Shown one piece after another: positions 1 to 64,000 of a stretch of DNA of 64,000 bases (positions are counted from its first letter, which is position 1; each line of letters starts with the position of its first letter). The stretch is from the sequence record ON568341.1; one strand, 5' to 3'. The notes under the pieces were generated by a model. That model saw nothing but the letters and a program-made list of their open reading frames with translations. It searched no databases and was not told the DNA's origin. The translations under genes and the position numbers were made by a program.

Positions 1-138
1 AGTACTGTAGTACTGTTGGACACTGGAAAGGTCGCCAATGATAAAGCGATTGCAGGTATATTAACGGATCTTGAGCCTGGTAGCAGTGCACCAATAACGT
101 TAAATGGTAAAGTGTTTAATATTTTACTCACTGATTAA
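1..138 (+). CDS. 3' end of a hypothetical protein, truncated by the window
   Basis: Frame 1 is open (STVVLLDTGK...LLTD*) to TAA at 136-138 and is followed by a terminator. Confidence 0.6.
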   Translation, partial: STVVLLDTGKVANDKAIAGILTDLEPGSSAPITLNGKVFNILLTD

Positions 139-144
139 GTACAT

Positions 145-166
145 AGCCCACCTGGTGGGCTTTTTT
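145..166 (+). terminator. Rho-independent terminator
   Basis: AGCCCAC-ctg-GTGGGCT stem followed by a T-run. Confidence 0.85.
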
Positions 167-371
167 GTTTTTGTAGTATCGTAGTACTGAGATACTTTGA
201 AAATAGTTTTAAGAAAGTAGTTGACATTACCGCAGAAAAGCGTAGAATGTATTACATCAAGACGGGGAGCACTAAGTAGACCGCCAGTAAGTCGAACGAA
301 AAACTGGACACGTCGAGAAAACTTTGATACACTAATAAACGTAAACTAAACTTTAATTGAGGATTTATAAA

Positions 372-854
372 ATGGCTAATGTAAAATCATTTCTGAAAGC
401 ACTGATTTCTAACGACACTGCTATTGCGGCTGAATTGCTGGCGGATCTGGATAGCGATACCATGAAAGCAGTACGCAACAATTTTAACATTGCGTACAGT
501 GAAGCTAAAGAACTGCAAGCCAAAAAGATAGCAGAACTGGAAGAACAGAAAAAAGCCCGTGAAGAAGAACTACAAGCAACGATTGAAAGTATTCAGGCGG
601 CGGTTGCAGGGTTGGATCTGGAAGTAGTTATTGAAATGGCACATAAAGCACTGGCAGTTAAGTACGGGGAAGATAAGCCAGTAACTAAACCTAAAAAATG
701 GATTCAGGAACGCGTAACGGTTGTTCTTGATAATGGCGAGGAACATTTAATTCCCGTGCGTGGTAACTGCATTGCGGTAGTTCTGGATGCTATCAAAGAA
801 AGCGGATTGACTCGCGAGGAATGGATCGAAGCTCACCGCAAAATTGAAGCATAA
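372..854 (+). CDS. H-NS/StpA-like protein with a divergent DNA-binding motif
   Basis: N-terminal coiled coil. The C-terminal VLDNGEEHLIPVRGNCIAVVLDAIKESGLTREEWI aligns without gaps to the E. coli H-NS segment [35 protein letters not shown] (recalled from memory). SD GAGG precedes ATG 372. Confidence 0.6.
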   Translation: MANVKSFLKALISNDTAIAAELLADLDSDTMKAVRNNFNIAYSEAKELQAKKIAELEEQKKAREEELQATIESIQAAVAGLDLEVVIEMAHKALAVKYGEDKPVTKPKKWIQERVTVVLDNGEEHLIPVRGNCIAVVLDAIKESGLTREEWIEAHRKIEA

Positions 855-875
855 CAATTAAAGTACTGAATCACT

Positions 876-902
876 AGCCCACTTCTTATAGTGGGCTTTT
901 TT
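876..902 (+). terminator. Rho-independent terminator
   Basis: AGCCCACT...AGTGGGCT followed by a T-run. Confidence 0.85.
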
Positions 903-1129
903 GTGTTTATCGTTTACCAGTCCACTAGCACCGCCTAGAATCGATTCTAACGCATTAAACTGATTATCTGATGAATAGCCCTAGCTGGTGGCGTTAATGC
1001 CGTTAGAAAGCGATTGAGGACGTTTAAAGTATTTTGCAAAAAGTAATAAAAAGTACTTGCACGATTAAGAGATTAGAGTATAATTAATTACATCAAGACA
1101 AGACACCTTAACTAACTGAGGATATAAAG

Positions 1130-1282
1130 ATGAATACTTATGAACTGGATTGTTTCACTTTACAAGTAATGTCAGTATGCAGTAAAAAAGATTGGTCATC
1201 AAAGGAATTTAAAGCAGTTATTGCGTGTGCAAAACACGGCAAGACTATCAATGAAACGGCATCAATCATTGATAAACTTTAA
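1130..1282 (+). CDS. Hypothetical protein (50 aa, not in the ORF track)
   Basis: Promoter at 1057, SD GAGGA, MNTYELDCF...IDKL*. Confidence 0.7.
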   Translation: MNTYELDCFTLQVMSVCSKKDWSSKEFKAVIACAKHGKTINETASIIDKL

Positions 1283-1354
1283 AAAATAGTTTGACAATAG
1301 TTTTAAGTACTGCGATAATACATACATCAACTACTGAATAGGAATAAAAAAACA

Positions 1355-1582
1355 ATGGCTATCATCATTACTTACGTATCTGGTACTACTGGCACTGCTT
1401 CAACTGTTGCTGTAATTACTAATAAGAAAGGAGCGGAATTACATTTTGCAATGGATAATTGGGCCGTGAAGGAGTTCGGACCGTGGGCAAGTGTAGCATA
1501 CATTGAAACCTATCAAGTGCCATCGATTAGCTTAACTGATTTAGGTGTAGATCGAATCTTATGCCTGGATGAATTAATTTAA
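1355..1582 (+). CDS. Hypothetical protein
   Basis: Own promoter and SD. Confidence 0.75.
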   Translation: MAIIITYVSGTTGTASTVAVITNKKGAELHFAMDNWAVKEFGPWASVAYIETYQVPSISLTDLGVDRILCLDELI

Positions 1583-1668
1583 AAAAGTACTTGCAAAGTA
1601 AATCGAATAAAGTATAATACATTACATCAAGGGGAGAAAATGGTTCTCCCCACTAAGAGGAAACTAAT

Positions 1669-1812
1669 ATGAAAACTTGTCAATGTGGTAAAAAATCTAT
1701 TACTGGTTTGAAACGGGGCGTTGCACTTTGCCAGTACCATTATAATTTACAAGTATGGGGTAAAGAATGGGCCGATCAAGTGGAAGCAATTAAGAAAGCA
1801 AAAAGTAAGTAA
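1669..1812 (+). CDS. Small Cys/His-rich protein, possible Zn ribbon (47 aa)
   Basis: Promoter, hairpin leader and SD GAGG; CQC...CQYH. Confidence 0.7.
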   Translation: MKTCQCGKKSITGLKRGVALCQYHYNLQVWGKEWADQVEAIKKAKSK

Positions 1813-1893
1813 AAATATTATCACAGTACTATTGACATAGATTGATAGTACTGGCATAATAGATTTTATCAAGACAACTAAGAGGAAATTAAA

Positions 1894-2238
1894 ATGGCTA
1901 ACATCAATACTATAGCAGCACAAAATATTAACCTGTCTTCTGTTGAAGTTGTACACATTGCCGCCCGGCGTTGGTTCCAGGCGTCTTATGGTAATACTTA
2001 TTTCTCTTTAACGGTAGATGTTGAAATCAATGGCGAATTTATTGAAGTAGTAAACGTGCCGTTCCAATATGGCTACGGGGATCATTTTGACACTGTAGCA
2101 ATGGAAGAATTTAGCAAGGTTATTAATATGGAAGGTAAAGAGTTTTTACGCGGTTCTTATCTTTCCCGTTTTTGCCGTGATAATAATATTACTGTTTATA
2201 GTTCTGTTAGTGATGTTAAACGCAAAAAAGATCTTTAA
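1894..2238 (+). CDS. Hypothetical protein, paralogue of 7732-8055
   Basis: Shared GNTY.S, YGYG and DVKRKKD motifs. Confidence 0.8.
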   Translation: MANINTIAAQNINLSSVEVVHIAARRWFQASYGNTYFSLTVDVEINGEFIEVVNVPFQYGYGDHFDTVAMEEFSKVINMEGKEFLRGSYLSRFCRDNNITVYSSVSDVKRKKDL

Positions 2239-2318
2239 TTAGCTTTACTTTATGCAGATACTTTGATATAGTGTCTGCATAGGGGAAAGAAATTAAATCA
2301 ACTTAAGAGGATAGTAAA

Positions 2319-2588
2319 ATGAAAAATATCAGTACTTTAATCGATGCAGGCACACATGTTCGTCGGTCTATGGTTGCAACCAGTTCTACAAAACAAGTAG
2401 CGAGCGGTTATCTTGTATTTGTGCACGATGGAAAACTCCTGGAACGTTCAATCAATTTTGATGTTAAAAACAATTGCCGTTTTATTATCTTTAAGCGTGA
2501 GCAATATAAAATTGATTTACCAGCAAAGCCCATTAGTGGGGCGTACAACGTGCAATCATTGTTTGAGCGTCAACCATACACCTATTAA
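2319..2588 (+). CDS. Hypothetical protein
   Basis: Promoter at 2244, SD GAGGA. Confidence 0.75.
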   Translation: MKNISTLIDAGTHVRRSMVATSSTKQVASGYLVFVHDGKLLERSINFDVKNNCRFIIFKREQYKIDLPAKPISGAYNVQSLFERQPYTY

Positions 2589-2639
2589 TCAAAACAACGT
2601 TAGCGGTCGATTTAGGCCGCTTATACTGGGGATTATATA

Positions 2640-2810
2640 ATGAATACTAATCAAGTACTGAACGAGATTGAAAGCATCATTAAACCGATGAAGCGTACTG
2701 ATGCAATGTTAACACCGGAAGAATGCCGCTTATATGAGCGTTACAGCGTCGAACAAGTCCAGGCAATGGCCCGTATCCGTCCGGTTGCCAGTACTGATAA
2801 GGCGGCGTAA
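2640..2810 (+). CDS. Hypothetical protein (56 aa, not in the track)
   Basis: SD GGGGA, MNTNQVLNE...DKAA*. Confidence 0.6.
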   Translation: MNTNQVLNEIESIIKPMKRTDAMLTPEECRLYERYSVEQVQAMARIRPVASTDKAA

Positions 2811-2811
2811 T

Positions 2812-3021
2812 ATGCTTACTGTACAGGATAAGATCGACATCTTAAAGGTTAATATGTATGTGATTGATGCCGTACCTGGTAAAGTATTTGCATACGATGA
2901 CACCACTGTAAGCAATTTCTACTATAGCCAGGACGTGGGGGATCTTTCTGTACAGTCGGTTATTGAAAATGTAGTTAATGCAGCGTATGAGCATTTACTT
3001 TCAAATAGTACTTGCAATTAG
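2812..3021 (+). CDS. Hypothetical protein
   Basis: ATG immediately follows the upstream stop; start corrected from 2734. Confidence 0.65.
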   Translation: MLTVQDKIDILKVNMYVIDAVPGKVFAYDDTTVSNFYYSQDVGDLSVQSVIENVVNAAYEHLLSNSTCN

Positions 3022-3090
3022 TTTTCAGTACTGTATAATGTTTTACATGAAGGGGAGAAATAGTACTCCCCACTAATTAAGGAATATGAA

Positions 3091-3237
3091 ATGAAAGCAT
3101 CAAAAAAGAGTAATACTAAGAAAGCATGTTCACCTTTCGCTGGGGTATTCCCTTTACGTTTCGTTGATGAAGTGGTTTCCTACCCGCCGGGCCTTACTCC
3201 TGAGATGGTAGAAAGTTTGCGTAAATCTAAAAAATAA
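3091..3237 (+). CDS. Hypothetical basic protein (48 aa)
   Basis: Promoter at 3012, hairpin leader, SD AAGGA. Confidence 0.65.
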   Translation: MKASKKSNTKKACSPFAGVFPLRFVDEVVSYPPGLTPEMVESLRKSKK

Positions 3238-3318
3238 TACTTGCAATTAGTTTTTAGTACTGTATAATGTTTTACATGAAGGGGAGAAATGATTCTCCCC
3301 AAGAACAGGAGAAACAAA

Positions 3319-3471
3319 ATGAAACAATACAACGCTCGGTTTGATGTTACTATCGGCAACGGCAAAGGTCAATTCTCTTTCAGTACTCGTAAGAGTTATA
3401 CAGAAAACTTCTTGCGTAATTGTGCACTGACCGCCGCACAAATTAAACATTATTTTCAGGCTAAAAAATGA
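3319..3471 (+). CDS. Hypothetical protein
   Basis: Promoter at 3241, SD AGGAG; start corrected. Confidence 0.7.
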   Translation: MKQYNARFDVTIGNGKGQFSFSTRKSYTENFLRNCALTAAQIKHYFQAKK

Positions 3472-3557
3472 AATCATTAGCTTATTATAGTTCGGCCCTG
3501 GTCGGTGCATTGATCGCGGCATTGTTAGTAGCTTATCTATTCTTTATGGTGATTTAA

Positions 3558-3695
3558 ATGAATCCTAACGGTATAATTTACAGTACTCCTAAAACGAAAG
3601 CAGATAAAGCTAAAGCACGTAAAGCGAAAGTAAAGGAATACATCAAGCAAGGCATGACACGAAAGGCGGCGATTCTAAAAGCTAAAAATAAATGA
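3558..3695 (+). CDS. Very basic small protein (45 aa)
   Basis: MNPNGIIYSTPKTKADKAKARKAK...; SD GGTGA. Confidence 0.55.
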   Translation: MNPNGIIYSTPKTKADKAKARKAKVKEYIKQGMTRKAAILKAKNK

Positions 3696-3800
3696 AAAAA
3701 GTGGTTGACTTCGGTCAGCCATTTTGCTATTATATAATCATTGAGAGATAGCTCACTAGCCCACGGGGTGCGGGAGTGTATCTATTATATAAGCATTGAG
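3695..3800 (+). ncRNA. Terminator/promoter/small-RNA cassette, copy 1
   Basis: Hairpin containing TTGACT-17-TATTAT, then an ORF-less stem-loop with a TAGCCCACGGGGTGC core. Confidence 0.5.
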
Positions 3801-3916
3801 TACTGAAAACTATTTTAAAAGTATTTGCAGAAAGTACTTGCAAACTATCTCAATTGGCGTATAATGTTTTACATCGCAAGGGGAAACGGTTTCCCCTAGT
3901 AATAAGGAATAAAATC

Positions 3917-4258
3917 ATGACTATTGCAATTGTACAATCTAACTTTGAAAATGAAATCATCGCCCAAGCACTGCGTTTAAATGATGGTCGGGCCGAAATT
4001 AATTACGGTTTCAATTCAGGCGGTTGTGAAAAATATCAGTACTTTATAACTGCTGATGGCGGTGTCCTGGGTATTAATACAGTTATTGTAAACATTCAGA
4101 AAATTAATTTCAATGATCCAGACGATAGCCAGTTTTACATTATAGGCGTAGACGTGAACTATGAGGATGACTCACTAACTGATGATTACACTGGCGAGAA
4201 GTTAGAAAGTGCATACGGTGAAGATGATTATCAGTCAGTACCAGAAGATTTCGAATAA
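3917..4258 (+). CDS. Acidic hypothetical protein
   Basis: Promoter at 3838, SD AAGGA; start corrected. Confidence 0.75.
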   Translation: MTIAIVQSNFENEIIAQALRLNDGRAEINYGFNSGGCEKYQYFITADGGVLGINTVIVNIQKINFNDPDDSQFYIIGVDVNYEDDSLTDDYTGEKLESAYGEDDYQSVPEDFE

Positions 4259-4358
4259 TATTAAAAAATAGTTTGACAATAGATTATAGTACTGTATAAT
4301 AGTTTACATCAAGAAACGGGAAGTAACAGTACTTCCCTACTAACAGAGAGAAAACAAA

Positions 4359-4571
4359 ATGGCTGATATCCGCACTTTACTGAAAAATGCAAAACGAGTT
4401 TTATTTTCTGATCACGAACATTTAAACAAGGATATTACTGGCGTTCGGAATATCAAAGATGTAAAACGTGTTATGGGTATCTATTGCAATATGAAACGTG
4501 TTGGCACGTTCGGTAATAAATTTCTATACCAGGCGGGGGATTACAATTTTACACTGACTATCATTAACTAA
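4359..4571 (+). CDS. Hypothetical protein
   Basis: Own promoter, leader hairpin and SD. Confidence 0.75.
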   Translation: MADIRTLLKNAKRVLFSDHEHLNKDITGVRNIKDVKRVMGIYCNMKRVGTFGNKFLYQAGDYNFTLTIIN

Positions 4572-4653
4572 AAATATTATCACAGTACTATTGACATAGT
4601 TTGATAGTACTGGCATAATAGATTTTATCAACTACACTACTAAGGAATTAAAA

Positions 4654-4833
4654 ATGGCTATCATCGCAAAAACTGAAATCATCGGCCTGGATTCTATCAT
4701 CATGACGTTTGAAGATCAAAAAGGTATGTATGTAGTTTCCTATGGTGATTATGTTCGGGAGTATGAAACAGTAGACGAAGCCTTTGAAAGTTACATTCGC
4801 CAGGTGAATAAAGCATACGACGATTACCGCTAA
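4654..4833 (+). CDS. Hypothetical protein (59 aa, not in the track)
   Basis: Promoter at 4591, SD AAGGA. Confidence 0.7.
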   Translation: MAIIAKTEIIGLDSIIMTFEDQKGMYVVSYGDYVREYETVDEAFESYIRQVNKAYDDYR

Positions 4834-4946
4834 AATATATTACCAGTACTATTAAAGATATTGACAACGTTTGATAGTACTGGCATAATAAGTTTTATAA
4901 ACAGTAGTCAAATAGTAGTTAACTTAACAAAAGAGAGAGAAACAAA

Positions 4947-5090
4947 ATGATCGCACTGGATTCATTCATCGATGCAGTTCTGGCAAAAACTGGCGAGGAT
5001 CTGACCGCAGAACAATACGCAATGATCGAGCAATGCCAGCAAGACGGTAAATCGGTGAAAGATACTGTTAAGATTATCCGCAAGATGTAA
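4947..5090 (+). CDS. Hypothetical protein (47 aa, not in the track)
   Basis: Promoter at 4861, AG-rich SD, terminator downstream. Confidence 0.7.
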   Translation: MIALDSFIDAVLAKTGEDLTAEQYAMIEQCQQDGKSVKDTVKIIRKM

Positions 5091-5096
5091 GATTAT

Positions 5097-5125
5097 AAGC
5101 CCATTAGTTAACGCTGGTGGGCTTT
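5097..5125 (+). terminator. Terminator hairpin containing a Chi site
   Basis: AAGCCCA...TGGGCTT with GCTGGTGG at 5113. Confidence 0.7.
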
Positions 5126-5196
5126 AATCATTTACCCTATACAATGCCAGTACTAAACCGTTTATCTCATTAGAATGCATTACAGGACGTTTAACA

Positions 5197-5394
5197 ATGA
5201 TTAGCATGAAATCAGTACAAAAACAAATAGAAACATTATCAAAAATTAAACGTAAACAGTACTCATTAGAATATAATATCAATGGTAACTATCATCTAAT
5301 GAAAGAGAATAATTTTATCGTCATTGATGAATCATTGCAAATTATTAGTATAGTACTGAAAGCATTAATTAATGATAGAAAAAGGTTAAAATAA
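5197..5394 (+). CDS. Hypothetical protein
   Basis: SD AGGA; coupled to the next gene. Confidence 0.6.
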   Translation: MISMKSVQKQIETLSKIKRKQYSLEYNINGNYHLMKENNFIVIDESLQIISIVLKALINDRKRLK

Positions 5395-5651
5395 TGGCAG
5401 TAGGATTCGCGAAAGATGGAGCCGAGCAAGATGAGATTAACGCAGTTATTCAAGCCGCCGTTAACCACGCTAGAAAGCAAATTAACGCACAAATAGAATC
5501 ACTGATACATTGCCTCGACTGCGGCGATAAAATCCCTGAGAATCGCCGACAGGCTGTTAAGGGATGTAAGTACTGCATTAATTGCCAAGTGGATCATGAT
5601 AGTACTTTTAAAAGAGATCCGCGTAATTGTTGGCATAGATCTATGAGATAA
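5394..5651 (+). CDS. TraR/DksA-family C4 zinc-finger protein (YbiI-like)
   Basis: MAVGFAKDGAEQDEI N-terminus and CLDCGDKIPENRRQAVKGCKYCINCQ zinc finger. Confidence 0.9.
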   Translation: MAVGFAKDGAEQDEINAVIQAAVNHARKQINAQIESLIHCLDCGDKIPENRRQAVKGCKYCINCQVDHDSTFKRDPRNCWHRSMR

Positions 5652-5715
5652 AAAGTAATTGACAGTACTGAAAGATAGTGTATAATGTTTTATATCTTAA
5701 CTGAGGATAGAAATC

Positions 5716-6072
5716 ATGGGAATACAACATATCACGCGGACCACTGACAATGGCGAGATCACTGGTTATCAAGTACAGGGCAAAGTAGCACAATTGCAGT
5801 ACTGGTTTGTTAAACGTGGAATCATTGCACCGGATCTTGATTATGACCGTGTAGCGTTTATTGATTCTCTTTATGTTGATCCTGATAGTCGGGGCAATGG
5901 TGAAGGTAACGAATTAATGAATGCCTTTATCGATGCCGCCGATGATTCAGATTGTATCATCTTAGAATGCGATACGGGAGAAGATAACGCCTTTAATCTT
6001 AAAGAATGGTACGAAGGATTCGGATTCGAGGTACTGATCGATAGTGAATATCCTATCATGATTTTATCATAG
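5716..6072 (+). CDS. GNAT-family acetyltransferase
   Basis: IDSLYVDPDSRGNGEGNELM (motif A) and WYEGFGF (motif B). Confidence 0.85.
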   Translation: MGIQHITRTTDNGEITGYQVQGKVAQLQYWFVKRGIIAPDLDYDRVAFIDSLYVDPDSRGNGEGNELMNAFIDAADDSDCIILECDTGEDNAFNLKEWYEGFGFEVLIDSEYPIMILS

Positions 6073-6150
6073 TACTTGCATTTAGTTTTCAGTACTGTTA
6101 TAGTACTTGCATCAAGGGGAAACATCTTCCCCTACTAAGAGGAAATAAAA

Positions 6151-6339
6151 ATGGAAAACTTATCAAGTATTTTAGTACAAGATGATTTCGGTAATCCTGG
6201 AAGTGCTATCATTGTTCGGGGCAATAAAGCAACGTTTGTTATTGCTGGTGGACCCGTACAGCGTAGCATTAAAAATAATGCTGTTACCATTAATAATGTA
6301 CGCTATCGCTTAGATAAAGAATTAATTCATAAACTGTAA
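6151..6339 (+). CDS. Hypothetical protein
   Basis: Own promoter, hairpin and SD. Confidence 0.75.
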   Translation: MENLSSILVQDDFGNPGSAIIVRGNKATFVIAGGPVQRSIKNNAVTINNVRYRLDKELIHKL

Positions 6340-6424
6340 AAAAGTACTGGACAATAGATTATAGTACTGTATAATAGTTTACATGAAGGGGAGAAATGAT
6401 TCTCCCCACTAAGAGGAAAGAAAA

Positions 6425-6637
6425 ATGCAAGGTCAACTAATCGTTCGTAAATGGTCTGATACTAACGAAAAACCGTGGGATGTACAATACATCGCCCCAA
6501 ATGGTGAATCCAGATATCAACCAGGTGTAACGCATAGTACTGAGCAATTCGCCGCCGCTCATCGCGAACGTCTGTTACAATCAATGCAGCACGGTTCCGG
6601 TGAAAAATTCATTCAGGATCATTGGCTGAAAGATTAA
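6425..6637 (+). CDS. Hypothetical protein
   Basis: Own promoter, hairpin and SD. Confidence 0.75.
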   Translation: MQGQLIVRKWSDTNEKPWDVQYIAPNGESRYQPGVTHSTEQFAAAHRERLLQSMQHGSGEKFIQDHWLKD

Positions 6638-6723
6638 AAAGTACTTGCACAGTACTGAATAAAGTGTATAATGTTTTATATCGGAAGGGGAATAGTTCCC
6701 CTCCTAACAAAGAGGAAAGTATA

Positions 6724-6897
6724 ATGGTCCAGGTAGAATTAACAGTACTGAAAGATCTGTTTTATCGGATTGGTACTACTGGCGAATATCCGAAGGGTGA
6801 TAATGCAAAACTTTACGTATCACTCGACTTATGGCAACGCGAACAATTAGCAACGGCCTGGCGTAAAGGCAAAGCAGATAGCGAGGTGAAAGCATGA
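6724..6897 (+). CDS. Hypothetical protein
   Basis: Promoter at 6645, SD GAGGA; start corrected. Confidence 0.7.
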   Translation: MVQVELTVLKDLFYRIGTTGEYPKGDNAKLYVSLDLWQREQLATAWRKGKADSEVKA

Positions 6898-7043
6898 AAG
6901 AATTCTTATTTGAAGTAGTGTTTCAAGGTGTCGGTAATAACCAACTGATTCGAACAAGTGGTTATAATGTTAACCAGGCATGGAATAACATTAAACAAAT
7001 GTACCCGAACGCTATCACATATCGCAACCCGAAAGAAGTTTAA
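6894..7043 (+). CDS. Hypothetical protein (49 aa, not in the track)
   Basis: ATGA overlap, SD GAGGTG. Confidence 0.65.
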   Translation: MKEFLFEVVFQGVGNNQLIRTSGYNVNQAWNNIKQMYPNAITYRNPKEV

Positions 7044-7052
7044 AAATAATTG

Positions 7053-7155
7053 AAAAAGGGATTGACTCCGGTCAGTCCCTTTGCTATTATATACGCATAG
7101 AAACAAATTAGCCCACCGGGTGCATAAATGTATCTATTGTTTGCTGGTGGCTAGT
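7053..7155 (+). ncRNA. Terminator/promoter/small-RNA cassette, copy 2 (with Chi)
   Basis: AAAGGGATTGAC-TCCG-GTCAGTCCCTTT, TAGCCCACCGGGTGC core, Chi at 7143. Confidence 0.5.
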
Positions 7156-7368
7156 ACTATCAAGTACTGAAAACTATTTTTAAAAAAGTACTTGCAAAGT
7201 ATCACGATAAGCGTATAATGTTTTACATCAGGACGGGGAACGAAATAAGTAACCCCGTTAAGTAGTCCAGGAGTAAGACATACGAAAAACTCCCCTGATA
7301 AAATAGTTTGACAATAGAAAGTAAACGAGTATAATACTTACATCAACCACTGATAAGGAAACATTAAA

Positions 7369-7644
7369 ATGCGGACTTTACTTACAGCTAACGAAATCGA
7401 GCAAGTACTGACTACTAATCTGGAACAATGGAAACGTGAAGCAGATATCCAGGCGGTTCAATGCCTTAACGATAAGTTAACGCCAGATGACTTAAGCACG
7501 ATTGTTGATCCACAATTTTATGAAGATATTCACGACACGTCTTTAAGCGTCGAGGATGTACTTGATAAGCACTACATTGATACTGATTTACATGTTTACG
7601 GTCGTAAAAACTTTATCACTATTCACGACATTTACAATACTTAA
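7369..7644 (+). CDS. Hypothetical protein
   Basis: Promoter at 7308, SD AAGGA. Confidence 0.75.
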   Translation: MRTLLTANEIEQVLTTNLEQWKREADIQAVQCLNDKLTPDDLSTIVDPQFYEDIHDTSLSVEDVLDKHYIDTDLHVYGRKNFITIHDIYNT

Positions 7645-7731
7645 GTATTGACAAAGTATCTTAGTACTGTATAATAGTTTACATCAAGCGAGGGGAATGG
7701 TTCCCCTCCTAACAAAGAGAGAGAAATAAAA

Positions 7732-8055
7732 ATGGCTATGATCCTTACCCAGAAAGTAGAACTGAAAATTGTAACCTCCTTTGACATTAAAGTTAATCGG
7801 TGGACTGATAGCCACGGCAATACTTACCACTCCTGCTACGTGTCCGCATTGATTGGTGATCGCTGGGAAGACCTGGGACACGAAACCTTTACATACGGTT
7901 ACGGCACACAAGGCGAGTACACGGGTTTAGAAATCATTAAGGAAACTGTAATAGGTTTCAACCCGAAAGAGAAAGTACTACACAGAATTGAGAAAGAGAT
8001 CAACAAAGAAATTACAGTTCGCTACTACGATGTAAAACGTAAGAAAGACATGTAA
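7732..8055 (+). CDS. Hypothetical protein, paralogue of 1894-2238
   Basis: GNTYHS, YGYG and DVKRKKDM motifs. Confidence 0.8.
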   Translation: MAMILTQKVELKIVTSFDIKVNRWTDSHGNTYHSCYVSALIGDRWEDLGHETFTYGYGTQGEYTGLEIIKETVIGFNPKEKVLHRIEKEINKEITVRYYDVKRKKDM

Positions 8056-8150
8056 TAGAATCCATTTAAAGTACTATTTGACATTGCCCAGATAGTACTT
8101 TATAATAGACTCTAACTTGTAGTACTAACTCAACTAATAGGATGTATACC

Positions 8151-8546
8151 ATGATTACTAAATTCTACGCTACCCGTGAAGCTGCCCGTATTGTTGCACG
8201 CGAGGAAGGAGCAGCATTTAAAGACATGGGCAAAGATGCAACGAAAGGTCAACGCTGGGCCGTACAGTTCAAAGAAATCTCTGATATTGTGAATTCACCT
8301 GAGCCAGTACTGACAGCAGCAGAACTAAAACGAGCGGATATGCTGGCGGCAATACTTGACGCACAAGATGAGTTTATCGCTGACTCTGATATCAAAGTAC
8401 AGGTAAACCACACCGCATGGACTCACGCGGATCACCTGGCAAACCTTAAGCGTCCAAGTGAACTGATTCGCAACCAGAAAGAGATCCGACATGATCGTAA
8501 GGGTAATCGTGTAACAGTATACAGTAAACGCCGCCAGGTTATCTAA
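8151..8546 (+). CDS. Hypothetical protein
   Basis: Promoter at 8078, SD AGGA, terminator downstream. Confidence 0.75.
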   Translation: MITKFYATREAARIVAREEGAAFKDMGKDATKGQRWAVQFKEISDIVNSPEPVLTAAELKRADMLAAILDAQDEFIADSDIKVQVNHTAWTHADHLANLKRPSELIRNQKEIRHDRKGNRVTVYSKRRQVI

Positions 8547-8568
8547 TAACTTGCAGTACTAACAACAC

Positions 8569-8593
8569 GGCGGGATCAGTTCCCGCCTTTTTT
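8569..8593 (+). terminator. Rho-independent terminator
   Basis: GGCGGGA...TCCCGCC followed by T6. Confidence 0.85.
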
Positions 8594-8607
8594 ATAGGAC
8601 AAACAAA

Positions 8608-8862
8608 ATGATTAAGGTTCAACTATATAAAGATAACATCTTACGGGTACACTATAAAGCACCTCAGAGAATCATCACAAAGGCCGTACAGCTTGCTAAT
8701 GAGTTTATTAATGGTAACCTATTACCTAGGAAGTTAAGCAACGGAAAACTGCGTGTAATCGACGTGGACACTAACAACAGGATAGTAATCGAGAACACAG
8801 GAAAAATAAACCTATATGAACACCAACAATACAATAAGAAAATAAAACTAATATCACGTTGA
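8608..8862 (+). CDS. Hypothetical protein
   Basis: SD AGGA. Confidence 0.65.
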   Translation: MIKVQLYKDNILRVHYKAPQRIITKAVQLANEFINGNLLPRKLSNGKLRVIDVDTNNRIVIENTGKINLYEHQQYNKKIKLISR

Positions 8863-9194
8863 CAGTACTCAAATGTTTTAGTATTATGTACACATACCAA
8901 CACGGGAGAAACAAAATGAAATTATCTAAAATCGAAAAGAAAACTATTGATGAAGCAGTTAAGCACGGTTATACCTTTCGTAATGATTCACATTTTACCA
9001 ATTTTCAACAGGGGTATCGTACTATTAAAAAACTAATTGACAAAGGTTTATTAGTTGAAGTCAATAATGGGAACGGTATCGAGTATCAGCCAACCCAAGA
9101 CGCATTATCTTTAAAGAAATATAATATTATCTAATTGACAGTACTCAAATGTTTTAGTACTATATGTACATACCAACACGGGGGAAACAAAATG
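8859..9194 (+). repeat. Duplicated ~60-bp promoter/RBS cassette (8859-8918 and 9135-9194)
   Basis: TTGACAGTACTCAAATGTTTTAGTA...CATACCAACACGGG.GAAACAAAATGA in both copies. Confidence 0.9.
8916..9134 (+). CDS. Hypothetical protein
   Basis: Start corrected; the track start lies inside the promoter. Confidence 0.75.
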   Translation: MKLSKIEKKTIDEAVKHGYTFRNDSHFTNFQQGYRTIKKLIDKGLLVEVNNGNGIEYQPTQDALSLKKYNII

Positions 9195-9434
9195 ATTACT
9201 TTAGAAAAACGTATCAAAGAAACTACATCGCTGGTGGAACTGTTAACAGTACTCAAATGTAAAACAACACCATTTAGCACGCCGGACTTTATTAATATGG
9301 TTGATGTTAATGGTCGCTATCGTATCACGGTCGAACAAGGAGCGGCGAAAGTATTCAGTACTAAAAACACGAAGGAAGTGATCCACGCCGTTAATGTTAA
9401 AAAAGTAGTTGCCATTGATAGTAAAGTACTGTAA
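9192..9434 (+). CDS. Hypothetical protein
   Basis: Start corrected; the track start lies inside the promoter. Confidence 0.75.
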   Translation: MITLEKRIKETTSLVELLTVLKCKTTPFSTPDFINMVDVNGRYRITVEQGAAKVFSTKNTKEVIHAVNVKKVVAIDSKVL

Positions 9435-9465
9435 TATAGTTTCATTAACTCAAGGAGAACATGCA

Positions 9466-10050
9466 ATGCGTAATTATACTAAATTCATCCGTACACTGTC
9501 AGAAATGGAAACCAACAAAGAGATCCTTTCAGCTTGTCGGTTAGCTGGCCTGGAGATCATCGGTGCTGGTTCTTCCCGTATAGTTTTCGCTTTAAATGAT
9601 CGGTTAGTGATTAAGGTCGCGAATTGTGATGCGGGTGTAGAACAAAATGAAACTGAATGTAAGGTATGGAATTTTTTAGACTATGACCGCCCTCAGTTGA
9701 AACAGTACTTTGCAAAGGTGCATATGCATTTATGCGATCCTGATAATATGTTTATCGTTATGGATCGGTTGAGTACTGCAAGCAAAGGTAGTGTGAAGCA
9801 CGTAAACGCGTGCAATGAATTAAAGTACAATATTAAACGTAATGCAATCGAACGCCATCACCGCTTTGCTGATGCACTACAACACGTCGATGATACATTA
9901 TCAACACTAACGATAAGAGATATCAGAAAACAGAATATCGGCCAGGATCGTAATGGCCTTATTAAAGTACTTGATTACGGTTTAACCTGCAATATCTGGA
10001 ATCAGTACTATAAAAAGCGTGATGTGGCAGCAAGTAAGGTAACACGATAA
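9466..10050 (+). CDS. Protein kinase-like (Ser/Thr kinase fold)
   Basis: Gly loop GAGSSR, VIK lysine, helix-C QNETE, catalytic loop RDIRKQNIG, DYG metal-binding motif; SD AAGGAG. Confidence 0.8.
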   Translation: MRNYTKFIRTLSEMETNKEILSACRLAGLEIIGAGSSRIVFALNDRLVIKVANCDAGVEQNETECKVWNFLDYDRPQLKQYFAKVHMHLCDPDNMFIVMDRLSTASKGSVKHVNACNELKYNIKRNAIERHHRFADALQHVDDTLSTLTIRDIRKQNIGQDRNGLIKVLDYGLTCNIWNQYYKKRDVAASKVTR

Positions 10051-10060
10051 AAAAGATTAA

Positions 10061-10165
10061 AAAAGGGATTGACTCCGGTCAGTCCCTTTGCTATTATATA
10101 TCCATTGAGAGATAACTCACTGACCCATAGGGTGCGGAAGTGTATCTATTATATAAGTATTCAGT
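10061..10165 (+). ncRNA. Terminator/promoter/small-RNA cassette, copy 3
   Basis: Same hairpin as copies 2 and 4; TGACCCATAGGGTGC core; body resembles copy 1. Confidence 0.5.
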
Positions 10166-10274
10166 ACTGAAAACTATTTTTAAAAAAGTACTTGCAAACT
10201 ATCTCAATGAGCGTATAATGTTTTATATCGAGAGGGGGAAATGGTTCTCCCTAGTACTAAAAGGAATCAAGACG

Positions 10275-10496
10275 ATGACTACTATGACCTGCGTTCACGC
10301 TTCAAATCTTCTGAATGATGCAGCATTTAAAGCAGGTGAAGAATATCAATGCTATCGGGATGAAAATAAAAAAGTTTTTGTAGTTGATAATAATGGTTTC
10401 CATATTGAATTACAATCCGGCTTCACTGGTTTAAATGGTAAATCAGTATGGGGCGTACAGGATGATAAAGGTACATATCATTTTAAACGTAATTAA
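10275..10496 (+). CDS. Hypothetical protein
   Basis: Promoter at 10192, SD AAGGA; start corrected. Confidence 0.75.
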   Translation: MTTMTCVHASNLLNDAAFKAGEEYQCYRDENKKVFVVDNNGFHIELQSGFTGLNGKSVWGVQDDKGTYHFKRN

Positions 10497-10577
10497 GTAT
10501 TGACAAAGTATATCAGTACTGTATAATAGTTTACATCAAGGGGAGAATGGTTCTCCCCACTAAAAGGAAACAAAATT

Positions 10578-10850
10578 ATGTCCAGCTACTCCGCTACTAT
10601 GATCATTAAAGATATGAACGGTAATCCTACTTCTGCTGGTGGATCATTTGGAAACATTAATTTAGATGGTCGGTTATCCATGCAATCAGCCATCGATGCA
10701 GCGAAAGAAGTTTTTAAGAATGAATGTACTGTTAGTAAGCTGGATTATATGGGTTTCGCTATCGAGAAAACTACTCGTTTTGTGAACTACAAAAATCCAC
10801 TGATGATTGATACTAACCTGAAAGCTAACGAAGTGGGGTACTTATTATGA
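10578..10850 (+). CDS. Hypothetical protein
   Basis: Own promoter, hairpin and SD. Confidence 0.75.
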   Translation: MSSYSATMIIKDMNGNPTSAGGSFGNINLDGRLSMQSAIDAAKEVFKNECTVSKLDYMGFAIEKTTRFVNYKNPLMIDTNLKANEVGYLL

Positions 10851-11038
10851 CAGTAGAAGAAGTAAAAAAAGTACTGGCAGTACTACGATATCATAATCAT
10901 TGCAAGGTGAAGAATGATCCTGATTATCTTGATTCATCCCTGGAGGAAGACACCTTGAACGCTATAAGCCATATGCAGACATTAGCAAAGCGTATGACTG
11001 AAAAGAACATGCCGGACTATATCGGAAATAAAATTTAA
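10847..11038 (+). CDS. Hypothetical protein
   Basis: ATGA overlap. Confidence 0.7.
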   Translation: MTVEEVKKVLAVLRYHNHCKVKNDPDYLDSSLEEDTLNAISHMQTLAKRMTEKNMPDYIGNKI

Positions 11039-11124
11039 AAAGTACTTGCATTGTAGTTAGATTAACGTATAATGTTTTATATCGAGAGGGGAAATGGTTT
11101 CCCCTCAAGTCCAGGAGATACACC

Positions 11125-11388
11125 ATGAACACTATCGAAATCACTATCAATGCACACGTATACGACAACGTAGTACTGCAAACTACTATGACCGCCAATG
11201 ATACCAGTACTTTGCGGAATACTGTTATTAGTGCTGTATGTGCCGCTATCGGTGATGTATCCCTGGAAAATTCAGAACACATCAACAACGGTTTCACTAT
11301 GTGCAAACGTGATAACGCAAAACATATCATCGTGGAAGGTTACGGCGGTGTAGAATTTAATGTTTATATGAAAAAAGTACTTGCATAA
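11125..11388 (+). CDS. Hypothetical protein
   Basis: Own promoter, hairpin and SD AGGAG. Confidence 0.75.
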   Translation: MNTIEITINAHVYDNVVLQTTMTANDTSTLRNTVISAVCAAIGDVSLENSEHINNGFTMCKRDNAKHIIVEGYGGVEFNVYMKKVLA

Positions 11389-11455
11389 TAACTAAAACAA
11401 AGTATAATGTTTTGCATAGGGGGAGATATCCTCCCCCACTAAAAGGAGTAATAAA

Positions 11456-11680
11456 ATGGCTAACTTTGATGAACTGATGCGGGAAGTAGCTTACCTGGCA
11501 GAAGAGAAGAAATCATTCGATTCTATCTATAACACCGCTCACCGTGATTCAGTACTGGCATGTAACCAGGATCAAAAAGATGAACTAATCGCCACCTATC
11601 ATGAAGCATGGAAGTACTACCGACAATGGGAGAAAGAAGAAAGTGAGTCTACCATTGACGGCCTCAATAATCTAATCTAA
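11456..11680 (+). CDS. Hypothetical protein
   Basis: Own promoter, hairpin and SD. Confidence 0.75.
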   Translation: MANFDELMREVAYLAEEKKSFDSIYNTAHRDSVLACNQDQKDELIATYHEAWKYYRQWEKEESESTIDGLNNLI

Positions 11681-11756
11681 AAGTTTTATTTCAGTACTAT
11701 TGACATAGCTTGATAGTACTGATGTAATAACTTTACTAACTACAAGGGGAAACATA

Positions 11757-12014
11757 ATGGATCAATTCACACAATATCGGGTAAATCCTCAAGCTATGGC
11801 CTACGTAGAAGACCATAAAACGTTACCAGTACTGCAACCAGTTAAAGGCCGTATCTATCGTGGCCTTGCCTGGGATACGGCCCAGGATGGATATAAAACC
11901 GTCGCCGTGGGTATGTATTGCGGTGATGGTGAATGGTTTGATCCAAATAATCCGGTATCCATTGACAGTACTGAAAAAATGAAATGGGCCGACTACATCG
12001 AAGATATTTCATAA
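11757..12014 (+). CDS. Hypothetical protein
   Basis: Promoter-like cassette and SD. Confidence 0.75.
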   Translation: MDQFTQYRVNPQAMAYVEDHKTLPVLQPVKGRIYRGLAWDTAQDGYKTVAVGMYCGDGEWFDPNNPVSIDSTEKMKWADYIEDIS

Positions 12015-12104
12015 AAACTATTTGACAGTACTAACCAGTAATGTATAATGTTTTACATAGAGCGGGGGAATAGTTCTCCCGCCAATAGTTTGGAGTAAAA
12101 CATT

Positions 12105-12305
12105 ATGTCTATCGCTATCGCCCTGGTTGAAGTACTGAAAGAAGCTAAAGCCAACCTTATCGACGTAAAGATCCAGGAACTACAAAACGGCTTAATCGGC
12201 TGTACTTGTACCGCTGGTGGAGCGGCAGACTATCGAGAACACGAATCACTCGAATCACTGGTTCGGTATCTTACCATGATCGTTGATGATTGGAGAATCA
12301 TCTAA
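12105..12305 (+). CDS. Hypothetical protein
   Basis: Own promoter, hairpin and SD. Confidence 0.75.
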   Translation: MSIAIALVEVLKEAKANLIDVKIQELQNGLIGCTCTAGGAADYREHESLESLVRYLTMIVDDWRII

Positions 12306-12320
12306 CAAAAAAGAATAAAA

Positions 12321-12450
12321 AAAGGGATTGACTCCGGTCAGTCCCTTTGCTATTATATACGCATAGACAAAAACTAGCCCACAGGGTGCATAGGTGTATC
12401 CAAAATATATAGTTAATAACGGTGAGTAACTATCTGCTGGTGGAACTAAA
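12321..12450 (+). ncRNA. Terminator/promoter/small-RNA cassette, copy 4 (with Chi)
   Basis: Same hairpin; TAGCCCACAGGGTGC core; Chi at 12436. Confidence 0.5.
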
Positions 12451-12550
12451 ACTATTAATAAAAAAGTATTGACAAAGTATATCAGTACTGCAATAATGTA
12501 TCTCGTAGGGCGGCAATGGTGCGACGGCCCACAAAGTTAGGAGATTCACC

Positions 12551-12883
12551 ATGAGTACTTCAATCGCTATCGTTAAAGCTTTCATCCGTACTAATGTTTC
12601 CTCTGTATTCATCGACGGCCTCGACCGTAACGTAGAATACTCAATCATTATCGCACAAACGGCAAACGGTTCTCGGTACATCCTGAATGATAGTGAAGCA
12701 AATCACTACTACTTCACTAAAGCCACTGGCTTTAAACGCATCGATGCTGATGTAGTATACGCTAAGATGAATAAGCTGGTAGACAAGATTAACGCGAAAG
12801 GTACTATCGATTTACAGTACTGGACCGAAACCGATCCAGAATATGGATCTCACCGCTACCTGAATCCAGGTATCAAAATGTAA
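12551..12883 (+). CDS. Hypothetical protein
   Basis: Own promoter, hairpin and SD AGGAG. Confidence 0.75.
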   Translation: MSTSIAIVKAFIRTNVSSVFIDGLDRNVEYSIIIAQTANGSRYILNDSEANHYYFTKATGFKRIDADVVYAKMNKLVDKINAKGTIDLQYWTETDPEYGSHRYLNPGIKM

Positions 12884-12972
12884 AAAGTACTTGCATAGTA
12901 CTTAGATTCATGTATAATGTTTTACATAGAGAGGGGGAAATGGTTCTCCCTCCTAAATTAAGGAGTTTTATC

Positions 12973-13374
12973 ATGACCTTCTCAATCACTTCCTTCGCTG
13001 ACGTTTTAGTACTGGCCCGGACTTTTGGTAAAGCTGGCCTTGAGCACGCTGTAAGTAATGGTCATATGCACCCTGAATATTGCCGCATCATCGGTAGCTG
13101 CAAACGTTGGGCCGTGTCCCGTAACATTGAGATTGAAAACTTCAATGACGGCAACAACGAATATACAGTTGATGCAGTATTCGAAGCCGTTGATCTCGGC
13201 GGTATCTATAACACTAACCTGAATGATGTGCGTATCGTTCGCACGGGGTTCGGTGCTTATGATGTATCTATCCGTGAAGCTATGGACAAGGGATACATTA
13301 GCAAGGACCAGTTAGCTTACATCATGCAGCAAACTAAGGAACGTAACGAAGCACGTACTATCTTAGGGTTGTAA
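12973..13374 (+). CDS. Hypothetical protein
   Basis: Promoter at 12891, SD AAGGAG; start corrected. Confidence 0.75.
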   Translation: MTFSITSFADVLVLARTFGKAGLEHAVSNGHMHPEYCRIIGSCKRWAVSRNIEIENFNDGNNEYTVDAVFEAVDLGGIYNTNLNDVRIVRTGFGAYDVSIREAMDKGYISKDQLAYIMQQTKERNEARTILGL

Positions 13375-13398
13375 GCGTTACACATCACCAAACATCAT

Positions 13399-13420
13399 AG
13401 GCCGCCTTGTAGCGGCCTTA
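13399..13420 (+). terminator. Terminator-like hairpin
   Basis: AGGCCGC-cttgta-GCGGCCT. Confidence 0.6.
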
Positions 13421-13442
13421 ACTATATCAGGAGTTCATACAC

Positions 13443-13652
13443 ATGAACTATACAGTATACAGCGTTCTAGGCACTATTGCAGGCGTACATGATAACGTCG
13501 ATGGTGCTATGCGTACAGTACTGCAACAGGTTCCACTAAAGCCTAAGACCATTAAGCAGATGACAGCACGACTAACCAGGGCGACGGCTGGCGTGGAAGT
13601 ATGGCAGGACTATGGGGATACACAGATAATCGTAAGCGTAACGAAGGATTAA
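13443..13652 (+). CDS. Hypothetical protein
   Basis: SD AGGAG. Confidence 0.7.
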   Translation: MNYTVYSVLGTIAGVHDNVDGAMRTVLQQVPLKPKTIKQMTARLTRATAGVEVWQDYGDTQIIVSVTKD

Positions 13653-13676
13653 TGCGTAAAAGGATTTAGTACTGAT

Positions 13677-13749
13677 TCAGAAAAAAGTCAAGGCGTTTTT
13701 TAAATTATGCGTTAAAAAAATGCATAGGTAATCCCTTGACTTTTTTGAA
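13677..13749. repeat. 13-bp perfect inverted repeat at the early/middle boundary
   Basis: AAAAAAGTCAAGG (13681-13693) and CCTTGACTTTTTT (13734-13746). Confidence 0.7.
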
Positions 13750-13843
13750 ATAAAAGGGATTGGACTATGGCAAAATGCGTAGGGGGCTAAAGGGCGGGTA
13801 ACCTTAGCGACTTCGTTAAAGGGGTATTACGAATAAAATGTTA

Positions 13844-13871
13844 TTGACTTTTTATATAAATCGTATAAAAT
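13844..13871 (+). promoter_or_regulatory. sigma70 promoter driving the LGTNYQE array
   Basis: TTGACT-16-TAAAAT. Confidence 0.6.
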
Positions 13872-14099
13872 ATGATTGATAATAATTTTAAGGGAGTCCC
13901 TGTGCGTATTTTAACTCAAGCAGAACACCACGAAAGACTTATCAATAACATGGCTATGATAATGTATAAGTCCCATGACCGTGGTATTGCATATAAGCGT
14001 GAATTAGTACTGGAACTATTCATTGGGACTAACTATCAGGAAAGGTATGTCAACGATTGGATTTGGTATTTAATTGAAGATATAACGAGTAAACTATGA
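13872..14099 (+). CDS. LGTNYQE-family paralogue
   Basis: FIGTNYQE. Confidence 0.8.
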   Translation: MIDNNFKGVPVRILTQAEHHERLINNMAMIMYKSHDRGIAYKRELVLELFIGTNYQERYVNDWIWYLIEDITSKL

Positions 14100-14290
14100 T
14101 AATTTTAACTAAAGAAGAATATCAATCACTGTTACGTAAAAACTACGTAAAGATTTACAATACAGCCACACACGTAGAACGAATGGAGTTATACCTTTTG
14201 ATTACATTGGGAACTAACTATCAGGAAAGATGGGTGATTCAATATATGGATACATTGAAAAATAAAATATTGTCCACGAGGAAACAATGA
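14096..14290 (+). CDS. LGTNYQE-family paralogue
   Basis: TLGTNYQE. Confidence 0.8.
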   Translation: MIILTKEEYQSLLRKNYVKIYNTATHVERMELYLLITLGTNYQERWVIQYMDTLKNKILSTRKQ

Positions 14291-14496
14291 AAATCATAAC
14301 ACACAGACAAGCATTGAGTCGTATGGTGAAGTATCTTGAATTGATGGTGTCTATACCAAAGAGCTTACCAAAAACTGAAAGAGAGATACATTCAGCAGAG
14401 TATCGTCTATTAGCAGTACTGAATACTAACTACCAAGATGAATATGTTGACGATTGGATTCTATCATTAATAGAAGATATAAAGAGTAAACTATGA
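14287..14496 (+). CDS. LGTNYQE-family paralogue
   Basis: VLNTNYQD. Confidence 0.8.
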   Translation: MKIITHRQALSRMVKYLELMVSIPKSLPKTEREIHSAEYRLLAVLNTNYQDEYVDDWILSLIEDIKSKL

Positions 14497-14708
14497 ATAT
14501 CATTGCGAACTCACATCAATATACCGAACGCGTCGCTGCCAGACAACTTGAAATCCTCATAATATACGAAGAAACTTCTGATTTAAACTTAGCTGAGGTA
14601 TTGGAAAATGAAATACTTTTGGGTGCATTCTTGGGAACAGACTATCAGGAGTATTATGAGGAAAAGTATTTGTCATCTCTTGAGAAATACATCAGGAGTA
14701 AACAATGA
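14493..14708 (+). CDS. LGTNYQE-family paralogue
   Basis: FLGTDYQE. Confidence 0.8.
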   Translation: MNIIANSHQYTERVAARQLEILIIYEETSDLNLAEVLENEILLGAFLGTDYQEYYEEKYLSSLEKYIRSKQ

Positions 14709-14932
14709 AACATTTAAGTATAAGAGAGAAGAATAAAATTATCATCAATGTCATGAACCGATATAATCAACTATTGGATAGAGAATACTCAAGTTCATAT
14801 GTGCACAGGATAAACACTACGGATGTACGCATGATGGCTGTACTGGGGACAAACTATCAGGAAAGTTATGTTCATGAGCACATAGTTGCACTCACTAATT
14901 ACATAATGGACAAATGTAATGAACATCATTAA
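14705..14932 (+). CDS. LGTNYQE-family paralogue
   Basis: VLGTNYQE. Confidence 0.8.
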   Translation: MKHLSIREKNKIIINVMNRYNQLLDREYSSSYVHRINTTDVRMMAVLGTNYQESYVHEHIVALTNYIMDKCNEHH

Positions 14933-15143
14933 TAACTTTGAATACGAGGCCCGTGTTAAGAGTGCCAGAGAAAAAGAGAACACCATTTACTTCACTATGA
15001 TGTACTTACAATGGACTGAAATTGAAGAAAAGGTTGCTGAAGTATGGATGTTGGAATTCATGGGGACGCAGTATCAGAATATGTTTGCGGGTGAGTATAT
15101 CAATGTTCTTATGAAACAAATAGAAAGGAAGGAAAAGAACTAA
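14919..15143 (+). CDS. LGTNYQE-family paralogue
   Basis: FMGTQYQN. Confidence 0.8.
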   Translation: MNIINNFEYEARVKSAREKENTIYFTMMYLQWTEIEEKVAEVWMLEFMGTQYQNMFAGEYINVLMKQIERKEKN

Positions 15144-15232
15144 TGGAGGGATGCTGTACTTTATTTGAACTTTTATATATTCATGAACACATAGTTGCCC
15201 TCACAAATCTAATAAAGGATAAATGTAAATGA
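15143..15232 (+). pseudogene. Truncated LGTNYQE-family remnant (29 aa)
   Basis: HEHIVALTNLIKDKCK matches the C-terminus of 14705-14932 (HEHIVALTNYIMDKCN); the motif half is missing. Confidence 0.6.
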
Positions 15233-15486
15233 AACACTTGACTGATGATGAACATGAAACTATAATTCGTAAACTAACCCCCATCACAAGGATAGTATAC
15301 GGTGATCCCAGCCTTACATGGAACCAAATGCAAGCTAAAGTTAATGAGCTATGGTTGCTGTACTTTATGGGGACTCAATATCAAGATAAGTTTTGCACAG
15401 AATATATCGAACAATTAACGAATGTTATACAGGATAAACTAAATGAACGAATTGTGGAAAAATATGAAAACTTTATCAAGCATTGA
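15229..15486 (+). CDS. LGTNYQE-family paralogue
   Basis: FMGTQYQD. Confidence 0.8.
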   Translation: MKHLTDDEHETIIRKLTPITRIVYGDPSLTWNQMQAKVNELWLLYFMGTQYQDKFCTEYIEQLTNVIQDKLNERIVEKYENFIKH

Positions 15487-15715
15487 GTATCAGACTGCCC
15501 TCTTCTCTCTTCTAAATACCCTCCGCACGAACAATAAACTTTATAATTCCCGTGAAGCTGATATTGTCAACGCTGATGTATATCTTAATAAATTCATTGG
15601 GACTAACTATCAAGAACTGTTTGTTTTACGATATATCTCTGCACTAAGAAACGAAATATCAGATAAAACCCGACAAGCCAGAAGAGAATGGAAGAAACAA
15701 TGCGACACAGACTAA
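15464..15715 (+). CDS. LGTNYQE-family paralogue
   Basis: FIGTNYQE. Confidence 0.8.
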   Translation: MKTLSSIEYQTALFSLLNTLRTNNKLYNSREADIVNADVYLNKFIGTNYQELFVLRYISALRNEISDKTRQARREWKKQCDTD

Positions 15716-15951
15716 ATCACAAAATGTATTGTAAACTATTACAGGAACTGACACAGAAACACTATAATACAATATCTTCCATATTACCCTATGATATCAT
15801 GCGTTTAATTCATAGTGAGGCAGAGATGTTAGTACTGATGACCGGTACTGATAAAATAGCAATCACCAGATCGATAGAGCAATATATTGATGCACACTGT
15901 CAATGTATTAGAACTGAGATATGGAGGCGAGTAAATGAAAGTACTGAATGA
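15700..15951 (+). CDS. Degenerate LGTNYQE-family paralogue
   Basis: MTGTDKI at the motif position. Confidence 0.65.
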   Translation: MRHRLNHKMYCKLLQELTQKHYNTISSILPYDIMRLIHSEAEMLVLMTGTDKIAITRSIEQYIDAHCQCIRTEIWRRVNESTE

Positions 15952-16150
15952 GTATCAGTATCATTGGAGGTTACAAACTATAAGAGGGAAAGTTGTTAGT
16001 ATTTCTTTAGACAAGTCTATTGCACAAGAGGACAAATGTGTTATAATAGCTGAAATGAAGTTGGGTGTATTTGTAGGAACAAACTATCAAAACATCTACA
16101 CTGACGTATTATTAAGTGCCTTACGCAACAAGGTGTTATCCAGAGAATGA
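15935..16150 (+). CDS. LGTNYQE-family paralogue
   Basis: FVGTNYQN. Confidence 0.8.
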   Translation: MKVLNEYQYHWRLQTIRGKVVSISLDKSIAQEDKCVIIAEMKLGVFVGTNYQNIYTDVLLSALRNKVLSRE

Positions 16151-16365
16151 GAAAATTAATAGGTTACGAATATGTTAAGCTTCTGAAAACCTGTAGTATT
16201 AGCAGGGTAAAGATTCAATCTGATAAGAGTATTCCTGTTGAACTAAAGTACGCAATGATGGCTGAACTTTATGTAGGTGCACTATTGGGGACAAACTATC
16301 AACAAATGTATGTAGACCTATGGGTTGACGCTCTACAGAAAGAGGTCCAAAGTAAATGCAAATGA
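16147..16365 (+). CDS. LGTNYQE-family paralogue
   Basis: LLGTNYQQ. Confidence 0.8.
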   Translation: MRKLIGYEYVKLLKTCSISRVKIQSDKSIPVELKYAMMAELYVGALLGTNYQQMYVDLWVDALQKEVQSKCK

Positions 16366-16577
16366 TTCATTTATCTTACTATGAATATCAAAAACGTTTA
16401 AATGCATCAAGAGGTATAAGGATTCAAATCTTCAATAACAAAAGATTGAAATCTGAAGCCAAAAAAATCAAAATCATAGAAGCAGAGTTGTGCAACTTTC
16501 TAGGGACGAACTATCAGGAAGGTAAGATAAAAAACTATCTTAGAGAACTAATGATTAGTATCAAGAGTAAATGTTAG
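16356..16577 (+). CDS. LGTNYQE-family paralogue
   Basis: FLGTNYQE. Confidence 0.8.
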   Translation: MQMIHLSYYEYQKRLNASRGIRIQIFNNKRLKSEAKKIKIIEAELCNFLGTNYQEGKIKNYLRELMISIKSKC

Positions 16578-16581
16578 GCAG

Positions 16582-16839
16582 ATGTACATGAAAATGATTA
16601 AATTATCTCAAGCAAAATATAAAGAACGCCTGGAAAAAATTACACCTAAACTTAATGAAATCCATCACGGAGAAGTCATTAAACACGGAAATAAGATGAT
16701 TATGAAACTTGAGTTAAAGGTGGGTGCATTCATAGGAACAAACTATCAGGAGTATTATGTAGATGAATACATAATCGCACTTAAGAGATACATTGGAAGA
16801 AAACTATATCTACAAACTAAAGAATTGTATTGCAAATAA
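16582..16839 (+). CDS. LGTNYQE-family paralogue
   Basis: FIGTNYQE; close relative of 16830-17120. Confidence 0.8.
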   Translation: MYMKMIKLSQAKYKERLEKITPKLNEIHHGEVIKHGNKMIMKLELKVGAFIGTNYQEYYVDEYIIALKRYIGRKLYLQTKELYCK

Positions 16840-17120
16840 ATGTGAGGTTGATGAACATGCAAATGATTAATTTAAGTAAAGATGAATATACCGAGCGTAT
16901 GACAAAAATTACGCACAAACGTAATACAATCTATCACAACCCAGAAATTCAACACAGTAAGAAAATGATTATGATGCGTGAGTTAAAGATGGGTGTATTC
17001 TTAGGAACAAACTATCAAGATACAGAAGTAAATCGCTTAATCGCGGAGTTACTACTGGAAATCAGAGGTAAGCTGTACTTTCATCAAATGACCCAACCAC
17101 TGAGGTGTACTAAGAAATGA
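16830..17120 (+). CDS. LGTNYQE-family paralogue
   Basis: FLGTNYQD. Confidence 0.8.
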   Translation: MQINVRLMNMQMINLSKDEYTERMTKITHKRNTIYHNPEIQHSKKMIMMRELKMGVFLGTNYQDTEVNRLIAELLLEIRGKLYFHQMTQPLRCTKK

Positions 17121-17332
17121 TCAACATCACATTGCAAGAAAGATTCATCCGAATCAACTATGCAATTACCAAATTAGATGCTACTATAGGATTCCAAAGT
17201 CTACCGTTCCAAACAAGAATGATATTAGAGTGCGAAGCTAAATTGGGTGTACTGTTAGGAACGCAACACCAACAACGATATGTGGAAATCTGGATTGATC
17301 TTTTAACCCAAAATGTACATGAGAAAATGTAA
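17117..17332 (+). CDS. LGTNYQE-family paralogue
   Basis: LLGTQHQQ. Confidence 0.8.
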   Translation: MINITLQERFIRINYAITKLDATIGFQSLPFQTRMILECEAKLGVLLGTQHQQRYVEIWIDLLTQNVHEKM

Positions 17333-17569
17333 ATGAAAAATGAAATGATATACTTAACGAATGAAGAGTTTCAAGAGAAGATGTTAAAAATCTATGATAA
17401 TACTCTTGAGTACGTTCCAAATCAATCAATATATGAAGTGTCTGCGAATGTATTATTTCAGAAGCTACCATACGTTCTTGGTACTGATAAACAAGAATTT
17501 ATGGTCAAAAATATGATTGAACATCTTATGATGAGTATTAAGGAAAAAGTAAATGCAAAAACAAAATAA
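17333..17569 (+). CDS. LGTNYQE-family paralogue
   Basis: VLGTDKQE; close relative of 17553-17816. Confidence 0.8.
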   Translation: MKNEMIYLTNEEFQEKMLKIYDNTLEYVPNQSIYEVSANVLFQKLPYVLGTDKQEFMVKNMIEHLMMSIKEKVNAKTK

Positions 17570-17816
17570 AATGATATACTTAACACCTGCTGAGTTAACA
17601 GAAAGACTAGTTAAATCCAGAAGATATACAAATCAACTTCCTCACAACCCAAATCAAAGCCCAGCGGAAAGGAGTGCAGAAGTTTTATTCCAATCACTAC
17701 CATACCTTCTTGGAACTAATAGACAAGAGTATCATATCGAACGTATAATTAAATATCTTAAAATTACTATTAAGGAAAAGATACATGCTCAAGAATTTAA
17801 AAATCCTAACAGCTAA
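17553..17816 (+). CDS. LGTNYQE-family paralogue
   Basis: LLGTNRQE. Confidence 0.8.
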   Translation: MQKQNKMIYLTPAELTERLVKSRRYTNQLPHNPNQSPAERSAEVLFQSLPYLLGTNRQEYHIERIIKYLKITIKEKIHAQEFKNPNS

Positions 17817-18027
17817 TGAATATCATAAGATTGTAATGACGACTAATAGTGCAATTTCTAAAAAATCAAATCCCAAATACATACTGGAACACACATTTGA
17901 AGAACGACAATTAACTTTAGTTGAAGCAAAACTTCTTGCACTCCTAGGAACAAACTATCAAGAAGAGTACGTTAGAAAACTAATATACCTTTTAACTAAA
18001 CATATTAGAAAAAAGAAAAACGCATGA
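17785..18027 (+). CDS. LGTNYQE-family paralogue
   Basis: LLGTNYQE. Confidence 0.8.
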   Translation: MLKNLKILTANEYHKIVMTTNSAISKKSNPKYILEHTFEERQLTLVEAKLLALLGTNYQEEYVRKLIYLLTKHIRKKKNA

Positions 18028-18254
18028 AACACTTGACAGATGATGAACATGGGCTTATAGTAATGGATGTAATCAACATCGAATACAAAAAGTTGATACG
18101 CTACCGTTGTTATGAAGATAAGCAACTCGTTCTAGAAGAACAGAAGTTGTTTCGACTCTTAAACACAAACTACCAAGCACAATACGAAGAATCGTATATG
18201 TACCTTTTGGCGAGGAAAGCAAAAAGAGATTATGAAAATTTTAAGCGAAGGTGA
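18024..18254 (+). CDS. LGTNYQE-family paralogue
   Basis: LLNTNYQA. Confidence 0.8.
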   Translation: MKHLTDDEHGLIVMDVINIEYKKLIRYRCYEDKQLVLEEQKLFRLLNTNYQAQYEESYMYLLARKAKRDYENFKRR

Positions 18255-18447
18255 TGCAGTAATATTACTTATCGAGAATTCACGTAAATTCGTAAACATA
18301 ACACTGTCTGATATAGATGAAGATGACAAAGAAGTACTGAGAGCAGATTTAAGAGTACTGTTACATCTCGGAACAAACCTACAAGAAAGATATGTAGAGT
18401 TCTACATTGATGAACTTAAAGAATCAGTACTGAAAAGATGCAAATGA
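18232..18447 (+). CDS. LGTNYQE-family paralogue
   Basis: HLGTNLQE. Confidence 0.8.
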   Translation: MKILSEGDAVILLIENSRKFVNITLSDIDEDDKEVLRADLRVLLHLGTNLQERYVEFYIDELKESVLKRCK

Positions 18448-18665
18448 AAATCATTACTGACGAAGAATACCTAACAATCATAAATGGACTGTTTTTGAAG
18501 CTATATGCTATTAACATATCAAACCTACCAGATATGGATAAAATTATTAAGAGAAATGAAATCTATGTTCTAGCTACCCTGGGAACTAACTATCAAGAAT
18601 ACGATATTAATGATTATATTAAGACACTTAAACGAGCGATTGAACTAAAATGCCAAAACCACTAG
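18438..18665 (+). CDS. LGTNYQE-family paralogue
   Basis: TLGTNYQE. Confidence 0.8.
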   Translation: MQMKIITDEEYLTIINGLFLKLYAINISNLPDMDKIIKRNEIYVLATLGTNYQEYDINDYIKTLKRAIELKCQNH

Positions 18666-18865
18666 GAACAGCAGAATACATTGAACTCATGGGATTACAC
18701 TTCTCATCCTTTCAGAAACTTATGCGAGAATCAAAGAATGATTTAGAATATACCATCAGAGGTTCAGATTTAAGAATGCTTCTCACCCTAGACACAGATT
18801 CCCAAGAGCGATTTGTCAATGAGCACATTAGAGCACTTTTAATGGAAATTCAAAGTAAACTATGA
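18650..18865 (+). CDS. LGTNYQE-family paralogue
   Basis: TLDTDSQE. Confidence 0.75.
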   Translation: MPKPLGTAEYIELMGLHFSSFQKLMRESKNDLEYTIRGSDLRMLLTLDTDSQERFVNEHIRALLMEIQSKL

Positions 18866-19077
18866 AGGAAATATCAAACCAAGAGTACTTGGCACTATTC
18901 AGAAAGAATAATCATAAATTTATGGCACTTGATACAAGAACTGATATAGGGGAACTTGAAAAAAATCTTTTGCGTTCAGAGATGATAGTACTGACACTTT
19001 TAGGAACACAGCATCAAGAGAGAACTGTTAATTCATATATTGAGATTCTTACGAAGCTTATACAGGAAAAACTATGA
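18862..19077 (+). CDS. LGTNYQE-family paralogue
   Basis: LLGTQHQE. Confidence 0.8.
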   Translation: MKEISNQEYLALFRKNNHKFMALDTRTDIGELEKNLLRSEMIVLTLLGTQHQERTVNSYIEILTKLIQEKL

Positions 19078-19295
19078 GAATCATAACACAAACAGACATA
19101 TTTAAGTTAGCAAGAGAACATACATCTGAAATTGATGCTATAGTATCAAAAAGTTACAATGACCCTTATACACAAGATGTACACTACAATGAATTATGGG
19201 TGTATATACTTTTAGGTACAAATTATCAAGAGCAAGCAGTACAGAAGTATTTGACAGCCTTAAGTACTGCTATTGCTAATGGAATAGGTGTTTAA
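19074..19295 (+). CDS. LGTNYQE-family paralogue
   Basis: LLGTNYQE. Confidence 0.8.
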   Translation: MRIITQTDIFKLAREHTSEIDAIVSKSYNDPYTQDVHYNELWVYILLGTNYQEQAVQKYLTALSTAIANGIGV

Positions 19296-19539
19296 AATGC
19301 TAGTACTGACAGAACTAGAAATGTATCATAGATTTAACAAGTACTATCATTTACTTAAGCCTATACAGAGGATTAAATGTCCATTTGAAGAGAAACAGGT
19401 ATTAATTTATGAGCATAAGTTATTTGTATCATTAGGTACGAATGAACAAGAGTATTATTTGAAGTTGTACTTAATTACTTTAATTGAATTGATTAATCAC
19501 AAAACTCAGAAAGCTAAGAAATCTAAAAATGAAAACTAA
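19288..19539 (+). CDS. LGTNYQE-family paralogue
   Basis: SLGTNEQE. Confidence 0.8.
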   Translation: MFKMLVLTELEMYHRFNKYYHLLKPIQRIKCPFEEKQVLIYEHKLFVSLGTNEQEYYLKLYLITLIELINHKTQKAKKSKNEN

Positions 19540-19867
19540 TATTCAACTCAAGGTATACATATCTTATGAATCTATATACATCAAATGCAGTCTATGTAAA
19601 GATGTAATGGATTATAAAGGTAAGCCATTCACAATTACTTACAGTCTAACAGGAGGTTTTTATATATCTTTTGTTGATTACGAAAATAAAATATACAAGC
19701 ACATTGATATTAAAGATTTAAGTACCTTGTCAGATGAGGAATACTTTCAAGAATCATTAGTATGGGATTTAGAGTTTCCTATGACATTAGTACACAAAAT
19801 GATAGTTCTAATGAAAGAAACTAAACCTGAGCCGAGTGGTTATGAAGAATTCATTATTGAGTATTAA
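19529..19867 (+). CDS. FQ-motif family protein (short type)
   Basis: LSDEEYFQESLVWD. Confidence 0.8.
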   Translation: MKTNIQLKVYISYESIYIKCSLCKDVMDYKGKPFTITYSLTGGFYISFVDYENKIYKHIDIKDLSTLSDEEYFQESLVWDLEFPMTLVHKMIVLMKETKPEPSGYEEFIIEY

Positions 19868-19879
19868 GAGTACTGATAT

Positions 19880-20095
19880 ATGAAAATATTATCATACAAA
19901 GATTATAGTAAGCTTATCAGTGCTTTGCAACCAGAAATTAGGAGAATTAATTCTCTTCCTGTATCTAATGCAGAATGTACAGTACTGAAAAAAGAGTTAA
20001 TATTAAAACGCACAGTAGGTACTAACTATCAGGATAATAGTGTTCGAGATTTAATTAGAGGGTTAATGAACACAATAAAGGCCAAGTGCCATTGA
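19880..20095 (+). CDS. LGTNYQE-family paralogue
   Basis: TVGTNYQD. Confidence 0.8.
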   Translation: MKILSYKDYSKLISALQPEIRRINSLPVSNAECTVLKKELILKRTVGTNYQDNSVRDLIRGLMNTIKAKCH

Positions 20096-20101
20096 CAGTA
20101 C

Positions 20102-20130
20102 TTGACGGAGCTTTTCATTACTGATATAGT
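20102..20130 (+). promoter_or_regulatory. sigma70 promoter
   Basis: TTGACG-17-TATAGT with TG extension. Confidence 0.65.
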
Positions 20131-20159
20131 ACACAAACGTTAATCATAGGGTAGAAATT

Positions 20160-20405
20160 ATGTTAAAATTTTTAAATTTCCTTATCGTCTTGTGTATTGT
20201 TCTTGGGATTGCACCGTTTGTACTGGTGTATATGGATTCAGATGAAATGCAAAAGATGAATTGCACAAAGACGGGACAGAGTAGAGAAGAGACGATTCTT
20301 ATGCCTGTTACCGTTATTGTTAATAATATGCCCATTACAAACATGGTCCCTAACCTAACGACAACGTACCAGTACTCTTGTACAGACGGGGAGAGGTGGA
20401 GATGA
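20160..20405 (+). CDS. Small membrane-anchored protein
   Basis: N-terminal hydrophobic helix FLNFLIVLCIVLGIAPFVLVY. Confidence 0.75.
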   Translation: MLKFLNFLIVLCIVLGIAPFVLVYMDSDEMQKMNCTKTGQSREETILMPVTVIVNNMPITNMVPNLTTTYQYSCTDGERWR

Positions 20406-20722
20406 AATTTAATATAGCAAAAACATCGAATGTATGTATATTTGGTTATGCAGATGAGTTAGGTGATCTTGACATTCTTTTGTACAAAAAGGATGGTGTT
20501 ATGCATTTCAAGTACCAGGATGAAGAGGCAGACAATTATCCTTTACCTAATTTAGTACAAATGCAGGAAGAGGAATTATTCCAGTACAGCTTAGTATATG
20601 ACATTGATATTTGCACGATGCCAGTACTAATTAATATTCAAAAAGTGATGCTCGATGTGTTTGATAGGCTAATACAAGGCACACAAGGAAGAACCATATA
20701 TGTCAATGTACAAGACAATTAA
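20402..20722 (+). CDS. FQ-motif family protein (short type)
   Basis: QEEELFQYSLVYD. Confidence 0.8.
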   Translation: MKFNIAKTSNVCIFGYADELGDLDILLYKKDGVMHFKYQDEEADNYPLPNLVQMQEEELFQYSLVYDIDICTMPVLINIQKVMLDVFDRLIQGTQGRTIYVNVQDN

Positions 20723-20915
20723 TCAAGAATGGAAGACCCAAAAATACAGAGAATTCAATAGGAATTTTACAAAAGACGAATTGAATATAAAAACAACAGA
20801 ATTTGATATGTTTATTTTTCTCGGAACACGTTCACAGGAGCAATTTGTTCATTATTATATAAATTCGTTGCGAACGGAGATAGTATGCAAAACAAAGGGT
20901 ATTATAAAAAGGTAA
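20700..20915 (+). CDS. LGTNYQE-family paralogue
   Basis: FLGTRSQE. Confidence 0.75.
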   Translation: MSMYKTINQEWKTQKYREFNRNFTKDELNIKTTEFDMFIFLGTRSQEQFVHYYINSLRTEIVCKTKGIIKR

Positions 20916-21151
20916 ACCAACATTTGTACGCTACAAAGTACAGGGATTTTTGTTTAAAGGGTGGTGATGAAGATTTTTCTTTGCGATTATCAGAATTTAA
21001 TCTGTTATTTTATCTTGGTACATCGGAACAAGAAGAAATGGCACAGAAATTTATCAAGCACCTTGTACAAAAAATTAATATGCAAATTTTGATGCTTAAG
21101 TTACAGAATGAGATAAATGAATATGAACCCAACAATAGTACTGGATCTTAA
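20885..21151 (+). CDS. LGTNYQE-family paralogue
   Basis: YLGTSEQE. Confidence 0.75.
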   Translation: MQNKGYYKKVNQHLYATKYRDFCLKGGDEDFSLRLSEFNLLFYLGTSEQEEMAQKFIKHLVQKINMQILMLKLQNEINEYEPNNSTGS

Positions 21152-21506
21152 AAAAGTAATATTTCTATTGAATGCCAGAAGTGAATTGTATACAGAGTTA
21201 AAAGAGATTAATGCATTTTATCAGAATTTTGTAATCCAAGAGTTCAGTGATTTAATTACAGATGCATTATTTGAATTCTCGGAGAAATACAAAGGAGCCG
21301 AGTTCAGTGTTAAGAATGTATTACGTCCTTTATCTAAGCGTATAATAAAATTGGATCATTTTAAATTTGACAATAAAGATTTATTCAGCTATAATCCTAA
21401 TACAGCTTTATATTTTATTCCTGATTCAGACAAAGATCACCCAATTCATTACGGATGGATTCTGTCGTACATAGAACAAGGAAAGGAGTATCCTATTAAA
21501 TGGTAA
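21117..21506 (+). CDS. Hypothetical protein
   Basis: Coupled ORF; EKYKG motif similar to the late small-protein family. Confidence 0.7.
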   Translation: MNMNPTIVLDLKKVIFLLNARSELYTELKEINAFYQNFVIQEFSDLITDALFEFSEKYKGAEFSVKNVLRPLSKRIIKLDHFKFDNKDLFSYNPNTALYFIPDSDKDHPIHYGWILSYIEQGKEYPIKW

Positions 21507-21661
21507 GATTATGGCGTTTAGATTATTACACAATTAATGTAAATTATTTGCTGAGTAATATAAAATCCGATTACAAAATATGGATAAAGAACAGAGATAG
21601 TATGTGTTATGAATTTTATTTAGATTATGCTATCAAACGATTTTTAAGAGAAGAACATTAG
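21500..21661 (+). CDS. Hypothetical protein (53 aa, not in the track)
   Basis: SD AAGGAG upstream; fills the gap between coupled genes. Confidence 0.55.
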   Translation: MVRLWRLDYYTINVNYLLSNIKSDYKIWIKNRDSMCYEFYLDYAIKRFLREEH

Positions 21662-21864
21662 TGCAAAATAGTAATACGATAACATTAAATGCATTACAGG
21701 ATTCATTATTAGATAGTATTAAGATGTATTACAATATACATTTGAGGGGTGGCATTGATGATTATAATTATTATTTGAGTTTAATTGTAATTGAGCACCT
21801 TTCAGTACAGGACAGGATTTTACATCCTACAAATCCTATGTATCCATCAATAGGTAAATTATGA
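21661..21864 (+). CDS. Hypothetical protein
   Basis: Coupled ORF, GTG start. Confidence 0.6.
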   Translation: MQNSNTITLNALQDSLLDSIKMYYNIHLRGGIDDYNYYLSLIVIEHLSVQDRILHPTNPMYPSIGKL

Positions 21865-22418
21865 ATGAGATAGAGTTATTAGCACACAAGATAAGTACAA
21901 TAATGCTTATCCTCAATAACAACCATCCTATATCGCAGATAGATGGAATCCTGAGTCAGAGGACAGGTGGTAGTTTATATTTGTCCATAAACGCAAATAT
22001 CGCAAGGAAATACATTGACATTGGTGATGTTGATGCTGAAATCGAATGTGATACAACTGGAATTGTTGATGTAGGTGCATTAATCAGTTCAAATCCTGTA
22101 TCAGTATCCCCATTGACCAAAGGTGTTAGTACAGGATTCGAAGGATATTTGTGGTATAATGCTAATGATAATTATTTTATATATCAGCATTCCAATACAA
22201 ATTATGATGAAGATAAATTTGAGTTCATTGACCCTTATGATGAAGCTGGAGTATTTCAACAATCATTAATCACAAAACCACATCAAATGATGTATCTAAT
22301 GTTATTCAGTACAATGAATTTGAATCCATTAATTAATGGTTTAAAGTTTTATATTCAATTGAATCTGGTTCATATAGTTTATGATTTATTAATGCAAGGA
22401 TATAGTTATGAAGTATAA
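21861..22418 (+). CDS. FQ-motif family protein
   Basis: DEAGVFQQSLIT. Confidence 0.75.
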   Translation: MNEIELLAHKISTIMLILNNNHPISQIDGILSQRTGGSLYLSINANIARKYIDIGDVDAEIECDTTGIVDVGALISSNPVSVSPLTKGVSTGFEGYLWYNANDNYFIYQHSNTNYDEDKFEFIDPYDEAGVFQQSLITKPHQMMYLMLFSTMNLNPLINGLKFYIQLNLVHIVYDLLMQGYSYEV

Positions 22419-22710
22419 AATGATGTATACTCCAGATATGATTTATGTTGAATTAGAAGACGATGACGACGGGTGGAATTTGATTTATTCAATTAGTTCA
22501 GGTTGGTACATGGCACATTTAAATGATAACAAAGTTACAGATTATTTTGTAGATTTCAACACCTTATCCGATGAAGAATTGTTTCAACAACAATTAGTGA
22601 TTGATACAGGTGGTTATGATGTGTTATTATTAAAAAAGATACAGAAAGCTGTTATTGATTTTAAGCCCAATATGTTGCAAAGGAAATATTATGACATCGA
22701 AGTACAATAA
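22408..22710 (+). CDS. FQ-motif family protein (short type)
   Basis: LSDEELFQQQLVID. Confidence 0.8.
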   Translation: MKYKMMYTPDMIYVELEDDDDGWNLIYSISSGWYMAHLNDNKVTDYFVDFNTLSDEELFQQQLVIDTGGYDVLLLKKIQKAVIDFKPNMLQRKYYDIEVQ

Positions 22711-23044
22711 TGTATTTGATATTAAGAAATTAAAAGAATGGGTTTATAGTATTGAAATTGAAGCAATTCCTTATCATAGATACAAACAATATGATTTATG
22801 TAATATAGATATTCGTGAGTTGTACGCATATTATCAGAGTGCATTAGAGATGCATAAGATATTTTTGAGTTCAAATTACATGACACGTTGTAATGATGCT
22901 TTTAAAGAATTTAATAATTATAATTTAGTACAAAAATATGTAGTATCAAAGTACATGTACAATCAAGGAATTAAAGGTTGTATTGAATTCAATTCGGTCT
23001 TTGCTTTAGTTGAGATAATTTTATGCAGTACATGTCTGATTTAG
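22691..23044 (+). CDS. Hypothetical protein
   Basis: SD AAGGA; coupled. Confidence 0.65.
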   Translation: MTSKYNNVFDIKKLKEWVYSIEIEAIPYHRYKQYDLCNIDIRELYAYYQSALEMHKIFLSSNYMTRCNDAFKEFNNYNLVQKYVVSKYMYNQGIKGCIEFNSVFALVEIILCSTCLI

Positions 23045-23520
23045 AGTTTAGTTTAGATGCTGCTTTTAAATTTGTACACAAGATAGAAACAATATATCGT
23101 ACATTATGTGCAATACGATTAGTAACATCTGAACTTGATGTTGGTAAAAGGTATCAGGTATGGAATAACACATTTCTAGACAAAGAGCGTTGTTCAACTG
23201 GGTTTAATATTTTATCATTTAATCCAAGTAATTGTTACCCAGAGAAGCATGAGCGTTATCCGAATGATGACATGTGGTTTGAGTACAAAGAAGATGGTGA
23301 TATGTCGTTCATTGAAGTTCCTGATGATTTTAATGCACAAGATTTAACTGAAGAATGGTGGTTCCAGCAGAATTTAGTCCACGATGATATTGATTTATTT
23401 TTTTATGTAGTATTTAAAATGCTTTATCATAACAAGATAGTACAAGATAGTGTATTTTTTTCATGTCTATATATTGATGATTTGTACAATGAAATTCAAA
23501 TCAACATGCCTGTATCGTAA
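23023..23520 (+). CDS. FQ-motif family protein
   Basis: TEEWWFQQNLVHD. Confidence 0.8.
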   Translation: MQYMSDLEFSLDAAFKFVHKIETIYRTLCAIRLVTSELDVGKRYQVWNNTFLDKERCSTGFNILSFNPSNCYPEKHERYPNDDMWFEYKEDGDMSFIEVPDDFNAQDLTEEWWFQQNLVHDDIDLFFYVVFKMLYHNKIVQDSVFFSCLYIDDLYNEIQINMPVS

Positions 23521-23574
23521 GATATGGGCTTTTTTTGTTTTGGTATTGACATAGAAGTACAAAACTGTTATCAT
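23508..23574 (+). terminator. Terminator followed by a sigma70 promoter
   Basis: GCCTGTATC...GATATGGGC plus T7, then TTGACA-17-TATCAT. Confidence 0.7.
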
Positions 23575-23600
23575 GGGTAATCATTTTAAAGGAGGAATTT

Positions 23601-24134
23601 ATGGCGAGTTTTATGGTTCCAAGTACATACGAAGATGCATCAAGTGCAGTGCATAAGGTTCATCATATTTTTAATTTAATTATTAATGCATCAAAAAATA
23701 AAATGTATGCACCTCTAGTGAAATTTAATAAAAATGAGGAAATTTTTGTTAGTACAGAACAAACGATTTTTCCATATTTCAATAAAGATAGATTATGGTT
23801 CATGCATTCAGTCGCATTACAAAGATATAATATAACAAGATCCAACGAAAATCATAATCCAAGATATTTGCATATATCGTTATACCATCCCGATATTGGA
23901 GAGGATGAATATTTTCAGTACAGCACAGTACACCACCATGAAGATATCTTTGCTGCTATGCTTATTGCTAAATTGAACACCGTTGATTTGGAGAAGCACA
24001 AATACAATAATAAATCATGTAAGATCATAATCCCTGCATTCATAGCTCTTTATGATTATGTGGTGCATAACAAAAAAGATGATACATATGCTTTCAATGA
24101 AGAGTATTTGAATTTTTTTAAGGAGAACATATGA
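23601..24134 (+). CDS. FQ-motif family protein
   Basis: GEDEYFQYSTVHH. Confidence 0.8.
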   Translation: MASFMVPSTYEDASSAVHKVHHIFNLIINASKNKMYAPLVKFNKNEEIFVSTEQTIFPYFNKDRLWFMHSVALQRYNITRSNENHNPRYLHISLYHPDIGEDEYFQYSTVHHHEDIFAAMLIAKLNTVDLEKHKYNNKSCKIIIPAFIALYDYVVHNKKDDTYAFNEEYLNFFKENI

Positions 24135-24661
24135 GCAGTACAACAGTACAGAAAGCAATGACATTCAATGAAATTGGTACATTTAAAGATAAGATCATTG
24201 ATTGCCTTGAATACATGATTTGTAGTAATATTGAGAGTATCGAAATATTTAACAAGAGAAATCGCTCTTACCATATGATGTACACTGCAAAAAATACTGG
24301 TATCATTCCATTTATTTCGGATAGCACAATATGGTACGCATGTGATACGAAAAAATACACAGCAGGTTCGTATAGCGTAGGGTCACATACGGAATTGATT
24401 ATTCCTGAGCATTGTATACAAGAAGAAGAATATTTTCAAATGCAATGTGTACATTCACCATTAGAGTTGTTTAGTTTATATATGATACCGTATATTTCTA
24501 AATGTGTTCATGAGAATAAAGCTCCGTGGAATCATGAATTTGTATCGTTGAAGTTATTGTATAATGTATTAGTAGAATATTATGATTACAGGCACAATGG
24601 TACAATCAGTGATGTATGGGATTTTGAATCGCTAAGGGTGAAAACATACACAGGTGAATGA
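24131..24661 (+). CDS. FQ-motif family protein
   Basis: QEEEYFQMQCVHS. Confidence 0.75.
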   Translation: MSSTTVQKAMTFNEIGTFKDKIIDCLEYMICSNIESIEIFNKRNRSYHMMYTAKNTGIIPFISDSTIWYACDTKKYTAGSYSVGSHTELIIPEHCIQEEEYFQMQCVHSPLELFSLYMIPYISKCVHENKAPWNHEFVSLKLLYNVLVEYYDYRHNGTISDVWDFESLRVKTYTGE

Positions 24662-25277
24662 TATGACCAGAATTAAAATGTATGATTTGATGCAGTACAG
24701 TAAAATTGCAATTCCAGTACTTAATAAAGTGCTGGATGCATTCATTGCCAAATACCCTGAGAATTCAGAGTTACGCATTCCATTTCGTGTACCAGATAAA
24801 GATGATATATTCCAAGTGAATGTCAGTACACGTGGTATTACATTGCAGCAGAAATACATGGATACAGAATATTATGGAATAAAGTTGGATTCAGTTCAGG
24901 GTTCGAAATCAGCCTATGATTTTTTTGTTCCTAATAATATAGAGTCATGGGAAACAAACATTTCAAAGAAAGATGAAAATGATGTTCCTATTAGCGGTGA
25001 ATTAAACAATAAAGTTTTTTATTATTACGAAACTGATAAATTCCCTGAAGAGTTATATTACAATTCAGAAATGAGTGAAGATGTAGATGCATTTATGTTT
25101 CAATTATCTTTAGTACATGATATCATCGACGTTCAAGAGTTAAGAGCAGAAATCAATTTAGCTAAAGAGTTGTCGGACATGTTGCCACCGTTTAGTATGA
25201 TTTTTTGTGAAGGAGGTTATTTTACAAAAGAAGTGTTTGAACATTTCGTAGATGTTGTAAAAGGGTTGGATATATAG
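24654..25277 (+). CDS. FQ-motif family protein
   Basis: VDAFMFQLSLVHD. Confidence 0.75.
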   Translation: MNDMTRIKMYDLMQYSKIAIPVLNKVLDAFIAKYPENSELRIPFRVPDKDDIFQVNVSTRGITLQQKYMDTEYYGIKLDSVQGSKSAYDFFVPNNIESWETNISKKDENDVPISGELNNKVFYYYETDKFPEELYYNSEMSEDVDAFMFQLSLVHDIIDVQELRAEINLAKELSDMLPPFSMIFCEGGYFTKEVFEHFVDVVKGLDI

Positions 25278-25278
25278 T

Positions 25279-25473
25279 ATGCTTACTGATGATATTAAAC
25301 AAAAATACCGTAAGTTTGATTGGTTCACCGACAGTTTCCAGCTTGAATTACTGCATTTGAATATAAGTGAGACATTATGTGCAGAAACACAAGATGAATT
25401 TGATGACAGAGTTCTTAACATAGTAATGCTTTCTTGCTTTAAACATTTTGGTTATTTTTTCGAACAGGATTAA
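25279..25473 (+). CDS. Hypothetical protein
   Basis: Coupled short ORF. Confidence 0.6.
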   Translation: MLTDDIKQKYRKFDWFTDSFQLELLHLNISETLCAETQDEFDDRVLNIVMLSCFKHFGYFFEQD

Positions 25474-25481
25474 GGTACAAA

Positions 25482-25997
25482 ATGCATCAACACAAGCATC
25501 ATTCATATGATTTTGCAATTAACATTATGAAGTTCATTCGAGCGTTGGAGGATGGGAAGCTTAGTCATAAGTACAGGAAAGAGGGTAACAATTGGTTCAG
25601 AAATGATTCCGAGTTCAGGAGTCATAACATCGTGTATAGCAATCAGTACAGTGCCAATTACCTACAAGATGTAGTGATGTGTTTTGAATATGTATTGCAG
25701 TTCAGGGGTACAATCCAGAATGAATTAATGGATCACATGTACATCCGATACCTTCCAATGCATAAAGATGAAAATGCATTATTAGGTTCAATATACCAAC
25801 GAGTAAGGGAAATTGAGTGCAGGGATATATTAGATACAGAAGAATCGTATTTCCAGCAATCTCTTATTACTGCACCTGATTCATTACAGGCACATAATTT
25901 GTTTAATACATTACGTCAGAACATCAGTACAGACATATTTTTGTCATTATTGGATTATGATACATTTGTCAAAGATTTAGAGGAAATAGGTTTATGA
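25482..25997 (+). CDS. FQ-motif family protein
   Basis: TEESYFQQSLIT. Confidence 0.8.
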   Translation: MHQHKHHSYDFAINIMKFIRALEDGKLSHKYRKEGNNWFRNDSEFRSHNIVYSNQYSANYLQDVVMCFEYVLQFRGTIQNELMDHMYIRYLPMHKDENALLGSIYQRVREIECRDILDTEESYFQQSLITAPDSLQAHNLFNTLRQNISTDIFLSLLDYDTFVKDLEEIGL

Positions 25998-26350
25998 GTA
26001 TATTTTCGGTTTGTGTGGTAAACATAAAAAGTGATGGTAGTTTAATTGAATTTGAACTAGTTGATGACGATTATAATGCATATGGTATTAAAGTACAGGG
26101 CAATGATGTACAGTTCAGTGCAAGAACAGATTATGAAAATCCAGTCCATGTTCCTAATTTCATAGAAGATGAAGCAACCCGATTCCAATACGAAACGGTA
26201 TATGACAATGTACATATGCATATTGTTATGCAACAAAGTTTAGTTCAATTAGTTCCTTTGTTCAGACAAAATATATATGTACACGAGATAACGATTGGTG
26301 GCATAAGTAAATCCGTGTTATTCCGTACAATTGATTCCTATGATATGTAA
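25994..26350 (+). CDS. FQ-motif family protein
   Basis: DEATRFQYETVYD. Confidence 0.75.
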   Translation: MSIFSVCVVNIKSDGSLIEFELVDDDYNAYGIKVQGNDVQFSARTDYENPVHVPNFIEDEATRFQYETVYDNVHMHIVMQQSLVQLVPLFRQNIYVHEITIGGISKSVLFRTIDSYDM

Positions 26351-26359
26351 GGAAGTACA

Positions 26360-26908
26360 ATGAGTTTATTAGATACATTAGAAAAAGACAGAAGTGCAAT
26401 TAAGCGTTTAAAAGAGCAAGTACAAAAGATTGTATACAACGTTGATAAGTTTGAGGTTCCCGGAAGATTTGGTGATATTTCCCATACGGAGATCAAATCC
26501 CTGAAGTCAGATTTGTTGATTAAAAATAAAAATGAGTTGATTTTAGTTTTGAGTTCAGATATGATGGGGGCAAGATATGGTTTTAATTCAATATCAGTAC
26601 ATCCTAAGAGTGAAGGGTTATATCTATCACAGGGTTTCAATAGCAACGAGCAGAAGTGTTTTTGTGATGCCGTGCATGATCCTATGAAGTTCAGGAGAAG
26701 TGAAGCCCAAGCGTTATTAGAGCTATCAGACGAAAGTTTGTTTCAGTACAGTACAATATACGACAATGACAAGCTTCGTTGTATGTACGCAGTGAAGCAT
26801 TATGCACATGAGTTCTCTGGATTTGAATACCTTTTAGTCAGAACCAATACAATGTATCTTGATATGTTAGAAGAATACATCGATAAAGTTGTCAATGAGT
26901 ATTACTAA
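26360..26908 (+). CDS. FQ-motif family protein
   Basis: SDESLFQYSTIYD. Confidence 0.8.
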   Translation: MSLLDTLEKDRSAIKRLKEQVQKIVYNVDKFEVPGRFGDISHTEIKSLKSDLLIKNKNELILVLSSDMMGARYGFNSISVHPKSEGLYLSQGFNSNEQKCFCDAVHDPMKFRRSEAQALLELSDESLFQYSTIYDNDKLRCMYAVKHYAHEFSGFEYLLVRTNTMYLDMLEEYIDKVVNEYY

Positions 26909-27069
26909 TGAAAGAGTTATTTGAAGATCAGTTCAATACCTATGTGGATAATATTCTTTATTCCAGTCGTGACAGTCAACGAGGGAATCGTGCTTACAAT
27001 ATTGATTACCTATTAGTGGTACTGAGTTCACAGTACACACACGCTGTACAGAGGATGTATTATGAATAG
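26908..27069 (+). CDS. Hypothetical protein (53 aa, not in the track)
   Basis: TAATG overlap; MKELFEDQ...MYYE*. Confidence 0.6.
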   Translation: MKELFEDQFNTYVDNILYSSRDSQRGNRAYNIDYLLVVLSSQYTHAVQRMYYE

Positions 27070-27265
27070 TTATCACGATATTGCAAAGGAGAAGTTGGAG
27101 TGCAGTTTAGATTACGGTTTAAATGATTTTCTTACATGCACAATGTACAGGAATGATGATTATGAGCAATCCGTAATTTCGTTGCACAGATATTTCGAAA
27201 TAATTTACGCAAGATATCTTAGAAGGTTAGAGGGAATAGGGGATTGGAATTATGATTACGTTTGA
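27062..27265 (+). CDS. Hypothetical protein
   Basis: SD GAGGA; coupled. Confidence 0.65.
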   Translation: MNSYHDIAKEKLECSLDYGLNDFLTCTMYRNDDYEQSVISLHRYFEIIYARYLRRLEGIGDWNYDYV

Positions 27266-27497
27266 AGAGCCGGAAACAATGAGTCCATATACGATGAAAG
27301 GTTTTGAATTCATGATGGATTCGATTTTGAAGAGTTCGTGTTTAGTACACAATCCTGGATGTGCTACAGTGAGGGAATATCAGGACAATGCATTGCATCG
27401 TGTAATGAATATGTACAGGAATACGAGCCGTAAGCTTTGTGCGATTAAAAGGATTAAAGAAATCAAGGCTTCTAAGATGAATAAAATCAATCCGTGA
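27252..27497 (+). CDS. Hypothetical protein
   Basis: Coupled ORF. Confidence 0.65.
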   Translation: MITFEEPETMSPYTMKGFEFMMDSILKSSCLVHNPGCATVREYQDNALHRVMNMYRNTSRKLCAIKRIKEIKASKMNKINP

Positions 27498-27542
27498 GAT
27501 TTTTGAAATCTTCGTATTCATATATCATAAGGTTTAATAAAA

Positions 27543-28271
27543 ATGAAATATAAAGAATTTTGTATAAAAACATGGATGTACACTGGTGAATTGCTTACGT
27601 GTTGTAATTTGTACAAGCGTGATGTAAACTTCACAAAGGACAAAGTTATCAAGTATGAAAATTCTCAATTTTATTTGATGGATTTTAGTACTGGGTTTCA
27701 TGGTAAATCAACCGAGATGCTGGATTATACATTAATGGATGAGGCGGCACTATTTCAAGAATCATTAGTATTTGATAAGAAGTACATCTGTACATTAGAA
27801 GAGATGATTGAAATTCAGAATAAAATTAAATGTGTTCACAGGGAATGTATTGATAAATGGTGTAAAACTGGTGAAACTGATTTTAGTAATCATTTTAATC
27901 TAGGAGAAAGAGTGATGGAATTTGATTTTTTAATATCAGTGCATACATTCAAGAATACACATCAGTACTTTTGTAATTTAAACAAAGGTGATTTAATGCA
28001 CAGTGCGAATGAGTATATTCATTTTATGGATGGTAAATTCACATTCATTGATTACAGTTCATTACAATATCCACATCAAGATATGCCGGACTATACAATA
28101 ATGAATGAGGCTGAACTATTTCAAGCTTCATTAGTATTTGACAAGAAGTACATCTGTACATTTGAAGAAGTAATTACTATACAAAATGAAATGAAGGAGT
28201 ATGCATCTTTGAATAAACCCAATGAAGGTATTAATCAAGAATACAAATTCAATATAGAGATTCCAAAATGA
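27543..28271 (+). CDS. FQ-motif family protein with two tandem modules
   Basis: DEAALFQESLVFDKKYICT and NEAELFQASLVFDKKYICT. Confidence 0.85.
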   Translation: MKYKEFCIKTWMYTGELLTCCNLYKRDVNFTKDKVIKYENSQFYLMDFSTGFHGKSTEMLDYTLMDEAALFQESLVFDKKYICTLEEMIEIQNKIKCVHRECIDKWCKTGETDFSNHFNLGERVMEFDFLISVHTFKNTHQYFCNLNKGDLMHSANEYIHFMDGKFTFIDYSSLQYPHQDMPDYTIMNEAELFQASLVFDKKYICTFEEVITIQNEMKEYASLNKPNEGINQEYKFNIEIPK

Positions 28272-28627
28272 CATATGATTACTCTATGTACTATTATAAG
28301 TTACCTAAAGGATGGGACTTGTGCTGTAATCTTATTAAGGGAGACTCGGAACATGAGTTGAATTTATATATGCACTACAAAGATTCTTGTTTTAAATTTA
28401 TTCATGTATCACATGATGACTATGACTATGAATCTGAGAGTCTTATAGATTATACAGTACTGGACGATGGCGAACTATTTCAGGAAGCATTAGTGTTTGA
28501 TAAGAATAAGTACTCCTGTACATTTGAAGAAATGGTTTCTTTGCAAACTGAAATGAAGAGATTTGAAAAAGAAAACGTATTTAATCCATCCCCATCAAGA
28601 ACGAATAATTATTATTTCAATATATGA
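28268..28627 (+). CDS. FQ-motif family protein (short type)
   Basis: DDGELFQEALVFD. Confidence 0.8.
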   Translation: MTYDYSMYYYKLPKGWDLCCNLIKGDSEHELNLYMHYKDSCFKFIHVSHDDYDYESESLIDYTVLDDGELFQEALVFDKNKYSCTFEEMVSLQTEMKRFEKENVFNPSPSRTNNYYFNI

Positions 28628-28636
28628 GATTATAAA

Positions 28637-29110
28637 ATGACATTACAGAGTTCATTGGAAAAAGCAAAGAAGATCCATGAGTACATGAATATGGCAAAAG
28701 AAGGTTCAGTTTACGGTGTTTTCAAAGACACAAGTACTCAATATTATGTGCCGGATAACCTCCTTTATAATGACTACTCAGATACAGAAACGTGCGTACT
28801 GGATACCGACCCTAAAGATTATGAATGTTTCATTGATATGCATTATGAGTACATGGTCTATATTAATGATGCAGATATTACCATCTACAGTACTGACAGC
28901 GATTCCGATGACATTATAATTCCGAGTGAAGTTCTGGAAGGTCCGTGGGATAGTGAAGAGTATTACTTCCAACAAAGTACTGTGTATGATGAAGAAGTTT
29001 TAGATGTTATTGTAATTATGTGGTATTTTAAAAGTATTGGTTCTGGGAACTTCTATTTCGATTACAAATACGTAAAGAAAACTGTAGATAACGGTATTAA
29101 CAGGGGTTGA
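28637..29110 (+). CDS. FQ-motif family, W.SEEYYFQ subfamily
   Basis: GPWDSEEYYFQQSTVYD. Confidence 0.85.
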   Translation: MTLQSSLEKAKKIHEYMNMAKEGSVYGVFKDTSTQYYVPDNLLYNDYSDTETCVLDTDPKDYECFIDMHYEYMVYINDADITIYSTDSDSDDIIIPSEVLEGPWDSEEYYFQQSTVYDEEVLDVIVIMWYFKSIGSGNFYFDYKYVKKTVDNGINRG

Positions 29111-29111
29111 A

Positions 29112-29582
29112 ATGAGTTTAGAAAGAGCATTAGAGATTGCGAAGTTAATTGATTTATGCAGCAAAGAAATTGTATCAAATTGTCTCAATGGATATCTATT
29201 CAAGGAAGGTAAATCATATTGTCGAATGAGATACGATGACAGTAGTGAGTATATTCACATGTATGAAGAAGACCTTGATGATTCCGAAATAACACTGAAT
29301 GGGTGTGATGTTAATCTGGAAGATAATTACATTTACTTCAGTCGTGGTGCTGATATTTTAATACAAGAAACATCAATTCAACATGTGAATCCAGATGTAT
29401 ATCTTCCATATTCAGTACTGGATAATGACTGGGGAAGTGAAGAGGTTTACTTTCAGCATAATACTATCTATGATGAAGATGTGCTTGACAAGCTTGTCAT
29501 TCTGTGGTACTTTAAGAACACTGATACTCCCAACTTCTATATGGATTTGGATCTACTACGAGTTATAAAAGAGGATATATGA
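29112..29582 (+). CDS. FQ-motif family, W.SEEYYFQ subfamily
   Basis: WGSEEVYFQHNTIYD. Confidence 0.85.
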   Translation: MSLERALEIAKLIDLCSKEIVSNCLNGYLFKEGKSYCRMRYDDSSEYIHMYEEDLDDSEITLNGCDVNLEDNYIYFSRGADILIQETSIQHVNPDVYLPYSVLDNDWGSEEVYFQHNTIYDEDVLDKLVILWYFKNTDTPNFYMDLDLLRVIKEDI

Positions 29583-30022
29583 GTTTAGCAAGTGCACTTA
29601 AACTGGCACACAAAATACATCACTTCCACGATAACATAAAAAGTGGGTTTTATGGTGATAAAGTACATACATATGGAAATGAATATTATCTATCAGGTGT
29701 GACAAGATACTCTAATGATATTTTACTTATGGGATGTGATAAAGATAACTTCATGCAGTACACGTCATGTAGCTTATACACTAATTTTATTGTATATATG
29801 CCTGGTGCTAATATTACATTTGACACATCAAATACCTCGGTAGATTTTGGAATACTGGATGGGCCGTGGGGGACTGAAGAGTATTACTTCCAACAGAGTT
29901 TTATTTTCAGCCAAGAAATGCTTGATTCCTTGGTTGTTTTGTGGTACTTTAAGGAATTAGATATAGAACCCTTCTTTATGGACTGGGGGGCGTGTGAGTA
30001 TTTAGAGACAGAGGTATATTAA
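29579..30022 (+). CDS. FQ-motif family, W.SEEYYFQ subfamily
   Basis: GPWGTEEYYFQQSFIFS. Confidence 0.85.
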   Translation: MSLASALKLAHKIHHFHDNIKSGFYGDKVHTYGNEYYLSGVTRYSNDILLMGCDKDNFMQYTSCSLYTNFIVYMPGANITFDTSNTSVDFGILDGPWGTEEYYFQQSFIFSQEMLDSLVVLWYFKELDIEPFFMDWGACEYLETEVY

Positions 30023-30510
30023 TGTCATTGCAGAGTGCATTAAAAGAGGCAAAGAAGATTCATGAGTACATGATTATGGTACAGGAAGGTTTAGTGCCTG
30101 GTGTATACAAAACATCAGATACGGAATTCTTTGTTCTGGACAGGGATGATTATGATGAGTCCGAGGTACATGCTGAAACATTAGTTCTGCACACTGATAC
30201 TGGTGATAGTGACAACTGTGAATATCATATGTACAATCAATACATTAGTTATTGCCGTAATGAAGATATTACCATCTACAACACAGATATTGATGCTGAT
30301 GACACTATCATTCCATATTCAGTTCTGGAAGGTCCGTGGGATAGTGAAGAGTATTACTTTCAGAATAGTACTATCTACAGTGAAGAAGAACTGGATGTTA
30401 TTGTGATTATGTGGTACTTTAAAAGTATTGACTCCAGTAGTTTCTATTTTGATTATGAATATGTAGAGAATACAGTAGGAGAAGGTAATGTCATTACAAA
30501 GTGCTCTTGA
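30022..30510 (+). CDS. FQ-motif family, W.SEEYYFQ subfamily
   Basis: GPWDSEEYYFQNSTIYS; 39-nt DNA identity with the 28637 gene. Confidence 0.85.
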   Translation: MSLQSALKEAKKIHEYMIMVQEGLVPGVYKTSDTEFFVLDRDDYDESEVHAETLVLHTDTGDSDNCEYHMYNQYISYCRNEDITIYNTDIDADDTIIPYSVLEGPWDSEEYYFQNSTIYSEEELDVIVIMWYFKSIDSSSFYFDYEYVENTVGEGNVITKCS

Positions 30511-30934
30511 AAAAGCAAAAGAACTACATGGATACTTTGAAGATATAAAGGCAGGAAAGTTCAAAGAAGTATACAAAACCGAGAACGGTAACTACTACAA
30601 AGATGAAATATATAATAATTCCGTTGGTGTAAGGGTTATTCTTGGGTTGAATTCCAATAGTCCTGTGTCGTTTTCTGAATACAATAGAGATGCAGAATTC
30701 ATTAGTTATGTTGAAAATGGTAGCATTCGTTTTATTAATAGACAAAAACCATTAATTTTGAATTATGAAGTTCTGGATGGTCAGTGGAATAATGAAGAGT
30801 ATTACTTCCAAAACAGTACTGTATACGACGATGAAGTACTTGAAGCATTAGTTATTATGTGGTACTTCAAGAGTATTAACTGTCCTCGATTTTATTTGGA
30901 TTTCGAAGAACTTGGTAAAGATCCAGAGGTATAG
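30488..30934 (+). CDS. FQ-motif family, W.SEEYYFQ subfamily
   Basis: GQWNNEEYYFQNSTVYD. Confidence 0.85.
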   Translation: MSLQSALEKAKELHGYFEDIKAGKFKEVYKTENGNYYKDEIYNNSVGVRVILGLNSNSPVSFSEYNRDAEFISYVENGSIRFINRQKPLILNYEVLDGQWNNEEYYFQNSTVYDDEVLEALVIMWYFKSINCPRFYLDFEELGKDPEV

Positions 30935-30935
30935 A

Positions 30936-31250
30936 ATGAAAAACTTATTCAGTGTTCAGTACGTTCCAGGTGAAATTAGTTTATTGTATCTCTTTGACCA
31001 TGATAATTCATTATTACTAGTAGTGAAGAAATGCCAAGCTAGTTCGTTTGTTGAATACATTCACGATAATGAATATATACCTGATTTTTTAGAGTGTGAT
31101 TATCACGATGAACATGAATCATTTATTTTCCAGGAATCGCTAGTATGGGATAAGTCGATTAACTTTTTTACGTTAATTGAATTACAAAAGCAGGTGAAAT
31201 ATCATTGGGATTACTTAATTACCCAAGACTACATAGAGATAGAAATATAA
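30936..31250 (+). CDS. FQ-motif family protein (short type)
   Basis: HESFIFQESLVWD. Confidence 0.8.
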   Translation: MKNLFSVQYVPGEISLLYLFDHDNSLLLVVKKCQASSFVEYIHDNEYIPDFLECDYHDEHESFIFQESLVWDKSINFFTLIELQKQVKYHWDYLITQDYIEIEI

Positions 31251-31558
31251 TGACTAAAAATGAATTTGATTCACTTTGTACGGTTTATAATTCATTGACA
31301 GCAATACCTGACTTTATTAATTATATTTCAGCTTTAAATCACATTATGCATAGTTTTGAACAATCATTTGAAGAGAAATATGCTGGAAGAAAAGTTCTAT
31401 GTCATATGACAATGTACTTAGGAGATGGTGAGCCTTACACTACAAGTACTACATGTGAAATAAAAAAATATAATATATTATTGGGAACTATAGAATTCAC
31501 AGTATCCAATGGCGGTAGTTATATGTACTTTAGAGATGGAGTGGTTGAATTATTATGA
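31250..31558 (+). CDS. Hypothetical protein (helix plus KY.G.K.V family)
   Basis: EEKYAGRKVL. Confidence 0.65.
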   Translation: MTKNEFDSLCTVYNSLTAIPDFINYISALNHIMHSFEQSFEEKYAGRKVLCHMTMYLGDGEPYTTSTTCEIKKYNILLGTIEFTVSNGGSYMYFRDGVVELL

Positions 31559-32004
31559 GTTACGAAAGTGCAATCAAGAAAGCAAATGATATTCTACGCG
31601 TCGTTCAATTCTTCAAAGAAAATCCTGAATACGTAGATGATAAAAACCAAGAGAACGATGAGAGATTGAGACGAAAAATTATCTCTTTATTTGACACTAA
31701 TAAAGATAATTGGAGTCTATGTGAGTTAGCATACGATTATATTTCATTGAACCGAAATGATGATGTAGTTAAGATAGAAAGGCATGAATCAGAAGAATCT
31801 TTTAAAATTTCAGATATTTTATCCCTGAGTACTGAAGAAGGGTACTTCCAGGGTAGCACTCTTTATAATGAAGAAACACTTGACAATCTATGCACATTCA
31901 GTGTAATATATCAGAAATCTGTACTAGATATATTTTATCTTGACACTGCTGAACTGCATACCCTAACCAATTTTGTTACTACCGAAGAGGCTACATTCGA
32001 GTGA
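31555..32004 (+). CDS. FQ-motif family protein
   Basis: TEEGYFQGSTLYN. Confidence 0.8.
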   Translation: MSYESAIKKANDILRVVQFFKENPEYVDDKNQENDERLRRKIISLFDTNKDNWSLCELAYDYISLNRNDDVVKIERHESEESFKISDILSLSTEEGYFQGSTLYNEETLDNLCTFSVIYQKSVLDIFYLDTAELHTLTNFVTTEEATFE

Positions 32005-32537
32005 TGAAAGTTAACATTAATGACTTTGATGCATTACAAGATTTATCAAAAAAGATTCGCACCATCGTACCAGTACTTAAAAAATGCAGTACTGGTTTAA
32101 TCGATCCTAGTACTGTTGTTAATGAGAAGTACAATTTTCATCGTGTATTACAGGGGACAGGTGCATTTCAGAAGTGTGAGGTACGTGAGAAACATGTAAT
32201 TGATACATCGTTGTTTTCTATTGGTGCACCTGTGTCAAACAATACTATTTTCCTGGATGCCTCTGGAAATATTCAACAATTAACATTTAAGAAAAGGAAA
32301 AAGAATAATAACATTGGTGTGTACGCGATGAAGTGGGGACAGCCAGCGTTGATGCGTGACATTCACATTCCTAAGTACAATTTCAATGCATTTGAAGAAC
32401 AGTGTTTTCAACTTTCTTGTACTGACCCTGACTATGCTATCATTCAATTCTATATGGAATTGCAGATTGCATTTAATAGTAATTTGTATATTAACTTATT
32501 GGCAATGAACATAGATGAAGTATTCAAAAACATTTAA
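32001..32537 (+). CDS. FQ-motif family protein
   Basis: FEEQCFQLSCT. Confidence 0.7.
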   Translation: MMKVNINDFDALQDLSKKIRTIVPVLKKCSTGLIDPSTVVNEKYNFHRVLQGTGAFQKCEVREKHVIDTSLFSIGAPVSNNTIFLDASGNIQQLTFKKRKKNNNIGVYAMKWGQPALMRDIHIPKYNFNAFEEQCFQLSCTDPDYAIIQFYMELQIAFNSNLYINLLAMNIDEVFKNI

Positions 32538-32733
32538 TCGAATTGAATACATGAGAACTGTGAGAGCGGTGTGGAATATATGGTACACTACTAAACCAAA
32601 AATGGATTACCATGATTTTAAGCTCTTGTTCTTTGTTGGCTCTAACAAACAGGATGTTGCAATGAAGGGTTATATTCAGCACTTACAGGAACTAATCCAG
32701 AAGAGAATATATGAAAATAATAGACCAAAATGA
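32515..32733 (+). CDS. LGTNYQE-family paralogue (outlier)
   Basis: FVGSNKQD. Confidence 0.65.
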   Translation: MKYSKTFNRIEYMRTVRAVWNIWYTTKPKMDYHDFKLLFFVGSNKQDVAMKGYIQHLQELIQKRIYENNRPK

Positions 32734-32902
32734 CATTGCTAAACTATTCAATATATATTCTACTAGAATGATGCAAACAGATTCATATAGTACTAAATTC
32801 AAAGAGTTGAAAGTACTGATGTACTTGGGAACACAATATCAGGAACAAGTTATTTTAGAATATATTAATTCATTAAAGAAGGATATCCGTGATGTACGAT
32901 GA
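32711..32902 (+). CDS. LGTNYQE-family paralogue (outlier)
   Basis: YLGTQYQE. Confidence 0.8.
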   Translation: MKIIDQNDIAKLFNIYSTRMMQTDSYSTKFKELKVLMYLGTQYQEQVILEYINSLKKDIRDVR

Positions 32903-33452
32903 TTTAGATCTTGCGTTTGAACGCATGAAAATTTTAATGCAATGCAATGAAATGCATGAGACAATCCGTCGCACCAAAGGGATTGAATATACAAGTAAAC
33001 TATTCTCATACGAAAGTCGTCGAGGGATGGATCATTTTTACTGCACTGATTGTTCAAAGTTTTCAGTACTGAAATATTATCATCCTACTGTTTCCAATAA
33101 TAGTTTAATATCCACATATGACGGTGATCTGTTTAGTGTAATGTATGACACATTACATCCATCAATTTCAATATATAAAGATTGCGATAGTAGTCTATCG
33201 TATATAATTGAAGATTACTTATCTCCTAATACTGAAGAGAATATATTTCAAAACAGTGTATTGCATGATGAATTAAGTATAAAATGCATCTATATGTTCA
33301 ATAAGTTAAAAGAATACGTTGATAATAATTACTTAATTGATGAGTTAGCTGTGTTTTCGGTTTCAGTTTTCAATACAAATGATGTTGATATGAAATACTA
33401 TAATGAAATTTGTAAAGTACATAACATGTATAAGGAACTCTTATGCTACTAA
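32889..33452 (+). CDS. FQ-motif family protein
   Basis: TEENIFQNSVLHD. Confidence 0.8.
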   Translation: MMYDDLDLAFERMKILMQCNEMHETIRRTKGIEYTSKLFSYESRRGMDHFYCTDCSKFSVLKYYHPTVSNNSLISTYDGDLFSVMYDTLHPSISIYKDCDSSLSYIIEDYLSPNTEENIFQNSVLHDELSIKCIYMFNKLKEYVDNNYLIDELAVFSVSVFNTNDVDMKYYNEICKVHNMYKELLCY

Positions 33453-34045
33453 ATGCCAATAAATGTTGTAGTGCAGATGTGCATTTGTTTTTTAAGAAAT
33501 TGGCAAATGATATTATATATATGCAGGAAATGATTTACCACAAACGAACAGATTTAGAAAAAGCATTAGTACAGTTCTCCTTTATGCTTGATGGTGATAT
33601 ATTTCTACATGGTGATACATTGCGAACAGTACTGGACGGAAATTCAAATAGAAGTTTCATTTGTACAAATAATAAATTTTCTTCCACGATGTGCCGTACT
33701 TTTTATAATCCTGATTCGGACTTATATCAAGTGTCGTATTCTAAAGGTGCAGTTGAATCATCATATTGTGATAGTTCAGCTTTAGGTAAAAGTCGTCCAT
33801 ATATGCAATCATTTGAAATTGAACTCATCAGTACTGATGAAGATGCAATGTTCACAAATGATATAACGATGGATCGTGAATCGGCAATGATATATATTAC
33901 AAATTCTATGCATACATTCTTTCAACGATTAGAATTTGATAATGTATATATATCAAATGTAAATATTTTCAATGATCTGTGTCAGTACTTGAAAAGTGTT
34001 TGTGATTTTGATGAAAGCTATTGTAAGCTTTATACTGAGGTATAA
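33443..34045 (+). CDS. Hypothetical protein, degenerate FQ-family
   Basis: DEDAMFTNDITMD at the motif position. Confidence 0.65.
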   Translation: MLLNANKCCSADVHLFFKKLANDIIYMQEMIYHKRTDLEKALVQFSFMLDGDIFLHGDTLRTVLDGNSNRSFICTNNKFSSTMCRTFYNPDSDLYQVSYSKGAVESSYCDSSALGKSRPYMQSFEIELISTDEDAMFTNDITMDRESAMIYITNSMHTFFQRLEFDNVYISNVNIFNDLCQYLKSVCDFDESYCKLYTEV

Positions 34046-34050
34046 AACAA

Positions 34051-34413
34051 ATGAACACATTAAGTATTACATACTATACAACTAAAAAATTAATTACTTG
34101 TTTAATATCATTGAAGTCAAAAAATGATGATATGTTTGATATGGCTGCATATGAATTAGAATTATCAGAAGATGGTTTCAAGATCTATGAAGTATATAGC
34201 TATGTTCGTGAAGATGTAATTGACACTACACTAATGCAAGAGGATGAGTTATTCCAAGAAAGTTTAGTATGGGATAATAAGTACGATTGTAACTTTGATT
34301 TCTTATGTTTAATCCAAAAAGAAATGAAAAGAATCTTTGATAATTATCCAATCAAACGTTTCAGTACTGCACCTGAGCAATATAAAAGGATTATATTCAC
34401 CTATGAAGATTGA
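34051..34413 (+). CDS. FQ-motif family protein (short type)
   Basis: QEDELFQESLVWD. Confidence 0.8.
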   Translation: MNTLSITYYTTKKLITCLISLKSKNDDMFDMAAYELELSEDGFKIYEVYSYVREDVIDTTLMQEDELFQESLVWDNKYDCNFDFLCLIQKEMKRIFDNYPIKRFSTAPEQYKRIIFTYED

Positions 34414-34780
34414 ATTTGAAGTTATTACATATAGTATAGGTGATGGTATCCGTTGCTACGTACAAGCAAGGCATATTGTTCCTGATGATAAACTGTCACC
34501 CAAAAGTTTCCTTATTACACAAGAACTCTTAGATATTAACAGAGAGAACAAGTATACATATTATCTCACTAAGGGTTATTGTGGTTCGCGTGGATTTAAT
34601 ATTGTAGCTGTTTCTAGAGATGAAATTGATGATTTAACTGAGTACGGTGAAGAAGAGATGTTCCAGTACAGTACTGTTTTTAATGAACTGGATGTGTTTC
34701 TGTTACGAAAAATACAACACATTATGAAAGAATGTTTGCATCATAAGAGAGGTATTGTATGCGACGTGAATCTGAATTAG
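34403..34780 (+). CDS. FQ-motif family protein (short type)
   Basis: GEEEMFQYSTVFN. Confidence 0.8.
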   Translation: MKIEFEVITYSIGDGIRCYVQARHIVPDDKLSPKSFLITQELLDINRENKYTYYLTKGYCGSRGFNIVAVSRDEIDDLTEYGEEEMFQYSTVFNELDVFLLRKIQHIMKECLHHKRGIVCDVNLN

Positions 34781-35100
34781 TTAAAGTAATGTACGCTACT
34801 CATATTAAACTACTACTTGTGAAATTTGATTATAATATAAAACATAATAATTTCTATACGTTGATTCGTGATGAAAATTCATTCTCATTGCGATGCAACA
34901 ATATACAGTGGACGATAAGTGATTTTACTTCACTTGACGAGGGTGAATTATTTCAAGAATCATTAGTTTTTAATAGTAATATAAAAGTTGATATAGAAGC
35001 AATTAAACAGTATCAAATATTATTAAACAAAATTATGGATTGTTATCCATGTGAAATAGGTGGTCATATGCAGTTCAAATCAAAAATGTACGAGTTATGA
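34759..35100 (+). CDS. FQ-motif family protein (short type)
   Basis: DEGELFQESLVFN. Confidence 0.8.
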   Translation: MRRESELVKVMYATHIKLLLVKFDYNIKHNNFYTLIRDENSFSLRCNNIQWTISDFTSLDEGELFQESLVFNSNIKVDIEAIKQYQILLNKIMDCYPCEIGGHMQFKSKMYEL

Positions 35101-35107
35101 GGTCTTT

Positions 35108-35644
35108 ATGTTAGATAAAAAAATGAACACTGGAACTCTATACAATCATCTTAAGTTGGATACTTTCGAATCAGCTATCAGTACTGCACAAGATATTATC
35201 GATATTATTAAGTACATTAAAGAAAATAAGTTAAAATGTGTGAAAACACCCGAACGTACAATGTATAAAGATGACTGTATTCACGTATCTGTTGTTAATC
35301 CAAAAGATAAGGATGGTAATAGAGATTTCTATAATAACAGTGAGCAGTTCGAATGTGAATATGATCCAGAATTCAGAGGTGGTTTCATGTGTTACAGTAT
35401 GAAGGATACCTCACACATTGAGATACGTTCATCTAAAGGTGGCATACGTACATTAGAGTTCATTGATATAGTTTTAAATCAGGAATACTACTTTCAACTA
35501 TCATTATTGTTTCCTGCATACGATTTAGGAGTTCTATTCATGTATAAGTACTTTCATGAGCACTGGAATGAAGACTTCTATCTGGACTTAGAAGATTACC
35601 AATTAGTTTGGGAAGAAATGGTAGAACTTCGCAACCACTCTTGA
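35108..35644 (+). CDS. FQ-motif family protein
   Basis: NQEYYFQLSLLFP. Confidence 0.8.
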   Translation: MLDKKMNTGTLYNHLKLDTFESAISTAQDIIDIIKYIKENKLKCVKTPERTMYKDDCIHVSVVNPKDKDGNRDFYNNSEQFECEYDPEFRGGFMCYSMKDTSHIEIRSSKGGIRTLEFIDIVLNQEYYFQLSLLFPAYDLGVLFMYKYFHEHWNEDFYLDLEDYQLVWEEMVELRNHS

Positions 35645-35670
35645 CACCCACCGATTTTTTGTGATATAAT
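35641..35670 (+). promoter_or_regulatory. sigma70 promoter
   Basis: TTGACA-18-TATAAT with TG extension. Confidence 0.65.
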
Positions 35671-35703
35671 CCCTTTATATTAATTTTAAAGGGTTATAAC
35701 ACA

Positions 35704-36180
35704 ATGTCCAACGAACTCACATTCACCAATGCACAAAAAATAGCAAAAGACATTATCAGGGTTTATAAATTCCTTGCGAATGTTACTGAAGATTTTTTAA
35801 TTGATAAAAATAAAGTTATTAAGCGAAATGGATACCTTTCCTTTATGGATGGGTTGCTCTATAGTTCAGATGAGTCAGCTTGTAGTATTAGAGTACTTGA
35901 TACTGTACCAAGTGGTGATTTTATTTCATACCATTTTCCAAGTTCAGATAAGTTCAAATACTACAATAGTATTCTCATAGCAGAAGACTTTGATACGATT
36001 GTAATTAACACTGAAGAAGAGTTCTTCCAGTACAGTACTGTGTACCCAGAGAGGATTGTTTTCAGTTCAGTGATTTACACTACCCTTAAAAATGAACTAA
36101 ATTCCGATAGTGATCATTTCTACTTGGACCTGAATAATATCGATTGTATTATTGAGTACATGGAGAAAAATGGTTTATGA
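35704..36180 (+). CDS. FQ-motif family protein
   Basis: TEEEFFQYSTVYP. Confidence 0.8.
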   Translation: MSNELTFTNAQKIAKDIIRVYKFLANVTEDFLIDKNKVIKRNGYLSFMDGLLYSSDESACSIRVLDTVPSGDFISYHFPSSDKFKYYNSILIAEDFDTIVINTEEEFFQYSTVYPERIVFSSVIYTTLKNELNSDSDHFYLDLNNIDCIIEYMEKNGL

Positions 36181-36680
36181 TTACTACAGAATATGATTAC
36201 AATAGTGTCCTTGAATTTGCAGAAAATATATATCGTATTGCAAAGGAGTTCAGAAGTCCTGAGCCGTTTGGTGGTATGTTCGAATACGATGAGTTTAGTT
36301 CATCAAAAGGAAGACTTGCATTTACTAATGGTAGAGGTAATCAAATCTACACAGAGTACTTTGATGACAATGACTTTCATCACAAAGCCGAATACATTTC
36401 ATATTGCCCTGGGTCTGATTTGAAGATTCATATTGAAAGAGATATAGAAAATGTATTTGTTCCATATACTGATTTAGTCTTCATGTCAGAGGAAATGTAC
36501 TTTCAGGAATCATTGATTCATGATACAAAAGTACTTAATACTATATTATTATATGGTACACTACTTAATCATTACAAATACAATCAAAGATTCTTTTTAG
36601 ATTTAGTAGTATACCATCAATGTGTGGATTATTTGAATGCAAAATCAGACAACAATTCAGTACATGACCGATGGTTCTGA
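36177..36680 (+). CDS. FQ-motif family protein
   Basis: SEEMYFQESLIHD. Confidence 0.8.
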   Translation: MITTEYDYNSVLEFAENIYRIAKEFRSPEPFGGMFEYDEFSSSKGRLAFTNGRGNQIYTEYFDDNDFHHKAEYISYCPGSDLKIHIERDIENVFVPYTDLVFMSEEMYFQESLIHDTKVLNTILLYGTLLNHYKYNQRFFLDLVVYHQCVDYLNAKSDNNSVHDRWF

Positions 36681-36999
36681 ATACTTTGTTTCAAGATATG
36701 TAATAAATCACAACCATTATGTAACCTATATTCCAGAGTACAATCAATTTTATATCCAGATTTATCAACATAATGGAAAGAGAAATGATATATATTCAGA
36801 AATAAAAATCCCTGATTATAGTTCTTTATCAGAAGAGGAATTGTTTCAGGAGAGCACTATCAGTACTGAAGATGTGTACGAAATAATGGAGTACCAGAAG
36901 GTACTTAAACATTTTCATGAAACAAATGATATACAAATAGATATTGTTAAACCGTGGTGTTACAATACATATGAGGTAAATTATGTTAGAAATGATTAA
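36637..36999 (+). CDS. FQ-motif family protein (short type)
   Basis: LSEEELFQESTIS. Confidence 0.8.
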   Translation: MQNQTTIQYMTDGSEYFVSRYVINHNHYVTYIPEYNQFYIQIYQHNGKRNDIYSEIKIPDYSSLSEEELFQESTISTEDVYEIMEYQKVLKHFHETNDIQIDIVKPWCYNTYEVNYVRND

Positions 37000-37396
37000 A
37001 ATTATGCAACGCTGTCTTATTGACAAATACGGGATATATGGATATCGTTTAAGTGCTCCTATTGACAAAAATAAAACAACCTATGTAAGCTATAATGCTG
37101 TACAAGGGTTTGATATATTCATTAGTACTAATTATCAAATCAAACAAGCTAAAGATGTGTCTATAATGACCCCTGATGAGTTATTTCAGTACAGCTTAGT
37201 TCTTCCTACATGTATCGATTTACAACGTCTAGGAGCGATACAGAAGGTTTTACGCGAACATAAAATACAACCCAATAAAGTTACACACATTCCAGAAACA
37301 ATCTTCAAAACAATAGAAGTAGAAACCCCTGATTATATGTTAAGTGATGATGAATTCTACGAGAAGCACTTCCCTGGTAAAGTTTGGAGAGACTAA
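36983..37396 (+). CDS. FQ-motif family protein (short type)
   Basis: TPDELFQYSLVLP. Confidence 0.8.
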   Translation: MLEMIKIMQRCLIDKYGIYGYRLSAPIDKNKTTYVSYNAVQGFDIFISTNYQIKQAKDVSIMTPDELFQYSLVLPTCIDLQRLGAIQKVLREHKIQPNKVTHIPETIFKTIEVETPDYMLSDDEFYEKHFPGKVWRD

Positions 37397-37878
37397 TGAA
37401 CCGAAAGTACAGAGAAACTATGAAGTTCGCTAAGGAGTGTTTAGAGACATTTGATTTCATTTTCGATAACAACGAATCACTAGGTCATTACTTCGTAATT
37501 ACAAAGGAAGAAGATAATAGATACAAGTGTCAAAGATTAGGATACAGTATTGAGTTATCCTTAATGAGTGATGGTTTGATAAACTCCGTCTATGAATCTG
37601 GTAAGACAGATTACATTTCATTTAGATCATGGAGTGATAATATAATGTTCTTGAGTCCTAATGGAAGTAAATATCCATTCATTAATGATTTATCAGAAGA
37701 AAGTTACTTTCAAAACAGTTTAATTTATACAGAAAAAGAACTCAAAATGTTATTCATAATGTCGTACTTTAAAAAGTACTGTAAATTTAAATCATTATCT
37801 TTTGAGATTTCTGCGATGAAAGTATTCATTAAAAATGTAAAAGAATTAAAGAGGGCTTTTAATGTACATAGAAAATGA
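37396..37878 (+). CDS. FQ-motif family protein
   Basis: SEESYFQNSLIYT. Confidence 0.8.
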   Translation: MNRKYRETMKFAKECLETFDFIFDNNESLGHYFVITKEEDNRYKCQRLGYSIELSLMSDGLINSVYESGKTDYISFRSWSDNIMFLSPNGSKYPFINDLSEESYFQNSLIYTEKELKMLFIMSYFKKYCKFKSLSFEISAMKVFIKNVKELKRAFNVHRK

Positions 37879-38404
37879 GAATGTAAAATGCATCACTGAC
37901 ATTTGTATAAAATTAATGAAAATTTTCATTAACCCAAAATACAAGACTCGTTCTTTACGTCATAATATTGATGAGCATTGTACCATTAATATCCTAGGTA
38001 GTATTCTTGATGTAAAATATGATGGTAAACTGTTATTCGGTATAAGAGAAGAGAAAATGGATGATGCATTCTTTTCTTGTAAAGATAAATTTGAACCTTC
38101 TGATTATAAAGTAATTATTCGTGATGATAGCATCTATATTAGTAGTGATTATTCAAATTACTTCGATAAAATATACACTGAAAACGTTGATTACCATTAT
38201 GAAATGCTAGATTTACCAGTAACAGACATTGATATGGAGAGAATCAAATTTTCATTATCAGATAATGAGTACTTAGGTATACAAACATATTATTCACTAC
38301 AAGGAAAGATTCCACCTGCTATGTATATAAGGATTGAGATTGGTAATGTATTCAATGATAAGGTTATATCAATTGCTGATAAAATATTGAGGGTTGAATT
38401 ATGA
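37862..38404 (+). CDS. Hypothetical protein, possibly degenerate FQ-family
   Basis: Same size and position in the array; motif not clear. Confidence 0.65.
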   Translation: MYIENENVKCITDICIKLMKIFINPKYKTRSLRHNIDEHCTINILGSILDVKYDGKLLFGIREEKMDDAFFSCKDKFEPSDYKVIIRDDSIYISSDYSNYFDKIYTENVDYHYEMLDLPVTDIDMERIKFSLSDNEYLGIQTYYSLQGKIPPAMYIRIEIGNVFNDKVISIADKILRVEL

Positions 38405-38964
38405 ATGGCCATGATTACCAATTCCATAGACTAGAATTTAGACACTGTGTTGCATATGCAAAAACATTAATGTGCATCATTGACACTCTTTCATCCGAAC
38501 AATTTCGTAAGGATAATGATTTATTGCTGAAAAAAGGTCGTATAACATCATCCGATATCGGTATTGAACTATTTGTTGAAATCAGTGTTGATACCGGAGA
38601 CAGTACAAGGGCTGGTTGTATAGGTCATATTGGTACACATTGTTTCACATGGAATCCAAATACAAGTCAAGTTAGAATTGATTATAGAAATTCACGTTGG
38701 GTTGATCTTAGTACTGAATCAGATTTAGAATCAGTTATGTTCCAGCTAAGTTTAATTCACGATCCTAATGAACTTCTTTATATTATTACTTTCAGTTATC
38801 TGTTACAAAACTACGATAGTCCATCAGGGTTTTTCATAGAATCAGATATAGATGAAATTATGGAAGAGATTCCTAGTTTAAAGAATATTCTGGAAAAAAA
38901 AGATTTCTATAATGACTTCAGAGATTTATACGACATGCACTTGGAGTTATTTAAGAATGGATAA
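38401..38964 (+). CDS. FQ-motif family protein
   Basis: LESVMFQLSLIHD. Confidence 0.8.
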   Translation: MNGHDYQFHRLEFRHCVAYAKTLMCIIDTLSSEQFRKDNDLLLKKGRITSSDIGIELFVEISVDTGDSTRAGCIGHIGTHCFTWNPNTSQVRIDYRNSRWVDLSTESDLESVMFQLSLIHDPNELLYIITFSYLLQNYDSPSGFFIESDIDEIMEEIPSLKNILEKKDFYNDFRDLYDMHLELFKNG

Positions 38965-39475
38965 AGATGATATTCTAATTAGACTAGTTCAAAGTTTGAT
39001 AAAGTTCGCAAATAATGATATCAATACATACAAAGTAGGTGATATTGAATTCAAATCATTTGGTATGTACGGTGATGACGAAACATATTATGCTTCAATG
39101 AAATTTCAAGAATTTCACGAGATGTTAATATCGTTATCATACGAAGATGTTGACCCAAGATGGAGTTCCAGTATTTCACTATCGAGAATGGTAATTCGTA
39201 GTAAGCATCGTTACATTTCGTCAAAGAATACTCCTAACTTGATTAATATTGTGTTGAATGAAAATACAAACCCCCTATCTAAATATGATATCGTACCTTT
39301 AACCGATGAAGCAATTTTTCAATTGAGTACCATTTGTGATGAAGATGTGATATCATGTATGAAAATTTATGAGAAAGTTGGGGGTGATATTCCCATGAAC
39401 TATTACCTAACTATAGATGAAACGTATCTCCAAGATGATGTTCTGGCGTACATTGACAGTGTTTTACCAAAATAA
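38957..39475 (+). CDS. FQ-motif family protein
   Basis: TDEAIFQLSTICD. Confidence 0.8.
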   Translation: MDKDDILIRLVQSLIKFANNDINTYKVGDIEFKSFGMYGDDETYYASMKFQEFHEMLISLSYEDVDPRWSSSISLSRMVIRSKHRYISSKNTPNLINIVLNENTNPLSKYDIVPLTDEAIFQLSTICDEDVISCMKIYEKVGGDIPMNYYLTIDETYLQDDVLAYIDSVLPK

Positions 39476-39536
39476 AGACCCGTTATGGGTCTTTTTGTGT
39501 TTATGGCTTTACAAGAGCATTCAGGTGTGTTATACT
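39474..39536 (+). terminator. Terminator followed by a promoter
   Basis: AAAGACCC...GGGTCTTT, then TTTACA-17-TATACT. Confidence 0.7.
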
Positions 39537-39563
39537 TGATTTCAAATAGAGTTGGAGGAATCT

Positions 39564-40130
39564 ATGAGTACTGAATTAATTAAAGAAGTTACCTTACTTC
39601 TGAAGCATTGTTTTAAGTTCATTCCTGATACTGGTTCACGCCAGTACATTAAAGTTAATGAGAAATATAACATCAATATCCTTGTATCTGAAACTGCGAG
39701 CAGCTATGCTAACATTGAGTTGGATTCTGAAGAAAAATATACAGTATTACAAATCATAGCAGATGTACAACGTAAACAAGATTATCGTTCTTCATTTGAC
39801 AACGATTATCTGTGTGTTTGCTCAAACTTCAGTGAGAATAAAATTGTGTATAAGAATTTATACACACATGAAGTGATTGATACATATAATTATAAAATTT
39901 CATCTGATGAATACAATGTGCTAATGTTCAACGCAAACCTTTTGTATGATGCCAGTACTGTACGCTGTTTAGAGTTAGCATATAAAATTCCAAAGATCAT
40001 GGAAAGAAAAGATTTGATTCACTTTAAAACTATTTTAAAATACAGTACAAAAGAATTAGAAGATTTAGTACAGGCTCTTAAGAATTTCATTAATGAACAT
40101 GTACCTGTTAAATTCGAGGATGCACAATGA
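39564..40130 (+). CDS. Hypothetical protein, degenerate FQ-family
   Basis: DEYNVLMFNANLLYD. Confidence 0.65.
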   Translation: MSTELIKEVTLLLKHCFKFIPDTGSRQYIKVNEKYNINILVSETASSYANIELDSEEKYTVLQIIADVQRKQDYRSSFDNDYLCVCSNFSENKIVYKNLYTHEVIDTYNYKISSDEYNVLMFNANLLYDASTVRCLELAYKIPKIMERKDLIHFKTILKYSTKELEDLVQALKNFINEHVPVKFEDAQ

Positions 40131-40711
40131 ACCATATCAGAACTAAAATTTTGAGACTCATGCATGACATTTCAGAACTTTCAGAGATTCATGACATTAC
40201 AGAAATTGTTGAATTTGATGATTATCGACTGAAAATTGAAAACAAATCCAAACATCGTTTTGGTTCAGTTCAGTTGGATGTATATAAAACTTATGAATTT
40301 TCTAAAAAAATTAAAAGTTCATGGGATACGATTACTATGTACATTCGCACATCCAGAAATCGTGAACGTATTGGTTCTATTTCTTCTAATATGATATTTG
40401 CGAATGCATTACATGAAAAAATGAATAAAATTGTAGAATCTGATTTCAGTAAAGATGATGGTTTTATTGGTTTGGATGTTCCACCAGAATTAGATCAAAG
40501 TGAAGATATTCGAGATGCATTCATTTTCCAGAAATCATTGTTGGACAATTACAAAGAATTCGAGTACTTAATGCTTTGTTACGATACTGCAAAAATTCTT
40601 GATTGTGGTGAACTAGTTATGTACAATGATTTTATCAATTGCAAGACTGATGTTCTGAATACACTACTTCAAAATATAGAATCTGTTAAGGAAAAATATG
40701 AACGCTTATAG
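40127..40711 (+). CDS. FQ-motif family protein
   Basis: RDAFIFQKSLLDN. Confidence 0.75.
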   Translation: MNHIRTKILRLMHDISELSEIHDITEIVEFDDYRLKIENKSKHRFGSVQLDVYKTYEFSKKIKSSWDTITMYIRTSRNRERIGSISSNMIFANALHEKMNKIVESDFSKDDGFIGLDVPPELDQSEDIRDAFIFQKSLLDNYKEFEYLMLCYDTAKILDCGELVMYNDFINCKTDVLNTLLQNIESVKEKYERL

Positions 40712-41276
40712 TTATATGACAGAACGTCATCAGATATTATATGATATCAGTGCTAAAATGTTATCAATTGTTAGTAGTACAAAAGAAATTGAAAAACAAT
40801 ACCTCATCCGTGATGTAGCAATTTCATCTAAATGTTGGTCCAATGAATATTACGATCACGGTATTCTTACTATTTCTGGGGCTAGAAATATTTGTATTGT
40901 AAAAAATAAGAAAAAATGCAATGAAGAGTGTGAAATTAGTTCTGATATCCAAATAAAGGATGATGGAAGCTTTTCTCATCATCCATTCCATATTAGTACT
41001 ATTGGTGTTTTATATAATATTAAAGTACTATTCGGTGATGAAGAGTATGTGTTAAAAGCTATCAATCCAGAATCAAGTACAGTTGAAGAAGAACTGTTCC
41101 AGATGAGCACGGTTATACCTGAAGAGGTTCTTAGTACTGTTATTTTTTGTAGTTTAATTTATCATGAATACAAAAAGAACCAGTTCGATTTCCACATGTT
41201 AGGAACGTACATCTTCAATAATTTGAGCGTAGATCGTTTAAAAGCATTAAATTCAGCGATGGATAAGGTTCTATAA
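40698..41276 (+). CDS. FQ-motif family protein
   Basis: VEEELFQMSTVIP. Confidence 0.8.
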   Translation: MNAYSYMTERHQILYDISAKMLSIVSSTKEIEKQYLIRDVAISSKCWSNEYYDHGILTISGARNICIVKNKKKCNEECEISSDIQIKDDGSFSHHPFHISTIGVLYNIKVLFGDEEYVLKAINPESSTVEEELFQMSTVIPEEVLSTVIFCSLIYHEYKKNQFDFHMLGTYIFNNLSVDRLKALNSAMDKVL

Positions 41277-41704
41277 TGACAAGAGATGATTGTTTGTACA
41301 TATGGGATGTAGTTGAAAATACACTTTCAAATCCAGAAAATTATAAAACACAAAAAAGACAGCGACACAAAACATGGATAGATTTGTTCGTTGAGGACAT
41401 ACATGCAGTGACTATTTGGGATTCACCGAGGGCATCAGCATCTACTCTATTGGACAATGAATGCATTGATTGCATTAATTCCACTTTTCATCTACACGGT
41501 TCTACAATTTTTGGTACATTTCTGGATATTGAAAATAAAGATGATATTGATTCACTTGCGTTACAATATCAAGTACTGTATAATACTAAATTAATTTACG
41601 ATTTAGTACTAGCTTCTTATGTGTATAAATTAATGATGAAATATAATCACATTTCTGTATCAGTTTATACCAAGGATATTCTTTCATTAAGAGACAAAAC
41701 ATGA
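41276..41704 (+). CDS. Hypothetical protein, degenerate FQ-family
   Basis: DSLALQYQVLYN. Confidence 0.65.
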   Translation: MTRDDCLYIWDVVENTLSNPENYKTQKRQRHKTWIDLFVEDIHAVTIWDSPRASASTLLDNECIDCINSTFHLHGSTIFGTFLDIENKDDIDSLALQYQVLYNTKLIYDLVLASYVYKLMMKYNHISVSVYTKDILSLRDKT

Positions 41705-42210
41705 GTTTATTAAATGCACGAGAATTAGTTGAGATGTATGAGATCTTATCTTCATATAAAAATTCCCCAAAAGATGTAATTCTCAACAAAAAGTTCCATG
41801 TCAATGTTGATCATATGAAAAATATAGATATGATTTCTTTAGTGGAAAGTAGTAAATCGGGTCTTGAGCGTGATATCATGCGTTTGATTTATATTACCAA
41901 ACCATCATATACTAATGATAGTTCAATTAGTAATGAGACGTTTTTGTACACTCCTTATACTGATTGTACTTTAGTTTCAGTGTCTAATCAGAAACAAGAT
42001 ACTATCCAATTCATCAATACCAGTACTGATAACATTGAAGAAAATGAATTCCAAAACAATACATTAAGTTCATGTAGTAGTGTTATAACCTTTATGTCAT
42101 ATCTGTGGTCAATAAAATCAAATGCAATTGTATATAGTTCTAATTACACACAAGATAGTATTGTTGAATCATATAAAGCTCTGAAGGAATACTATGAAAA
42201 TAACAAATGA
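41701..42210 (+). CDS. FQ-motif family protein
   Basis: IEENEFQNNTLS. Confidence 0.75.
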   Translation: MSLLNARELVEMYEILSSYKNSPKDVILNKKFHVNVDHMKNIDMISLVESSKSGLERDIMRLIYITKPSYTNDSSISNETFLYTPYTDCTLVSVSNQKQDTIQFINTSTDNIEENEFQNNTLSSCSSVITFMSYLWSIKSNAIVYSSNYTQDSIVESYKALKEYYENNK

Positions 42211-42775
42211 TTTTTTTAAATGTTTAGTACACCCTATGCTGAGTGTTATGAAAAAATTACAGAATCTACCGGAAGACAACGATTACAAGTTTAATCGTTT
42301 TGATTCAGATGTATTTTGTATTGAAATTGAAATGAATAATAATCGTAATTTGCATTTAAAATTCAAAGAATCGTCAAGTCCGTATTACAACTTTGATATG
42401 AATTTTAAAATAGATACTGACATTGAAGAAAACGTAATATCAAATCATACTAGCAAAAATGGTTTTAAGCATAGAACTACTATGTACAATAATAAAAATA
42501 GTATTATATCTAAATGGTTTCACCAATTCACAAAAATTGGTGAAATTGAATATAGTGATTTTGGTGAAGAGCAATACTTTCAGTTGAGTACAATTCATGA
42601 ACTTCCACCATATGATTATGTTAAAACATGGTTTGATATTCATAATATAATTGATGATGCAATCAAACTTCCATTTGGGGTATCAATATCATATACTGCT
42701 CCTAAAACATTTGTTTTTACTGAAGATATGATTATGAAAAAGATATGGGCAATTATCCCACTTATGATGGATTAA
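42194..42775 (+). CDS. FQ-motif family protein
   Basis: GEEQYFQLSTIHE. Confidence 0.8.
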   Translation: MKITNDFFKCLVHPMLSVMKKLQNLPEDNDYKFNRFDSDVFCIEIEMNNNRNLHLKFKESSSPYYNFDMNFKIDTDIEENVISNHTSKNGFKHRTTMYNNKNSIISKWFHQFTKIGEIEYSDFGEEQYFQLSTIHELPPYDYVKTWFDIHNIIDDAIKLPFGVSISYTAPKTFVFTEDMIMKKIWAIIPLMMD

Positions 42776-42779
42776 ATTT

Positions 42780-42818
42780 ATACCAGGGGTTGACTCTGGT
42801 ATTTTTGTATGATACATT
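42780..42818 (+). terminator. Terminator hairpin with an embedded promoter -35
   Basis: ATACCAGGG-gttga-CTCTGGTAT plus T5; TTGACT-17-TACATT. Confidence 0.6.
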
Positions 42819-42836
42819 ATCCTAAAGGAGAATTTT

Positions 42837-43388
42837 ATGAACTACAATCATGATCTTTTTACATTATGTGCATCAAAATGTGTTGATGGTTGGGCAGATA
42901 AAATCAATACCATAATTCATCGATATCTCGTCTTTAGTTCCCGTGCACGAAGTGAGGGGGCTATGGATTTCAAATATACACTATCTATTGATGGTGTAAC
43001 TATCCATGCAGACGAAGAACGTCTGAGCATTAATTTGTATGATTCCTGTGTATTTGCTATTCACCAAAAGATGGGGACAGGATGGGGTTGTAATAACATT
43101 AACTCCAAAGCTATCTTTTGGGTTGGTCACCATCAGACAGTACTTGATCCTTCAATTAAATCTAATCTTTTATCCGATAATATGGTTTATGATTTATTGT
43201 ACTCCGAAGAACAACATTTTCAATTAAGTACATTGCATGATCTGGCACAGTACGAGGATTGTTACAAAACATTAGAACTATGCCATTCCCTTGAACTCAA
43301 AGATAAATTGATACAAGTTTACCCTTCATTCTTTCATGAAGAAGTACAATGCACACTAGAACATATTTTATATGGGTACGACAAATGA
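42837..43388 (+). CDS. FQ-motif family protein
   Basis: SEEQHFQLSTLHD. Confidence 0.8.
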   Translation: MNYNHDLFTLCASKCVDGWADKINTIIHRYLVFSSRARSEGAMDFKYTLSIDGVTIHADEERLSINLYDSCVFAIHQKMGTGWGCNNINSKAIFWVGHHQTVLDPSIKSNLLSDNMVYDLLYSEEQHFQLSTLHDLAQYEDCYKTLELCHSLELKDKLIQVYPSFFHEEVQCTLEHILYGYDK

Positions 43389-43987
43389 GAAAAAGTTATC
43401 AAGAAACTATTGACCTAATTAGAGAAGTTATTAAAGTGGCCCCTGGTGCGATAGCATTCAAGAAGTCCCTATATAAAAAGTATGGCTCCATGTCAAATAT
43501 GTGTTGTCAAAAGAAACGTAGTAAATTCACTACGCAGTACTGGCATGATTCTATTATCCTTAGTAATGAACATCAGCGTATTTTAACAATCGAATCAGTA
43601 GATAATCAATATGGTGAAGGAATGATTTGTGTACCTGATTATGATGAAATTAACTTCAACTGCGGTGATTTTGAAACAACATTATTACTTCACGAGGGTT
43701 ATCCAGAAGGTGATGTATTAGCTGAGTACAATCCAAAAACTAAAATTCTCAAAAGAGGAATCCAGTTCACTATTAATAACAAAGATGATGTTGAAGCAGC
43801 ACTAATGCAACTGAGTACAAGTGAACCTATTACTATTAGTGTAGAAGAGTTATGGGGAATTATTTCAGTCCTCAATGAATGCTACAAAGTAAAATCATTG
43901 CGTAATCACACCCTTATATTGCATACTAATATGGCAAATATAAAATGTAAGCACATTCAAGAAATGGCGGTTCCAGATGGACTTTAA
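43385..43987 (+). CDS. FQ-motif family protein (degenerate)
   Basis: VEAALMQLSTSEP. Confidence 0.7.
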   Translation: MRKSYQETIDLIREVIKVAPGAIAFKKSLYKKYGSMSNMCCQKKRSKFTTQYWHDSIILSNEHQRILTIESVDNQYGEGMICVPDYDEINFNCGDFETTLLLHEGYPEGDVLAEYNPKTKILKRGIQFTINNKDDVEAALMQLSTSEPITISVEELWGIISVLNECYKVKSLRNHTLILHTNMANIKCKHIQEMAVPDGL

Positions 43988-44561
43988 AGAAATTGAAAGT
44001 AAATTAAAGTACTTCAAAGATATCAAACTTCTTTGGGAAAAGTATAAAATTGATTACAAATTCAGTGATGATGAGACAATAAAATCCATTGATATTAATA
44101 TCAAAATCAAGTTCAAGAATAATAATTATGGTGAAGTAAGCTTAAATCATACTGGTGTATCACTCAGGGACTATGATGGTTCAACACTCGCATATTTCGA
44201 CTTCATTCCAGAACCAGGTGAAACACTACTTAGTGAGATAAATTCCTATGATATGGAAATATTCGGCGGGAATCCGTTACTGTTCCGACTGTCTGAAGAG
44301 TGGAGTGAAGAATACTACACTTACAAAGATGGTGTAGTACTTGACATTAATGGAGAAGTTGTGAATGACTTGGAAGAACGTTTGTTCCAAGAATTGTGTG
44401 TTTCAAATACTTCATATGCATACAATCATATCCTTGACATGTTTGATTTATATAGTAAAATAGATGCTGAAATGAATGCACATGGTATTCATTACCTTAC
44501 AATTAACGACTATGCTCAACTCGAAACCGCTGTGAAAGCATTGACTAAAGTACTGAAATAG
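43977..44561 (+). CDS. FQ-motif family protein
   Basis: LEERLFQELCVS. Confidence 0.75.
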   Translation: MDFKEIESKLKYFKDIKLLWEKYKIDYKFSDDETIKSIDINIKIKFKNNNYGEVSLNHTGVSLRDYDGSTLAYFDFIPEPGETLLSEINSYDMEIFGGNPLLFRLSEEWSEEYYTYKDGVVLDINGEVVNDLEERLFQELCVSNTSYAYNHILDMFDLYSKIDAEMNAHGIHYLTINDYAQLETAVKALTKVLK

Positions 44562-44570
44562 GAATGAAAT

Positions 44571-44984
44571 ATGAAACTGTATCATGCGAGTACTGTAAAA
44601 ATTGATAACTTTTATATCCCGTATGGTGGTCTTCATATGGGAGGTAAACACAGTGCTTTGGAAGCTGCATTACGCAAGCTGAGAAGCCCACTGAACGTAG
44701 TAGACGCATGTACAGTATACTTGCATACCTTAGAAGTTGATGTTGATAACGTGCTTCTGTGTGAAGATTTAGGCAGTGATGATGAGTGGCGTTCACTTAT
44801 TGAGAATTGCACTGCTCAAGGTTATGATGCTGTTCAGTACAAAAATGATTACGAGCCAGACAATGTTCCTAGCTTTATGATTTGGGATGCATCTAAAGTT
44901 CGCATCATTGAAGTTGATGCTATGCATATGGATGAAGCTGAAATGATTATCGAAGATTTTCTTGATGAATATGAAGGTGTATAA
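44571..44984 (+). CDS. Probable ADP-ribosyltransferase-fold protein (ART-PolyVal-like)
   Basis: N-terminal LYHAS, GLHMG and GYDAVQYKNDYE...SFMIWD pattern. Confidence 0.55.
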   Translation: MKLYHASTVKIDNFYIPYGGLHMGGKHSALEAALRKLRSPLNVVDACTVYLHTLEVDVDNVLLCEDLGSDDEWRSLIENCTAQGYDAVQYKNDYEPDNVPSFMIWDASKVRIIEVDAMHMDEAEMIIEDFLDEYEGV

Positions 44985-45520
44985 TGACTGACCCGATGGT
45001 AGCACTGGCACGTACTAAGTTACTATTAAAGATTGGTGAGATTTTTACGGTTCTTCTGTCCAATAATATTGATATTACTGAGCTAGATATTAAGCAACCG
45101 TGGGAAGTGACTATGTTCTCGGCGTTCCACCGATTGTCATATAAAGGTGAAAGTGTTCTTGATTTTAACCCTAAAGCAAAATTCATAGATTATGCTGCGT
45201 TGTACAGAGAGTTGCACCGAAATATTTATTCCGGTTGTATAACCAATAACTTCAAAGAAATTAAAGTTCAAACTGCATCACATGAGTTCAATGATTTACT
45301 CTATCCAGAATTTAATCTAACTGAAGAATTACTTTTTCAGTACTCGTTAATTCTCACAAATCTAGAATCACTCGAGTACTACACAAAGTTAGTAGATATT
45401 TTTATGAATACACGACTTTCAAAAGATATTGTGATATTCTGGTATACAGAGCATGTTACGGAGGAATTGCTTACTGAATTTCTTCTAAATATGACAGCTA
45501 TAAAGGAGAAGTTATGTTAG
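44984..45520 (+). CDS. FQ-motif family protein
   Basis: TEELLFQYSLILT. Confidence 0.8.
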   Translation: MTDPMVALARTKLLLKIGEIFTVLLSNNIDITELDIKQPWEVTMFSAFHRLSYKGESVLDFNPKAKFIDYAALYRELHRNIYSGCITNNFKEIKVQTASHEFNDLLYPEFNLTEELLFQYSLILTNLESLEYYTKLVDIFMNTRLSKDIVIFWYTEHVTEELLTEFLLNMTAIKEKLC

Positions 45521-45987
45521 ATATTTTAGGAAACATCGATACTGCAAATTATTTTATCCAAGACGCACTGTTTAATACACTACAAAAAGGTTTAGAAGTT
45601 CGTTACAACGTATATCAAGGTGATGGATATTTTGTTGATATTCTAGAAACACGTAAAAATACATTTAATGTTAACATTACGACGTTTGGAAGACAGAACA
45701 TTGCACGAATTTTAGTAAGTAAAGATGAAATAGTACTGAGATACAGTGCTAAGTTTATGTTGACGTACAAGAAAAAAACAGACATGTTCAGTACTAATTT
45801 ATTTGATGAACCATTTGACCTTGTAGATATTGAAGCTACTTTCTTTACTCAAAGTACTATGGTAAAATACACTGATGTTCAATTTTCATCAGACGTTATG
45901 TCTGAAACATTACAAATGATCAAGGTATTATTTTATGCATTTGAGCAATTCAGAGAAGAAAGAAACAAGGTTAACAACCACAGATGA
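45514..45987 (+). CDS. FQ-motif family protein (degenerate)
   Basis: IEATFFTQSTMV. Confidence 0.65.
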   Translation: MLDILGNIDTANYFIQDALFNTLQKGLEVRYNVYQGDGYFVDILETRKNTFNVNITTFGRQNIARILVSKDEIVLRYSAKFMLTYKKKTDMFSTNLFDEPFDLVDIEATFFTQSTMVKYTDVQFSSDVMSETLQMIKVLFYAFEQFREERNKVNNHR

Positions 45988-46348
45988 ACTAATAGAGGCG
46001 ATCACTAAGGAGTCAAAATACCACAAAGGGATTCGTCTATATTTTATAGATCTTGGTTCGATGGAAGGTACATACATTTATGGTTCACAATCATTGTCTT
46101 ATGATGCAATGCCAGATAAACATGTTAAAATCTTTCTAGGTTCAAGTAATAAAACTTTCTTGACAATTAATGATAACAGTGTTATTATGAATTCCCTGGG
46201 TCATGACAAAGTAGAAATTGACCTAAACACATTAGAAGAAATGGATTTTTTTCAATACGAGTGTTTAGGCGTTGACTTACATGGTATCAGTAGTGATATG
46301 ATAAAATCATTAATTAAATATTTCGAAGGTGTTTATAAATGTATCTAA
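45935..46348 (+). CDS. FQ-motif family protein
   Basis: EEMDFFQYECLG. Confidence 0.7.
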   Translation: MHLSNSEKKETRLTTTDELIEAITKESKYHKGIRLYFIDLGSMEGTYIYGSQSLSYDAMPDKHVKIFLGSSNKTFLTINDNSVIMNSLGHDKVEIDLNTLEEMDFFQYECLGVDLHGISSDMIKSLIKYFEGVYKCI

Positions 46349-46845
46349 CTAAATCGATGAAAAATTCATTAGATAATATAAAGAGTGTAATTAGTGGTGA
46401 GTATATTGCTAGTGTAACACAAACTGCTGACCAGATACAAAGTAGTTCTAGTGATTGTACTGTGATTCTCGGTTTACACAGTCTACGTTTATCAATAGTA
46501 AATAATATTGACAACACTGCTATTGTAATCACACCATGTCATATTCAAAATGAGAATGGTGTATATCTTCATCACATGGGAACAGTATTTTACATTTTCA
46601 ATACAAACAATACACTCGAAACAATTGTCAAAGAATATAATACACTTAACATTGATCCGGGTGAATTATTTCAGATGAGTACGTTGTATTCATGTGATTT
46701 TACAGATACCTCACATATTTTACCATTTTTCTTGGAAATTCTAAAGAAAATGGAAAAATTAAATCGTGAATACAATAAAAAAATGGTTCCAGAAGCTATA
46801 TTAAATATTACTGATGCTATGAAAAAATATAAAGCAGTGCCTTAA
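46339..46845 (+). CDS. FQ-motif family protein
   Basis: DPGELFQMSTLYS. Confidence 0.8.
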   Translation: MYLTKSMKNSLDNIKSVISGEYIASVTQTADQIQSSSSDCTVILGLHSLRLSIVNNIDNTAIVITPCHIQNENGVYLHHMGTVFYIFNTNNTLETIVKEYNTLNIDPGELFQMSTLYSCDFTDTSHILPFFLEILKKMEKLNREYNKKMVPEAILNITDAMKKYKAVP

Positions 46846-46890
46846 TAAAAAAAACGCACATGGAGTGCATATGAAGATCAAGGATAGATC

Positions 46891-47364
46891 ATGGAGATTA
46901 AAACTGTTGAAAATGGGAAAATTGATGACATTTTAGACTTGGACGCATTCAAAGTTCATGATATAATGTTTAATGTGAAGGACATTATTCAATGTCTGTT
47001 TTTATGCAGCAAGACTATGCATGATTTTTTTCACAACCCGAATACTAATGTTTTTATACTTACAATCAGTACTGAAAACTCGTTTATCATGGGTATGCCC
47101 ATGAGTACAAATGAACAGTATATTGATTGTGTTATTCGCAATAATGATTGTATTACCCCACAATCTGAAGTTCGCAAAAAGAAAAACACTTACACAATCA
47201 AAGATGATAAAATCATGATGTGTTGCAGTAAAGGATTTATATTGGACAATTTCATCGTCAAAGATAGTTATCATGACTTTAAAATTTCCGAAAATCAATC
47301 CAATGTAGTTCTTTATGCTAGTGATATCGAAAGTTTAACAGTCAAAGATCCTAGTTTGGAGTAA
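46891..47364 (+). CDS. Hypothetical protein
   Basis: SD AAGGA. Confidence 0.7.
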   Translation: MEIKTVENGKIDDILDLDAFKVHDIMFNVKDIIQCLFLCSKTMHDFFHNPNTNVFILTISTENSFIMGMPMSTNEQYIDCVIRNNDCITPQSEVRKKKNTYTIKDDKIMMCCSKGFILDNFIVKDSYHDFKISENQSNVVLYASDIESLTVKDPSLE

Positions 47365-47366
47365 GT

Positions 47367-47498
47367 ATGGCTAAGAAAGTAAACAATTTCGTACAGAAAC
47401 ACATGAATGAGTTTAACAAGCCTCAGACACATGTGGATCGTAAAAAAGAAATGAAAAATGGTAAAGTAAAACACAAGTCGAGATTTATTCTCGACTAA
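47367..47498 (+). CDS. Small basic protein (43 aa, not in the track)
   Basis: MAKKVNNFVQKHMNEFNKPQTHVDRKK..KHK resembles a short peptide common in T4-like phages; SD GGAG; hairpin terminator over the stop. Confidence 0.7.
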   Translation: MAKKVNNFVQKHMNEFNKPQTHVDRKKEMKNGKVKHKSRFILD

Positions 47499-47521
47499 TT
47501 TTTTGTCTAAATTTTTGAGGA

Positions 47522-48376
47522 TTGTATATGTTGGACATTTCAGATTTTCTTAATTTTAAAAAGTATTCAGTACTTGAACATATCAACGAATTTCTGAATT
47601 CCCCAACACCATTTGGTATCAGTACATCAGATTCATACGATGGATATAGAATCTTCCCATGCAATGACTTTCAAATTTCTGTCAAAAAAGGTTTTACAAA
47701 AGAAGTTGCAATTCGTGATGTAGTAATGTATAGCGATTCTTCTATTTCTTACTGTCATGATGTGAACAATTTTGAATCTCTTTCAACACCTAATTGTTCA
47801 TACTACAAATCCCATGACACGATGATGTATAAAGAACAACATATCAATGGTGTTTCGTTCTACAAAACTAGCAGTGATAAATCATATACATCTAGAGATG
47901 ATTTTGGAAAATACACATGTACTATGCACACGGATAATGAAAAAACAAATTACACTCATTCATTCGAGTCCAAATTCCAAGAGAGTGAAGTTTCAAATAT
48001 CACTATACAAGAACAGGTTTCAGAAGGCATTGTATATCGTAGTACTGCATTCTTTCGCATGAAAGATGTTGCCACAGGCAGACCAATGATGTACAATATT
48101 GACATATACATGAAAGGTGATATATCAGAAGTAGTGATTAGTACTGGTTATCGTGAAAAATATACAGTTACAATGGAATCACCAGATGCATCGTTAGTTC
48201 ACCTCTTTAACAATTTATATACATTCCAATTCGAACTTAGTTTAGACTACAATGAATATCAAATATTCGATATATTAAAAAGTAATATTATTAATAAGTT
48301 AGAATATTACTACAAGTTAGGTGGTAAGATGTGCATAGTTAATACTATGTTACATAACATAAAAGAAACATTATAA
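47522..48376 (+). CDS. Hypothetical protein (284 aa) with a weak FQ-like C-terminal motif
   Basis: SD GAGGA, TTG start; YTFQFELSLDYN. Confidence 0.7.
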   Translation: MYMLDISDFLNFKKYSVLEHINEFLNSPTPFGISTSDSYDGYRIFPCNDFQISVKKGFTKEVAIRDVVMYSDSSISYCHDVNNFESLSTPNCSYYKSHDTMMYKEQHINGVSFYKTSSDKSYTSRDDFGKYTCTMHTDNEKTNYTHSFESKFQESEVSNITIQEQVSEGIVYRSTAFFRMKDVATGRPMMYNIDIYMKGDISEVVISTGYREKYTVTMESPDASLVHLFNNLYTFQFELSLDYNEYQIFDILKSNIINKLEYYYKLGGKMCIVNTMLHNIKETL

Positions 48377-48392
48377 ATCTGGAGGATTTGGT

Positions 48393-48686
48393 ATGGATAC
48401 TAAATTCAAAATTATTTTTAAAACTAAGCCGTATATTCCACATACAGCAGAACGTTTTATACCACATGATGCAGAGGAAATTATTCATCAAGATGGTACA
48501 AAGTTATATCTAGTGCCATGTTCATATGAACGTGCAGTAGAAATGTTACTCATGAATTCTAAATTATGTACAAACAAGTACATTAGTTACTTATATAATG
48601 AACATATTTTAGATTTTAATGATGAAAATATGTTTATTCTGGCAATTGAAGATTTTAATAATTGGTACAACATTATTAAAATCTGA
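48393..48686 (+). CDS. Hypothetical protein
   Basis: SD GGAGGA. Confidence 0.75.
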   Translation: MDTKFKIIFKTKPYIPHTAERFIPHDAEEIIHQDGTKLYLVPCSYERAVEMLLMNSKLCTNKYISYLYNEHILDFNDENMFILAIEDFNNWYNIIKI

Positions 48687-48756
48687 TAAAATATTGTGAA
48701 CATATTAAATCTTTATGATATAATGTTCACATCTTTTTTTGATAATGGAGATATAG

Positions 48757-49143
48757 ATGAATACAAGTTCAATCCTAAAAGCAATTGGTGGTGTTTTACT
48801 TATTGAAGTGAAAGGTGAACCAAAACTGTGCTGTTTGGAAGATATGAAGAATACAAAACACTTCAGTACTGGTCAGATTTTTAATGCCATTCGTGTTCTA
48901 AATGATAAATCAATCGCTGATTATGGTAAAGTTTGGCCTGTATATCAAAACGCAGATGGTGATATCAGTTCTGACTGGAAAACCATTGAAGCAGTCCGAC
49001 AAAGTTGTGATAGCGACTGGGACTTCATTGTAGAAGTATGTGACCAACTTCAAGAAGATGTACCAGAAATTGTGGAACGAAAGGAAGTTCTGGCAAATCT
49101 AGAAAAGTTCCGTCATGGAACACTACCATATGATACAATCTAA
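48757..49143 (+). CDS. Hypothetical protein
   Basis: Extended -10 TGATATAAT upstream, SD GGAG. Confidence 0.75.
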   Translation: MNTSSILKAIGGVLLIEVKGEPKLCCLEDMKNTKHFSTGQIFNAIRVLNDKSIADYGKVWPVYQNADGDISSDWKTIEAVRQSCDSDWDFIVEVCDQLQEDVPEIVERKEVLANLEKFRHGTLPYDTI

Positions 49144-49193
49144 TCTACTTATTAAAAAATAGCTAGTTAACATTATATAAAAAGGAATTTAAA

Positions 49194-49499
49194 ATGGAAG
49201 ATAATGGAATGAAATTTGATATGTTTGAGGGTGTACCTGAGTTTGATTTTAACAAACTAGAAAATGGTGAAGAGTCAGAACTCGTTAGTGTTACACTTAA
49301 AGCAGATTCTAAAAAGAAATATTCATCAACGGTACGTTCACGTTCACAAGAAGAATATGAATCTTTCATTGAGAGTATTCATTATGAAACATTATATCAT
49401 AAAGATGGAACTCCATATGAAGTACGTGTAACAGTACTGAAGCCTGAAGTGAATCCAATGGAAAATCTACGTCCTGTTTACTGCTGGGCAAGTCACTAA
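49194..49499 (+). CDS. Acidic hypothetical protein
   Basis: SD AAGGA; terminator at 49509-49537. Confidence 0.75.
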   Translation: MEDNGMKFDMFEGVPEFDFNKLENGEESELVSVTLKADSKKKYSSTVRSRSQEEYESFIESIHYETLYHKDGTPYEVRVTVLKPEVNPMENLRPVYCWASH

Positions 49500-49550
49500 T
49501 AAACCAATGGACGGGATTTCATATCTCGTCCTTTTTTATATGGAGATTTT

Positions 49551-50405
49551 ATGAAACTTTATCTAATAGTTGACTATAATAAGGATTATGCTGGTAACTT
49601 CACCGAAGATTCGGATGGATATTGCACATCGACTAATGTCAATGTACGTAGCAGTAGTGCTCATGAACATGAATCTTGTAAAAATCTAAAAGATTTTATC
49701 ACATACCGAGCATTTGAAAAGAACTTCTGCCGCAGTAGATATTCTAAGTTTGAGTACCCATTAATTGATGTTCCTGATGAATTGATGTTCCAGCTAATGT
49801 TAACTGGAGTTCAAGATTATGATTATATTGCTTATAATCACATAACAAAGAAGATTTACATTGGAACATCAGTACACGATACTTCCATGTATGCATCATG
49901 CCCAGATGATCGAATGAAGCATAGAAATTCATACTATAGTGGATCAGTTGGTTCAAATAATTCATCAAATAAAAATTCATTCTTTGAGTACGTGTATGAT
50001 TACCATCACGAGAAAAAAGAACGTGAAGATTACTGTATAGAGATTGATAGTACTAATGGATATGAAGACGTAAAAGAAGCTCTTATGCCATACATTATAG
50101 AAAAATACTACAAAGATTTTCAGTACTGTAGTAATTTTCTAATCAGAAATTCTATTCAAATCGGTCGTCAATCCACTGCATACGCTATGTACTACAGTGA
50201 TTCTCCAGTTGTAGCAGGAAATGAAAGGGGTGATATCCTACCAATTCCACGTGAAGATATGACATTCATTTTTACATCTTTTATTGAGGATGATGAATTG
50301 TACGTTAAAAATAAGCATCGTTTCATGCCAAGTAAAATTGAGATTATTAGAAGCATCAGTGTTGATATATTAACCAATTTTACTGAAAAAACTGAATATA
50401 ACTGA
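49551..50405 (+). CDS. Possible GIY-YIG (Seg-like) nuclease-domain protein with an FQ-like segment
   Basis: YIAYNHITKKIYIG...HRNSYYSGS pattern, preceded by PDELMFQLML. Confidence 0.4.
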   Translation: MKLYLIVDYNKDYAGNFTEDSDGYCTSTNVNVRSSSAHEHESCKNLKDFITYRAFEKNFCRSRYSKFEYPLIDVPDELMFQLMLTGVQDYDYIAYNHITKKIYIGTSVHDTSMYASCPDDRMKHRNSYYSGSVGSNNSSNKNSFFEYVYDYHHEKKEREDYCIEIDSTNGYEDVKEALMPYIIEKYYKDFQYCSNFLIRNSIQIGRQSTAYAMYYSDSPVVAGNERGDILPIPREDMTFIFTSFIEDDELYVKNKHRFMPSKIEIIRSISVDILTNFTEKTEYN

Positions 50406-50434
50406 GACAAAATAGAAGTTAATGATATAATGTG

Positions 50435-50463
50435 AGGTGACAGTATATACTGTCACCTTTTTT
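50435..50463 (+). terminator. Perfect 24-bp palindrome plus T-run directly after an extended -10
   Basis: AGGTGACAGTATATACTGTCACCT (50435-50458); TGATATAAT at 50423-50431. Confidence 0.7.
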
Positions 50464-51120
50464 AATCCTGAAAGGTTCCTATAAGGAAATGATTAAAAGC
50501 CTAATCCACTCGAAAATGTAGAGGGTAGATGAGTAGTCCTTTCAGTACGAACAGCAGAAGAAACCCGTCAGATGTGGGCATAGTTTGAACCCCTCACGGC
50601 AATGCGGCTCAGAAGAAACCCGTCAGATGTGGGCATAGTTTGAACCCCTCACGGCAATGCGGCTGTATAAAGAACTCCAATAGGATAAAGAGAGTTCCTC
50701 GATAGACATATAAGGATCGCACCTTACCAATTATCTAAGGGAGATTTCATAAGAAATATGCGGTCGGAATTATACAATATAGTTGCGTCCAAATTTTGTG
50801 AAATCAAATACAAGTACTGGTCATATGGTATTTGTATTATGTGTCGGGATGTTTAAGACCGACGACCGTTGCTACAAGAACCGCGATAGAGAGAAACAGA
50901 GCAACCCGCTTTCGTCTCGTAAGAGAATTCGTGATATGAACTATGTGAAGGCCACCAGCGTCAAACTTTTTTGTTCTTTCCCCTGCGGGGGGATGAAATA
51001 TGCTCAAGCAAACCTCGTCAATATTAATTAAAAGACTTTATAATACTTGTAGAATTGTACATGCACCGCATGGAGAATTCTACTGATGTTGATGTAATCA
51101 ACATCACGTATATTCATTGA
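50464..51120 (+). ncRNA. Candidate large structured non-coding RNA or origin region
   Basis: No credible ORF, higher GC than its flanks, many hairpins (see findings). Confidence 0.4.
50555..50664 (+). repeat. Perfect 55-bp tandem duplication
   Basis: CAGAAGAAACCCGTCAGATGTGGGCATAGTTTGAACCCCTCACGGCAATGCGGCT at 50555 and 50610. Confidence 0.95.
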
Positions 51121-51136
51121 TGTTTCCATAGGAATA

Positions 51137-51682
51137 ATGATGGCATTTATTAAAAAAGAAAAAACTATTACTTATAAAACTTTGAATTTTGATGATTGTA
51201 TTAATCAATCACAGGACGAAAATATTTTTACTGGATATGTGGTTATTAAAGAAAAAGGATGCATTTCTTATATAAAGGAATTGCAAAATGGCATTGAAGT
51301 CACTTCAGTTAAATTACTTCCTACACAAAAACCAACAATATCAAAAGCCCAGTACGGTAATTATTTCGAGGAAAGATACAGTAATAATTTAATAAGTGTT
51401 AAAGCTCATATTGTAAAAGGAGAACTAGAAGGAGAATATAGAAAATTCAACCCACAAGGAAAATGTGTTTGGGTTAAATACTACAATTCAGGTGTTGACA
51501 TAACATCTGAAATTATTGAGTTTTTAGGATTGACATGTACACCTGAAACTCTTCATGACTACAAATTTAATACTGAAGAAGAGTTTAATCTGATGATGCG
51601 TTATGGATCACATTTTAAATTTTTATATGAATATAACGTTGACAGTAGTATTTTTGATAAAATAGTACATAATTGTCTATAA
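51137..51682 (+). CDS. MORN-variant repeat protein
   Basis: KGELEGEYRKFNPQGKCVWVKYYNSG repeat-type motif. Confidence 0.65.
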   Translation: MMAFIKKEKTITYKTLNFDDCINQSQDENIFTGYVVIKEKGCISYIKELQNGIEVTSVKLLPTQKPTISKAQYGNYFEERYSNNLISVKAHIVKGELEGEYRKFNPQGKCVWVKYYNSGVDITSEIIEFLGLTCTPETLHDYKFNTEEEFNLMMRYGSHFKFLYEYNVDSSIFDKIVHNCL

Positions 51683-51698
51683 CAAAAGGATTTATATA

Positions 51699-52220
51699 AT
51701 GTCGAAGAAGGATACTTCGAATAAACATTCAGTACATTTCAGTACTGGAAAAGATAACTGGACAACCCCAAAAGATTTTTTTGAAGATTTAGATGAGTTA
51801 TGGGGATTTACACTTGATGCTGCTTGTGTAGATGAGACTGCATTGTGTGATAATTTTTTCACTCCAGAAGATGATTCACTGTCACAGGATTGGGGAAATA
51901 ATATAGTTTGGTTGAATCCACCATATAGTGACTTAAAAACATGGTTATCTAAAGCTGTAGATGCATATAATAACGGAGCAACTGTAGTTATTCTTGTACC
52001 CTCAAGAACCGATACAATTGCTTTTCAGGATTATGCTGCTAAAATATGTGATTGTATTTGTTTTATTAAGGGAAGATTGCGATTTGGTATACCAGAAGAA
52101 CCCGATAAGAAAACTGATTCAGCACCATTTCCTTCGTGTCTGATAGTTCTGGATAAGTACTTAACCACTGCTAAAATCAATTGTCTTAAATCTCTCGGAT
52201 TGGTGATGAAGAATTTATGA
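51699..52220 (+). CDS. Phage DNA N6-adenine methyltransferase (Dam-like, PF05869 type)
   Basis: WTTP..FF, FTLDAAC, WLNPPYS, VILVPSRTDT and IKGRLRF motifs. Confidence 0.9.
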   Translation: MSKKDTSNKHSVHFSTGKDNWTTPKDFFEDLDELWGFTLDAACVDETALCDNFFTPEDDSLSQDWGNNIVWLNPPYSDLKTWLSKAVDAYNNGATVVILVPSRTDTIAFQDYAAKICDCICFIKGRLRFGIPEEPDKKTDSAPFPSCLIVLDKYLTTAKINCLKSLGLVMKNL

Positions 52221-52750
52221 AAGAAACATGTATATTATCATTTATGAGATGTAACCCAGTCCACAATGGACATGGTTTAGTTTTTGAAAAGGCCAAAACA
52301 TTACAAGAACAGTACAATGCTGATTTAAAAATTTATCTAAGCACTAGTACTGACAATATAAAAAACCCACTACCACCTGAACTAAAAATGTATTATACAG
52401 AGGGATTCTATCCTTCAGTGCAAGAGAACATCTACACAGAGGACAATCTATTTGATATAATGAGAGAACTGGATGGAAAGTACTTAGATGTTCTCTTCAT
52501 ATGTGGTTCTGACCGTATTGATTCTTTTCAGAAAACCCTTGACACTTACAATGGGAAGTTGTATAATTTTTGTAATATAAAAGTAATTCAAGCAGGTATT
52601 GACCGCCAATCAAGTCGATATAGCTCAACACAAATGCGTAAGTTTGCCAAAAATGAAGATTTTGATAGTTTTCGTGAGTTTTTGCCTGGAAATGACGAGA
52701 ACTTAAAAATTCAATTATTTGAAGATGTTATAAAATACATGAGGAAATAA
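52217..52750 (+). CDS. Cytidyltransferase-like nucleotidyltransferase
   Basis: RCNPVHNGH (HxGH), GSDR and SSTQMR motifs. Confidence 0.85.
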   Translation: MKETCILSFMRCNPVHNGHGLVFEKAKTLQEQYNADLKIYLSTSTDNIKNPLPPELKMYYTEGFYPSVQENIYTEDNLFDIMRELDGKYLDVLFICGSDRIDSFQKTLDTYNGKLYNFCNIKVIQAGIDRQSSRYSSTQMRKFAKNEDFDSFREFLPGNDENLKIQLFEDVIKYMRK

Positions 52751-52752
52751 TT

Positions 52753-53046
52753 ATGTCAGTACTGTTCAAAACTAATCCAGTACTTTGGGAACAAAATGAA
52801 CAATCAGGATTTCGTTCCATCCATGTTGAATACAAAGGTAATACAGTAGTTGCAATTATTGCTAACAAAACTCTAGGAAAATGGACCGCACAGGTTGTTC
52901 CTATGGGCTATTCTTATACATCTGATGAGGTTCAATTTTTAGCTGAACTTTATCGTCAAGTTCCTTTTATTATTAATGTGTTAGAAGGCAATGATACATT
53001 ATCACATGAAGATGTGATTGATTTTCTTGGAAACTTACATGTGTGA
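52753..53046 (+). CDS. Hypothetical protein
   Basis: SD GAGG; coupled. Confidence 0.75.
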   Translation: MSVLFKTNPVLWEQNEQSGFRSIHVEYKGNTVVAIIANKTLGKWTAQVVPMGYSYTSDEVQFLAELYRQVPFIINVLEGNDTLSHEDVIDFLGNLHV

Positions 53047-53326
53047 TGAAATAAATCTTACAGGATATTTTTTACAAGAATCTATGATTAAATTTAGTGA
53101 ACATTTCCCAGTACTGGATGGTATCGAAATGTGGCATGTCAAACCACTGTTCCACACTTTCAGTAAAGAGCACAAAATGTTATTGACTGAGGCGAGTAAA
53201 TCAAATAACATATGTGAAATCAAAATTGGTGTAAATGTCTATAAAGGGATGGTTATCTTTTTTGACAATAACAGCAACTACTTTTATATTGTTAAGGAGC
53301 ATTACGTTGACAAATACAAATACTAA
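53039..53326 (+). CDS. Hypothetical protein
   Basis: Coupled; start corrected. Confidence 0.7.
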   Translation: MCDEINLTGYFLQESMIKFSEHFPVLDGIEMWHVKPLFHTFSKEHKMLLTEASKSNNICEIKIGVNVYKGMVIFFDNNSNYFYIVKEHYVDKYKY

Positions 53327-53915
53327 TACATACTTCCGTTATCTTCGCTTAGGTCTTTCCCTGCGACCGATCCGTGGAAAGTGCGATTCACTCGCGGACC
53401 TTGACTATGCATATGCATTACATCATGAAGGTGTACAGTATGTATTGGGTGATTATGGTGAATTTGAAGAAACAAATGACAGTACTGGAATTAATGCTGG
53501 TGTAGATAATCTCAACAACATTGCAAACAGTTCTCGTCATGATATTGTATTACAAATCCAGAACTTTATTGAGCAACACACAGGAAAACGTGTTTGGTGC
53601 TATGTCGGAACTGATGCACAAATGTCTATTTCATTCGGTAATGATGATGGATATGTCGCACAGCTAATTATGGATTTTGAATCTGAAGAGAAGTTTTTAG
53701 AATTTAAAGAGAAAATCATCAAATCACTCGTTGATATGGGTGTCCCCGAAAATAAAATGCCAGAAGTTCAAAATATTGATGAATTTGTTTTGATTCCATC
53801 TGATGAGAAATATGATGCAATGTTTACTGCTCTTGATATTCCTGGAGTTATTGTGGAGTACTTTGATGATGGTGATGATAGTATCTATATAGATCTAGAT
53901 GACGACGATGAATAA
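53307..53915 (+). CDS. Acidic hypothetical protein (TTG start)
   Basis: AAGGAG at 53294-53299, 7 nt before an in-frame TTG at 53307; terminator at 53919-53947. Confidence 0.7.
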   Translation: MTNTNTNTYFRYLRLGLSLRPIRGKCDSLADLDYAYALHHEGVQYVLGDYGEFEETNDSTGINAGVDNLNNIANSSRHDIVLQIQNFIEQHTGKRVWCYVGTDAQMSISFGNDDGYVAQLIMDFESEEKFLEFKEKIIKSLVDMGVPENKMPEVQNIDEFVLIPSDEKYDAMFTALDIPGVIVEYFDDGDDSIYIDLDDDDE

Positions 53916-53959
53916 TATATAGCCCGACATAAGTTCGGGCTATTTTTGTAAGGGGATAT

Positions 53960-54235
53960 ATGAATTATAAAGTTCTACAATATACATACAGTGTTTTGTT
54001 TGATTTACATCACAATGGAAGATATCTCAATACAATACGAGAAAACACATTTACTCATATGTTATGGATTGATTACTTAGAAACGATTCGTGCATATTTT
54101 GTTAATACTGAGATAATCATTCGTGGTAAAAAACAGAAGATTCAACATGTTAATAGTTATGGTGGTAAATTAACTCTAACATTTACCGATAATAATACTA
54201 ATGAAATGTGTTGTATCGAGTTGGTGAACATATGA
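53960..54235 (+). CDS. Late small-protein family (Q.TY.hL.D type)
   Basis: VLQYTYSVLFDL. Confidence 0.75.
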   Translation: MNYKVLQYTYSVLFDLHHNGRYLNTIRENTFTHMLWIDYLETIRAYFVNTEIIIRGKKQKIQHVNSYGGKLTLTFTDNNTNEMCCIELVNI

Positions 54236-54498
54236 ATTATAAAGATTTCCAATTAACATATAAGATTATTCGCAATCTAGCACACAACAATGATAGCCCT
54301 AGTCTAGAAGACACATGCACAGAAATGATCCATACGATTCGTGCAAAGATTGAAGAAAATTTCAGTACTGTTATTATTAATGATGACCATGCAGAATTTT
54401 CTGATATAATCATTAGACGTGATGGTAAAGTTGAGGTTCAGTACTACACTGATTTTGGATTTACAAGTGTACCGTTGGAGATATTCCCTTGGGATTAA
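54232..54498 (+). CDS. Late small-protein family
   Basis: DFQLTYKIIRNL. Confidence 0.75.
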   Translation: MNYKDFQLTYKIIRNLAHNNDSPSLEDTCTEMIHTIRAKIEENFSTVIINDDHAEFSDIIIRRDGKVEVQYYTDFGFTSVPLEIFPWD

Positions 54499-54800
54499 AT
54501 TTAAATGATATACAATTCACTTATAAGGTACTATATGATTTGTATGATGCATACCTTGTTAGTAACAAAATAGGTTCACATAACCCAACCAAAGAACAAT
54601 CATTTATTGATTTATATATTGAGTACTTAGATTCTATTGAAAACTATCTCAAAAAGAATTACAGTACTTTTATCGATGGAAATGATACATTCGATTTCTA
54701 TGGTGTGCAATCATATGATGGTATAATCCATGTTCAATTTCAGGAAAGAACCGATAGGGAATTTATCGAAATTAAAGTTGTGAAGTTGGTGAATTTATAA
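54489..54800 (+). CDS. Late small-protein family
   Basis: NDIQFTYKVLYDL. Confidence 0.75.
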   Translation: MGLNLNDIQFTYKVLYDLYDAYLVSNKIGSHNPTKEQSFIDLYIEYLDSIENYLKKNYSTFIDGNDTFDFYGVQSYDGIIHVQFQERTDREFIEIKVVKLVNL

Positions 54801-54810
54801 GAGGTTACAT

Positions 54811-55122
54811 ATGTTATTAAATGATATACAATTTACATACAAATTTTTGTATATCCAATTCGCAACGGTTGATGCTGGTCAATATATCTACAGTGAAGTT
54901 TATCGTTCGATATGGATAAAGTTTTTGGATGAATTACATGATTATTACCATGATTTGTGTATAGTTCGTGATAATAAAATATACAAATTCCGCGATATTG
55001 TTAGCCATAGCGGTAAGCTAAGATTGGAATTAAGTACTGATAAGGATGTTGATTGGATTGGTGTAAATTTACTGGAGTTGGAGAATGAAAAACAACTTAA
55101 AGGAAATACAAGTATTTTATAA
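54811..55122 (+). CDS. Late small-protein family
   Basis: NDIQFTYKFLY. Confidence 0.75.
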   Translation: MLLNDIQFTYKFLYIQFATVDAGQYIYSEVYRSIWIKFLDELHDYYHDLCIVRDNKIYKFRDIVSHSGKLRLELSTDKDVDWIGVNLLELENEKQLKGNTSIL

Positions 55123-55369
55123 ATTCTTATACTTATCATATGTAAAAGATGAGTATTATGAAAGTGTGTATTATTTTTTATGGCAACATTACCGTACTAT
55201 AGTAAGAGATTTATATATAGGAAAATCTATCATATCCAATGGTGAAAAATGTACCTGTACGGATGTAGTTAGTTTTAATGGTTCTTTAACACTGTGTTTC
55301 AGATGCGATAATAATAGTGGGTCATTTTCATTAAACGTATATCAGTTAGAAGGAATAAATTTTGAATAA
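55085..55369 (+). CDS. Late small-protein family
   Basis: EIQVFYKFLY...LYIGKSII. Confidence 0.75.
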   Translation: MKNNLKEIQVFYKFLYLSYVKDEYYESVYYFLWQHYRTIVRDLYIGKSIISNGEKCTCTDVVSFNGSLTLCFRCDNNSGSFSLNVYQLEGINFE

Positions 55370-55562
55370 ATGTCCATACTGTAACAGTACTCAATTAGCT
55401 CGTTTCCGTTTAGATTCAGACTGGGCGACTGGTGCTGGTGATTTCTTTCCTATTAATGATGATGCGGAATACACCGAAGAACAACTCAAAGATTTTGATA
55501 AATCATGGCGACCTGACATTGAGTGTATTTATTGCCTTAATTGTGAGCGTGTCCATGACTAA
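55362..55562 (+). CDS. Small Zn-ribbon protein
   Basis: CPYC...CLNC. Confidence 0.7.
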   Translation: MNKCPYCNSTQLARFRLDSDWATGAGDFFPINDDAEYTEEQLKDFDKSWRPDIECIYCLNCERVHD

Positions 55563-55818
55563 AGCTGAACTAATAGTTCATACATATAAAATGATATCAA
55601 GTACTGAGTCTTCGTATAGTGAAGATAATCCGGTACTGGATTATTTTGTTGAATTATTGAAAGAGCATTATATTGGTAAATCACTGATTCTCAATAATAT
55701 TAATTTCACGGTAAAGGATGTAGCACCTGGAAAAAACATACTAATAGTATGTGTTACTTCATCTGATAACCCAGTATACCCAATATCAATAATTTTTGAG
55801 ATATTAGGAGATTTATGA
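55555..55818 (+). CDS. Late small-protein family
   Basis: IVHTYKMI...HYIGKSLI; start corrected. Confidence 0.7.
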   Translation: MTKAELIVHTYKMISSTESSYSEDNPVLDYFVELLKEHYIGKSLILNNINFTVKDVAPGKNILIVCVTSSDNPVYPISIIFEILGDL

Positions 55819-56105
55819 ATATCATTTTAATGCAGAAAACATATGCTATATTGGTGAAAGATTATTCCATTACTTTCGATTTACAAGAAAGTGCTCTGCA
55901 TAACCTATACAAAAACGTAACACAAGAATACAGAAATATGTTTTCTGACTTAGTAGTAGGAAGGTATTTCAGAACTAGAAAATACCCAAAACTTCAAATA
56001 GTTGATGTTTCTTTTTATTTCAATGGTCATATTACTATTCATAGTTTAGACCAAGATTCAACAACGTACTTAAACTTTTCATTTGATGAGGTAACATTTT
56101 TATGA
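55815..56105 (+). CDS. Late small-protein family
   Basis: MQKTYAILVKD. Confidence 0.7.
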   Translation: MNIILMQKTYAILVKDYSITFDLQESALHNLYKNVTQEYRNMFSDLVVGRYFRTRKYPKLQIVDVSFYFNGHITIHSLDQDSTTYLNFSFDEVTFL

Positions 56106-56278
56106 GAACAGTATTTTTTATCTGGAGTCTTTTTTCATTGGCAGTACTGACAGTATGTGGGATTTGTTTCCTTTCATCAATTAATACTTGGTATATCAAT
56201 TTACTATTTCCATTTGTCGGTGTTGGTTTAGGGTTTACTTTGCATAGTGTATGTAAGGATTACAATGAGAACAAATGA
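56102..56278 (+). CDS. Small two-TM membrane protein (58 aa, not in the track)
   Basis: ATGA overlap, SD GAGGT, two hydrophobic segments. Confidence 0.65.
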   Translation: MRTVFFIWSLFSLAVLTVCGICFLSSINTWYINLLFPFVGVGLGFTLHSVCKDYNENK

Positions 56279-56543
56279 AGTACTTATTGCTGAAACAATG
56301 AAGATGATTTACAATATCACGTCAGCACAGAATATGCCCTATCCAACTAAGTCTTTATTGAGGACTGTGTATCTGGGGATAGTACAGGAGTACTACAAAT
56401 CCAAGCACCTAAGCATTATTAGTGTTTATCGTGATTATGAAAGGATTCGTATTTTATTCTGGAACAAGAATCGAGTACGTTCTGAATGTGACCTAGTGGA
56501 CTTTAAATTAGAGAATCTTTATTGCTATAAACAGGGACAATAG
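56265..56543 (+). CDS. Late small-protein family (divergent)
   Basis: IAETMKMIYNI. Confidence 0.65.
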   Translation: MRTNEVLIAETMKMIYNITSAQNMPYPTKSLLRTVYLGIVQEYYKSKHLSIISVYRDYERIRILFWNKNRVRSECDLVDFKLENLYCYKQGQ

Positions 56544-56601
56544 TTTAATTCATGATATAATAATGGGTAAGGAACAATAATTAACACAAGGAGTGTGTGA
56601 A

Positions 56602-57330
56602 ATGCTTGACCGTATCCGTTTCGCTACAGAGATGGCGAATGAATTAAACATGGCAAATTTCCAAATGTTAACATCAGTAATGGCTGAACATGCATGTGCT
56701 TATTCTGTAAGTGGTGTGCAGTGTGGTCAGGAGAATATGTTAGCAGATGTTTATAGTGAAGTGCAAAGTAAGCAATATAGTGTAAAGACATATAAGGATA
56801 AGTTTGTTAGTCTTTATATGAACGAAGATATTGCCGAAGACCGTAAATTCACTGATTTTATTATTGAACGCCGAGTATCAGGTGTATCTAATCCTAATGC
56901 ATCAAGCGAGGAAGTTTTTGCAGAAGTACTGAAAGATATATACGAAAATGAATTAAAAAGTAAGAATCATTACAATGTACGTGAAACTAACACAGTGCTC
57001 TTGGGATATGATGAAGACGAAGAATACTATTATTTTCGTATGACTGAAGTTCCTTTTGAATACAAATCTCCATATACAACTACAGTGAAAGAATTTACTG
57101 AAAAAAGTAAAAACTTCATGAAGCATGAAGGAAATCGTTGTAGTATAAATGGTTATGACGAAAATGGCATTCACATTTATGAATGGGTTCACCCAAATTG
57201 TCAGACATACACTCGTTGCTTGAAAAAACGTTATAATTTAGAAGAGCATGAATCATTCTATTTTAAAGTTAAGAAGCAAGGTTATACTCGCCCCGCCGAT
57301 TCTGAATTGATGGGTATGATATATTTCTAA
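56602..57330 (+). CDS. Hypothetical protein (242 aa)
   Basis: Extended -10 promoter upstream, SD AAGGAG. Confidence 0.75.
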   Translation: MLDRIRFATEMANELNMANFQMLTSVMAEHACAYSVSGVQCGQENMLADVYSEVQSKQYSVKTYKDKFVSLYMNEDIAEDRKFTDFIIERRVSGVSNPNASSEEVFAEVLKDIYENELKSKNHYNVRETNTVLLGYDEDEEYYYFRMTEVPFEYKSPYTTTVKEFTEKSKNFMKHEGNRCSINGYDENGIHIYEWVHPNCQTYTRCLKKRYNLEEHESFYFKVKKQGYTRPADSELMGMIYF

Positions 57331-57340
57331 GGAAACTTCT

Positions 57341-57622
57341 ATGGATTTTTATCTACACACATGGACATACGAACAATATATTACATTATATCTTGAAATT
57401 ATTAACACAGAACCTAGGTGTGGTTGTTGGTTCGCAGATATCATAAAAGAGTATGCTGACGAGTTCGAGTTTGTGTATCTTGGGTCTGATATATTTGTAA
57501 AAAGTGTAGGTAAAACCGGACGAATCACTGATATAGATTACGACACTGTTAGTGTCAATTTCTATGTTGATTTTCCTGATGCTGGCGTTGATGGTGTATA
57601 TTGTCTTTATGAAATAATTTAA
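57341..57622 (+). CDS. Late small-protein family (divergent)
   Basis: HTWTYEQYITL; terminator at 57629-57653. Confidence 0.65.
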   Translation: MDFYLHTWTYEQYITLYLEIINTEPRCGCWFADIIKEYADEFEFVYLGSDIFVKSVGKTGRITDIDYDTVSVNFYVDFPDAGVDGVYCLYEII

Positions 57623-57666
57623 ATTCTTAGGCCAGCGTTTGCTGGTCTTTTTTCGCAGGTACAAAG

Positions 57667-57969
57667 ATGTTCAGTATAGATTTAATTAACAGTACTATCA
57701 AAATGTTGGCTGATTTGGTGAGACAATCCAATGGAACTTTATATCCATCAATGTATAAAATGTTTGACCGATACATCAAGGATTGTAACATATCATTATA
57801 TGGACTTGCTGTTGATATAGACGATTACTATGGAATTAATACTTCATATGAAAGAGGAATTTTGATTGGTATTAATATAAAGATGGGATATTATCCTTAT
57901 TACTGTATAGGATTACCAGATAATACTTTTGTAGAATATCCAGCCAGTACTATTAAATTAAGAGGATAA
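57667..57969 (+). CDS. Late small-protein family (divergent)
   Basis: LINSTIKMLADL. Confidence 0.65.
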   Translation: MFSIDLINSTIKMLADLVRQSNGTLYPSMYKMFDRYIKDCNISLYGLAVDIDDYYGINTSYERGILIGINIKMGYYPYYCIGLPDNTFVEYPASTIKLRG

Positions 57970-57976
57970 AACTAAA

Positions 57977-58555
57977 ATGAATGTATTAGAATTAAGTACT
58001 AAGCTGATTAGTATGCGTAATGAGTGGTACGATTGGTTTTATAATGGTACTGATATGGATTTTTCAAAATATCCATTTATGGAATCAGGATGTGATGCAA
58101 GATACCGCTGGTTGAGCAAAGATTGTTCTGGTTTACATATTCTAGTTGACGATAGTGGTCAGGGAATTATAAAAGATTTACTTCAAGTTGAACAACTCGT
58201 CCATGATAATTGGTGTGATAACGATCCATACCTTGGAAATATGATTTATGTAAGTGAAGATGATTGCATATTCGTTATCCAGCGTCATGGTAATTCTATG
58301 TTTTATGTAGCAGATAGCAGTACTCCAGAAGGTGCAGCAGCCGATGGACTTATGCCTAAGATTGATATATTGGAATTTGGATTACCTGAGCACTTCCAGA
58401 TTAGTACTTTATACGATATTCCACCACTTGAGTTCTTTGAAGAATTTAAATTGTACTACAATGATCTTCAAAAATTGAGTACTGATCGACGCATTGAAAT
58501 AACTGTTAAGTACATGGACGGAACGAAATTAACTGATACGGGGATAGAATTTTGA
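57977..58555 (+). CDS. FQ-motif family protein (outlier)
   Basis: LPEHFQISTLYD. Confidence 0.75.
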   Translation: MNVLELSTKLISMRNEWYDWFYNGTDMDFSKYPFMESGCDARYRWLSKDCSGLHILVDDSGQGIIKDLLQVEQLVHDNWCDNDPYLGNMIYVSEDDCIFVIQRHGNSMFYVADSSTPEGAAADGLMPKIDILEFGLPEHFQISTLYDIPPLEFFEEFKLYYNDLQKLSTDRRIEITVKYMDGTKLTDTGIEF

Positions 58556-59241
58556 TTAAAGATTTAGATAGAATTTTATATGTACTAAGGGGTGTAATTA
58601 CATTACATCCACAAATCAATCGAATTGAAAGTACATTTCAGTTGGAGTCAAGAGAAACTCCATATTCACATATATCAAATGTAGTTGGTTCACTCAGTAC
58701 TGAAGACTCGTCTTACGATATTTGTGTATGTGAAGTACAACCAAGTTCGGATCTTGGATTTGCTATTTTTGATAAAGATCAAAATCTCATTAGTATGTTT
58801 CAGTGCAATAATCCTTTTTGGAAAACATGCCTGTATCCAGAGTGGGCTATGCTTGATCCAACCAAGAGTACCATTAAAGTTTATGACTCTAAAAATGATG
58901 AAGTCGTTATTGATTTGGATGAGTCAATGTCAGAGGAAGAACACTTTCAGCTAATGATGATGCGTGCTATGCCGGAATACAATGCAATGATTAACACTGT
59001 GCAATACATTAAGGATACCATGCCAGCGTTGCGTACACATGAGTTTTGTCATCCGGTATTGTATGAACATCTAGATTTAGACTTCAGTACTATTAAATTT
59101 AAAGATAGTGTTAAAAAATATATTCAAGAGAATGTTAAATTTGATTTTATTAGTACTATGAACAATAATCCAAAAACTAATTTTAGGCATCAGTACAATG
59201 AATCTTTGTCTAATGGACGTGATACCAGTTGGTGGAAATAA
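58552..59241 (+). CDS. FQ-motif family protein (outlier)
   Basis: SEEEHFQLMMM. Confidence 0.7.
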   Translation: MIKDLDRILYVLRGVITLHPQINRIESTFQLESRETPYSHISNVVGSLSTEDSSYDICVCEVQPSSDLGFAIFDKDQNLISMFQCNNPFWKTCLYPEWAMLDPTKSTIKVYDSKNDEVVIDLDESMSEEEHFQLMMMRAMPEYNAMINTVQYIKDTMPALRTHEFCHPVLYEHLDLDFSTIKFKDSVKKYIQENVKFDFISTMNNNPKTNFRHQYNESLSNGRDTSWWK

Positions 59242-59242
59242 T

Positions 59243-59506
59243 ATGAATATTCAAGATAGATTACAATTACTGTACACACTTGAACAGGCTGCTTATGATC
59301 TTGTTCGAAAAATCTCAGATGAACTACCTAAAGGAACTAAAGTTCGTGTACGTGAGATGAATTATTTTTCTGGAGTAATTGAAGAACAAGTACTAACAGT
59401 GAATAAAGTAACATACTATGAATCTGAGTTGTCTATTCAGTGTGAATCTGATGATGGATTAATATCATATTATGGAACTGATGTAGATATAGAGGTAATA
59501 AAATGA
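59243..59506 (+). CDS. Small helix plus beta-barrel-like protein
   Basis: ELPKGTKVRV; start corrected. Confidence 0.7.
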   Translation: MNIQDRLQLLYTLEQAAYDLVRKISDELPKGTKVRVREMNYFSGVIEEQVLTVNKVTYYESELSIQCESDDGLISYYGTDVDIEVIK

Positions 59507-60645
59507 CCCTTTTGCAAATATATGAAGATTTAATGCACTTATGTAATACAAACGATGCATTCTTTTATGTGGATCATAAAAGTCCTGCTGGTGGCACGTA
59601 TCGTGTATTCAGTTATCGCCTAGCATCATACAATGATTTCATGCAACCAAATGCACTAGAAACCCGTGGCTCTATGTGGGAAATTGATGAAGAAGGTAAT
59701 ATGATTCGTTGTGCTGCTCGTACTATGAAAAAGTTCTTCAATGCTTACGAGAATCCTGCTACAATGTTCCCTGCTAACACCACATGCGATGACATTGCGG
59801 TAGTGATGCCTAAATTAGATGGTTCAGTGATCAGTACTTACCGTGATAATGATGGTGAGATTCGTTGTAAATCACATACTGCATTGTATTCTGACCATGC
59901 GATTAACAGTACTCGACTTATTAACGAAAACCAGAATTTGTATCAGTACATCGACGAAGCTGAACGTTTAGGTTACACAGTTAATATGGAGTATACAAGC
60001 CCAGAGTACCGAATTGTATTACCATATCAGGTAGAACAACTGTTTGTATTGAACGTTCGTCATCGTGTGAGTGGTGAGTTGCTATGTGGTAAAGCACTAC
60101 GTGATAAGTTTCCATGTCTTGCACAGTACAGCACTAACATGACAGGCCAAGATATTCATCACACTTTTCCTGTACGAAATACATTCCGTGAAAGTGTTGA
60201 TGAAGTTCATAAAATGCTTGATATTGAGGGGTTTGTGTGCATCTTAAATAATGGGACAATGTGTAAAATAAAGACTGACTGGTACAGTTCATTACATCTT
60301 ACAAAAGATAGTATTATTATTGATTCTCATTTATATGAAGCTGTATTAAATGGTTCAAGTGATGATTTAAAACAATTGTTCAGTACTGATGAATATGCTA
60401 TGCAAAAGATATTAAGAATGGAACAGTTGGTTTTTTCGTGCTATAATGCATTACAAGATGAAGTAGAAAGCTTCGTCAATGAACACAAGCACTTAGAGCG
60501 AAAGGAATTCGCATTGAAGGTTCAGTCGTGTTTATCTAGTGAACTGAATCGTCAGGGCTTGGCATTTGCAATGTATAATAATAAGAAAGTTGATTATAAA
60601 GATACTCTTATCAAATACATGAAAATTATACTAAAAGATTTTTAG
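59503..60645 (+). CDS. rnlA: RNA ligase 1 (T4 Rnl1-like)
   Basis: KFFN, motif I KLDGS, EYTSP..RIV, EGFV and KIKTDWY nucleotidyltransferase motifs; 380 aa. Confidence 0.95.
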   Translation: MTLLQIYEDLMHLCNTNDAFFYVDHKSPAGGTYRVFSYRLASYNDFMQPNALETRGSMWEIDEEGNMIRCAARTMKKFFNAYENPATMFPANTTCDDIAVVMPKLDGSVISTYRDNDGEIRCKSHTALYSDHAINSTRLINENQNLYQYIDEAERLGYTVNMEYTSPEYRIVLPYQVEQLFVLNVRHRVSGELLCGKALRDKFPCLAQYSTNMTGQDIHHTFPVRNTFRESVDEVHKMLDIEGFVCILNNGTMCKIKTDWYSSLHLTKDSIIIDSHLYEAVLNGSSDDLKQLFSTDEYAMQKILRMEQLVFSCYNALQDEVESFVNEHKHLERKEFALKVQSCLSSELNRQGLAFAMYNNKKVDYKDTLIKYMKIILKDF

Positions 60646-60672
60646 TACTAACTAGCCTAAGCACAAGGAGAA

Positions 60673-60930
60673 GTGATGGCTAAACCTAAGTATAAAAATG
60701 ACGGTTCCCTTTCTCCAACTGAGTTCAGGAAAATACAACAAGAAATCGATGAATTACAGCACAAACGCTCAATGAAAGGTGTGAAGATAAGTAAGAAGAG
60801 AATCGAGAATACTTTCGGATGTAGTAGTACTGAATATAAGAAGAAAAGGAAACCGAAGGGTGTTAAGCCGAGAATACATGATGTAACTCGCTATACATCA
60901 AAACGTGAAAATAAATTTGATCCACTATAA
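60673..60930 (+). CDS. Basic hypothetical protein
   Basis: SD AAGGAG. Confidence 0.7.
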   Translation: MMAKPKYKNDGSLSPTEFRKIQQEIDELQHKRSMKGVKISKKRIENTFGCSSTEYKKKRKPKGVKPRIHDVTRYTSKRENKFDPL

Positions 60931-60939
60931 GGAGTTCAT

Positions 60940-61170
60940 ATGAAAGTTGAAGTTCAGCATAGTATTGTTCAAGATATGTCTGTAGTTAAATTTCTTTCAT
61001 TAAAAGATTACTTTAGATGTATCAAGTTCCTAGAAGAATCTCATTTAAAATGGACTCCATTAAAGTACAGTTCATCCAAAGACACTGCTAGTATTCGTTG
61101 TGATGAAGCTGTACTCGTAAAAATCTCTAAAAGATTTGGGATAGGTAAAGTGAATGAGCACAGTAAATGA
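60940..61170 (+). CDS. Hypothetical protein
   Basis: SD AAGGAG. Confidence 0.7.
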   Translation: MKVEVQHSIVQDMSVVKFLSLKDYFRCIKFLEESHLKWTPLKYSSSKDTASIRCDEAVLVKISKRFGIGKVNEHSK

Positions 61171-61408
61171 ACTAAAATACTACAACAAAATTGCGGATAC
61201 GTTTATTACTCATTTATATGAAGAATTCAGTAGTATCCGCAAGGAATATACAGGTAAATGTATTTTATATAGTTCTTATCTTAGTGGAAGAATTGAACGT
61301 GCTTACATTACTAAAGTGAAGTTTTCTGATGATTATCAATTACTATTTGAATTGGATGATTGTTTAGTCATTGAAGCTGATTTAATAGTAGATGTGCTGA
61401 ACAATTGA
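61154..61408 (+). CDS. Small helix plus beta-barrel-like protein
   Basis: KEYTGKCIL. Confidence 0.7.
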   Translation: MSTVNELKYYNKIADTFITHLYEEFSSIRKEYTGKCILYSSYLSGRIERAYITKVKFSDDYQLLFELDDCLVIEADLIVDVLNN

Positions 61409-61414
61409 GGACAT

Positions 61415-61729
61415 ATGAATAAAGAACTTGCATATAAGGGTATCGAAAAGCTAAAGTTCGTTGAAAAGGAACTAATAGAATCAGTTGAAACAATGGTTGA
61501 AGATTACGTTTTTGATTTTAAGAAAACATTAATTGGATGTAAAGTCAAATGCTGGGATCATACCATTAGAGAATGGTTCAGTGCTATAATTCTTGATGTT
61601 AAAGTATCTCGAACTGGTATTGGTAACTTAGTAAATGGTGAATGCTTTGTATACACTGAATACAATAACGGTACAAGACACCTTTCAAAAGGATGGCACA
61701 ATCTCGAAGATGTAGAATTCATTGAGTAA
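61415..61729 (+). CDS. Small helix plus beta-barrel-like protein
   Basis: KTLIGCKVKC. Confidence 0.7.
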   Translation: MNKELAYKGIEKLKFVEKELIESVETMVEDYVFDFKKTLIGCKVKCWDHTIREWFSAIILDVKVSRTGIGNLVNGECFVYTEYNNGTRHLSKGWHNLEDVEFIE

Positions 61730-61741
61730 CAAGGAGTAATA

Positions 61742-62674
61742 ATGCCAACTATCACCTTAACAATTGGGTTGCCTGGGTGTGGTAAAACTACATGGGCAGT
61801 GCAAGAGATTAAAAACGCCAAATCTAAGACTATCAACATCAACCGTGATGATATTCGTGAATCTATGGCGGGGTCACATGATGCTTACAAATTCAACGAT
61901 GCTAATGAGCAGTACGTAACTACTTTACAGTTCAGTGCAGCAAATTTAGCAGCAGAGAATGGTTGGAACATCATCATATCCGATACGAACCTTAAACAAC
62001 ATTTCCGTGATCTCTGGAAAGTATGGGCTAAAGATAATGATTATGATTACAAAGAAAAGAACTTCTATGATGATTTTGTACCTAATGAAGACCGTGGTGC
62101 AGATGTTCATGAATTCTTTAAGATTAAAGAGTTCGTAAAACTTTGTAAGAAATATAACCGCCAGCGTGAGCGTTCAGTACAAGATAATATCATTGATACG
62201 ATGGCAGATACTTACTATTATAGTAAAGCAATGCACATTGGTTACTATGGTAATTCAAGAGAAGCCTCTGTTATCGTTGATATCGACGGAACTCTTGCTC
62301 ATAAATGGGGTCGTAATCCTTACGATGAAAGTACTGTACTACAAGATACACCAGATGAAGAAGTTATTTTGTCTATTATCGCTGAAGCAGTTTTCCATAA
62401 ACGTAAGATTATTGTAATGAGTGGGCGTACTGAAGGGTGTCGTGCAGACACAGAACAGTGGCTTAAGAATTGGGGTGTTCCTTACGATGCATTGTTTATG
62501 CGAGGCATCGATGATAAACGACCCGATGATGTGGTAAAATATGAGTTGTATATGAATAACGTCGTGCATCATTACGATGTTAAAAAAGTATACGATGACA
62601 GATCACAAGTCGTATTCATGTGGCGTAAACTACTTGGATTAAAAGTGATGCAAGTTGCAGAAGGAAATTTCTGA
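61742..62674 (+). CDS. pseT: Polynucleotide 5'-kinase/3'-phosphatase
   Basis: P-loop GLPGCGKT, RDDIR, HAD motif DIDGT, SGR, RPD..VK and DDR. Confidence 0.95.
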   Translation: MPTITLTIGLPGCGKTTWAVQEIKNAKSKTININRDDIRESMAGSHDAYKFNDANEQYVTTLQFSAANLAAENGWNIIISDTNLKQHFRDLWKVWAKDNDYDYKEKNFYDDFVPNEDRGADVHEFFKIKEFVKLCKKYNRQRERSVQDNIIDTMADTYYYSKAMHIGYYGNSREASVIVDIDGTLAHKWGRNPYDESTVLQDTPDEEVILSIIAEAVFHKRKIIVMSGRTEGCRADTEQWLKNWGVPYDALFMRGIDDKRPDDVVKYELYMNNVVHHYDVKKVYDDRSQVVFMWRKLLGLKVMQVAEGNF

Positions 62675-62677
62675 CAC

Positions 62678-62705
62678 AAAAGGGATCAATGTATGATCCC
62701 TTTTT
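62678..62705 (+). terminator. Rho-independent terminator
   Basis: AAAAGGGATCA...TGATCCCTTTT. Confidence 0.8.
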
Positions 62706-62723
62706 CTTTTAAGGTATATTATA

Positions 62724-62900
62724 ATGAATGTAAAAACACAGATGTTATTACAAAAAGAATACTTAGAAAATATAGAAATGTTCTATAGATTGTCTTTATA
62801 CGAAAATAAACATAAAAAATATAACTTTTCTAAACAACTAACCACAAGTACTAATGATTATCTATTTTCATCAATGTTTTATGTGAGAGGTTTATTATAA
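62724..62900 (+). CDS. Hypothetical protein (58 aa, not in the track)
   Basis: SD AAGGT; TAATG overlap with the next gene. Confidence 0.55.
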   Translation: MNVKTQMLLQKEYLENIEMFYRLSLYENKHKKYNFSKQLTTSTNDYLFSSMFYVRGLL

Positions 62901-63157
62901 TGGATAAATTTCACACAGATATAACACAGATAGGTAATCTTATCAATAGTCTAATTACTGATTTAGAAGAAAAGTACTTAGGTCGAAATGTATACGTTGA
63001 AATGTATGAAACATATGGTGTTATTGATATGATTTATTACAGTGCATTGAAGTGTGAAATACGTTTAACAGTATGTTTGTTTGAAAAAGATACATTCAAC
63101 AGAAGTACTGCAATTCGTCAGGTTGGTGTAGATGACATTGAATTATATGAGGAATAA
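62900..63157 (+). CDS. Small helix plus beta-barrel-like protein
   Basis: EKYLGRNVYV. Confidence 0.7.
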   Translation: MDKFHTDITQIGNLINSLITDLEEKYLGRNVYVEMYETYGVIDMIYYSALKCEIRLTVCLFEKDTFNRSTAIRQVGVDDIELYEE

Positions 63158-63411
63158 TGATGTTTGAACAGGACGTAGAGCTATTCAAAAGACATATTGA
63201 ATATTTGACTGTTTTAGAGAATGATTTAACCACAAAATACAAAGGAATTAGAGTCCAGTGTTGGTATGATGACTGGGATTATAAAAGGGAACTTACTATT
63301 GACCGAATTTATTTCAGTGATGGTGTACTGAATGTACATGGTGTAAATGATTTTGGTCATTCATATACATATTCTAATAATGCTAAATTTAAAAGGATCT
63401 GCAATGAATGA
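63157..63411 (+). CDS. Small helix plus beta-barrel-like protein
   Basis: TKYKGIRVQC. Confidence 0.7.
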   Translation: MMFEQDVELFKRHIEYLTVLENDLTTKYKGIRVQCWYDDWDYKRELTIDRIYFSDGVLNVHGVNDFGHSYTYSNNAKFKRICNE

Positions 63412-63706
63412 ATATTATCATAATTTATTCGATTACATAAAACTAATAGATGATCTTTCTTTTGAATTTCTCAGTACTGAAAAAGTTGATGAACCTCTCT
63501 ATTATGATTGTATTAGTTCACTGTGTTTAGATGAAAAAGAGATATTAGCAAATAACTTACCATCCACGGTCTGTGTAATCAATGGTTCCAAGGCTGTGGT
63601 GTCTGAGGTTAATTTTCATAAATCACTTAATACAATTGTTTACAAGTTCGATAACACTTGGTTTAATCACGTAACTAGTAATATTAAATCTGTGAGATTT
63701 TTATGA
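63404..63706 (+). CDS. Hypothetical protein
   Basis: SD AAGGA; start corrected. Confidence 0.65.
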   Translation: MNEYYHNLFDYIKLIDDLSFEFLSTEKVDEPLYYDCISSLCLDEKEILANNLPSTVCVINGSKAVVSEVNFHKSLNTIVYKFDNTWFNHVTSNIKSVRFL

Positions 63707-63999
63707 ATATAAAAAAATTATTTGAACAAGTAAATTTATTGTACTTGTGTTCAGACGGCTCAGATAAGGAATATAGTGAAGTTTATTTAGAACTATTTAG
63801 AACTGAAATACATCTAATTCGAAGATACCTAATTGATAACAAAACTGAAGTAAAAGTTAGATACCATAATGGTACTTTAAAGAATGGTATAATTATTGGA
63901 TTGATAGTTACAAGAATGTCCAGTAATATTAAAGTTGCAGTAAGATTAATGACTGATGATGGTGTCTACACAATAGAAGCTAATGAGATTATATATTAA
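63703..63999 (+). CDS. Late small-protein family (divergent)
   Basis: LFEQVNLLY...ELFRTEIHLIRRYL. Confidence 0.65.
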   Translation: MNIKKLFEQVNLLYLCSDGSDKEYSEVYLELFRTEIHLIRRYLIDNKTEVKVRYHNGTLKNGIIIGLIVTRMSSNIKVAVRLMTDDGVYTIEANEIIY

Positions 64000-64000
64000 A

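Follow-up and report, generated by a model that had tools for sequence, protein, structure and literature searches.

AGTACT, a highly iterated palindrome of a Rak2-like jumbo phage clade, is concentrated in early promoters and may be read by a phage-encoded factor

The DNA analyzed here (the window) is a 64,000-nt stretch of Escherichia phage UE-S1 (Asteriusvirus), positions 124001-188000 of record ON568341.1, in which 147 ORFs were called. Its features are listed in Table 1. In 1-13 kb, most small ORFs are preceded by a promoter followed by a GGGGAG...CTCCCC hairpin. Among the products of the window, a Dam-family methyltransferase is the sole enzyme recognizable as acting on specific DNA sequences; its gene and a nucleotidyltransferase-like gene show conserved synteny.

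Table 1. Location of the features in the window (position 1 is its first nucleotide).
Feature	Position	Strand	Details
AGTACT palindrome	1..64000	.	213 copies; flanks H-AGTACT-D
Early small-gene region	1..13900	+	repeated sigma-70-type promoter and 5'-UTR hairpin cassettes; scope of AGTACT densities
Example of register AGTAC|TTGCAA	1586..1618	+	site 1586-1591; -35 1591-1596; -10 TATAAT 1613-1618
Two-site promoter	1825..1860	+	sites 1825-1830 and 1847-1852; -35 1832-1837; -10 CATAAT 1855-1860
Example of register AGTACT-G-TATAAT	4273..4300	+	-35 TTGACA 4273-4278; site 4288-4293; -10 4295-4300
Example of register TTGAC|AGTACT	5659..5686	+	-35 5659-5664; site 5664-5669; -10 5681-5686
AGTACT-poor island	20400..27900	+	4 AGTACT (at edges); 35 sense-strand AGTACA
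Dam-family (PF05869) N6-adenine methyltransferase	51699..52220	+	candidate only; without link to AGTACT

No other hexamer in the window approaches the over-representation of AGTACT (order-0 expectation 21.4, z = 41); among palindromes, the runner-up is just 2.4-fold over-represented. In 100 dinucleotide-preserving shuffles the word occurred 16.3 +/- 4.3 times (largest 28) compared with 213 in the real DNA, an excess stronger than stated in a sequence-only reading of the window, whose counts of nine copies in 1-2000 and seven in 57990-59160 were exact. That reading had named beforehand a null preserving codons or dipeptides as what could refute the enrichment. The 145 copies within the 147 ORFs nevertheless exceed the 41.5 +/- 5.9 obtained by within-gene synonymous codon permutation, the 20.6 +/- 4.6 obtained by permuting codon order and the 70.0 +/- 6.4 obtained by synonymous permutation with codon-junction dinucleotides kept, and all three reading frames are used (62, 31 and 45). 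As had also been proposed, ST, VL and QY dipeptides contribute: they are over-used 1.5-1.7-fold, and 66 of 116 ST dipeptides are spelled AGTACT, compared with 13.5% expected.

The excess extends over the whole chromosome. The 350-kb genome of a relative holds 918 copies (~119 expected), with 12-67 in each 10-kb bin (3.3 expected). Outside the early region the baseline is ~2.3-2.5 per kb, equal in coding and noncoding DNA, and inter-site spacing is near-Poisson (CV 1.10). The word is strict, as its one-mismatch neighbors occur at the expected frequency, without depletion. Outside the island, lone AGTAC half-sites show no enrichment (ratios 0.83-1.2), and position 6 favors T (3.3-3.5-fold over the null) over A (1.1-1.2-fold). 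Flank preference, C favored and G disfavored on the 5' side (5' G at 5-9% of sites versus a background of 17-18%), is symmetric regardless of coding strand in six lineages. The same AGTACT-rich genome has no copy of 23 other palindromic hexamers or of GCGC, in line with the contrast to restriction-type avoidance drawn in the sequence-only reading. Selection on short palindromes through restriction-site avoidance is known in phages (PMC6286503), and these genomes, which have shed most short palindromes, resemble that case in their extreme avoidance of the other words. AGTACT itself was rejected as an avoided ScaI/Eco255I site, since it departs in the opposite direction, being enriched 8- to 12-fold in the clade.

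In a 92%-identical relative, 89.5% of aligned AGTACT sites are intact, compared with 68.4-68.8% for control hexamers, and third codon positions are conserved at 95.7% within sites and 86.4% outside them (p = 5e-7). UE-S1 and ECO103 have 179 sites in common; a further 21 are private to UE-S1 and 40 to ECO103. Across genera (~48% protein identity), five sites occur at the same position, where 0.06 would be expected, and ~75-80% of sites lack positional conservation. AGTACT sites are under purifying selection, synonymous and noncoding positions included. The earlier claim of positive selection for the word holds up, given the codon-aware nulls exceeded, the conservation of third positions and the upkeep of the word in at least six lineages.

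Enrichment was found in Asteriusvirus, Eneladusvirus, Alcyoneusvirus and Mimasvirus, including two Xanthomonas phages. It was absent from a T4-like coliphage, in which AGTACT is depleted (6 versus 16.6 expected), and from the relatives infecting Vibrio, Pseudomonas and Agrobacterium. Depletion was seen only in the Pseudomonas phage PA5oct (0 versus 14.1 expected) and, weakly, in TH58. Enrichment thus tracks phage phylogeny rather than host (Enterobacterales and Xanthomonas). From this phylogenetic pattern, which spans different hosts, and from the lack of enrichment in the T4-like coliphage, we infer that a protein reading AGTACT would be encoded by the phage, which agrees with the sequence-only reading insofar as it invoked a phage protein.

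The word is most dense at early promoters. Promoter cores of the early region hold 26.4 sites per kb, three to ten times the density of other noncoding DNA; the value is 7.8 for the remaining noncoding DNA of that region and 3.7 for its coding DNA. Within 1-13.9 kb, 27 sequences match sigma-70-type promoters strongly, and 20 of them carry AGTACT in the core, so that, as expected of operators, sites lie inside the polymerase footprint of a set of promoters. The + strand contains 12 AGTACTTGCA and 15 AGTACT-N1-2-NATAAT, in agreement with the earlier observation that AGTACT abuts the -35 or lies just upstream of the -10. The sites in the 20 promoters occupy five discrete registers, -7/-8 (twelve promoters), -17/-18 (four), -27 (six), -30/-31 and -39, and these registers reuse promoter consensus bases. 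In the -8 register the T of the site and the following G form a TGn extended -10, and in the -7/-8 example (4273..4300) the site lies in the spacer, adjoining the -10. The final T of the site doubles as the first T of the -35 in the -27 example (1586..1618), the final A of the -35 doubles as the first A of the site in the -17/-18 example (5659..5686), and the two-site promoter has one site just upstream of the -35 and a second before the -10. The same promoter architecture with AGTACT is present in an Eneladusvirus. AGTACT was rejected as a core sigma-70 element, having five registers and no fixed position relative to the -10 and the transcription start; it overlaps consensus bases without being an element itself. 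Ideas based on the first DNA to enter the cell are also unsupported, because the site-dense region is internal and the annotated terminal repeats lie >100 kb away from it.

One block of the window, the island, behaves differently and was not mentioned in the sequence-only reading. Here sense-strand AGTACA reaches 35 copies versus an order-0 expectation of 2.6, TGTACT is absent and the top 8-mer is CAGTACAG. The AGTACA copies are spread over ~20 small non-paralogous ORFs, in every reading frame, and occur in noncoding DNA as well. The corresponding 8-kb island of fEgEco12 has sharp borders and contains 0 AGTACT, 0 GTACT and 42 AGTACA. AGTAC is strongly polar, with 47 sense and 0 antisense copies in fEgEco12 and 39 sense and 5 antisense in UE-S1, 4 of the latter at the edges. 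This exclusion of the palindrome is common to two Asteriusvirus clades with ~55%-identical island proteins, and the island shows that a plain symmetric mark cannot account for everything.

The nearest analogue of AGTACT is HIP1, the highly iterated palindrome GCGATCGC of cyanobacterial genomes (PMC5861425). Both are short strict palindromes, each confined to one lineage, many-fold over-represented relative to codon-aware nulls, distributed over coding and noncoding DNA genome-wide at about one copy per gene, and more conserved than their surroundings or control words. AGTACT differs in being a hexamer, in belonging to phage rather than cellular genomes, in its concentration in promoter cores, in having one genome block with a strand-specific variant and in lacking an identified cognate methyltransferase, although two methyltransferases are encoded. 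Chi (GCTGGTGG), KOPS and DNA uptake sequences are likewise strict, lineage-specific and over-represented in coding DNA, and their density lets a DNA-processing machine tell own from foreign DNA. The polarity of the island is Chi-like, whereas outside it AGTACT is palindromic without half-site enrichment, has no known cognate machine and has a promoter link without counterpart in Chi. With the Bacillus phage SPO1 protein TF1, and likewise with the stoperators of mycobacteriophage L5, a phage DNA-binding protein occupies many sites in its own genome, early promoters included, and down-regulates transcription by the host polymerase. TF1, however, recognizes hydroxymethyluracil DNA rather than a hexamer, and L5 stoperators are 13-bp, asymmetric, mostly intergenic and number ~30 per genome, compared with ~900 AGTACT sites that lie mostly in genes and are proposed to be bound. 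The early region also resembles the PeSL (promoter-early stem-loop) cassettes of T4-type phages, reportedly described by Arbiol et al. in 2010, in that the small ORFs of a plastic region are bordered by recurring modules of early promoter and stem-loop. PeSL cassettes have not been described with an embedded iterated palindrome, and AGTACT pervades the rest of the genome too.

The explanation that we favor, tentatively and at slightly less than an even chance, is that AGTACT is a highly iterated palindrome of one Rak2-like jumbo phage clade that is read by a strict, phage-encoded double-stranded DNA factor. Selection would keep about one AGTACT per 400 bp because this factor reads the double-stranded word. 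The reader would have strict hexamer specificity and two-fold symmetry, as a dimeric binding protein or a restriction-modification-type enzyme, and would bind CAGTACTG duplexes. At early promoters served by host RNA polymerase (sigma-70), occupancy or modification of the site may gate polymerase access and so act as an early-gene switch or shut-off, while ~900 evenly spread sites, at ~ten times chance density, would mark the phage chromosome as own. One 8-kb operon-like block would have to escape the symmetric reader, the palindrome there being swapped for the one-base, strand-specific variant AGTACA. Nevertheless, a symmetric reader leaves the enrichment and strict polarity of AGTACA in the island unexplained, and the ~75-80% of sites inside genes offer no obvious job for an operator. 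Furthermore, among the Pfam matches listed for the 147 window ORFs and 298 ORFs of a relative there was no DNA-binding domain, and specifically no helix-turn-helix, ribbon-helix-helix or ScaI-type protein; since most proteins of these 445 ORFs matched no family, the missing reader gene counts only weakly against this explanation.

An unlikely alternative is that AGTACT is an epigenetic target, modified by a phage methyltransferase or hypermodifying enzyme, so that parental and newly made DNA differ in methylation and switch early promoters. The dense mark would also protect or label phage DNA, and AGTACA would be modifiable on one strand only. Restriction-modification enzymes typically show such all-or-none specificity for a hexamer, and sites over the -35 and -10 resemble Dam-controlled promoters. 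HIP1 is also said to have been linked to cognate methyltransferases (by Elhai in 2015). Phages of the clade encode a C5-methyltransferase as well as the Dam-family enzyme, but neither has known AGTACT specificity, and the Dam family is very widespread and either GATC-specific or non-specific. Viral AGTACT-specific methyltransferases do exist, for example in mollivirus (PMC7253447). For RaK2, bisulfite data were reported to show methylation at CpG only (PMC3622015). Modification alone, moreover, gives no reason for a ten-fold enrichment.

Somewhat less likely still is a Chi-like polar signal, in which a phage translocase or helicase-nuclease recognizes the oriented word AGTAC(W) on one strand. 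The palindrome would then work in both directions and the island in one only. The density of the word would spare phage DNA relative to degraded, site-poor host DNA or would stimulate recombination-dependent replication. The polarity of the island, a site density that does not differ between coding and noncoding DNA, and the near-Poisson spacing are consistent with such a signal, as is a strict, short, clade-specific word, since bacterial Chi sequences are of this kind. The phage has accumulated host Chi too (9 on the + strand versus 0.21 expected). In metagenomic contigs of relatives, early cassettes are joined adjoining promoter sites, which is suggestive only, as homology between the repeated promoters would explain it just as well. 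A Chi-like signal leaves unexplained the ten-fold promoter-core excess and the fixed registers, and because outside the island oriented half-sites on their own show no enrichment, the selected unit appears to be the palindrome itself.

Neutral molecular drive, in which biased mismatch repair or gene conversion turns near-cognate words into functionless AGTACT while phages recombine frequently, is improbable. Drive of the very-short-patch repair type has been proposed for HIP1, and the ubiquity of the word, its Poisson-like spacing and the substantial turnover of sites (21 plus 40 private versus 179 common) would fit. However, one-mismatch neighbors are not depleted, promoter cores are three- to ten-fold denser with discrete registers, and no Vsr-type domain was among the Pfam matches listed for the same ORFs. 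A genome-wide drive is also disfavored because it would not spare an 8-kb site-free block that has another enriched word in two clades.

Marginally less probable again is reading in RNA, with AGUACW in transcripts recognized by an RNA-binding protein, a nuclease or self-complementary pairing and DNA palindromy incidental. Nearly all window genes lie on one strand, and the sense strand carries AGTACW throughout and, in the island, is the only strand to do so. The preference for T over A at position 6 outside the island can be ascribed only to palindromy, which argues against reading in RNA, as do flank preferences that are symmetric whatever the gene strand and a density that peaks in promoter cores, over the -35 and -10.

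A host protein as the reader is very improbable and already nearly refuted. One candidate is the nucleoid-occlusion factor SlmA, whose binding sequence, which we take to be GTGAGTACTCAC, contains AGTACT; most enriched phages infect Enterobacterales, and the Pseudomonas relative has no copy. Nevertheless, two Xanthomonas phages are enriched and a Vibrio relative is not, the T4-like coliphage is depleted, and the SlmA core GAGTACTC is the rarest flank combination (4 of 918 sites), with 5' G disfavored in all six lineages.

Finally, the enrichment might simply follow from codon, dipeptide or dinucleotide usage, since AGT, ACT, GTA and TAC are common codons and the phage carries Ser and Thr tRNAs (PMC12805682). 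This is refuted by counts 3.5- to 7-fold above synonymous and codon-order nulls (745 versus 213.8 in ECO103 coding sequence, z = 53), by an excess in all three frames and in noncoding DNA and by the absence of that excess from relatives of similar composition.

Returning to a strict, phage-encoded reader of AGTACT, a fuller version, possible but short of the confidence given to the reader itself, is that this factor gates early promoters and marks the chromosome, with the AGTACA dialect exempting one 8-kb operon. It is similarly conceivable, though doubtful, that the two functions together form a regulatory and self-recognition code written in ~900 codon-compatible positions, with no known viral counterpart; no report of AGTACT enrichment was found in the searchable literature.

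AGTACT density provides a one-line classifier of the clade and a marker of native versus recently acquired DNA in these genomes. If the proposed reading is real, a major jumbo phage clade, with 350-kb genomes and several therapy candidates, spends codon and amino-acid freedom on one hexamer, and this expenditure would imply an abundant or essential reader protein, so far unnamed. Its discovery would open the temporal regulation of these phages, hitherto unexplored, and could explain how a phage without a nucleus-like shell discriminates own from host DNA. These phages would also offer a small, tractable genetic model for HIP-type palindromes, which have gone unexplained for >25 years in cyanobacteria.

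AGTACT is by far the top hexamer of the window, with 213 copies against 16.3 ± 4.3 in dinucleotide-preserving shuffles, and the local counts of the sequence-only reading (nine in window 1-2000 and seven in about 57990-59160) proved exact on recount. Loss of the excess under a null preserving codons or dipeptides had been named there as an observation that would speak against selection; the excess stays under three codon-aware nulls, the 145 AGTACT in window coding sequence comparing with 41.5 ± 5.9 when synonymous codons were permuted within genes, 20.6 ± 4.6 when codon order was permuted and 70.0 ± 6.4 under a conservative synonymous permutation that also kept junction dinucleotides. The ST, VL and QY dipeptides said to build the site are indeed over-used 1.5-1.7-fold, as is EY, and 57% of ST dipeptides are spelled AGTACT (13.5% expected), indicating that selection extends to the protein level. 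The genome-wide scan with a codon-aware background, also proposed from the sequence, gave 745 AGTACT versus 213.8 (z = 53) in the coding sequence of the 92%-identical relative ECO103 4-12-1 (ECO103), where the runner-up palindrome reached z = 5.5. Over its 350 kb, ECO103 carries 918 AGTACT (about 119 expected), and every 10-kb bin is enriched (12-67 versus 3.3 expected).

ECO103 otherwise purges palindromes, yet AGTACT is enriched. GCGC, with about 296 copies expected, is absent, as are 23 palindromic hexamers in the 350 kb, among them GGTACC, CGTACG, CTGCAG, CCATGG, GAGCTC, GCATGC, CTCGAG, AGGCCT, AGCGCT, GGATCC and GTCGAC; EcoRI and EcoRV sites escape this avoidance, and slight enrichment is seen for CACGTG and GTGCAC. 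This avoidance pattern is common to the enterobacterial relatives compared (loci L010, L011 and L012), and the Pseudomonas phage PA5oct differs.

The recognised word is the AGTACT hexamer itself, with one-mismatch neighbours at expectation and lone half-sites at codon-aware expectation. Conversion from one specific neighbour, of the very-short-patch type, was rejected because of the neighbour counts, and the AGTTCT excess among alternative alleles comes down to frame-2 valine codons, in which GTA and GTT are synonymous. Flanking bases add little information, though what they add is symmetric, 5' C being favoured and 5' G disfavoured on both strands. A check for spacing periodicity, suggested by the earlier reading, revealed no periodic or regular arrangement: spacing is near-Poisson (CV 1.10) aside from one 8.3-kb gap, and the sole peak, at 20-22 bp, comes from promoters with two AGTACT sites.

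Between UE-S1 and ECO103, 179 of 200 aligned window sites are intact (89.5%; the corresponding figures for random and composition-matched hexamer windows are 68.8% and 68.4%), and conservation is higher inside sites than outside both at third codon positions (95.7% versus 86.4%, p = 5e-7) and at noncoding positions (97.6% versus 93.5%). Private sites number 21 in UE-S1 and 40 in ECO103. Across 15 orthologues shared with an Eneladusvirus (about 48% protein identity), containing 19 UE-S1 and 25 Eneladusvirus sites, five sites fall at an identical codon position (0.06 expected). Together, the intact, private and cross-genus shared sites show that AGTACT density is kept by a mix of long-lived and replaceable sites.

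The excess extends to other phages (observed/expected): pEa_SNUABM_50 (Eneladusvirus, Erwinia; 164/13.7), K64-1 (Alcyoneusvirus, Klebsiella; 79/13.9), fENko-Kae01 (Klebsiella; 39/8.1), XbC2 (Mimasvirus, Xanthomonas; 66/10.3) and XaC1 (Xanthomonas; 73/8.4), all five significant under the codon-aware null too. Counts were 5/10.2 in 2.275.O (Vibrio), 3/8.3 in Atu_ph07 (Agrobacterium), 6/9.3 in the jumbo phage Xoo-sp13 (Xanthomonas), 6/16.6 in the T4-like TH58 (E. coli) and 0/14.1 in PA5oct. A major capsid protein identity to K64-1 of at least about 78% marks the phages that have the excess, indicating that the trait follows phage phylogeny and not host taxonomy. That pattern favours a phage-encoded reader of the site over a host factor such as SlmA, whose binding core GAGTACTC, containing AGTACT, is the rarest flank combination in ECO103 (4 of 918 sites). 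PA5oct is the mirror image of the enriched clade: over 41 kb around its capsid gene (L013), where the codon-aware null predicts 9.2 copies, AGTACT is the most depleted palindrome. An apparent excess of CTGCAG there, considered as another iterated palindrome, disappeared under the codon-aware null.

The window comes from Escherichia phage UE-S1 (Asteriusvirus): its positions 40000-64000 match 164000-188000 of the 358,076-bp UE-S1 record ON568341.1 with 100% identity, so that it spans 124001-188000 of that record. It contains 147 called ORFs, 144 of them on the + strand, nearly all small and of unknown function. The few recognised by Pfam include an RnlA RNA ligase and polynucleotide kinase/phosphatase, a Dam-family methyltransferase and, in the early region (window 1-13.9 kb), a DksA/TraR-type zinc finger, a GNAT acetyltransferase and a ParE-like toxin domain, the last three being likely host-takeover functions. 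Because the annotated 8,298-bp terminal repeats sit one at each end of the record, the window and its early region are internal, and the idea that the early region is the first DNA to enter was rejected. Adjoining the early region in ECO103 stand 13 paralogues in a row, each about 380 aa long and with RCC1-like beta-propeller repeats (table).

A sigma-70-type promoter and a 5'-UTR hairpin precede nearly every small gene of the early region. The earlier placement of AGTACT in promoters held: 20 of 27 strong + strand promoter matches carry at least one site in the core, abutting or overlapping the -35 and -10 elements at discrete registers that reuse consensus bases. Six promoters have AGTAC|TTGCAA, four TTGAC|AGTACT and twelve AGTACT-G-TATAAT or AGTACT-GN-NATAAT, in the latter of which the site supplies the TG of the extended -10; in three the site lies one base 5' of the -35. 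Four of the seven matches without AGTACT are hairpin-embedded TTGACT...TATTAT elements that are probably not promoters. The same architectures are present in the Eneladusvirus locus. Middle (TGAAACG) and late (TATAAATA) promoter motifs have been reported for relatives (PMC5259590), and we found no association of AGTACT with either. AGTACT density is 26.4 per kb in early promoter cores, 7.8 in other early noncoding DNA, 3.7 in early coding DNA, and 2.5 and 2.3 in coding and noncoding DNA elsewhere, with 0.33 expected by chance, pointing to two layers: a uniform baseline blind to coding status and a roughly ten-fold promoter-specific excess.

Several other features accompany the early genes (table). 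A 28-nt hairpin with a perfect 12-bp stem (AAAGGGATTGACTCCGGTCAGTCCCTTT and a variant) occurs in four copies, each followed by GCTATTATAT and holding a TTGACT/TATTAT promoter-like pair without AGTACT; it could be a regulatory RNA, terminator or attenuator element. In metagenomic contigs of relatives (runs X1, X15, X16 and X18) early gene cassettes of window 1-6000 are skipped or reordered, and the joints adjoin promoter AGTACT sites, an arrangement consistent with cassette shuffling through recombination between repeated promoters. Host Chi GCTGGTGG has nine + strand copies and one - strand copy (0.21 expected per strand), eight of them lying in a single orientation within the first 12.5 kb; ECO103 has 28 in all (about 1.5 expected).

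Locations of features discussed in the text (window coordinates unless stated).
Feature	Location	Strand
Host Chi GCTGGTGG	984, 5113, 6244, 7143, 9230, 10635, 12213, 12436, 59587	+
Host Chi GCTGGTGG	50952	-
28-nt hairpin (AAAGGGATTGACTCCGGTCAGTCCCTTT type)	3698-3725, 7055-7082, 10062-10089, 12321-12348	
Contig joints, examples	1312>4287, 1853>3026, 1297>3255, 1618>1824	
Tandem paralogous genes	27543-28624 and onward; repeats at 27723, 28089, 28448	
AAGTACAT in paralogous copies	27781, 28147	
AAGTACTC in paralogous copy	28509	
Dam-family methyltransferase and transferase-annotated gene	51699-52750; L010:14888-15985; fENko-Kae01 record 40162-40689	
UES1_076	UE-S1 record 50728-52608 (L018:1-1881)	
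RCC1-like paralogue run, ECO103	L009:27418-45200	+

The genome's largest AGTACT gap, at window 20.4-27.9 kb, is an island with only four AGTACT, all at its edges. AGTACA occurs 35 times on its sense strand against an expectation of 2.6, and TGTACT is missing. The island's most frequent 8-mer is CAGTACAG, the A-variant of the palindrome duplex word CAGTACTG, and AGTACA is spread over all frames and noncoding DNA in non-paralogous ORFs. The ECO103 island genes, 45 AGTACA versus 16.5 ± 3.5 under the codon-aware null, form the sole block of this kind in 350 kb. Island genes are confined to Asteriusviruses; in fEgEco12, of the second clade, the same 8 kb (proteins about 55% identical) contains 42 AGTACA and 0 AGTACT, indeed 0 GTACT of any kind, with sharp borders and 4-7 AGTACT per kb on either side. 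Thirteen AGTACA positions are common to both clades, against 0.2 expected. An AGTACT-free, AGTACA-rich island in two clades implies selection there against the palindrome and in favour of a strand-specific variant differing by one base, so the sixth base, and hence symmetry, is functionally read; the strand bias of AGTACA means that some strand-specific factor operates too. Of the models we offer, none covers both properties. Terminal inverted repeats or a mobile-element signature were sought around the island and none was found. Tandem paralogous genes span its right border and, at one paralogous position, the two copies nearer the island have AAGTACAT and the outermost AAGTACTC, indicating that the two dialects switch across the border.

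In view of the hexamer's strictness and symmetry, its clade-specific distribution and its registers in promoters, the best reading, held tentatively, is a phage-encoded reader of double-stranded DNA that would gate early promoters served by the host polymerase and mark the phage genome via AGTACT; it may be a dimeric binding protein or a restriction-modification-type enzyme. No reader gene was found among the Pfam matches listed for 445 ORFs, which include no ScaI-type, Vsr, helix-turn-helix or ribbon-helix-helix domains; listed were the Dam-family methyltransferase, a C5-methyltransferase, a TnsA-like domain, an HNH domain and a weak RE_endonuc match. Pfam gives no backing to the 'transcriptional regulator' that the fEgEco12 annotation places 5' of the polynucleotide kinase gene.

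That AGTACT is instead a methylation or modification target is unlikely. In UES1_076, a 626-aa C5-cytosine methyltransferase, an intein bearing Hint and LAGLIDADG homing-endonuclease domains is inserted after approximately residue 77; the probable ECO103 orthologue of this methyltransferase is an ORF with a C5-methylase domain whose length (450 aa or fewer) is that of the intein-free class. Behind the Dam-family methyltransferase, with synteny conserved, lies a gene that Pfam does not recognise and that carries a cytidylyl-, nucleotidyl- or phosphopantetheine adenylyl-transferase annotation. This pair is found in more than one genus and may form a DNA-modification module. A Chi-like polar signal, to which we give rather less credence, fits the island but neither the promoters nor the absence of half-site enrichment. 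Neutral repair drive is improbable, as both the island and the promoter excess conflict with it, and an RNA-level word is a shade more so, against which stand the T-over-A preference at position 6 and the symmetric flanks. SlmA or another host factor as reader, rejected on site flanks and host distribution, is very improbable. A codon or dipeptide artefact has a negligible chance, being ruled out by the three codon-aware nulls together with palindrome-wide codon-aware scans of nine genomes or loci.

Among known phenomena, cyanobacterial HIP1 (PMC5861425) comes closest, and AGTACT shares those defining features of iterated palindromes that were tested. The searchable literature yielded no published report of AGTACT enrichment in phages, and we class AGTACT as the first phage case of an iterated palindrome, one that also has a promoter layer and a second dialect. 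If its reader is a new regulatory or self-recognition system, the AGTACT case may exceed a variant of the iterated palindrome.

Follow-up and report, generated by a model that had tools for sequence, protein, structure and literature searches.

Promoter cassettes with an optional leader hairpin in the terminal-repeat early-gene array of Escherichia phage UE-S1

Part of a long direct terminal repeat in Escherichia phage UE-S1 appears to be built of tandem small genes, mostly orphan, nearly all of which have their own near-consensus sigma70 promoter. The best overall explanation is that these are probably the early genes of a Rak2-like jumbo coliphage, read by host RNA polymerase. Genes in the array are very probably gained and lost by way of the promoter cassettes, and the hairpin that some of these cassettes carry quite likely acts as RNA.

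The window, the 64,000-nucleotide stretch of DNA analyzed here, is identical (100%) over positions 1-14500 to positions 124001-138500 of ON568341.1, the genome of the Asteriusvirus UE-S1. Its placement in the direct terminal repeat (DTR) follows from collinearity with the annotated DTR of vB_Ec-M-J (1-21525), the end of which aligns to about window position 13,800. A DTR of 20,993 bp has been demonstrated experimentally for phage fEgEco12 (PMC13070987).

1-13800 (also given as 221-13,800), + strand: right ~14 kb (about two thirds) of the ~21-kb DTR, assigned by homology

The early-gene array in this part of the DTR comprises 39 small ORFs with a median length of 73 aa. Our promoter scan located 33 + strand sigma70-type sites for these genes between 221 and 13,000, in agreement with the sequence-only reading of about 33 promoters in 13 kb. 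The sites take the form aaaaaGTACTTGCAA or TTGACA, N16-17, (cAGTACTG)TATAAT, gTTTTACATCAAG. Under a strict threshold, with at least 10 of the 12 TTGACA/TATAAT positions matching, the + strand has 26 sites and the - strand 3, compared with 3.9 +/- 2.0 expected (maximum 12) from 300 first-order Markov simulations of the region; a laxer threshold yields 74 observed versus 48 +/- 8. With its own host-type promoter, each gene could be expressed upon cell entry. That the array also serves as an RNA polymerase sink is speculation, as is the idea that the leaders label phage mRNA for protection from a nuclease.

Terminal repeats dense in small early genes that are expressed first after injection are known from the SPO1 host-takeover module, the T5 pre-early region, and the Twort-like 'tre' genes. 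The UE-S1 array resembles these in placing small early genes with many strong host-type promoters and strong RBSs in a terminal repeat, but the sequences are unrelated, and we know of no report of a standard covarying leader hairpin or of a recombination role for promoters in those arrays. Closer at hand, predicted RpoD-like promoters with UP-like elements have been described in CBB, a phage of the same Rak2-like group (Buttimer et al. 2017, PMC5259590), where host-type promoters likewise cluster on the ~22-kb terminal repeat and amid short, hypothetical early genes. No more than 18 promoters were reported for CBB, however, and neither a stem-loop leader nor promoter recombination is mentioned in that paper (PMC5259590).

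Fifteen promoters in the window are followed by a clean leader hairpin.

1591-1668, + strand: hairpin cassette, TTGCAA-N16-TATAAT; hairpin 1631-1651, SD, ATG 1669; covariance-model match of 29.2 bits
3012-3090, + strand: hairpin cassette; hairpin 3052-3071 (6 bp, 8-nt loop), ATG 3091
3241-3318, + strand: hairpin cassette; hairpin 3281-3300, ATG 3319; near-duplicate of the 3012 cassette (96% over 57 nt)
3838-3916, + strand: hairpin cassette; hairpin 3879-3897, ATG 3917
4273-4358, + strand: hairpin cassette; hairpin 4318-4337 (GGGAAGTA/TACTTCCC), ATG 4359
6076-6150, + strand: hairpin cassette; hairpin 6115-6133, ATG 6151; right partner in a GNAT-gene deletion
6348-6424, + strand: hairpin cassette; hairpin 6388-6407, ATG 6425
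6645-6723, + strand: hairpin cassette; hairpin 6686-6702, ATG 6724
7648-7731, + strand: hairpin cassette; hairpin 7690-7708, ATG 7732
10192-10274, + strand: hairpin cassette; hairpin 10233-10252 (G.U pair), ATG 10275
10500-10577, + strand: hairpin cassette; hairpin 10540-10558, ATG 10578
11046-11124, + strand: hairpin cassette; hairpin 11086-11106, ATG 11125
11381-11455, + strand: hairpin cassette; hairpin 11419-11437, ATG 11456
12022-12104, + strand: hairpin cassette; hairpin 12062-12082 (G.U pair), ATG 12105
12891-12972, + strand: hairpin cassette; hairpin 12931-12952, ATG 12973

These hairpins have 6-9 bp and G-rich/C-rich arms, start 10-17 nt past the -10 element, and end 17-23 nt before the ATG. 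The geometry is tightly held among 84 distinct leaders, with the hairpin starting 10-14 nt after the -10 in 79 (mode 12) and ending 17-23 nt upstream of the ATG in 83. Leader MFEs lie between -10.6 and -16 kcal/mol, with modest fold z-scores (-0.5 to -3.6 for single leaders), and no MFE fold pairs the RBS or the AUG. Five of the six hairpins named in the sequence-only reading were placed correctly to within 1 nt, and the sixth, at 12508 (GGGCGGC..GACGGCCC), is not supported, as it folds no better than shuffled sequence.

The remaining promoters and elements are of other kinds.

1057-11756, + strand: 11 promoters with short unstructured leaders, without hairpin (-35 starts 1057, 1291, 1832, 4591, 4861, 5659, 7308, 8078, 8859, 9135, 11709)
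221-350, + strand: promoter, then a structured ORF-less leader or small RNA; gene at 372 downstream
7192-7300, + strand: promoter, then an ORF-less structured RNA (GGACGGGGAAC...CCCCGTT)
12469-12550, + strand: promoter with irregular leader; the hairpin named at 12508 is unsupported as such (z = +0.94)
3698-3810, + strand: composite terminator/promoter element, copy 1 of 4 (repeat family D7/D10)
7055-7170, + strand: composite terminator/promoter element, copy 2 of 4; Chi site at 7143
10062-10175, + strand: composite terminator/promoter element, copy 3 of 4
12321-12450, + strand: composite terminator/promoter element, copy 4 of 4; Chi site at 12436

In most of the hairpin-less promoters the spacer measures 17 nt, several of them having a (C/G)ATAAT -10 extended by TGn, and the four of their 11 leaders that were folded gave MFEs of 0 to -2.6 kcal/mol. 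The unit at 7192-7300 is also found in phages W70 and muut. Each composite element consists of a 12-bp terminator-like hairpin enclosing the -35 of TTGACT-N17-TATTAT, followed by ~100 nt without an ORF. Together with hairpins at 145, 876, and 8569, these four elements are the terminator-type hairpins separate from the leader hairpins, and the array holds few true terminators.

The covariation proposed for the leader stems is borne out. In a set of 36 distinct leaders taken from six Asteriusviruses, both partners have changed at 5 of the 8 stem pairs, and the 43 double-change cells observed compare with 9.7 +/- 2.5 in shuffles, none of 500 reaching 43. Pairing drops to 53-72% in all slid stem registers. 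No broken stem was found among the resolved ones in this set, which consisted of leaders picked for folding; the selection itself accounts for part of the 100% pairing value. The 44 distinct hairpins comprise 31 stem types and 18 loop types; the 5' arm is purine-rich and the 3' arm pyrimidine-rich (95%), an asymmetry that may reflect descent from a single ancestral cassette instead of function. Folding favors the sense strand in 64 leaders and the antisense strand in 34. In the 358-kb UE-S1 genome, a covariance model finds 18 matches, all on the + (coding) strand and all within 119.6-137.0 kb, the terminal-repeat region; similarly, every purine-armed hairpin following a promoter in the 64-kb window lies at or before 12,931. 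The hairpin is nevertheless optional, being present in W70 but absent from UE-S1 (1291-1355) at an orthologous promoter and gene. It is kept in a Klebsiella phage of a different lineage (29% ANI; PMC13070987 Table 2) and in two unrelated subfamilies.

To what extent the cassettes bound gene replacement can be read from relatives. Five relatives show 12 indel or replacement events, of which eight are bounded on each side by a cassette, six of the eight with junction overlaps of 46-108 nt. All five resolved junctions fall within the promoter, so the hairpin, RBS, and ORF segregate together with the downstream gene. Phage 121Q lacks gene 3091-3237, which lies between the 3012 and 3241 cassettes (72-nt junction overlap), as well as gene 11125-11388, with the junction in the promoter spacer. 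An extra 60-aa gene sits between two copies of the 7648 cassette in four relatives (108-nt alignment overlap, with crossover confined to a 44-nt stretch of promoter), and an extra 135-aa gene sits between two copies of the 10500 cassette in three (96-nt overlap, crossover in the -35 region).

Gene order is collinear in close relatives, which indicates gain, loss, and replacement in fixed slots there rather than free shuffling. Order differs at greater distance: 17 of the 39 cargo genes have homologs, rearranged, in the DTR of fENko-Kae01, a distant Rak2-like Klebsiella phage, and upstream of the 12891 cassette gene 100 nt are 82% identical to that phage, compared with 69% for the CDS. Cassettes and cargo are also common, in different order, to the unrelated coliphage subfamilies Vequintavirinae and Stephanstirmvirinae. 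Five cargo genes, as well as the ORF-less leader unit, are common to W70 (Vequintavirinae) and UE-S1, and a 517-nt block running from one promoter to the hairpin of the next cassette is 92% identical to Justusliebigvirus muut. The proposal of modular cassettes exchanged between repeats thus stands with respect to modularity (promoter, optional hairpin, RBS, ORF) and cassette-bounded events, but not for free shuffling among close relatives. Cassette copies within a genome are mostly only 60-80% identical, so some events may reflect short-homology or illegitimate recombination, and junctions in intergenic cassettes are also expected from selection for viable phages.

The closest known counterparts are the PeSL (promoter-early stem-loop) cassettes of the T4-like phages RB49/phi1, PST/T4, and nt-1/KVP40 (Arbiol et al. 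2010, PMC2839356; Comeau et al. 2014, PMC4122927). Both systems repeat a ~100-bp intergenic motif in which a near-consensus sigma70 early promoter is accompanied by an AT-rich stretch, a stem-loop with a G-tract and a C-tract, an SD, and a start codon, and in both the motifs are concentrated among orphan genes in hyperplastic regions and bound indels or replacements between close relatives. PeSL crossovers were mapped from the -10 to the ATG or in the stem-loop region (PMC2839356; PMC4122927). The PeSL stem-loop, however, is found 5' of the start site, whether within the AT-rich region, over the -35 or -10, between both, or immediately ahead of the start, and is interpreted as terminating or attenuating upstream transcription, whereas the UE-S1 hairpin starts 10-14 nt (once 17 nt) past the -10, has no U-tract, and is predicted to belong to the 5' UTR of the gene itself. 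UE-S1 also differs in setting, its cassettes lying in the 21-kb terminal repeat of a Rak2-like jumbo phage. One PeSL subclass carries its stem-loop over the -35, and the four UE-S1 composite elements (3698, 7055, 10062, and 12321) do correspond to it.

Could the leader hairpin nonetheless be a PeSL-like attenuator or terminator on read-through transcripts, limiting pile-up from upstream promoters and throttling its own over-strong promoter? True terminators are scarce in the array, and PeSL stem-loops are also poly-G/poly-C, one having reduced lacZ expression as much as rrnB T1 downstream of a promoter (PMC2839356). We nevertheless consider this unlikely: the UE-S1 hairpins run into ACTAAGAGG without a U-tract, 0 of 15 were called terminator-like on the + strand, a terminator in its own 5' UTR would silence its gene, and the window has the separate terminator-type hairpins described above. 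Because terminators are few, extensive read-through is likely, and a hairpin just 3' of each upstream gene could shield that cistron's 3' end from 3' exonucleases after endonucleolytic cutting, leaving each gene on a hairpin-bounded mRNA; intercistronic hairpins that protect 3' ends are known in E. coli operons. This account is improbable, because the hairpin keeps a fixed distance from the -10 and ATG that follow or precede it in its own cassette and not from the stop codon of the preceding gene, and because hairpins move with the downstream gene in recombinants.

A recognition tag for a phage or host factor, timing early-mRNA shut-off (as RegB does at GGAG in T4) or granting nuclease exemption, would suit the invariant G-C core, the GAA/TTC closing pairs, the GGAG or GGGGAG word within the 5' arm, and the restriction to early terminal-repeat transcripts. 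It seems quite unlikely, given that loops are very variable (18 types, 3-8 nt), stems vary within one genome, and one gene functions with or without the hairpin depending on the phage; no candidate reader was identified among the scanned cargo proteins. We likewise regard it as decidedly unlikely that the hairpin is a functionless relic of ancestral-cassette duplication. Cassette families did form by descent, the arm asymmetry is consistent with transition-only drift, and at least one gene does without the hairpin, but compensatory double changes, the absence of broken stems among those resolved, and retention in the other-lineage Klebsiella phage and two unrelated subfamilies speak against this. 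Finally, an inverted repeat directly downstream of a promoter, in cassettes that are recombination sites, might be a DNA-level palindrome, either the operator of a dimeric repressor or a recombination-promoting cruciform. This is very improbable: there are several half-site sequences per genome, each mirrored in its partner arm, with an arm spacing of 3-8 nt, G.T pairs are present, the sense strand is more often the more stable, and the resolved crossovers are in the promoter, not the hairpin.

The preferred reading is that the hairpin most likely tunes mRNA fate and is not a carrier of sequence-specific information. It would be an optional, self-contained 20-nt insert that separates the predicted start site from the RBS, is maintained by selection for sense-strand base pairing, and is transcribed into the 5' UTR at about +6 to +27, a position derived solely from -10 spacing. 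It may delay the decay of early mRNAs or fix where their processing ends, with the RBS and AUG left unpaired. A specific action as stabilizer is possible, and we suggest it only tentatively. The ompA 5' UTR and the T7 phi10 leader have 5'-terminal stabilizer stem-loops, and UE-S1 shares with them a short GC-rich hairpin, a short 5' UTR, and an unpaired RBS. Those hairpins, however, begin at the 5' terminus itself or no more than 2-4 nt from it, whereas a single-stranded tail of about 5-7 nt is predicted for most UE-S1 leaders, given a sigma70 start 6-8 nt past the -10. Emory and colleagues reportedly found in 1992 (Genes Dev 6:135) that stabilization requires a stem-loop no more than 2-4 nt from the terminus. 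Scanning RNase E, moreover, readily bypasses a simple orthogonal stem-loop (PMC9943677). The predicted tail therefore fits poorly with a classical RppH/RNase E shield, and the earlier suggestion of such protection is weakened.

By analogy, cassette exchange in UE-S1 follows the PeSL principle of the T4-like phages. The conserved promoter segment (AT-rich upstream stretch, -35, AGTACT spacer, -10, and start region) would provide a short portable homology, and recombination between such segments would delete, insert, or replace the intervening hairpin, RBS, and ORF. Overall, the array places an already known type of phage plasticity in a new setting, with repeated promoters as sites of gene gain, loss, and reordering among related and unrelated phages.

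Positions 1-14,500 of the window are 100% identical to 124,001-138,500 of Escherichia phage UE-S1 (ON568341.1), a 358-kb Asteriusvirus that belongs to the Rak2-like jumbo phages. The stretch under study (221-13,000) is collinear with the annotated direct terminal repeat (DTR, 1-21,525) of the sister phage vB_Ec-M-J. The end of that repeat maps to about position 13,800, so the stretch represents the right two thirds of the DTR; a further ≈6.5 kb of DTR with like architecture lies upstream of the window. For fEgEco12, a DTR of ≈21 kb has been confirmed by PhageTerm and restriction digests, and the same paper regards the 8.3-kb repeat given for UE-S1 as a probable mis-assignment (PMC13070987). 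Known RNA families gave no Rfam match in the 64-kb window at gathering thresholds, and its only tRNA gene is at 30070.

The sequence-only reading had described about 33 promoters in 13 kb arranged as one gene, one promoter, and both points hold up well. We count 33 sigma70-type sites on the + strand of 221-13,000. A strict threshold gives 26 on the + strand versus 3 on the - strand, compared with 3.9 +/- 2.0 in first-order Markov simulations. The sites consist of an AT-rich stretch, aaaaa(gtac), ahead of TTGACA or TTGCAA, a spacer of 16-17 nt, and TATAAT, with the consensus aaaaaGTAC-TTGCAA/TTGACA-N16/17-(cAGTACTG)TATAAT-gTTTTACATCAAG. Because the 33 sites serve 39 ORFs (median 73 aa), the one-promoter layout is nearly true. 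A Shine-Dalgarno sequence (SD) of AAGAGGAAA type and the start codon complete the cassette at its 3' end. The + strand promoters fall into five classes.

15 promoters, followed by a clean leader hairpin
11 promoters, followed by a short unstructured leader (four folded leaders: 0 to -2.6 kcal/mol)
4 promoters, within a 12-bp terminator-like hairpin, then ≈100 nt without an ORF
2 promoters (221 and 7192), ahead of an ORF-less structured RNA
1 promoter (12469), with an irregular leader

The palindrome AGTACT occurs 213 times in 1-64,000, ≈10 times the expectation, in coding and non-coding DNA throughout the window, and CAGTAC and GTACTG are enriched 11-13-fold. The cassettes carry AGTACT at two fixed places, namely the 5' edge of the -35 and directly ahead of the -10.

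From six Asteriusviruses we collected 84 distinct hairpin leaders, which contain 44 distinct hairpins with 31 stems and 18 loop types; stems have 7-9 bp, with a single case of 6 bp, and loops 3-5 nt, with a single case of 8 nt. The distance from the -10 to the hairpin is 10-14 nt in 79 of the 84 leaders (mode 12), and that from the hairpin to the start codon is 17-23 nt in 83. The 15 hairpins of the window have 6-9 bp of the form GGGG.../...CCCC and fold with -10.6 to -16 kcal/mol. In all minimum-free-energy folds of these 15 leaders the main hairpin is the sole structure and leaves the SD and AUG unpaired, giving no sign that its 3' arm sequesters the SD. Six leader hairpins had been listed from the sequence; the sixth, at 12508 (promoter 12469), folds no better than its shuffles (z = +0.94) and is rejected, and the class itself extends to the 15 promoters with clean hairpins.

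Covariation of the stems, also noted in that reading, is borne out by an anchored alignment of 36 leaders. Five of eight stem pairs show changes on both sides (outer pairs, for example, occur as G-C, A-U, C-G, and U-A), and 43 cells carry such changes versus 9.7 +/- 2.5 in shuffles, none of 500 reaching that count. Slid registers lower pairing to 53-72%. The 100% pairing in register is partly built in because the leaders were chosen for folding; what the test can tell comes from the compensatory changes and the register control. Purines make up 95% of the 5' arm and pyrimidines 95% of the 3' arm, a composition that may simply reflect descent from one cassette via G-C, G.U, and A-U transitions. 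Run against the entire UE-S1 genome, a covariance model of the hairpin returned 18 matches; every one is on the + strand and falls in the DTR region, at 119.6-137.0 kb. The last purine-armed hairpin that follows a promoter in the 64-kb window is the one at 12,931. A pattern scan of IMG/VR with the main hairpin variant returned phage 121Q alone, so at this stringency nothing points to a broad environmental distribution.

The proposal that cargo genes are swapped by recombination between the repeats is supported by comparison with close relatives. Chained alignments to vB_Ec-M-J, ph0011, 121Q, Sharanji, and slurp01 (87-97% identity in aligned blocks) are collinear and reveal 12 distinct indel or replacement events, 8 of which are bounded on both sides by promoter/leader cassettes.

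1130-1282, gene, cassette-bounded
3091-3237, gene, cassette-bounded
5716-6072, GNAT gene, cassette-bounded promoter-to-promoter deletion
11125-11388, gene, cassette-bounded
7296-7350, 7631-7738, 10495-10590, and 12455-12522, extra genes in relatives, cassette-bounded
1904-2213 and 6339, cassette-bounded on one side only
2770-2787 and 5383-5395 (stop/start overlap), unrelated to cassettes

In six of the eight cassette-bounded events the two flanking alignments have 46-108 nt in common, as expected of a unit lying between direct cassette repeats. Three-way alignments placed the crossover in the promoter, between the -35 and the start region, in all five events resolved.

7648, crossover within a 44-nt identical stretch
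3012/3241, crossover within a stretch of ≈70 nt
10500, crossover within ≈17 nt
5659/6076 and 11046/11381, crossover in the spacer

With crossovers in the promoter, the hairpin, ribosome-binding site, and ORF are inherited together from the right-hand copy. Cassette copies within the genome are mostly 60-80% identical (a few pairs reach 88-96%), so the available homology is short. Seven of the 39 array genes start with ATGGCT (Met-Ala), and cassette homology often reaches the first codons, the left junction of the 1904-2213 replacement being one case. The terminal-repeat part has eight Chi sites (GCTGGTGG), co-oriented on the + strand, at 984, 5113, 6244, 7143, 9230, 10635, 12213, and 12436, compared with one more in the remaining 50 kb, and in Klebsiella phage fENko-Kae01 Chi occurs even within promoter spacers. 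Such sites could both shield the entering DNA end against RecBCD and stimulate recombination in the very region of cassette turnover.

Similar cassettes are found well outside the genus. The 19.7-kb DTR of fENko-Kae01, which shares 29% ANI with fEgEco12 (PMC13070987, Table 2), is of like build, with ≈45 such promoters, ≈10 of them with G/C hairpins, and homologs of 17 of the 39 UE-S1 cargo genes in partly rearranged order. Cassette BLAST matches also occur in unrelated coliphages of ≈140-150 kb, among which the covariance model detects 4 hairpins in W70 (Vequintavirinae) and 7 in muut (Justusliebigvirus, Stephanstirmvirinae). W70 and UE-S1 have five cargo genes and an ORF-less leader unit in common, at 70-83% identity and in another order. 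Gene order is therefore a divided test of the proposed shuffling: it is invariant among the close relatives and differs at the greater distances of fENko-Kae01 and W70. A 517-nt block shared by muut and UE-S1 at 92% identity starts within the -10 of one promoter and runs into the next cassette as far as the hairpin, at which the identity is lost. For one orthologous promoter and gene, the hairpin is present in W70 and absent in UE-S1 (1291-1355), which marks it as a discrete, optional module.

The cargo itself is largely unfamiliar: no Pfam match was obtained for 16 of the 20 largest proteins. Relatives cover only 37-75% of the query. The recognizable cargo and the ORF-less elements of the array are as follows.

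5394-5651, DksA/TraR zinc finger
5716-6072, GNAT acetyltransferase, absent from two relatives
8608-8862, ParE-like toxin domain (E = 6e-11)
9466-10050, protein kinase, weak match
3698-3810, 7055-7170, 10062-10175, and 12321-12450, four copies of a composite element
221-350 and 7192-7300, promoter with ORF-less structured RNA (GGACGGGGAAC...CCCCGTTAAGTAG), also in further phage sequence (L008:3883-4000 and L009:3555-3670)

In the composite element, a 12-bp A/T-flanked hairpin (AAAGGGATTGACTCCGGTCAGTCCCTTT) encloses the -35 of a TTGACT-N17-TATTAT promoter and is followed by ≈100 nt that lack an ORF and fold around an AGCCCAC...GGGTGC core; it may be a small RNA gene. The unit of promoter and ORF-less structured RNA also occurs in the unrelated phages W70 and muut, and so travels between phage families as the gene cassettes do. 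A paralogous family of ≈107-114 aa (GNTY...YGYG...KRKKD) occupies different array slots at 1894-2238 and 7732-8055. It has one to three copies per Asteriusvirus, those of the relatives, including extra copies such as L004:16153-16476, being inferred from annotated 324-nt CDSs only.

If transcription starts at the usual sigma70 distance of 6-8 nt from the -10 (the A of ACATC), the hairpin would be part of the transcript and, in most leaders, would begin ≈5-7 nt from its predicted 5' end. A nearer -10 (TTACAT), with which the transcript would begin at the hairpin, was rejected by inspection, having no -35 or TG at the right distance. This geometry bears on the suggestion that the hairpins protect the mRNA from RppH and RNase E. 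An ompA-type 5' stabilizer, which prolongs the half-life of its mRNA, has its stem-loop at the 5' end or at most 2-4 nt from it, whereas the UE-S1 leaders have a predicted tail of ≈5-7 nt; Emory et al. reportedly concluded in 1992 that such a stabilizer works only at a distance of no more than 2-4 nt from the terminus. Simple stem-loops, moreover, are easily passed by scanning RNase E (PMC9943677), and we dropped an obstacle to scanning as the main mechanism on that ground. Given the tail length and the bypass, a classical RppH/RNase E shield appears not well supported. We consider the chance about even that the hairpin has a generic role in tuning at the mRNA level, with stabilization as such less likely than not.

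The other explanations fare worse. Intrinsic terminators carry a U-run past a GC-rich hairpin, and the UE-S1 leader hairpins lack a U-tract: their tails read actaagagga, ctaacaaaga, and similar, and a + strand terminator scan flagged none of the 15. Attenuation of read-through is accordingly unlikely, and we rate protection of the 3' end of the upstream cistron as equally unlikely. A recognition tag is slightly less probable still, since the variable loops argue against a protein that reads them, and that the hairpin is a relic seems improbable. Frequent G.T pairs in the stems (22 cells), better folding of the sense strand in 64 leaders versus 34 for the antisense, the presence of several stems per genome, and variable arm spacing are all more in keeping with an RNA, or sense-strand, structure than with an operator in double-stranded DNA; a palindrome acting at the DNA level is very improbable.

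The closest described system is the PeSL (promoter-early stem-loop) cassette of T4-like phages, in which the stem-loop lies at or upstream of the start site and is read as a terminator or attenuator, and in which neighbouring motifs can give rise to excised mini-circles (PMC2839356, PMC4122927). The UE-S1 cassettes resemble it in having a near-consensus sigma70 early promoter after an AT-rich stretch, an adjacent stable stem-loop with poly-G then poly-C, and an SD and start codon that close the motif on its 3' side, as well as in their enrichment in hyperplastic orphan-gene regions and in the motif-bounded indels and replacements between close relatives. The defining difference is position: unlike that of PeSL, the UE-S1 leader stem-loop is predicted to fall within the 5' UTR, downstream of a start at the usual 6-8 nt from the -10. 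The composite elements, in turn, match the PeSL subclass with a stem-loop over the -35.

Early-gene arrays in terminal repeats are well known from SPO1, T5, and Twort-like phages. In the Rak2-like phage CBB, host-type promoters were noted on the terminal repeat without mention of hairpins or recombination (PMC5259590), and among the searchable papers on Asteriusvirus and its relatives we found none on promoter-hairpin cassettes. The ≈30 natural stem variants on near-identical strong promoters offer a ready series for the effect of a near-5' stem-loop on mRNA fate in E. coli. A bolder and rather unlikely reading is that the cassette is a common currency for trading ready-to-express early genes among at least three unrelated coliphage lineages (Rak2-like jumbo phages, Vequintavirinae, and Stephanstirmvirinae), with the transcribed hairpin a functional rather than passive tag for a phage or host factor that would mediate timed shut-off or nuclease exemption. 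Overall, our findings carry the PeSL idea, that regulatory repeats also act as recombination sites for the swapping of orphan genes, beyond the T4-like phages and into the terminal repeats of jumbo phages of the Rak2-like group. The presence of the same cassettes and cargo in coliphage subfamilies unrelated to them suggests that early genes for host takeover or anti-defence form a common, plug-and-play pool.

Follow-up and report, generated by a model that had tools for sequence, protein, structure and literature searches.

Escherichia phage UE-S1, a Rak2-like jumbo phage of E. coli (Asteriusvirus; 358 kb), encodes a protein, UES1_237, whose profile and structural similarities support its placement as a full-length, very divergent nucleoid-associated protein of the H-NS family, H-NS-like across its entire architecture. 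We tentatively propose that UES1_237 is a phage-owned, self-oligomerising, DNA-binding protein that is made first in infection and competes with host H-NS in the manner of Ler, a reading that we regard as plausible though not quite probable. In enterobacteria, AT-rich foreign DNA is silenced chiefly by H-NS and, to our knowledge, the known coliphage countermeasures either bind H-NS or mimic DNA. In this case, a virulent lineage of ~350-kb phages carries its own divergent H-NS-family gene, which would be on one of the earliest segments of DNA delivered into the cell.

The gene lies in the window analysed here, that is, the whole stretch of 64,000 nucleotides taken from sequence record ON568341.1 (Table 1). 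The coordinates given in the initial annotation were correct: the open reading frame starts with an ATG at 372, ends with a stop codon at 852-854, and encodes a 160-residue product identical to UES1_237, which is recorded as a “hypothetical protein”. The reading frame is a real gene, and its dN/dS range denotes strong purifying selection. CTG serves as the leucine codon in 9 of 15 cases, as against approximately 20% in the neighbouring genes.

Table 1. Features of the UES1_237 locus, with positions numbered from the first nucleotide of the window.
Feature	Coordinates	Strand	Details or basis
Intrinsic terminator of the preceding gene, stem-loop AGCCCACCTGGTGGGCT plus T run	145..171	+	Stem-loop 145-161; annotated in the UE-S1 record; conserved in relatives
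Sigma-70-type promoter: -35 TTGACA (221-226), 16-bp spacer, -10 TAGAAT (243-248)	221..248	+	11/12 consensus matches
5' leader, ~115 nt (from the inferred transcription start), with Shine-Dalgarno GAGGA at 359-363	255..371	+	
CDS of the H-NS-family protein UES1_237, including the stop codon	372..854	+	dN/dS 0.06-0.16, hhalign, Foldseek
N-terminal helical oligomerisation-type domain, residues 1-97; helices 2-12, 16-24, 28-77, 83-97	372..662	+	AF2, Foldseek, hhalign
Flexible linker, residues 98-113 (YGEDKPVTKPKKWIQE)	663..710	+	pLDDT <50 at 102-110
C-terminal H-NS/MvaT-type domain, residues 114-160; beta-hairpin 114-118/124-128, loop, helices 135-144 and 148-155	711..851	+	AF2
Loop tripeptide R130-G131-N132, aligned with H-NS Q112-G113-R114	759..767	+	Family alignment, hhalign
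Intrinsic terminator AGCCCACTTCTTATAGTGGGCT plus T run, end of the monocistronic unit	876..905	+	Stem-loop 876-897

The upstream terminator would insulate the unit from transcription entering from the preceding gene. The initial annotation described a strong early promoter, and the promoter itself is borne out by its near-consensus match and by -35 and -10 hexamers that are invariant in the six Asteriusviruses compared. The word “early” is a separate matter; early expression is suggested by the promoter type and by the terminal-repeat position of the gene in relatives, and the public RNA runs are metatranscriptome unitigs that show presence only, neither transcript start nor timing. The leader opens with a ACATCAAGAC motif that is common to other early promoters, and its first ~75 nt are nearly invariant among relatives; synonymous sites of the gene itself diverge, with dS values of 0.4-1.1 in pairs involving UE-S1. 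The stability of the leader RNA is not unusual (z +0.98), an Rfam search of the entire window, leader included, matched no family, and a guessed leader motif had no further copy elsewhere in the window.

Carriers of the gene family are Rak2-like jumbo phages of Enterobacterales with genomes of ~350 kb, in which the gene lies inside the long direct terminal repeat (DTR) wherever that repeat has been mapped. The hosts of this lineage include Escherichia, Klebsiella, Salmonella, Yersinia, Pectobacterium, Cronobacter, Erwinia, and Serratia. In phages of Escherichia, Klebsiella, Pectobacterium, Yersinia, Cronobacter, Erwinia, and Serratia, a homologue either falls inside the DTR or sits 1.4-7 kb from the left genome end, and the near-left-end location is conserved in six Rak2-like genera (those whose records place the gene). 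For example, the homologue underlies g001 in phages fHe-Yen9-03 and -04. A link to the H-NS family has already been hinted at for one relative, gp011 of Klebsiella phage Muenster (QOE32183.1), which belongs to the same family (38.6% identical) and is likewise located in the terminal repeat. Its record carries the note “putative DNA-binding protein” with an HHpred match to NP_417155.1 [StpA] at 97.2%. Muenster gp011 differs in having a T-K-G-N loop, and the prior H-NS-family link consists of that annotation note alone. A literature search found no paper describing an H-NS homologue in Rak2-like phages, and tblastn with E. coli H-NS as the query recovered no jumbo-phage gene from 50,697 phage records.

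Profile and structure comparison, which the initial annotation had named as the way to check its H-NS assignment, both returned H-NS similarity. Using hhalign, the phage family matched H-NS, StpA, and plasmid-borne H-NS at 94% (E 1.4e-7) over 106 columns, pairing residues 43-155 with H-NS 31-137; the C-terminal domain on its own matched at 78.6% (E 1.7e-5). In a Foldseek search of AlphaFold/Swiss-Prot, the best 18 matches were all H-NS or StpA, most with probabilities of 0.91-0.99, and spanned query residues 8-151, while one further H-NS homologue had a probability in the 0.80-0.87 range. Similarly, the C-terminal model matched an AFDB cluster named “Histone” (probability 0.98), and language-model neighbours of the protein fell mostly in Histone_HNS and MvaT_DBD clusters. 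One family member, P0027, matches Pfam Histone_HNS_N with an E of 2e-4, although its 21.5 bits lie below the cut-off of 24.5.

Database searches at the sequence level were negative for H-NS. The window protein gave no H-NS-family match in Pfam or NCBIfam at gathering score, and in PHROGs it matched only phrog_27871, to which no function is assigned, with no H-NS match. Sequence searches of the PDB by phmmer and hmmsearch, using the protein plus profiles A1, A2, and A5, likewise found no H-NS match. When 21 C-terminal pieces were searched with Pfam Histone_HNS (PF00816), the sole match was to one piece at E 0.24, and MvaT_DBD (PF22055) gave none at E up to 10. Foldseek against the PDB retrieved no H-NS domain with either the full model or the C-terminal model. 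Several matches to other families were judged to be chance: Pfam Tox-PL-2, seen in 7 of the 21 C-terminal pieces (best E 0.0012), was below its cut-off and covered only the last 40 model positions, and Ec2ApeA (E 0.007), csx15 (E 0.5), and weak matches to coiled-coil viral fusion proteins were set aside as well.

The initial annotation had also aligned both ends of the protein to enterobacterial H-NS without gaps, and the two alignments hold and exceed chance. At the N-terminus, phage residues 25-61 and H-NS 20-56 share seven identities with a BLOSUM62 score of 39, relative to -13 +/- 12 for shuffled sequences, and none of 20,000 shuffles reached it. At the C-terminus, phage residues 114-152 and H-NS 96-134 share ten identities with a score of 40, relative to -39 +/- 13. 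The offsets of the two segments differ, being +5 and +18, respectively, so the whole proteins do not align gap-free. Moreover, hhalign profile comparison found no similarity to H-NS in phage residues 1-60, and for this reason the N-terminal match may reflect coiled-coil periodicity in part.

The predicted architecture (AF2 models of moderate confidence, pLDDT 74 and 78) can be compared with H-NS segment by segment. The H-NS site-1 invariants L8, N10, I11, R12, R15, and R19 are without counterparts in the phage protein. At site 2, the turn A79-G80-L81-D82 aligns with the H-NS turn D68-G69-I70-D71 and the helix-turn-helix reads A-G-L-D-L versus D-G-I-D-P, with G80 near-invariant in the family; the local hhalign P is only 0.003. 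A positively charged linker drives DNA binding in H-NS. The phage linker has a net charge of +1 versus +5 in the H-NS linker, and the linker plus C-terminal domain of the Asteriusvirus clade has a net charge of -2 and a pI of 5.6, versus +5 and 9.75 in H-NS. Several distant family members have a basic linker and C-terminal domain (pI 8-9.4). Comparison of the C-terminal model by VIA-align gave just three chains with Z of at least 2, including the C-terminal domains of MvaT (2mxf, Z 3.3) and Ler (2lev, Z 2.0), both from complexes with DNA. Such Z values are to be expected for a 45-residue domain but are low in absolute terms.

Within the C-terminal domain, the H-NS minor-groove motif T-W-T-G-Q/R-G-R-x-P aligns with L-I-P-V-R-G-N-C-I in the phage protein, and the equivalent of G113 alone is kept. 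Specifically, W109 is replaced by I, T110 by P, R114 by N, and P116 by I, and R occupies the Q112 position, as it does in the R-G-R loop of Ler and Lsr2. The exchange of TWTGQGR for LIPVRGN reported in the initial annotation is therefore genuine, but to call the loop “rewritten” is an overstatement, since the core is R-G-N versus Q/R-G-R, and G131-N132 are the sole invariant residues besides Met1 in 22 members of 23-94% identity. The residue preceding G-N varies across the family (R, S, T, N, K, or H). In MvaT, Asn100 takes the structural place of H-NS R114 and reads the minor groove, and its replacement by alanine (N100A) reduces DNA binding by a factor of more than 3 and eliminates silencing (PMC4466236). 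The equivalence of N132 to MvaT N100 is by transitivity via H-NS R114, not by direct alignment to MvaT. Together, the invariance of G-N in 22 members and the Asn100 precedent point to a loop that probably retains its function, as opposed to a dead one. Alternatively, G-N may be invariant because it forms a structural turn or touches a protein, and not because it contacts DNA.

These features can be combined into the mechanism that we favour. Host sigma-70 RNA polymerase would transcribe the monocistronic unit straight upon DNA entry, from the promoter to the downstream terminator. UES1_237 would then self-associate via its H-NS-like N-terminal helices, and its C-terminal beta-hairpin/helix domain would bind AT-rich duplex DNA, with the loop R130-G131-N132 entering the minor groove. 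The phage DNA is AT-rich, with a GC content of 0.30-0.41 in the window and 33.7% in the genome (PMC12805682), making it a natural target of H-NS. Without co-assembling with host H-NS, UES1_237 would compete with H-NS filaments or displace them on the incoming 30-41% GC phage DNA, and it may additionally organise that DNA. Several features run counter to this mechanism, namely a canonical motif that is largely lost, an acidic linker and C-terminal domain in the Asteriusvirus clade, the lack of recognition by Pfam, the negative Foldseek search of the PDB, the low Z values, and the moderate confidence of the AF2 models. Judging from its composition, the net charge of -2 on the linker and C-terminal domain would be in favour of weakened DNA binding.

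One alternative builds on the first idea of the initial annotation, a dominant-negative decoy. In this version the protein would co-polymerise with host H-NS or StpA via its N-terminal helices, and its crippled DNA-binding end would poison the filaments and de-silence the phage genome. Such a protein would resemble an H-NST in which a C-terminal domain is kept but is inert. The loss of the R114, W109, T110, and P116 equivalents fits this proposal, as does the charge difference from H-NS just described; in addition, the best-matching N-terminal segment is the site-2 turn, where G80 corresponds to the invariant G69 and D82 to D71, and truncated forms of H-NS are established dominant negatives (PMC7074111). 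However, a decoy needs to co-assemble with host H-NS, and the lack of profile similarity to H-NS site 1 in residues 1-60, where N10, I11, R12, R15, and R19 go unmatched, argues against it; among the known partners of H-NS, StpA and the plasmid H-NS homologues share 46-68% identity with it. Nor would a decoy need G131-N132 to be invariant among 22 divergent members, or a folded C-terminal domain to be maintained at a dN/dS of ~0.1, and the C-terminal halves of several family members are basic. The decoy is thus not supported in the form in which it was stated, and we consider it unlikely.

A full-length H-NS-like architecture would also suit a silencer of host functions. In this scenario, an extra H-NS-like protein would repress AT-rich host defence loci (e.g., CRISPR-cas) or host transcription, as has been proposed by Skennerton and colleagues for the phage-encoded H-NS of EPV1 (PMC7074111; PMC3097231). 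Repression would, however, bring a virulent phage little benefit once the gene products are there, and UES1_237 has neither the canonical H-NS DNA-binding motif nor the N-terminal residues for joining host filaments, which makes this role improbable.

The second suggestion of the initial annotation was an H-NS scaffold retargeted to a new sequence such as AGTACT. As a sequence-directed regulator of this kind, the protein would recognise a site such as (C)AGTACT(G) on early promoters through its loop and would switch early transcription off or on. AGTACT is abundant, with 213 occurrences in the window versus 16 expected and a preference for CAGTACTG, and in a repeated early promoter cassette it lies right at the -35 (AGTACTTGCAA) or just 5' of the -10 (AGTACTGTATAAT). 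The promoter of the UES1_237 gene itself has AGTAGT at the -35 and none at the -10, as expected if the product spares its own gene. Nevertheless, ~60% of the AGTACT sites are outside the promoter cassette and are spread across the whole 64 kb, and the ~40% that are parts of the cassette explain much of the enrichment without invoking UES1_237. Furthermore, what the domains of H-NS, MvaT, and Ler recognise is the shape of the minor groove rather than a hexamer containing GTAC, and the tolerance of MvaT for GC steps is only slightly greater (PMC4466236). The residue before G-N is variable, and no direct link connects the protein with the motif. We therefore regard a sequence-directed regulator as very unlikely. 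A related and similarly very unlikely version would make the H-NS scaffold the phage's own chromatin and regulatory protein, whose R-G-N loop would read the palindrome (C)AGTACT(G) flanking the -35 and -10 of the repeated cassette; as the first protein made, it would coat the DNA and time early shut-off, or else shield the DNA of a phage that builds no nucleus. Finally, an StpA-like role, in which the protein would bind phage transcripts or serve them as an RNA chaperone, is highly improbable, since, although StpA is the annotators' best HHpred match for the Muenster homologue and has RNA chaperone activity (PMC1851640), StpA and H-NS score alike against UES1_237, and the StpA activity is tied to a basic C-terminal half where that of UES1_237 is acidic.

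If the R-G-N loop binds DNA, as our preferred reading of a competing, phage-owned H-NS analogue would have it, UES1_237 would link the H-NS and MvaT solutions for minor-groove reading and provide a test case for the residues that set AT-rich recognition and filament compatibility. If the protein is instead a decoy, full-length H-NS poisons of this type would constitute a new class. Both possibilities are relevant to the way in which jumbo phages that lack a nucleus set up infection, and to their host range in therapy.

T7 gp5.5 and T4 Arn are early phage proteins that cope with silencing by the H-NS family, as are T4 MotB (PMC7827196) and LUZ24 Mip, which acts in MvaT anti-repression (PMC8501957). 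None of these four proteins is known to be an H-NS homologue; their targets are H-NS or MvaT, or they act as DNA mimics. Full-length homologues of H-NS itself are carried on mobile elements, as UES1_237 is, and those encoded by phages and plasmids include the H-NS of EPV1, Sfh, Hfp, Acr2, and Sfx (PMC7074111; PMC3097231), but these are close to host H-NS, possess the Q/RGR motif, and are recognised by Pfam. H-NST, found on genomic islands, is also a horizontally carried relative of H-NS that is thought to counter silencing (PMC7074111). It differs in consisting of the N-terminal domain only, close to the N-terminus of H-NS, whereas the phage protein is full-length and departs furthest from H-NS at its N-terminus.

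The closest architectural parallel is seen in H-NS and StpA (PF22470 + PF00816), which have the same order of elements: two short helices, a long helix, a helix-turn-helix, a flexible linker, and a beta-hairpin followed by two helices. Profile homology starts midway along the long helix and continues to the C-terminus. Conserved glycines pair up at the hairpin (G104/G122), within the loop (G113/G131), ahead of the final helix (G127/G145) and, more tentatively, at the site-2 turn, together with a terminal pair of an aromatic and an aliphatic residue (F133-L134 in H-NS, W151-I152 in the phage protein). In contrast, the phage protein is 23 residues longer, its site-1 residues are unrelated, its linker carries +1 and not +5, its loop reads I-P-V-R-G-N-C-I and not W-T-G-Q-G-R-T-P, it falls below every sequence HMM threshold, and its gene is borne by a virulent jumbo phage. 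Among solved structures, Pseudomonas MvaT (2MXF) comes closest to the C-terminal model (Z 3.3, rmsd 2.8 Å over 44 residues) and shares the G-N pair in the loop, which in MvaT (loop 2) contacts DNA as an “AT-pincer” and includes the N100 needed for silencing (PMC4466236). The MvaT loop is short (KGGNH), whereas that of the phage protein is of H-NS length, and the lysine network of MvaT is not evident in the Asteriusvirus protein, which has few lysines in the domain. Finally, Ler of the LEE island, the third of the three chains with Z of at least 2 (2LEV), has an H-NS-type C-terminal domain and is the functional analogue that we propose. Ler acts by displacing H-NS, not by joining it (PMC7074111), and no interaction of its N-terminus with H-NS has been reported. 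The two proteins differ in that Ler keeps the canonical R-G-R and resembles H-NS in its C-terminal domain only, whereas the phage protein is H-NS-like throughout.

The product of UES1_237, an H-NS-like gene of Escherichia phage UE-S1, is very probably a full-length, if very divergent, member of the H-NS family. Pfam, NCBIfam and PDB phmmer/hmmsearch searches returned no relevant match, and the protein falls in phrog_27871 (function unknown). BLASTP against E. coli K-12 H-NS (NC_000913.3) aligned 66 C-terminal residues at 27% identity (E 0.002 in a single comparison). The initial annotation had aligned both the coiled coil and the C-terminal domain to H-NS without gaps; each segment beats composition-preserving shuffles (37 N-terminal residues, score 39 vs -13 +/- 12; 39 C-terminal residues, 40 vs -39 +/- 13), but their offsets of +5 and +18 mean that the full-length alignment needs gaps. 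The H-NS likeness itself was borne out by both profile-profile comparison and structure prediction. The family is small (22 proteins by word-indexed search, 20 when an HMM was run exhaustively against 1.84 billion representatives), and hhalign of its 22-sequence alignment against 13 aligned sequences of H-NS, StpA and plasmid H-NS homologues placed phage residues 43-155 opposite H-NS 31-137 (94% probability, E 1.4e-7). In the AlphaFold2 model (pLDDT 74), four helices (2-12, 16-24, 28-77, 83-97) lead through a disordered linker to two strands (114-118, 124-128) and two closing helices (135-144, 148-155), a predicted order of elements that matches H-NS. In AFDB Swiss-Prot, all 18 of the 18 best Foldseek matches were H-NS or StpA (prob 0.80-0.99, query 8-151), with an abrupt fall to noise below them. 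A C-terminal-only model (pLDDT 78) reached a VIA-align Z>=2 with just three of 48,161 PDB chains, the first being the MvaT C-terminal domain-DNA complex 2MXF (Z 3.3, rmsd 2.8 A, 44 residues) and the third the Ler domain-DNA complex 2LEV (Z 2.0); its sole confident AFDB cluster match was a 147-aa 'Histone' protein (prob 0.98). Protein-language-model neighbours, a lead only, were mostly Histone_HNS, Histone_HNS_N and MvaT_DBD clusters, and one family member, P0027, matched Pfam Histone_HNS_N slightly below the gathering score (E 2e-4). Finally, the depositors of Klebsiella phage Muenster annotated its homologue as 'putative DNA-binding protein, HHpred hit to NP_417155.1 97.2%', NP_417155.1 being StpA.

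UE-S1 is a 358-kb Asteriusvirus among the Rak2-like jumbo phages, and the window starts at ON568341.1 position 124001 (first 1400 bases 100% identical); these bases recur at 87-97% identity in ~35 further records of Escherichia and Salmonella phages. Judged by its divergent synonymous sites (dS 0.4-1.1 in pairs that include UE-S1) and its dN/dS of 0.06-0.16, UES1_237 is a real, functional gene under strong purifying selection. Six Asteriusviruses show almost no variation in the two promoter hexamers or in the leader's first ~75 nt, and the leader carries a separate constraint of its own. At 249-330 this near-invariance far exceeds that of the gene's synonymous sites; the same stretch gave no Rfam family match and no predicted stable RNA fold. 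CTG accounts for 9/15 leucine codons, vs ~20% in 31 neighbouring small genes, a bias that suggests high expression, or selection for translational efficiency, in E. coli. The homologous region of Escherichia phage CMSTMSU (MH494197.1 126512-127858, a record flagged UNVERIFIED_ORG) is shorter by ~47 nt, and in place of the expected 483-nt gene its annotation has only a CDS of 219 nt, reflecting either a disrupted gene or a sequencing error.

Features of the UES1_237 locus, repeated elements of the window and homologous genes in related phages (window positions unless stated)
Feature	Position	Strand	Details
Terminator closing the upstream gene	145-161		followed by T run
Sigma-70-type promoter of UES1_237	221-248		TTGACA, 16 bp, TAGAAT; 11/12 consensus positions matched
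UES1_237 leader	SD at 359-363		~115 nt before ATG; SD GAGGA
UES1_237 CDS	372-854	+	160 aa; annotated 'hypothetical protein'
Terminator 3' of UES1_237 stop codon	876-897		followed by T run
Early-gene cassette, example copies	1584-1640, 3005-3061, 6341-6397, 7158-7240, 10158-10240
~93-nt element (family D10), four copies	3685-3777, 7042-7134, 10049-10141, 12308-12400
vB_Ec-M-J, H-NS-like gene	6853 (own record)		inside 21.5-kb terminal repeat
Muenster, H-NS-like gene			inside 20-kb terminal repeat
CBB, H-NS-like gene			inside annotated 'redundant repeat'
fHe-Yen9-03, -04 (Yersinia phages)			match under gene g001

By tblastn, the family occurs in 52-55 phage records, all from ~310-385-kb jumbo phages bar two short fragment records, with hosts in Escherichia, Salmonella, Klebsiella, Pectobacterium, Yersinia, Cronobacter, Erwinia and Serratia (for example, Klebsiella RaK2, K64-1 and Muenster, Pectobacterium CBB, Yersinia fHe-Yen9-03 and -04, and Cronobacter GAP32). 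Records that begin at the physical end put the gene at 1.4-7 kb from the left terminus, and those with an annotated long direct terminal repeat have it within that repeat; by synteny, the UE-S1 gene presumably lies in the repeat as well. The UE-S1 paper gives a terminal repeat of just 8.3 kb, a figure doubted in the fEgEco12 paper. GC drops from 0.36-0.41 (1-14 kb) to 0.30-0.34 past 14 kb of the window, and early promoter cassettes end at ~13000-15000, consistent with the ~20-kb repeat of relatives ending there on the right. The surrounding small genes all run in one direction, each with a sigma-70-like promoter; this array resembles a T5-type pre-early region, from which early expression of UES1_237 is a reasonable inference. 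Public RNA runs holding the sequence are metatranscriptome unitigs, carrying neither direction nor timing. Distant metagenomic homologues sit in similar arrays, adjoining a DksA/TraR-type zinc-finger gene, and contig SRR30800413_38305 has two tandem paralogues (698-1291 and 2047-2640, 197 aa each, 61% identical) that recall H-NS/StpA-type pairs.

Similarity to H-NS is unevenly distributed. The C-terminal domain by itself scores 78.6% (E 1.7e-5) in hhalign; of the N-terminal domain just the turn at site 2, the helix-turn-helix site, aligns (phage 72-88 vs H-NS 59-77, P 0.003; A-G-L-D-L opposite D-G-I-D-P). For residues 1-60, which correspond to dimerisation site 1, hhalign gives no profile similarity, and the H-NS site-1 invariants L8, N10, I11, R12, R15 and R19 have no counterparts. 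In the hhalign register, phage I127-P128-V129-R130-G131-N132-C133-I134 corresponds to H-NS W109-T110-G111-Q112-G113-R114-T115-P116; the phage protein retains three glycines (H-NS G104, G113, G127) and the aromatic-aliphatic pair at the end. The initial annotation had described this minor-groove loop as rewritten, and W109, T110, R114 and P116 are indeed lost, but the rewriting was not free: G131 and N132 are the sole family-wide invariants besides Met1, with members as little as 23% identical to one another; the residue before them can be R, S, T, N, K or H. In MvaT, loop 2 reads KGGNH, the N100 side chain is almost superimposable on that of H-NS R114, and N100A weakens DNA binding >3-fold and abolishes cupA silencing (PMC4466236). 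By transitivity N132 would correspond to MvaT N100, giving a loop of H-NS length with R at the Q/R position and an MvaT-type Asn at the R114 position; judged from these alignments, it is conserved and probably functional rather than degenerate.

The reading we favour, at slightly less than an even chance, is a phage-owned DNA-binding protein of the H-NS family that would self-assemble, bind AT-rich DNA by its R-G-N loop and, as Ler does, compete with host H-NS for the AT-rich genome as it enters (window GC 0.30-0.41). It is favoured because the DNA-contact loop is the family's most conserved feature, because the loop Asn has functional precedent in MvaT, and because similarity is lowest in the very part that would have to resemble H-NS if the two were to co-polymerise. 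Against strong DNA binding counts the low charge: +1 in the linker vs +5 in H-NS, and net -2 (pI 5.6) for linker plus C-terminal domain vs +5 (pI 9.75). A basic pI (8-9.4) is seen in several distant members of the family. The loss of the loop Arg and the acidic C-terminal half would suit a decoy co-polymerising with host H-NS, as the initial annotation had suggested; this is nevertheless unlikely, leaving both the invariant G-N and the conserved folded domain unexplained. Silencing of host defence loci is distinctly improbable.

The initial annotation had also proposed a scaffold retargeted to AGTACT, of which the window (1-64000) holds 213 sites vs 16 expected (13-fold enriched; densest at 1-12000), with flanks favouring C 5' and G 3' (CAGTACTG). 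About 40% lie within a promoter cassette (AAAGTACTTGCAA at -35, CAGTACTGTATAAT at the extended -10) and ~60% outside promoter-like contexts; the UES1_237 promoter has AGTACT at neither position. Since nothing was found linking protein to motif, retargeting has only a slim chance, and an StpA-like RNA chaperone is the least probable role.

The promoter-like contexts of AGTACT comprise AGTACTTGCAA at -35 or AGTACTG-TATAAT at the extended -10. An early-gene cassette recurs in at least 13 copies at 187-12940 (repeat families D1, D2, D9, D15): AAAAAGTACTTGCAA, 17 nt, GTATAATGTTTTACATCAAG, a 5' hairpin GGGGAGAAATGGTTCTCCCC, SD ACTAAGAGGAAA, then a small ORF. UES1_237 has the promoter frame and ACATCAAGAC start in common with it; its leader differs, being long and hairpin-free. 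The ~93-nt D10 element has a GC-rich hairpin (GGGATTGACTCCGGTCAGTCCC) that shares bases with a promoter-like TTGACT, 17 nt, TATTAT, and then a second hairpin; it may serve as terminator and promoter in one. At 14000-20100, at least 11 repeats of the coding-type motif GGnACnAACTATCAGGA (families D4, D6, D11, D12, D18), spaced ~185-270 or more bases apart, suggest a tandem family of small paralogous genes directly beyond the early-promoter region.

A literature search found no paper on an H-NS-family gene in Rak2-like jumbo phages, and the Muenster annotation is the only prior trace of the family as H-NS-like. What is new is thus a conserved, first-entering, highly divergent and readily testable H-NS subfamily. 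H-NS homologues on mobile elements were already known, namely Sfh, Hfp, Acr2 and Sfx (PMC7074111) and that of phage EPV1 (PMC3097231); those proteins are near host H-NS and retain the Q/RGR motif, whereas this subfamily is highly divergent and carries an x-G-N loop.
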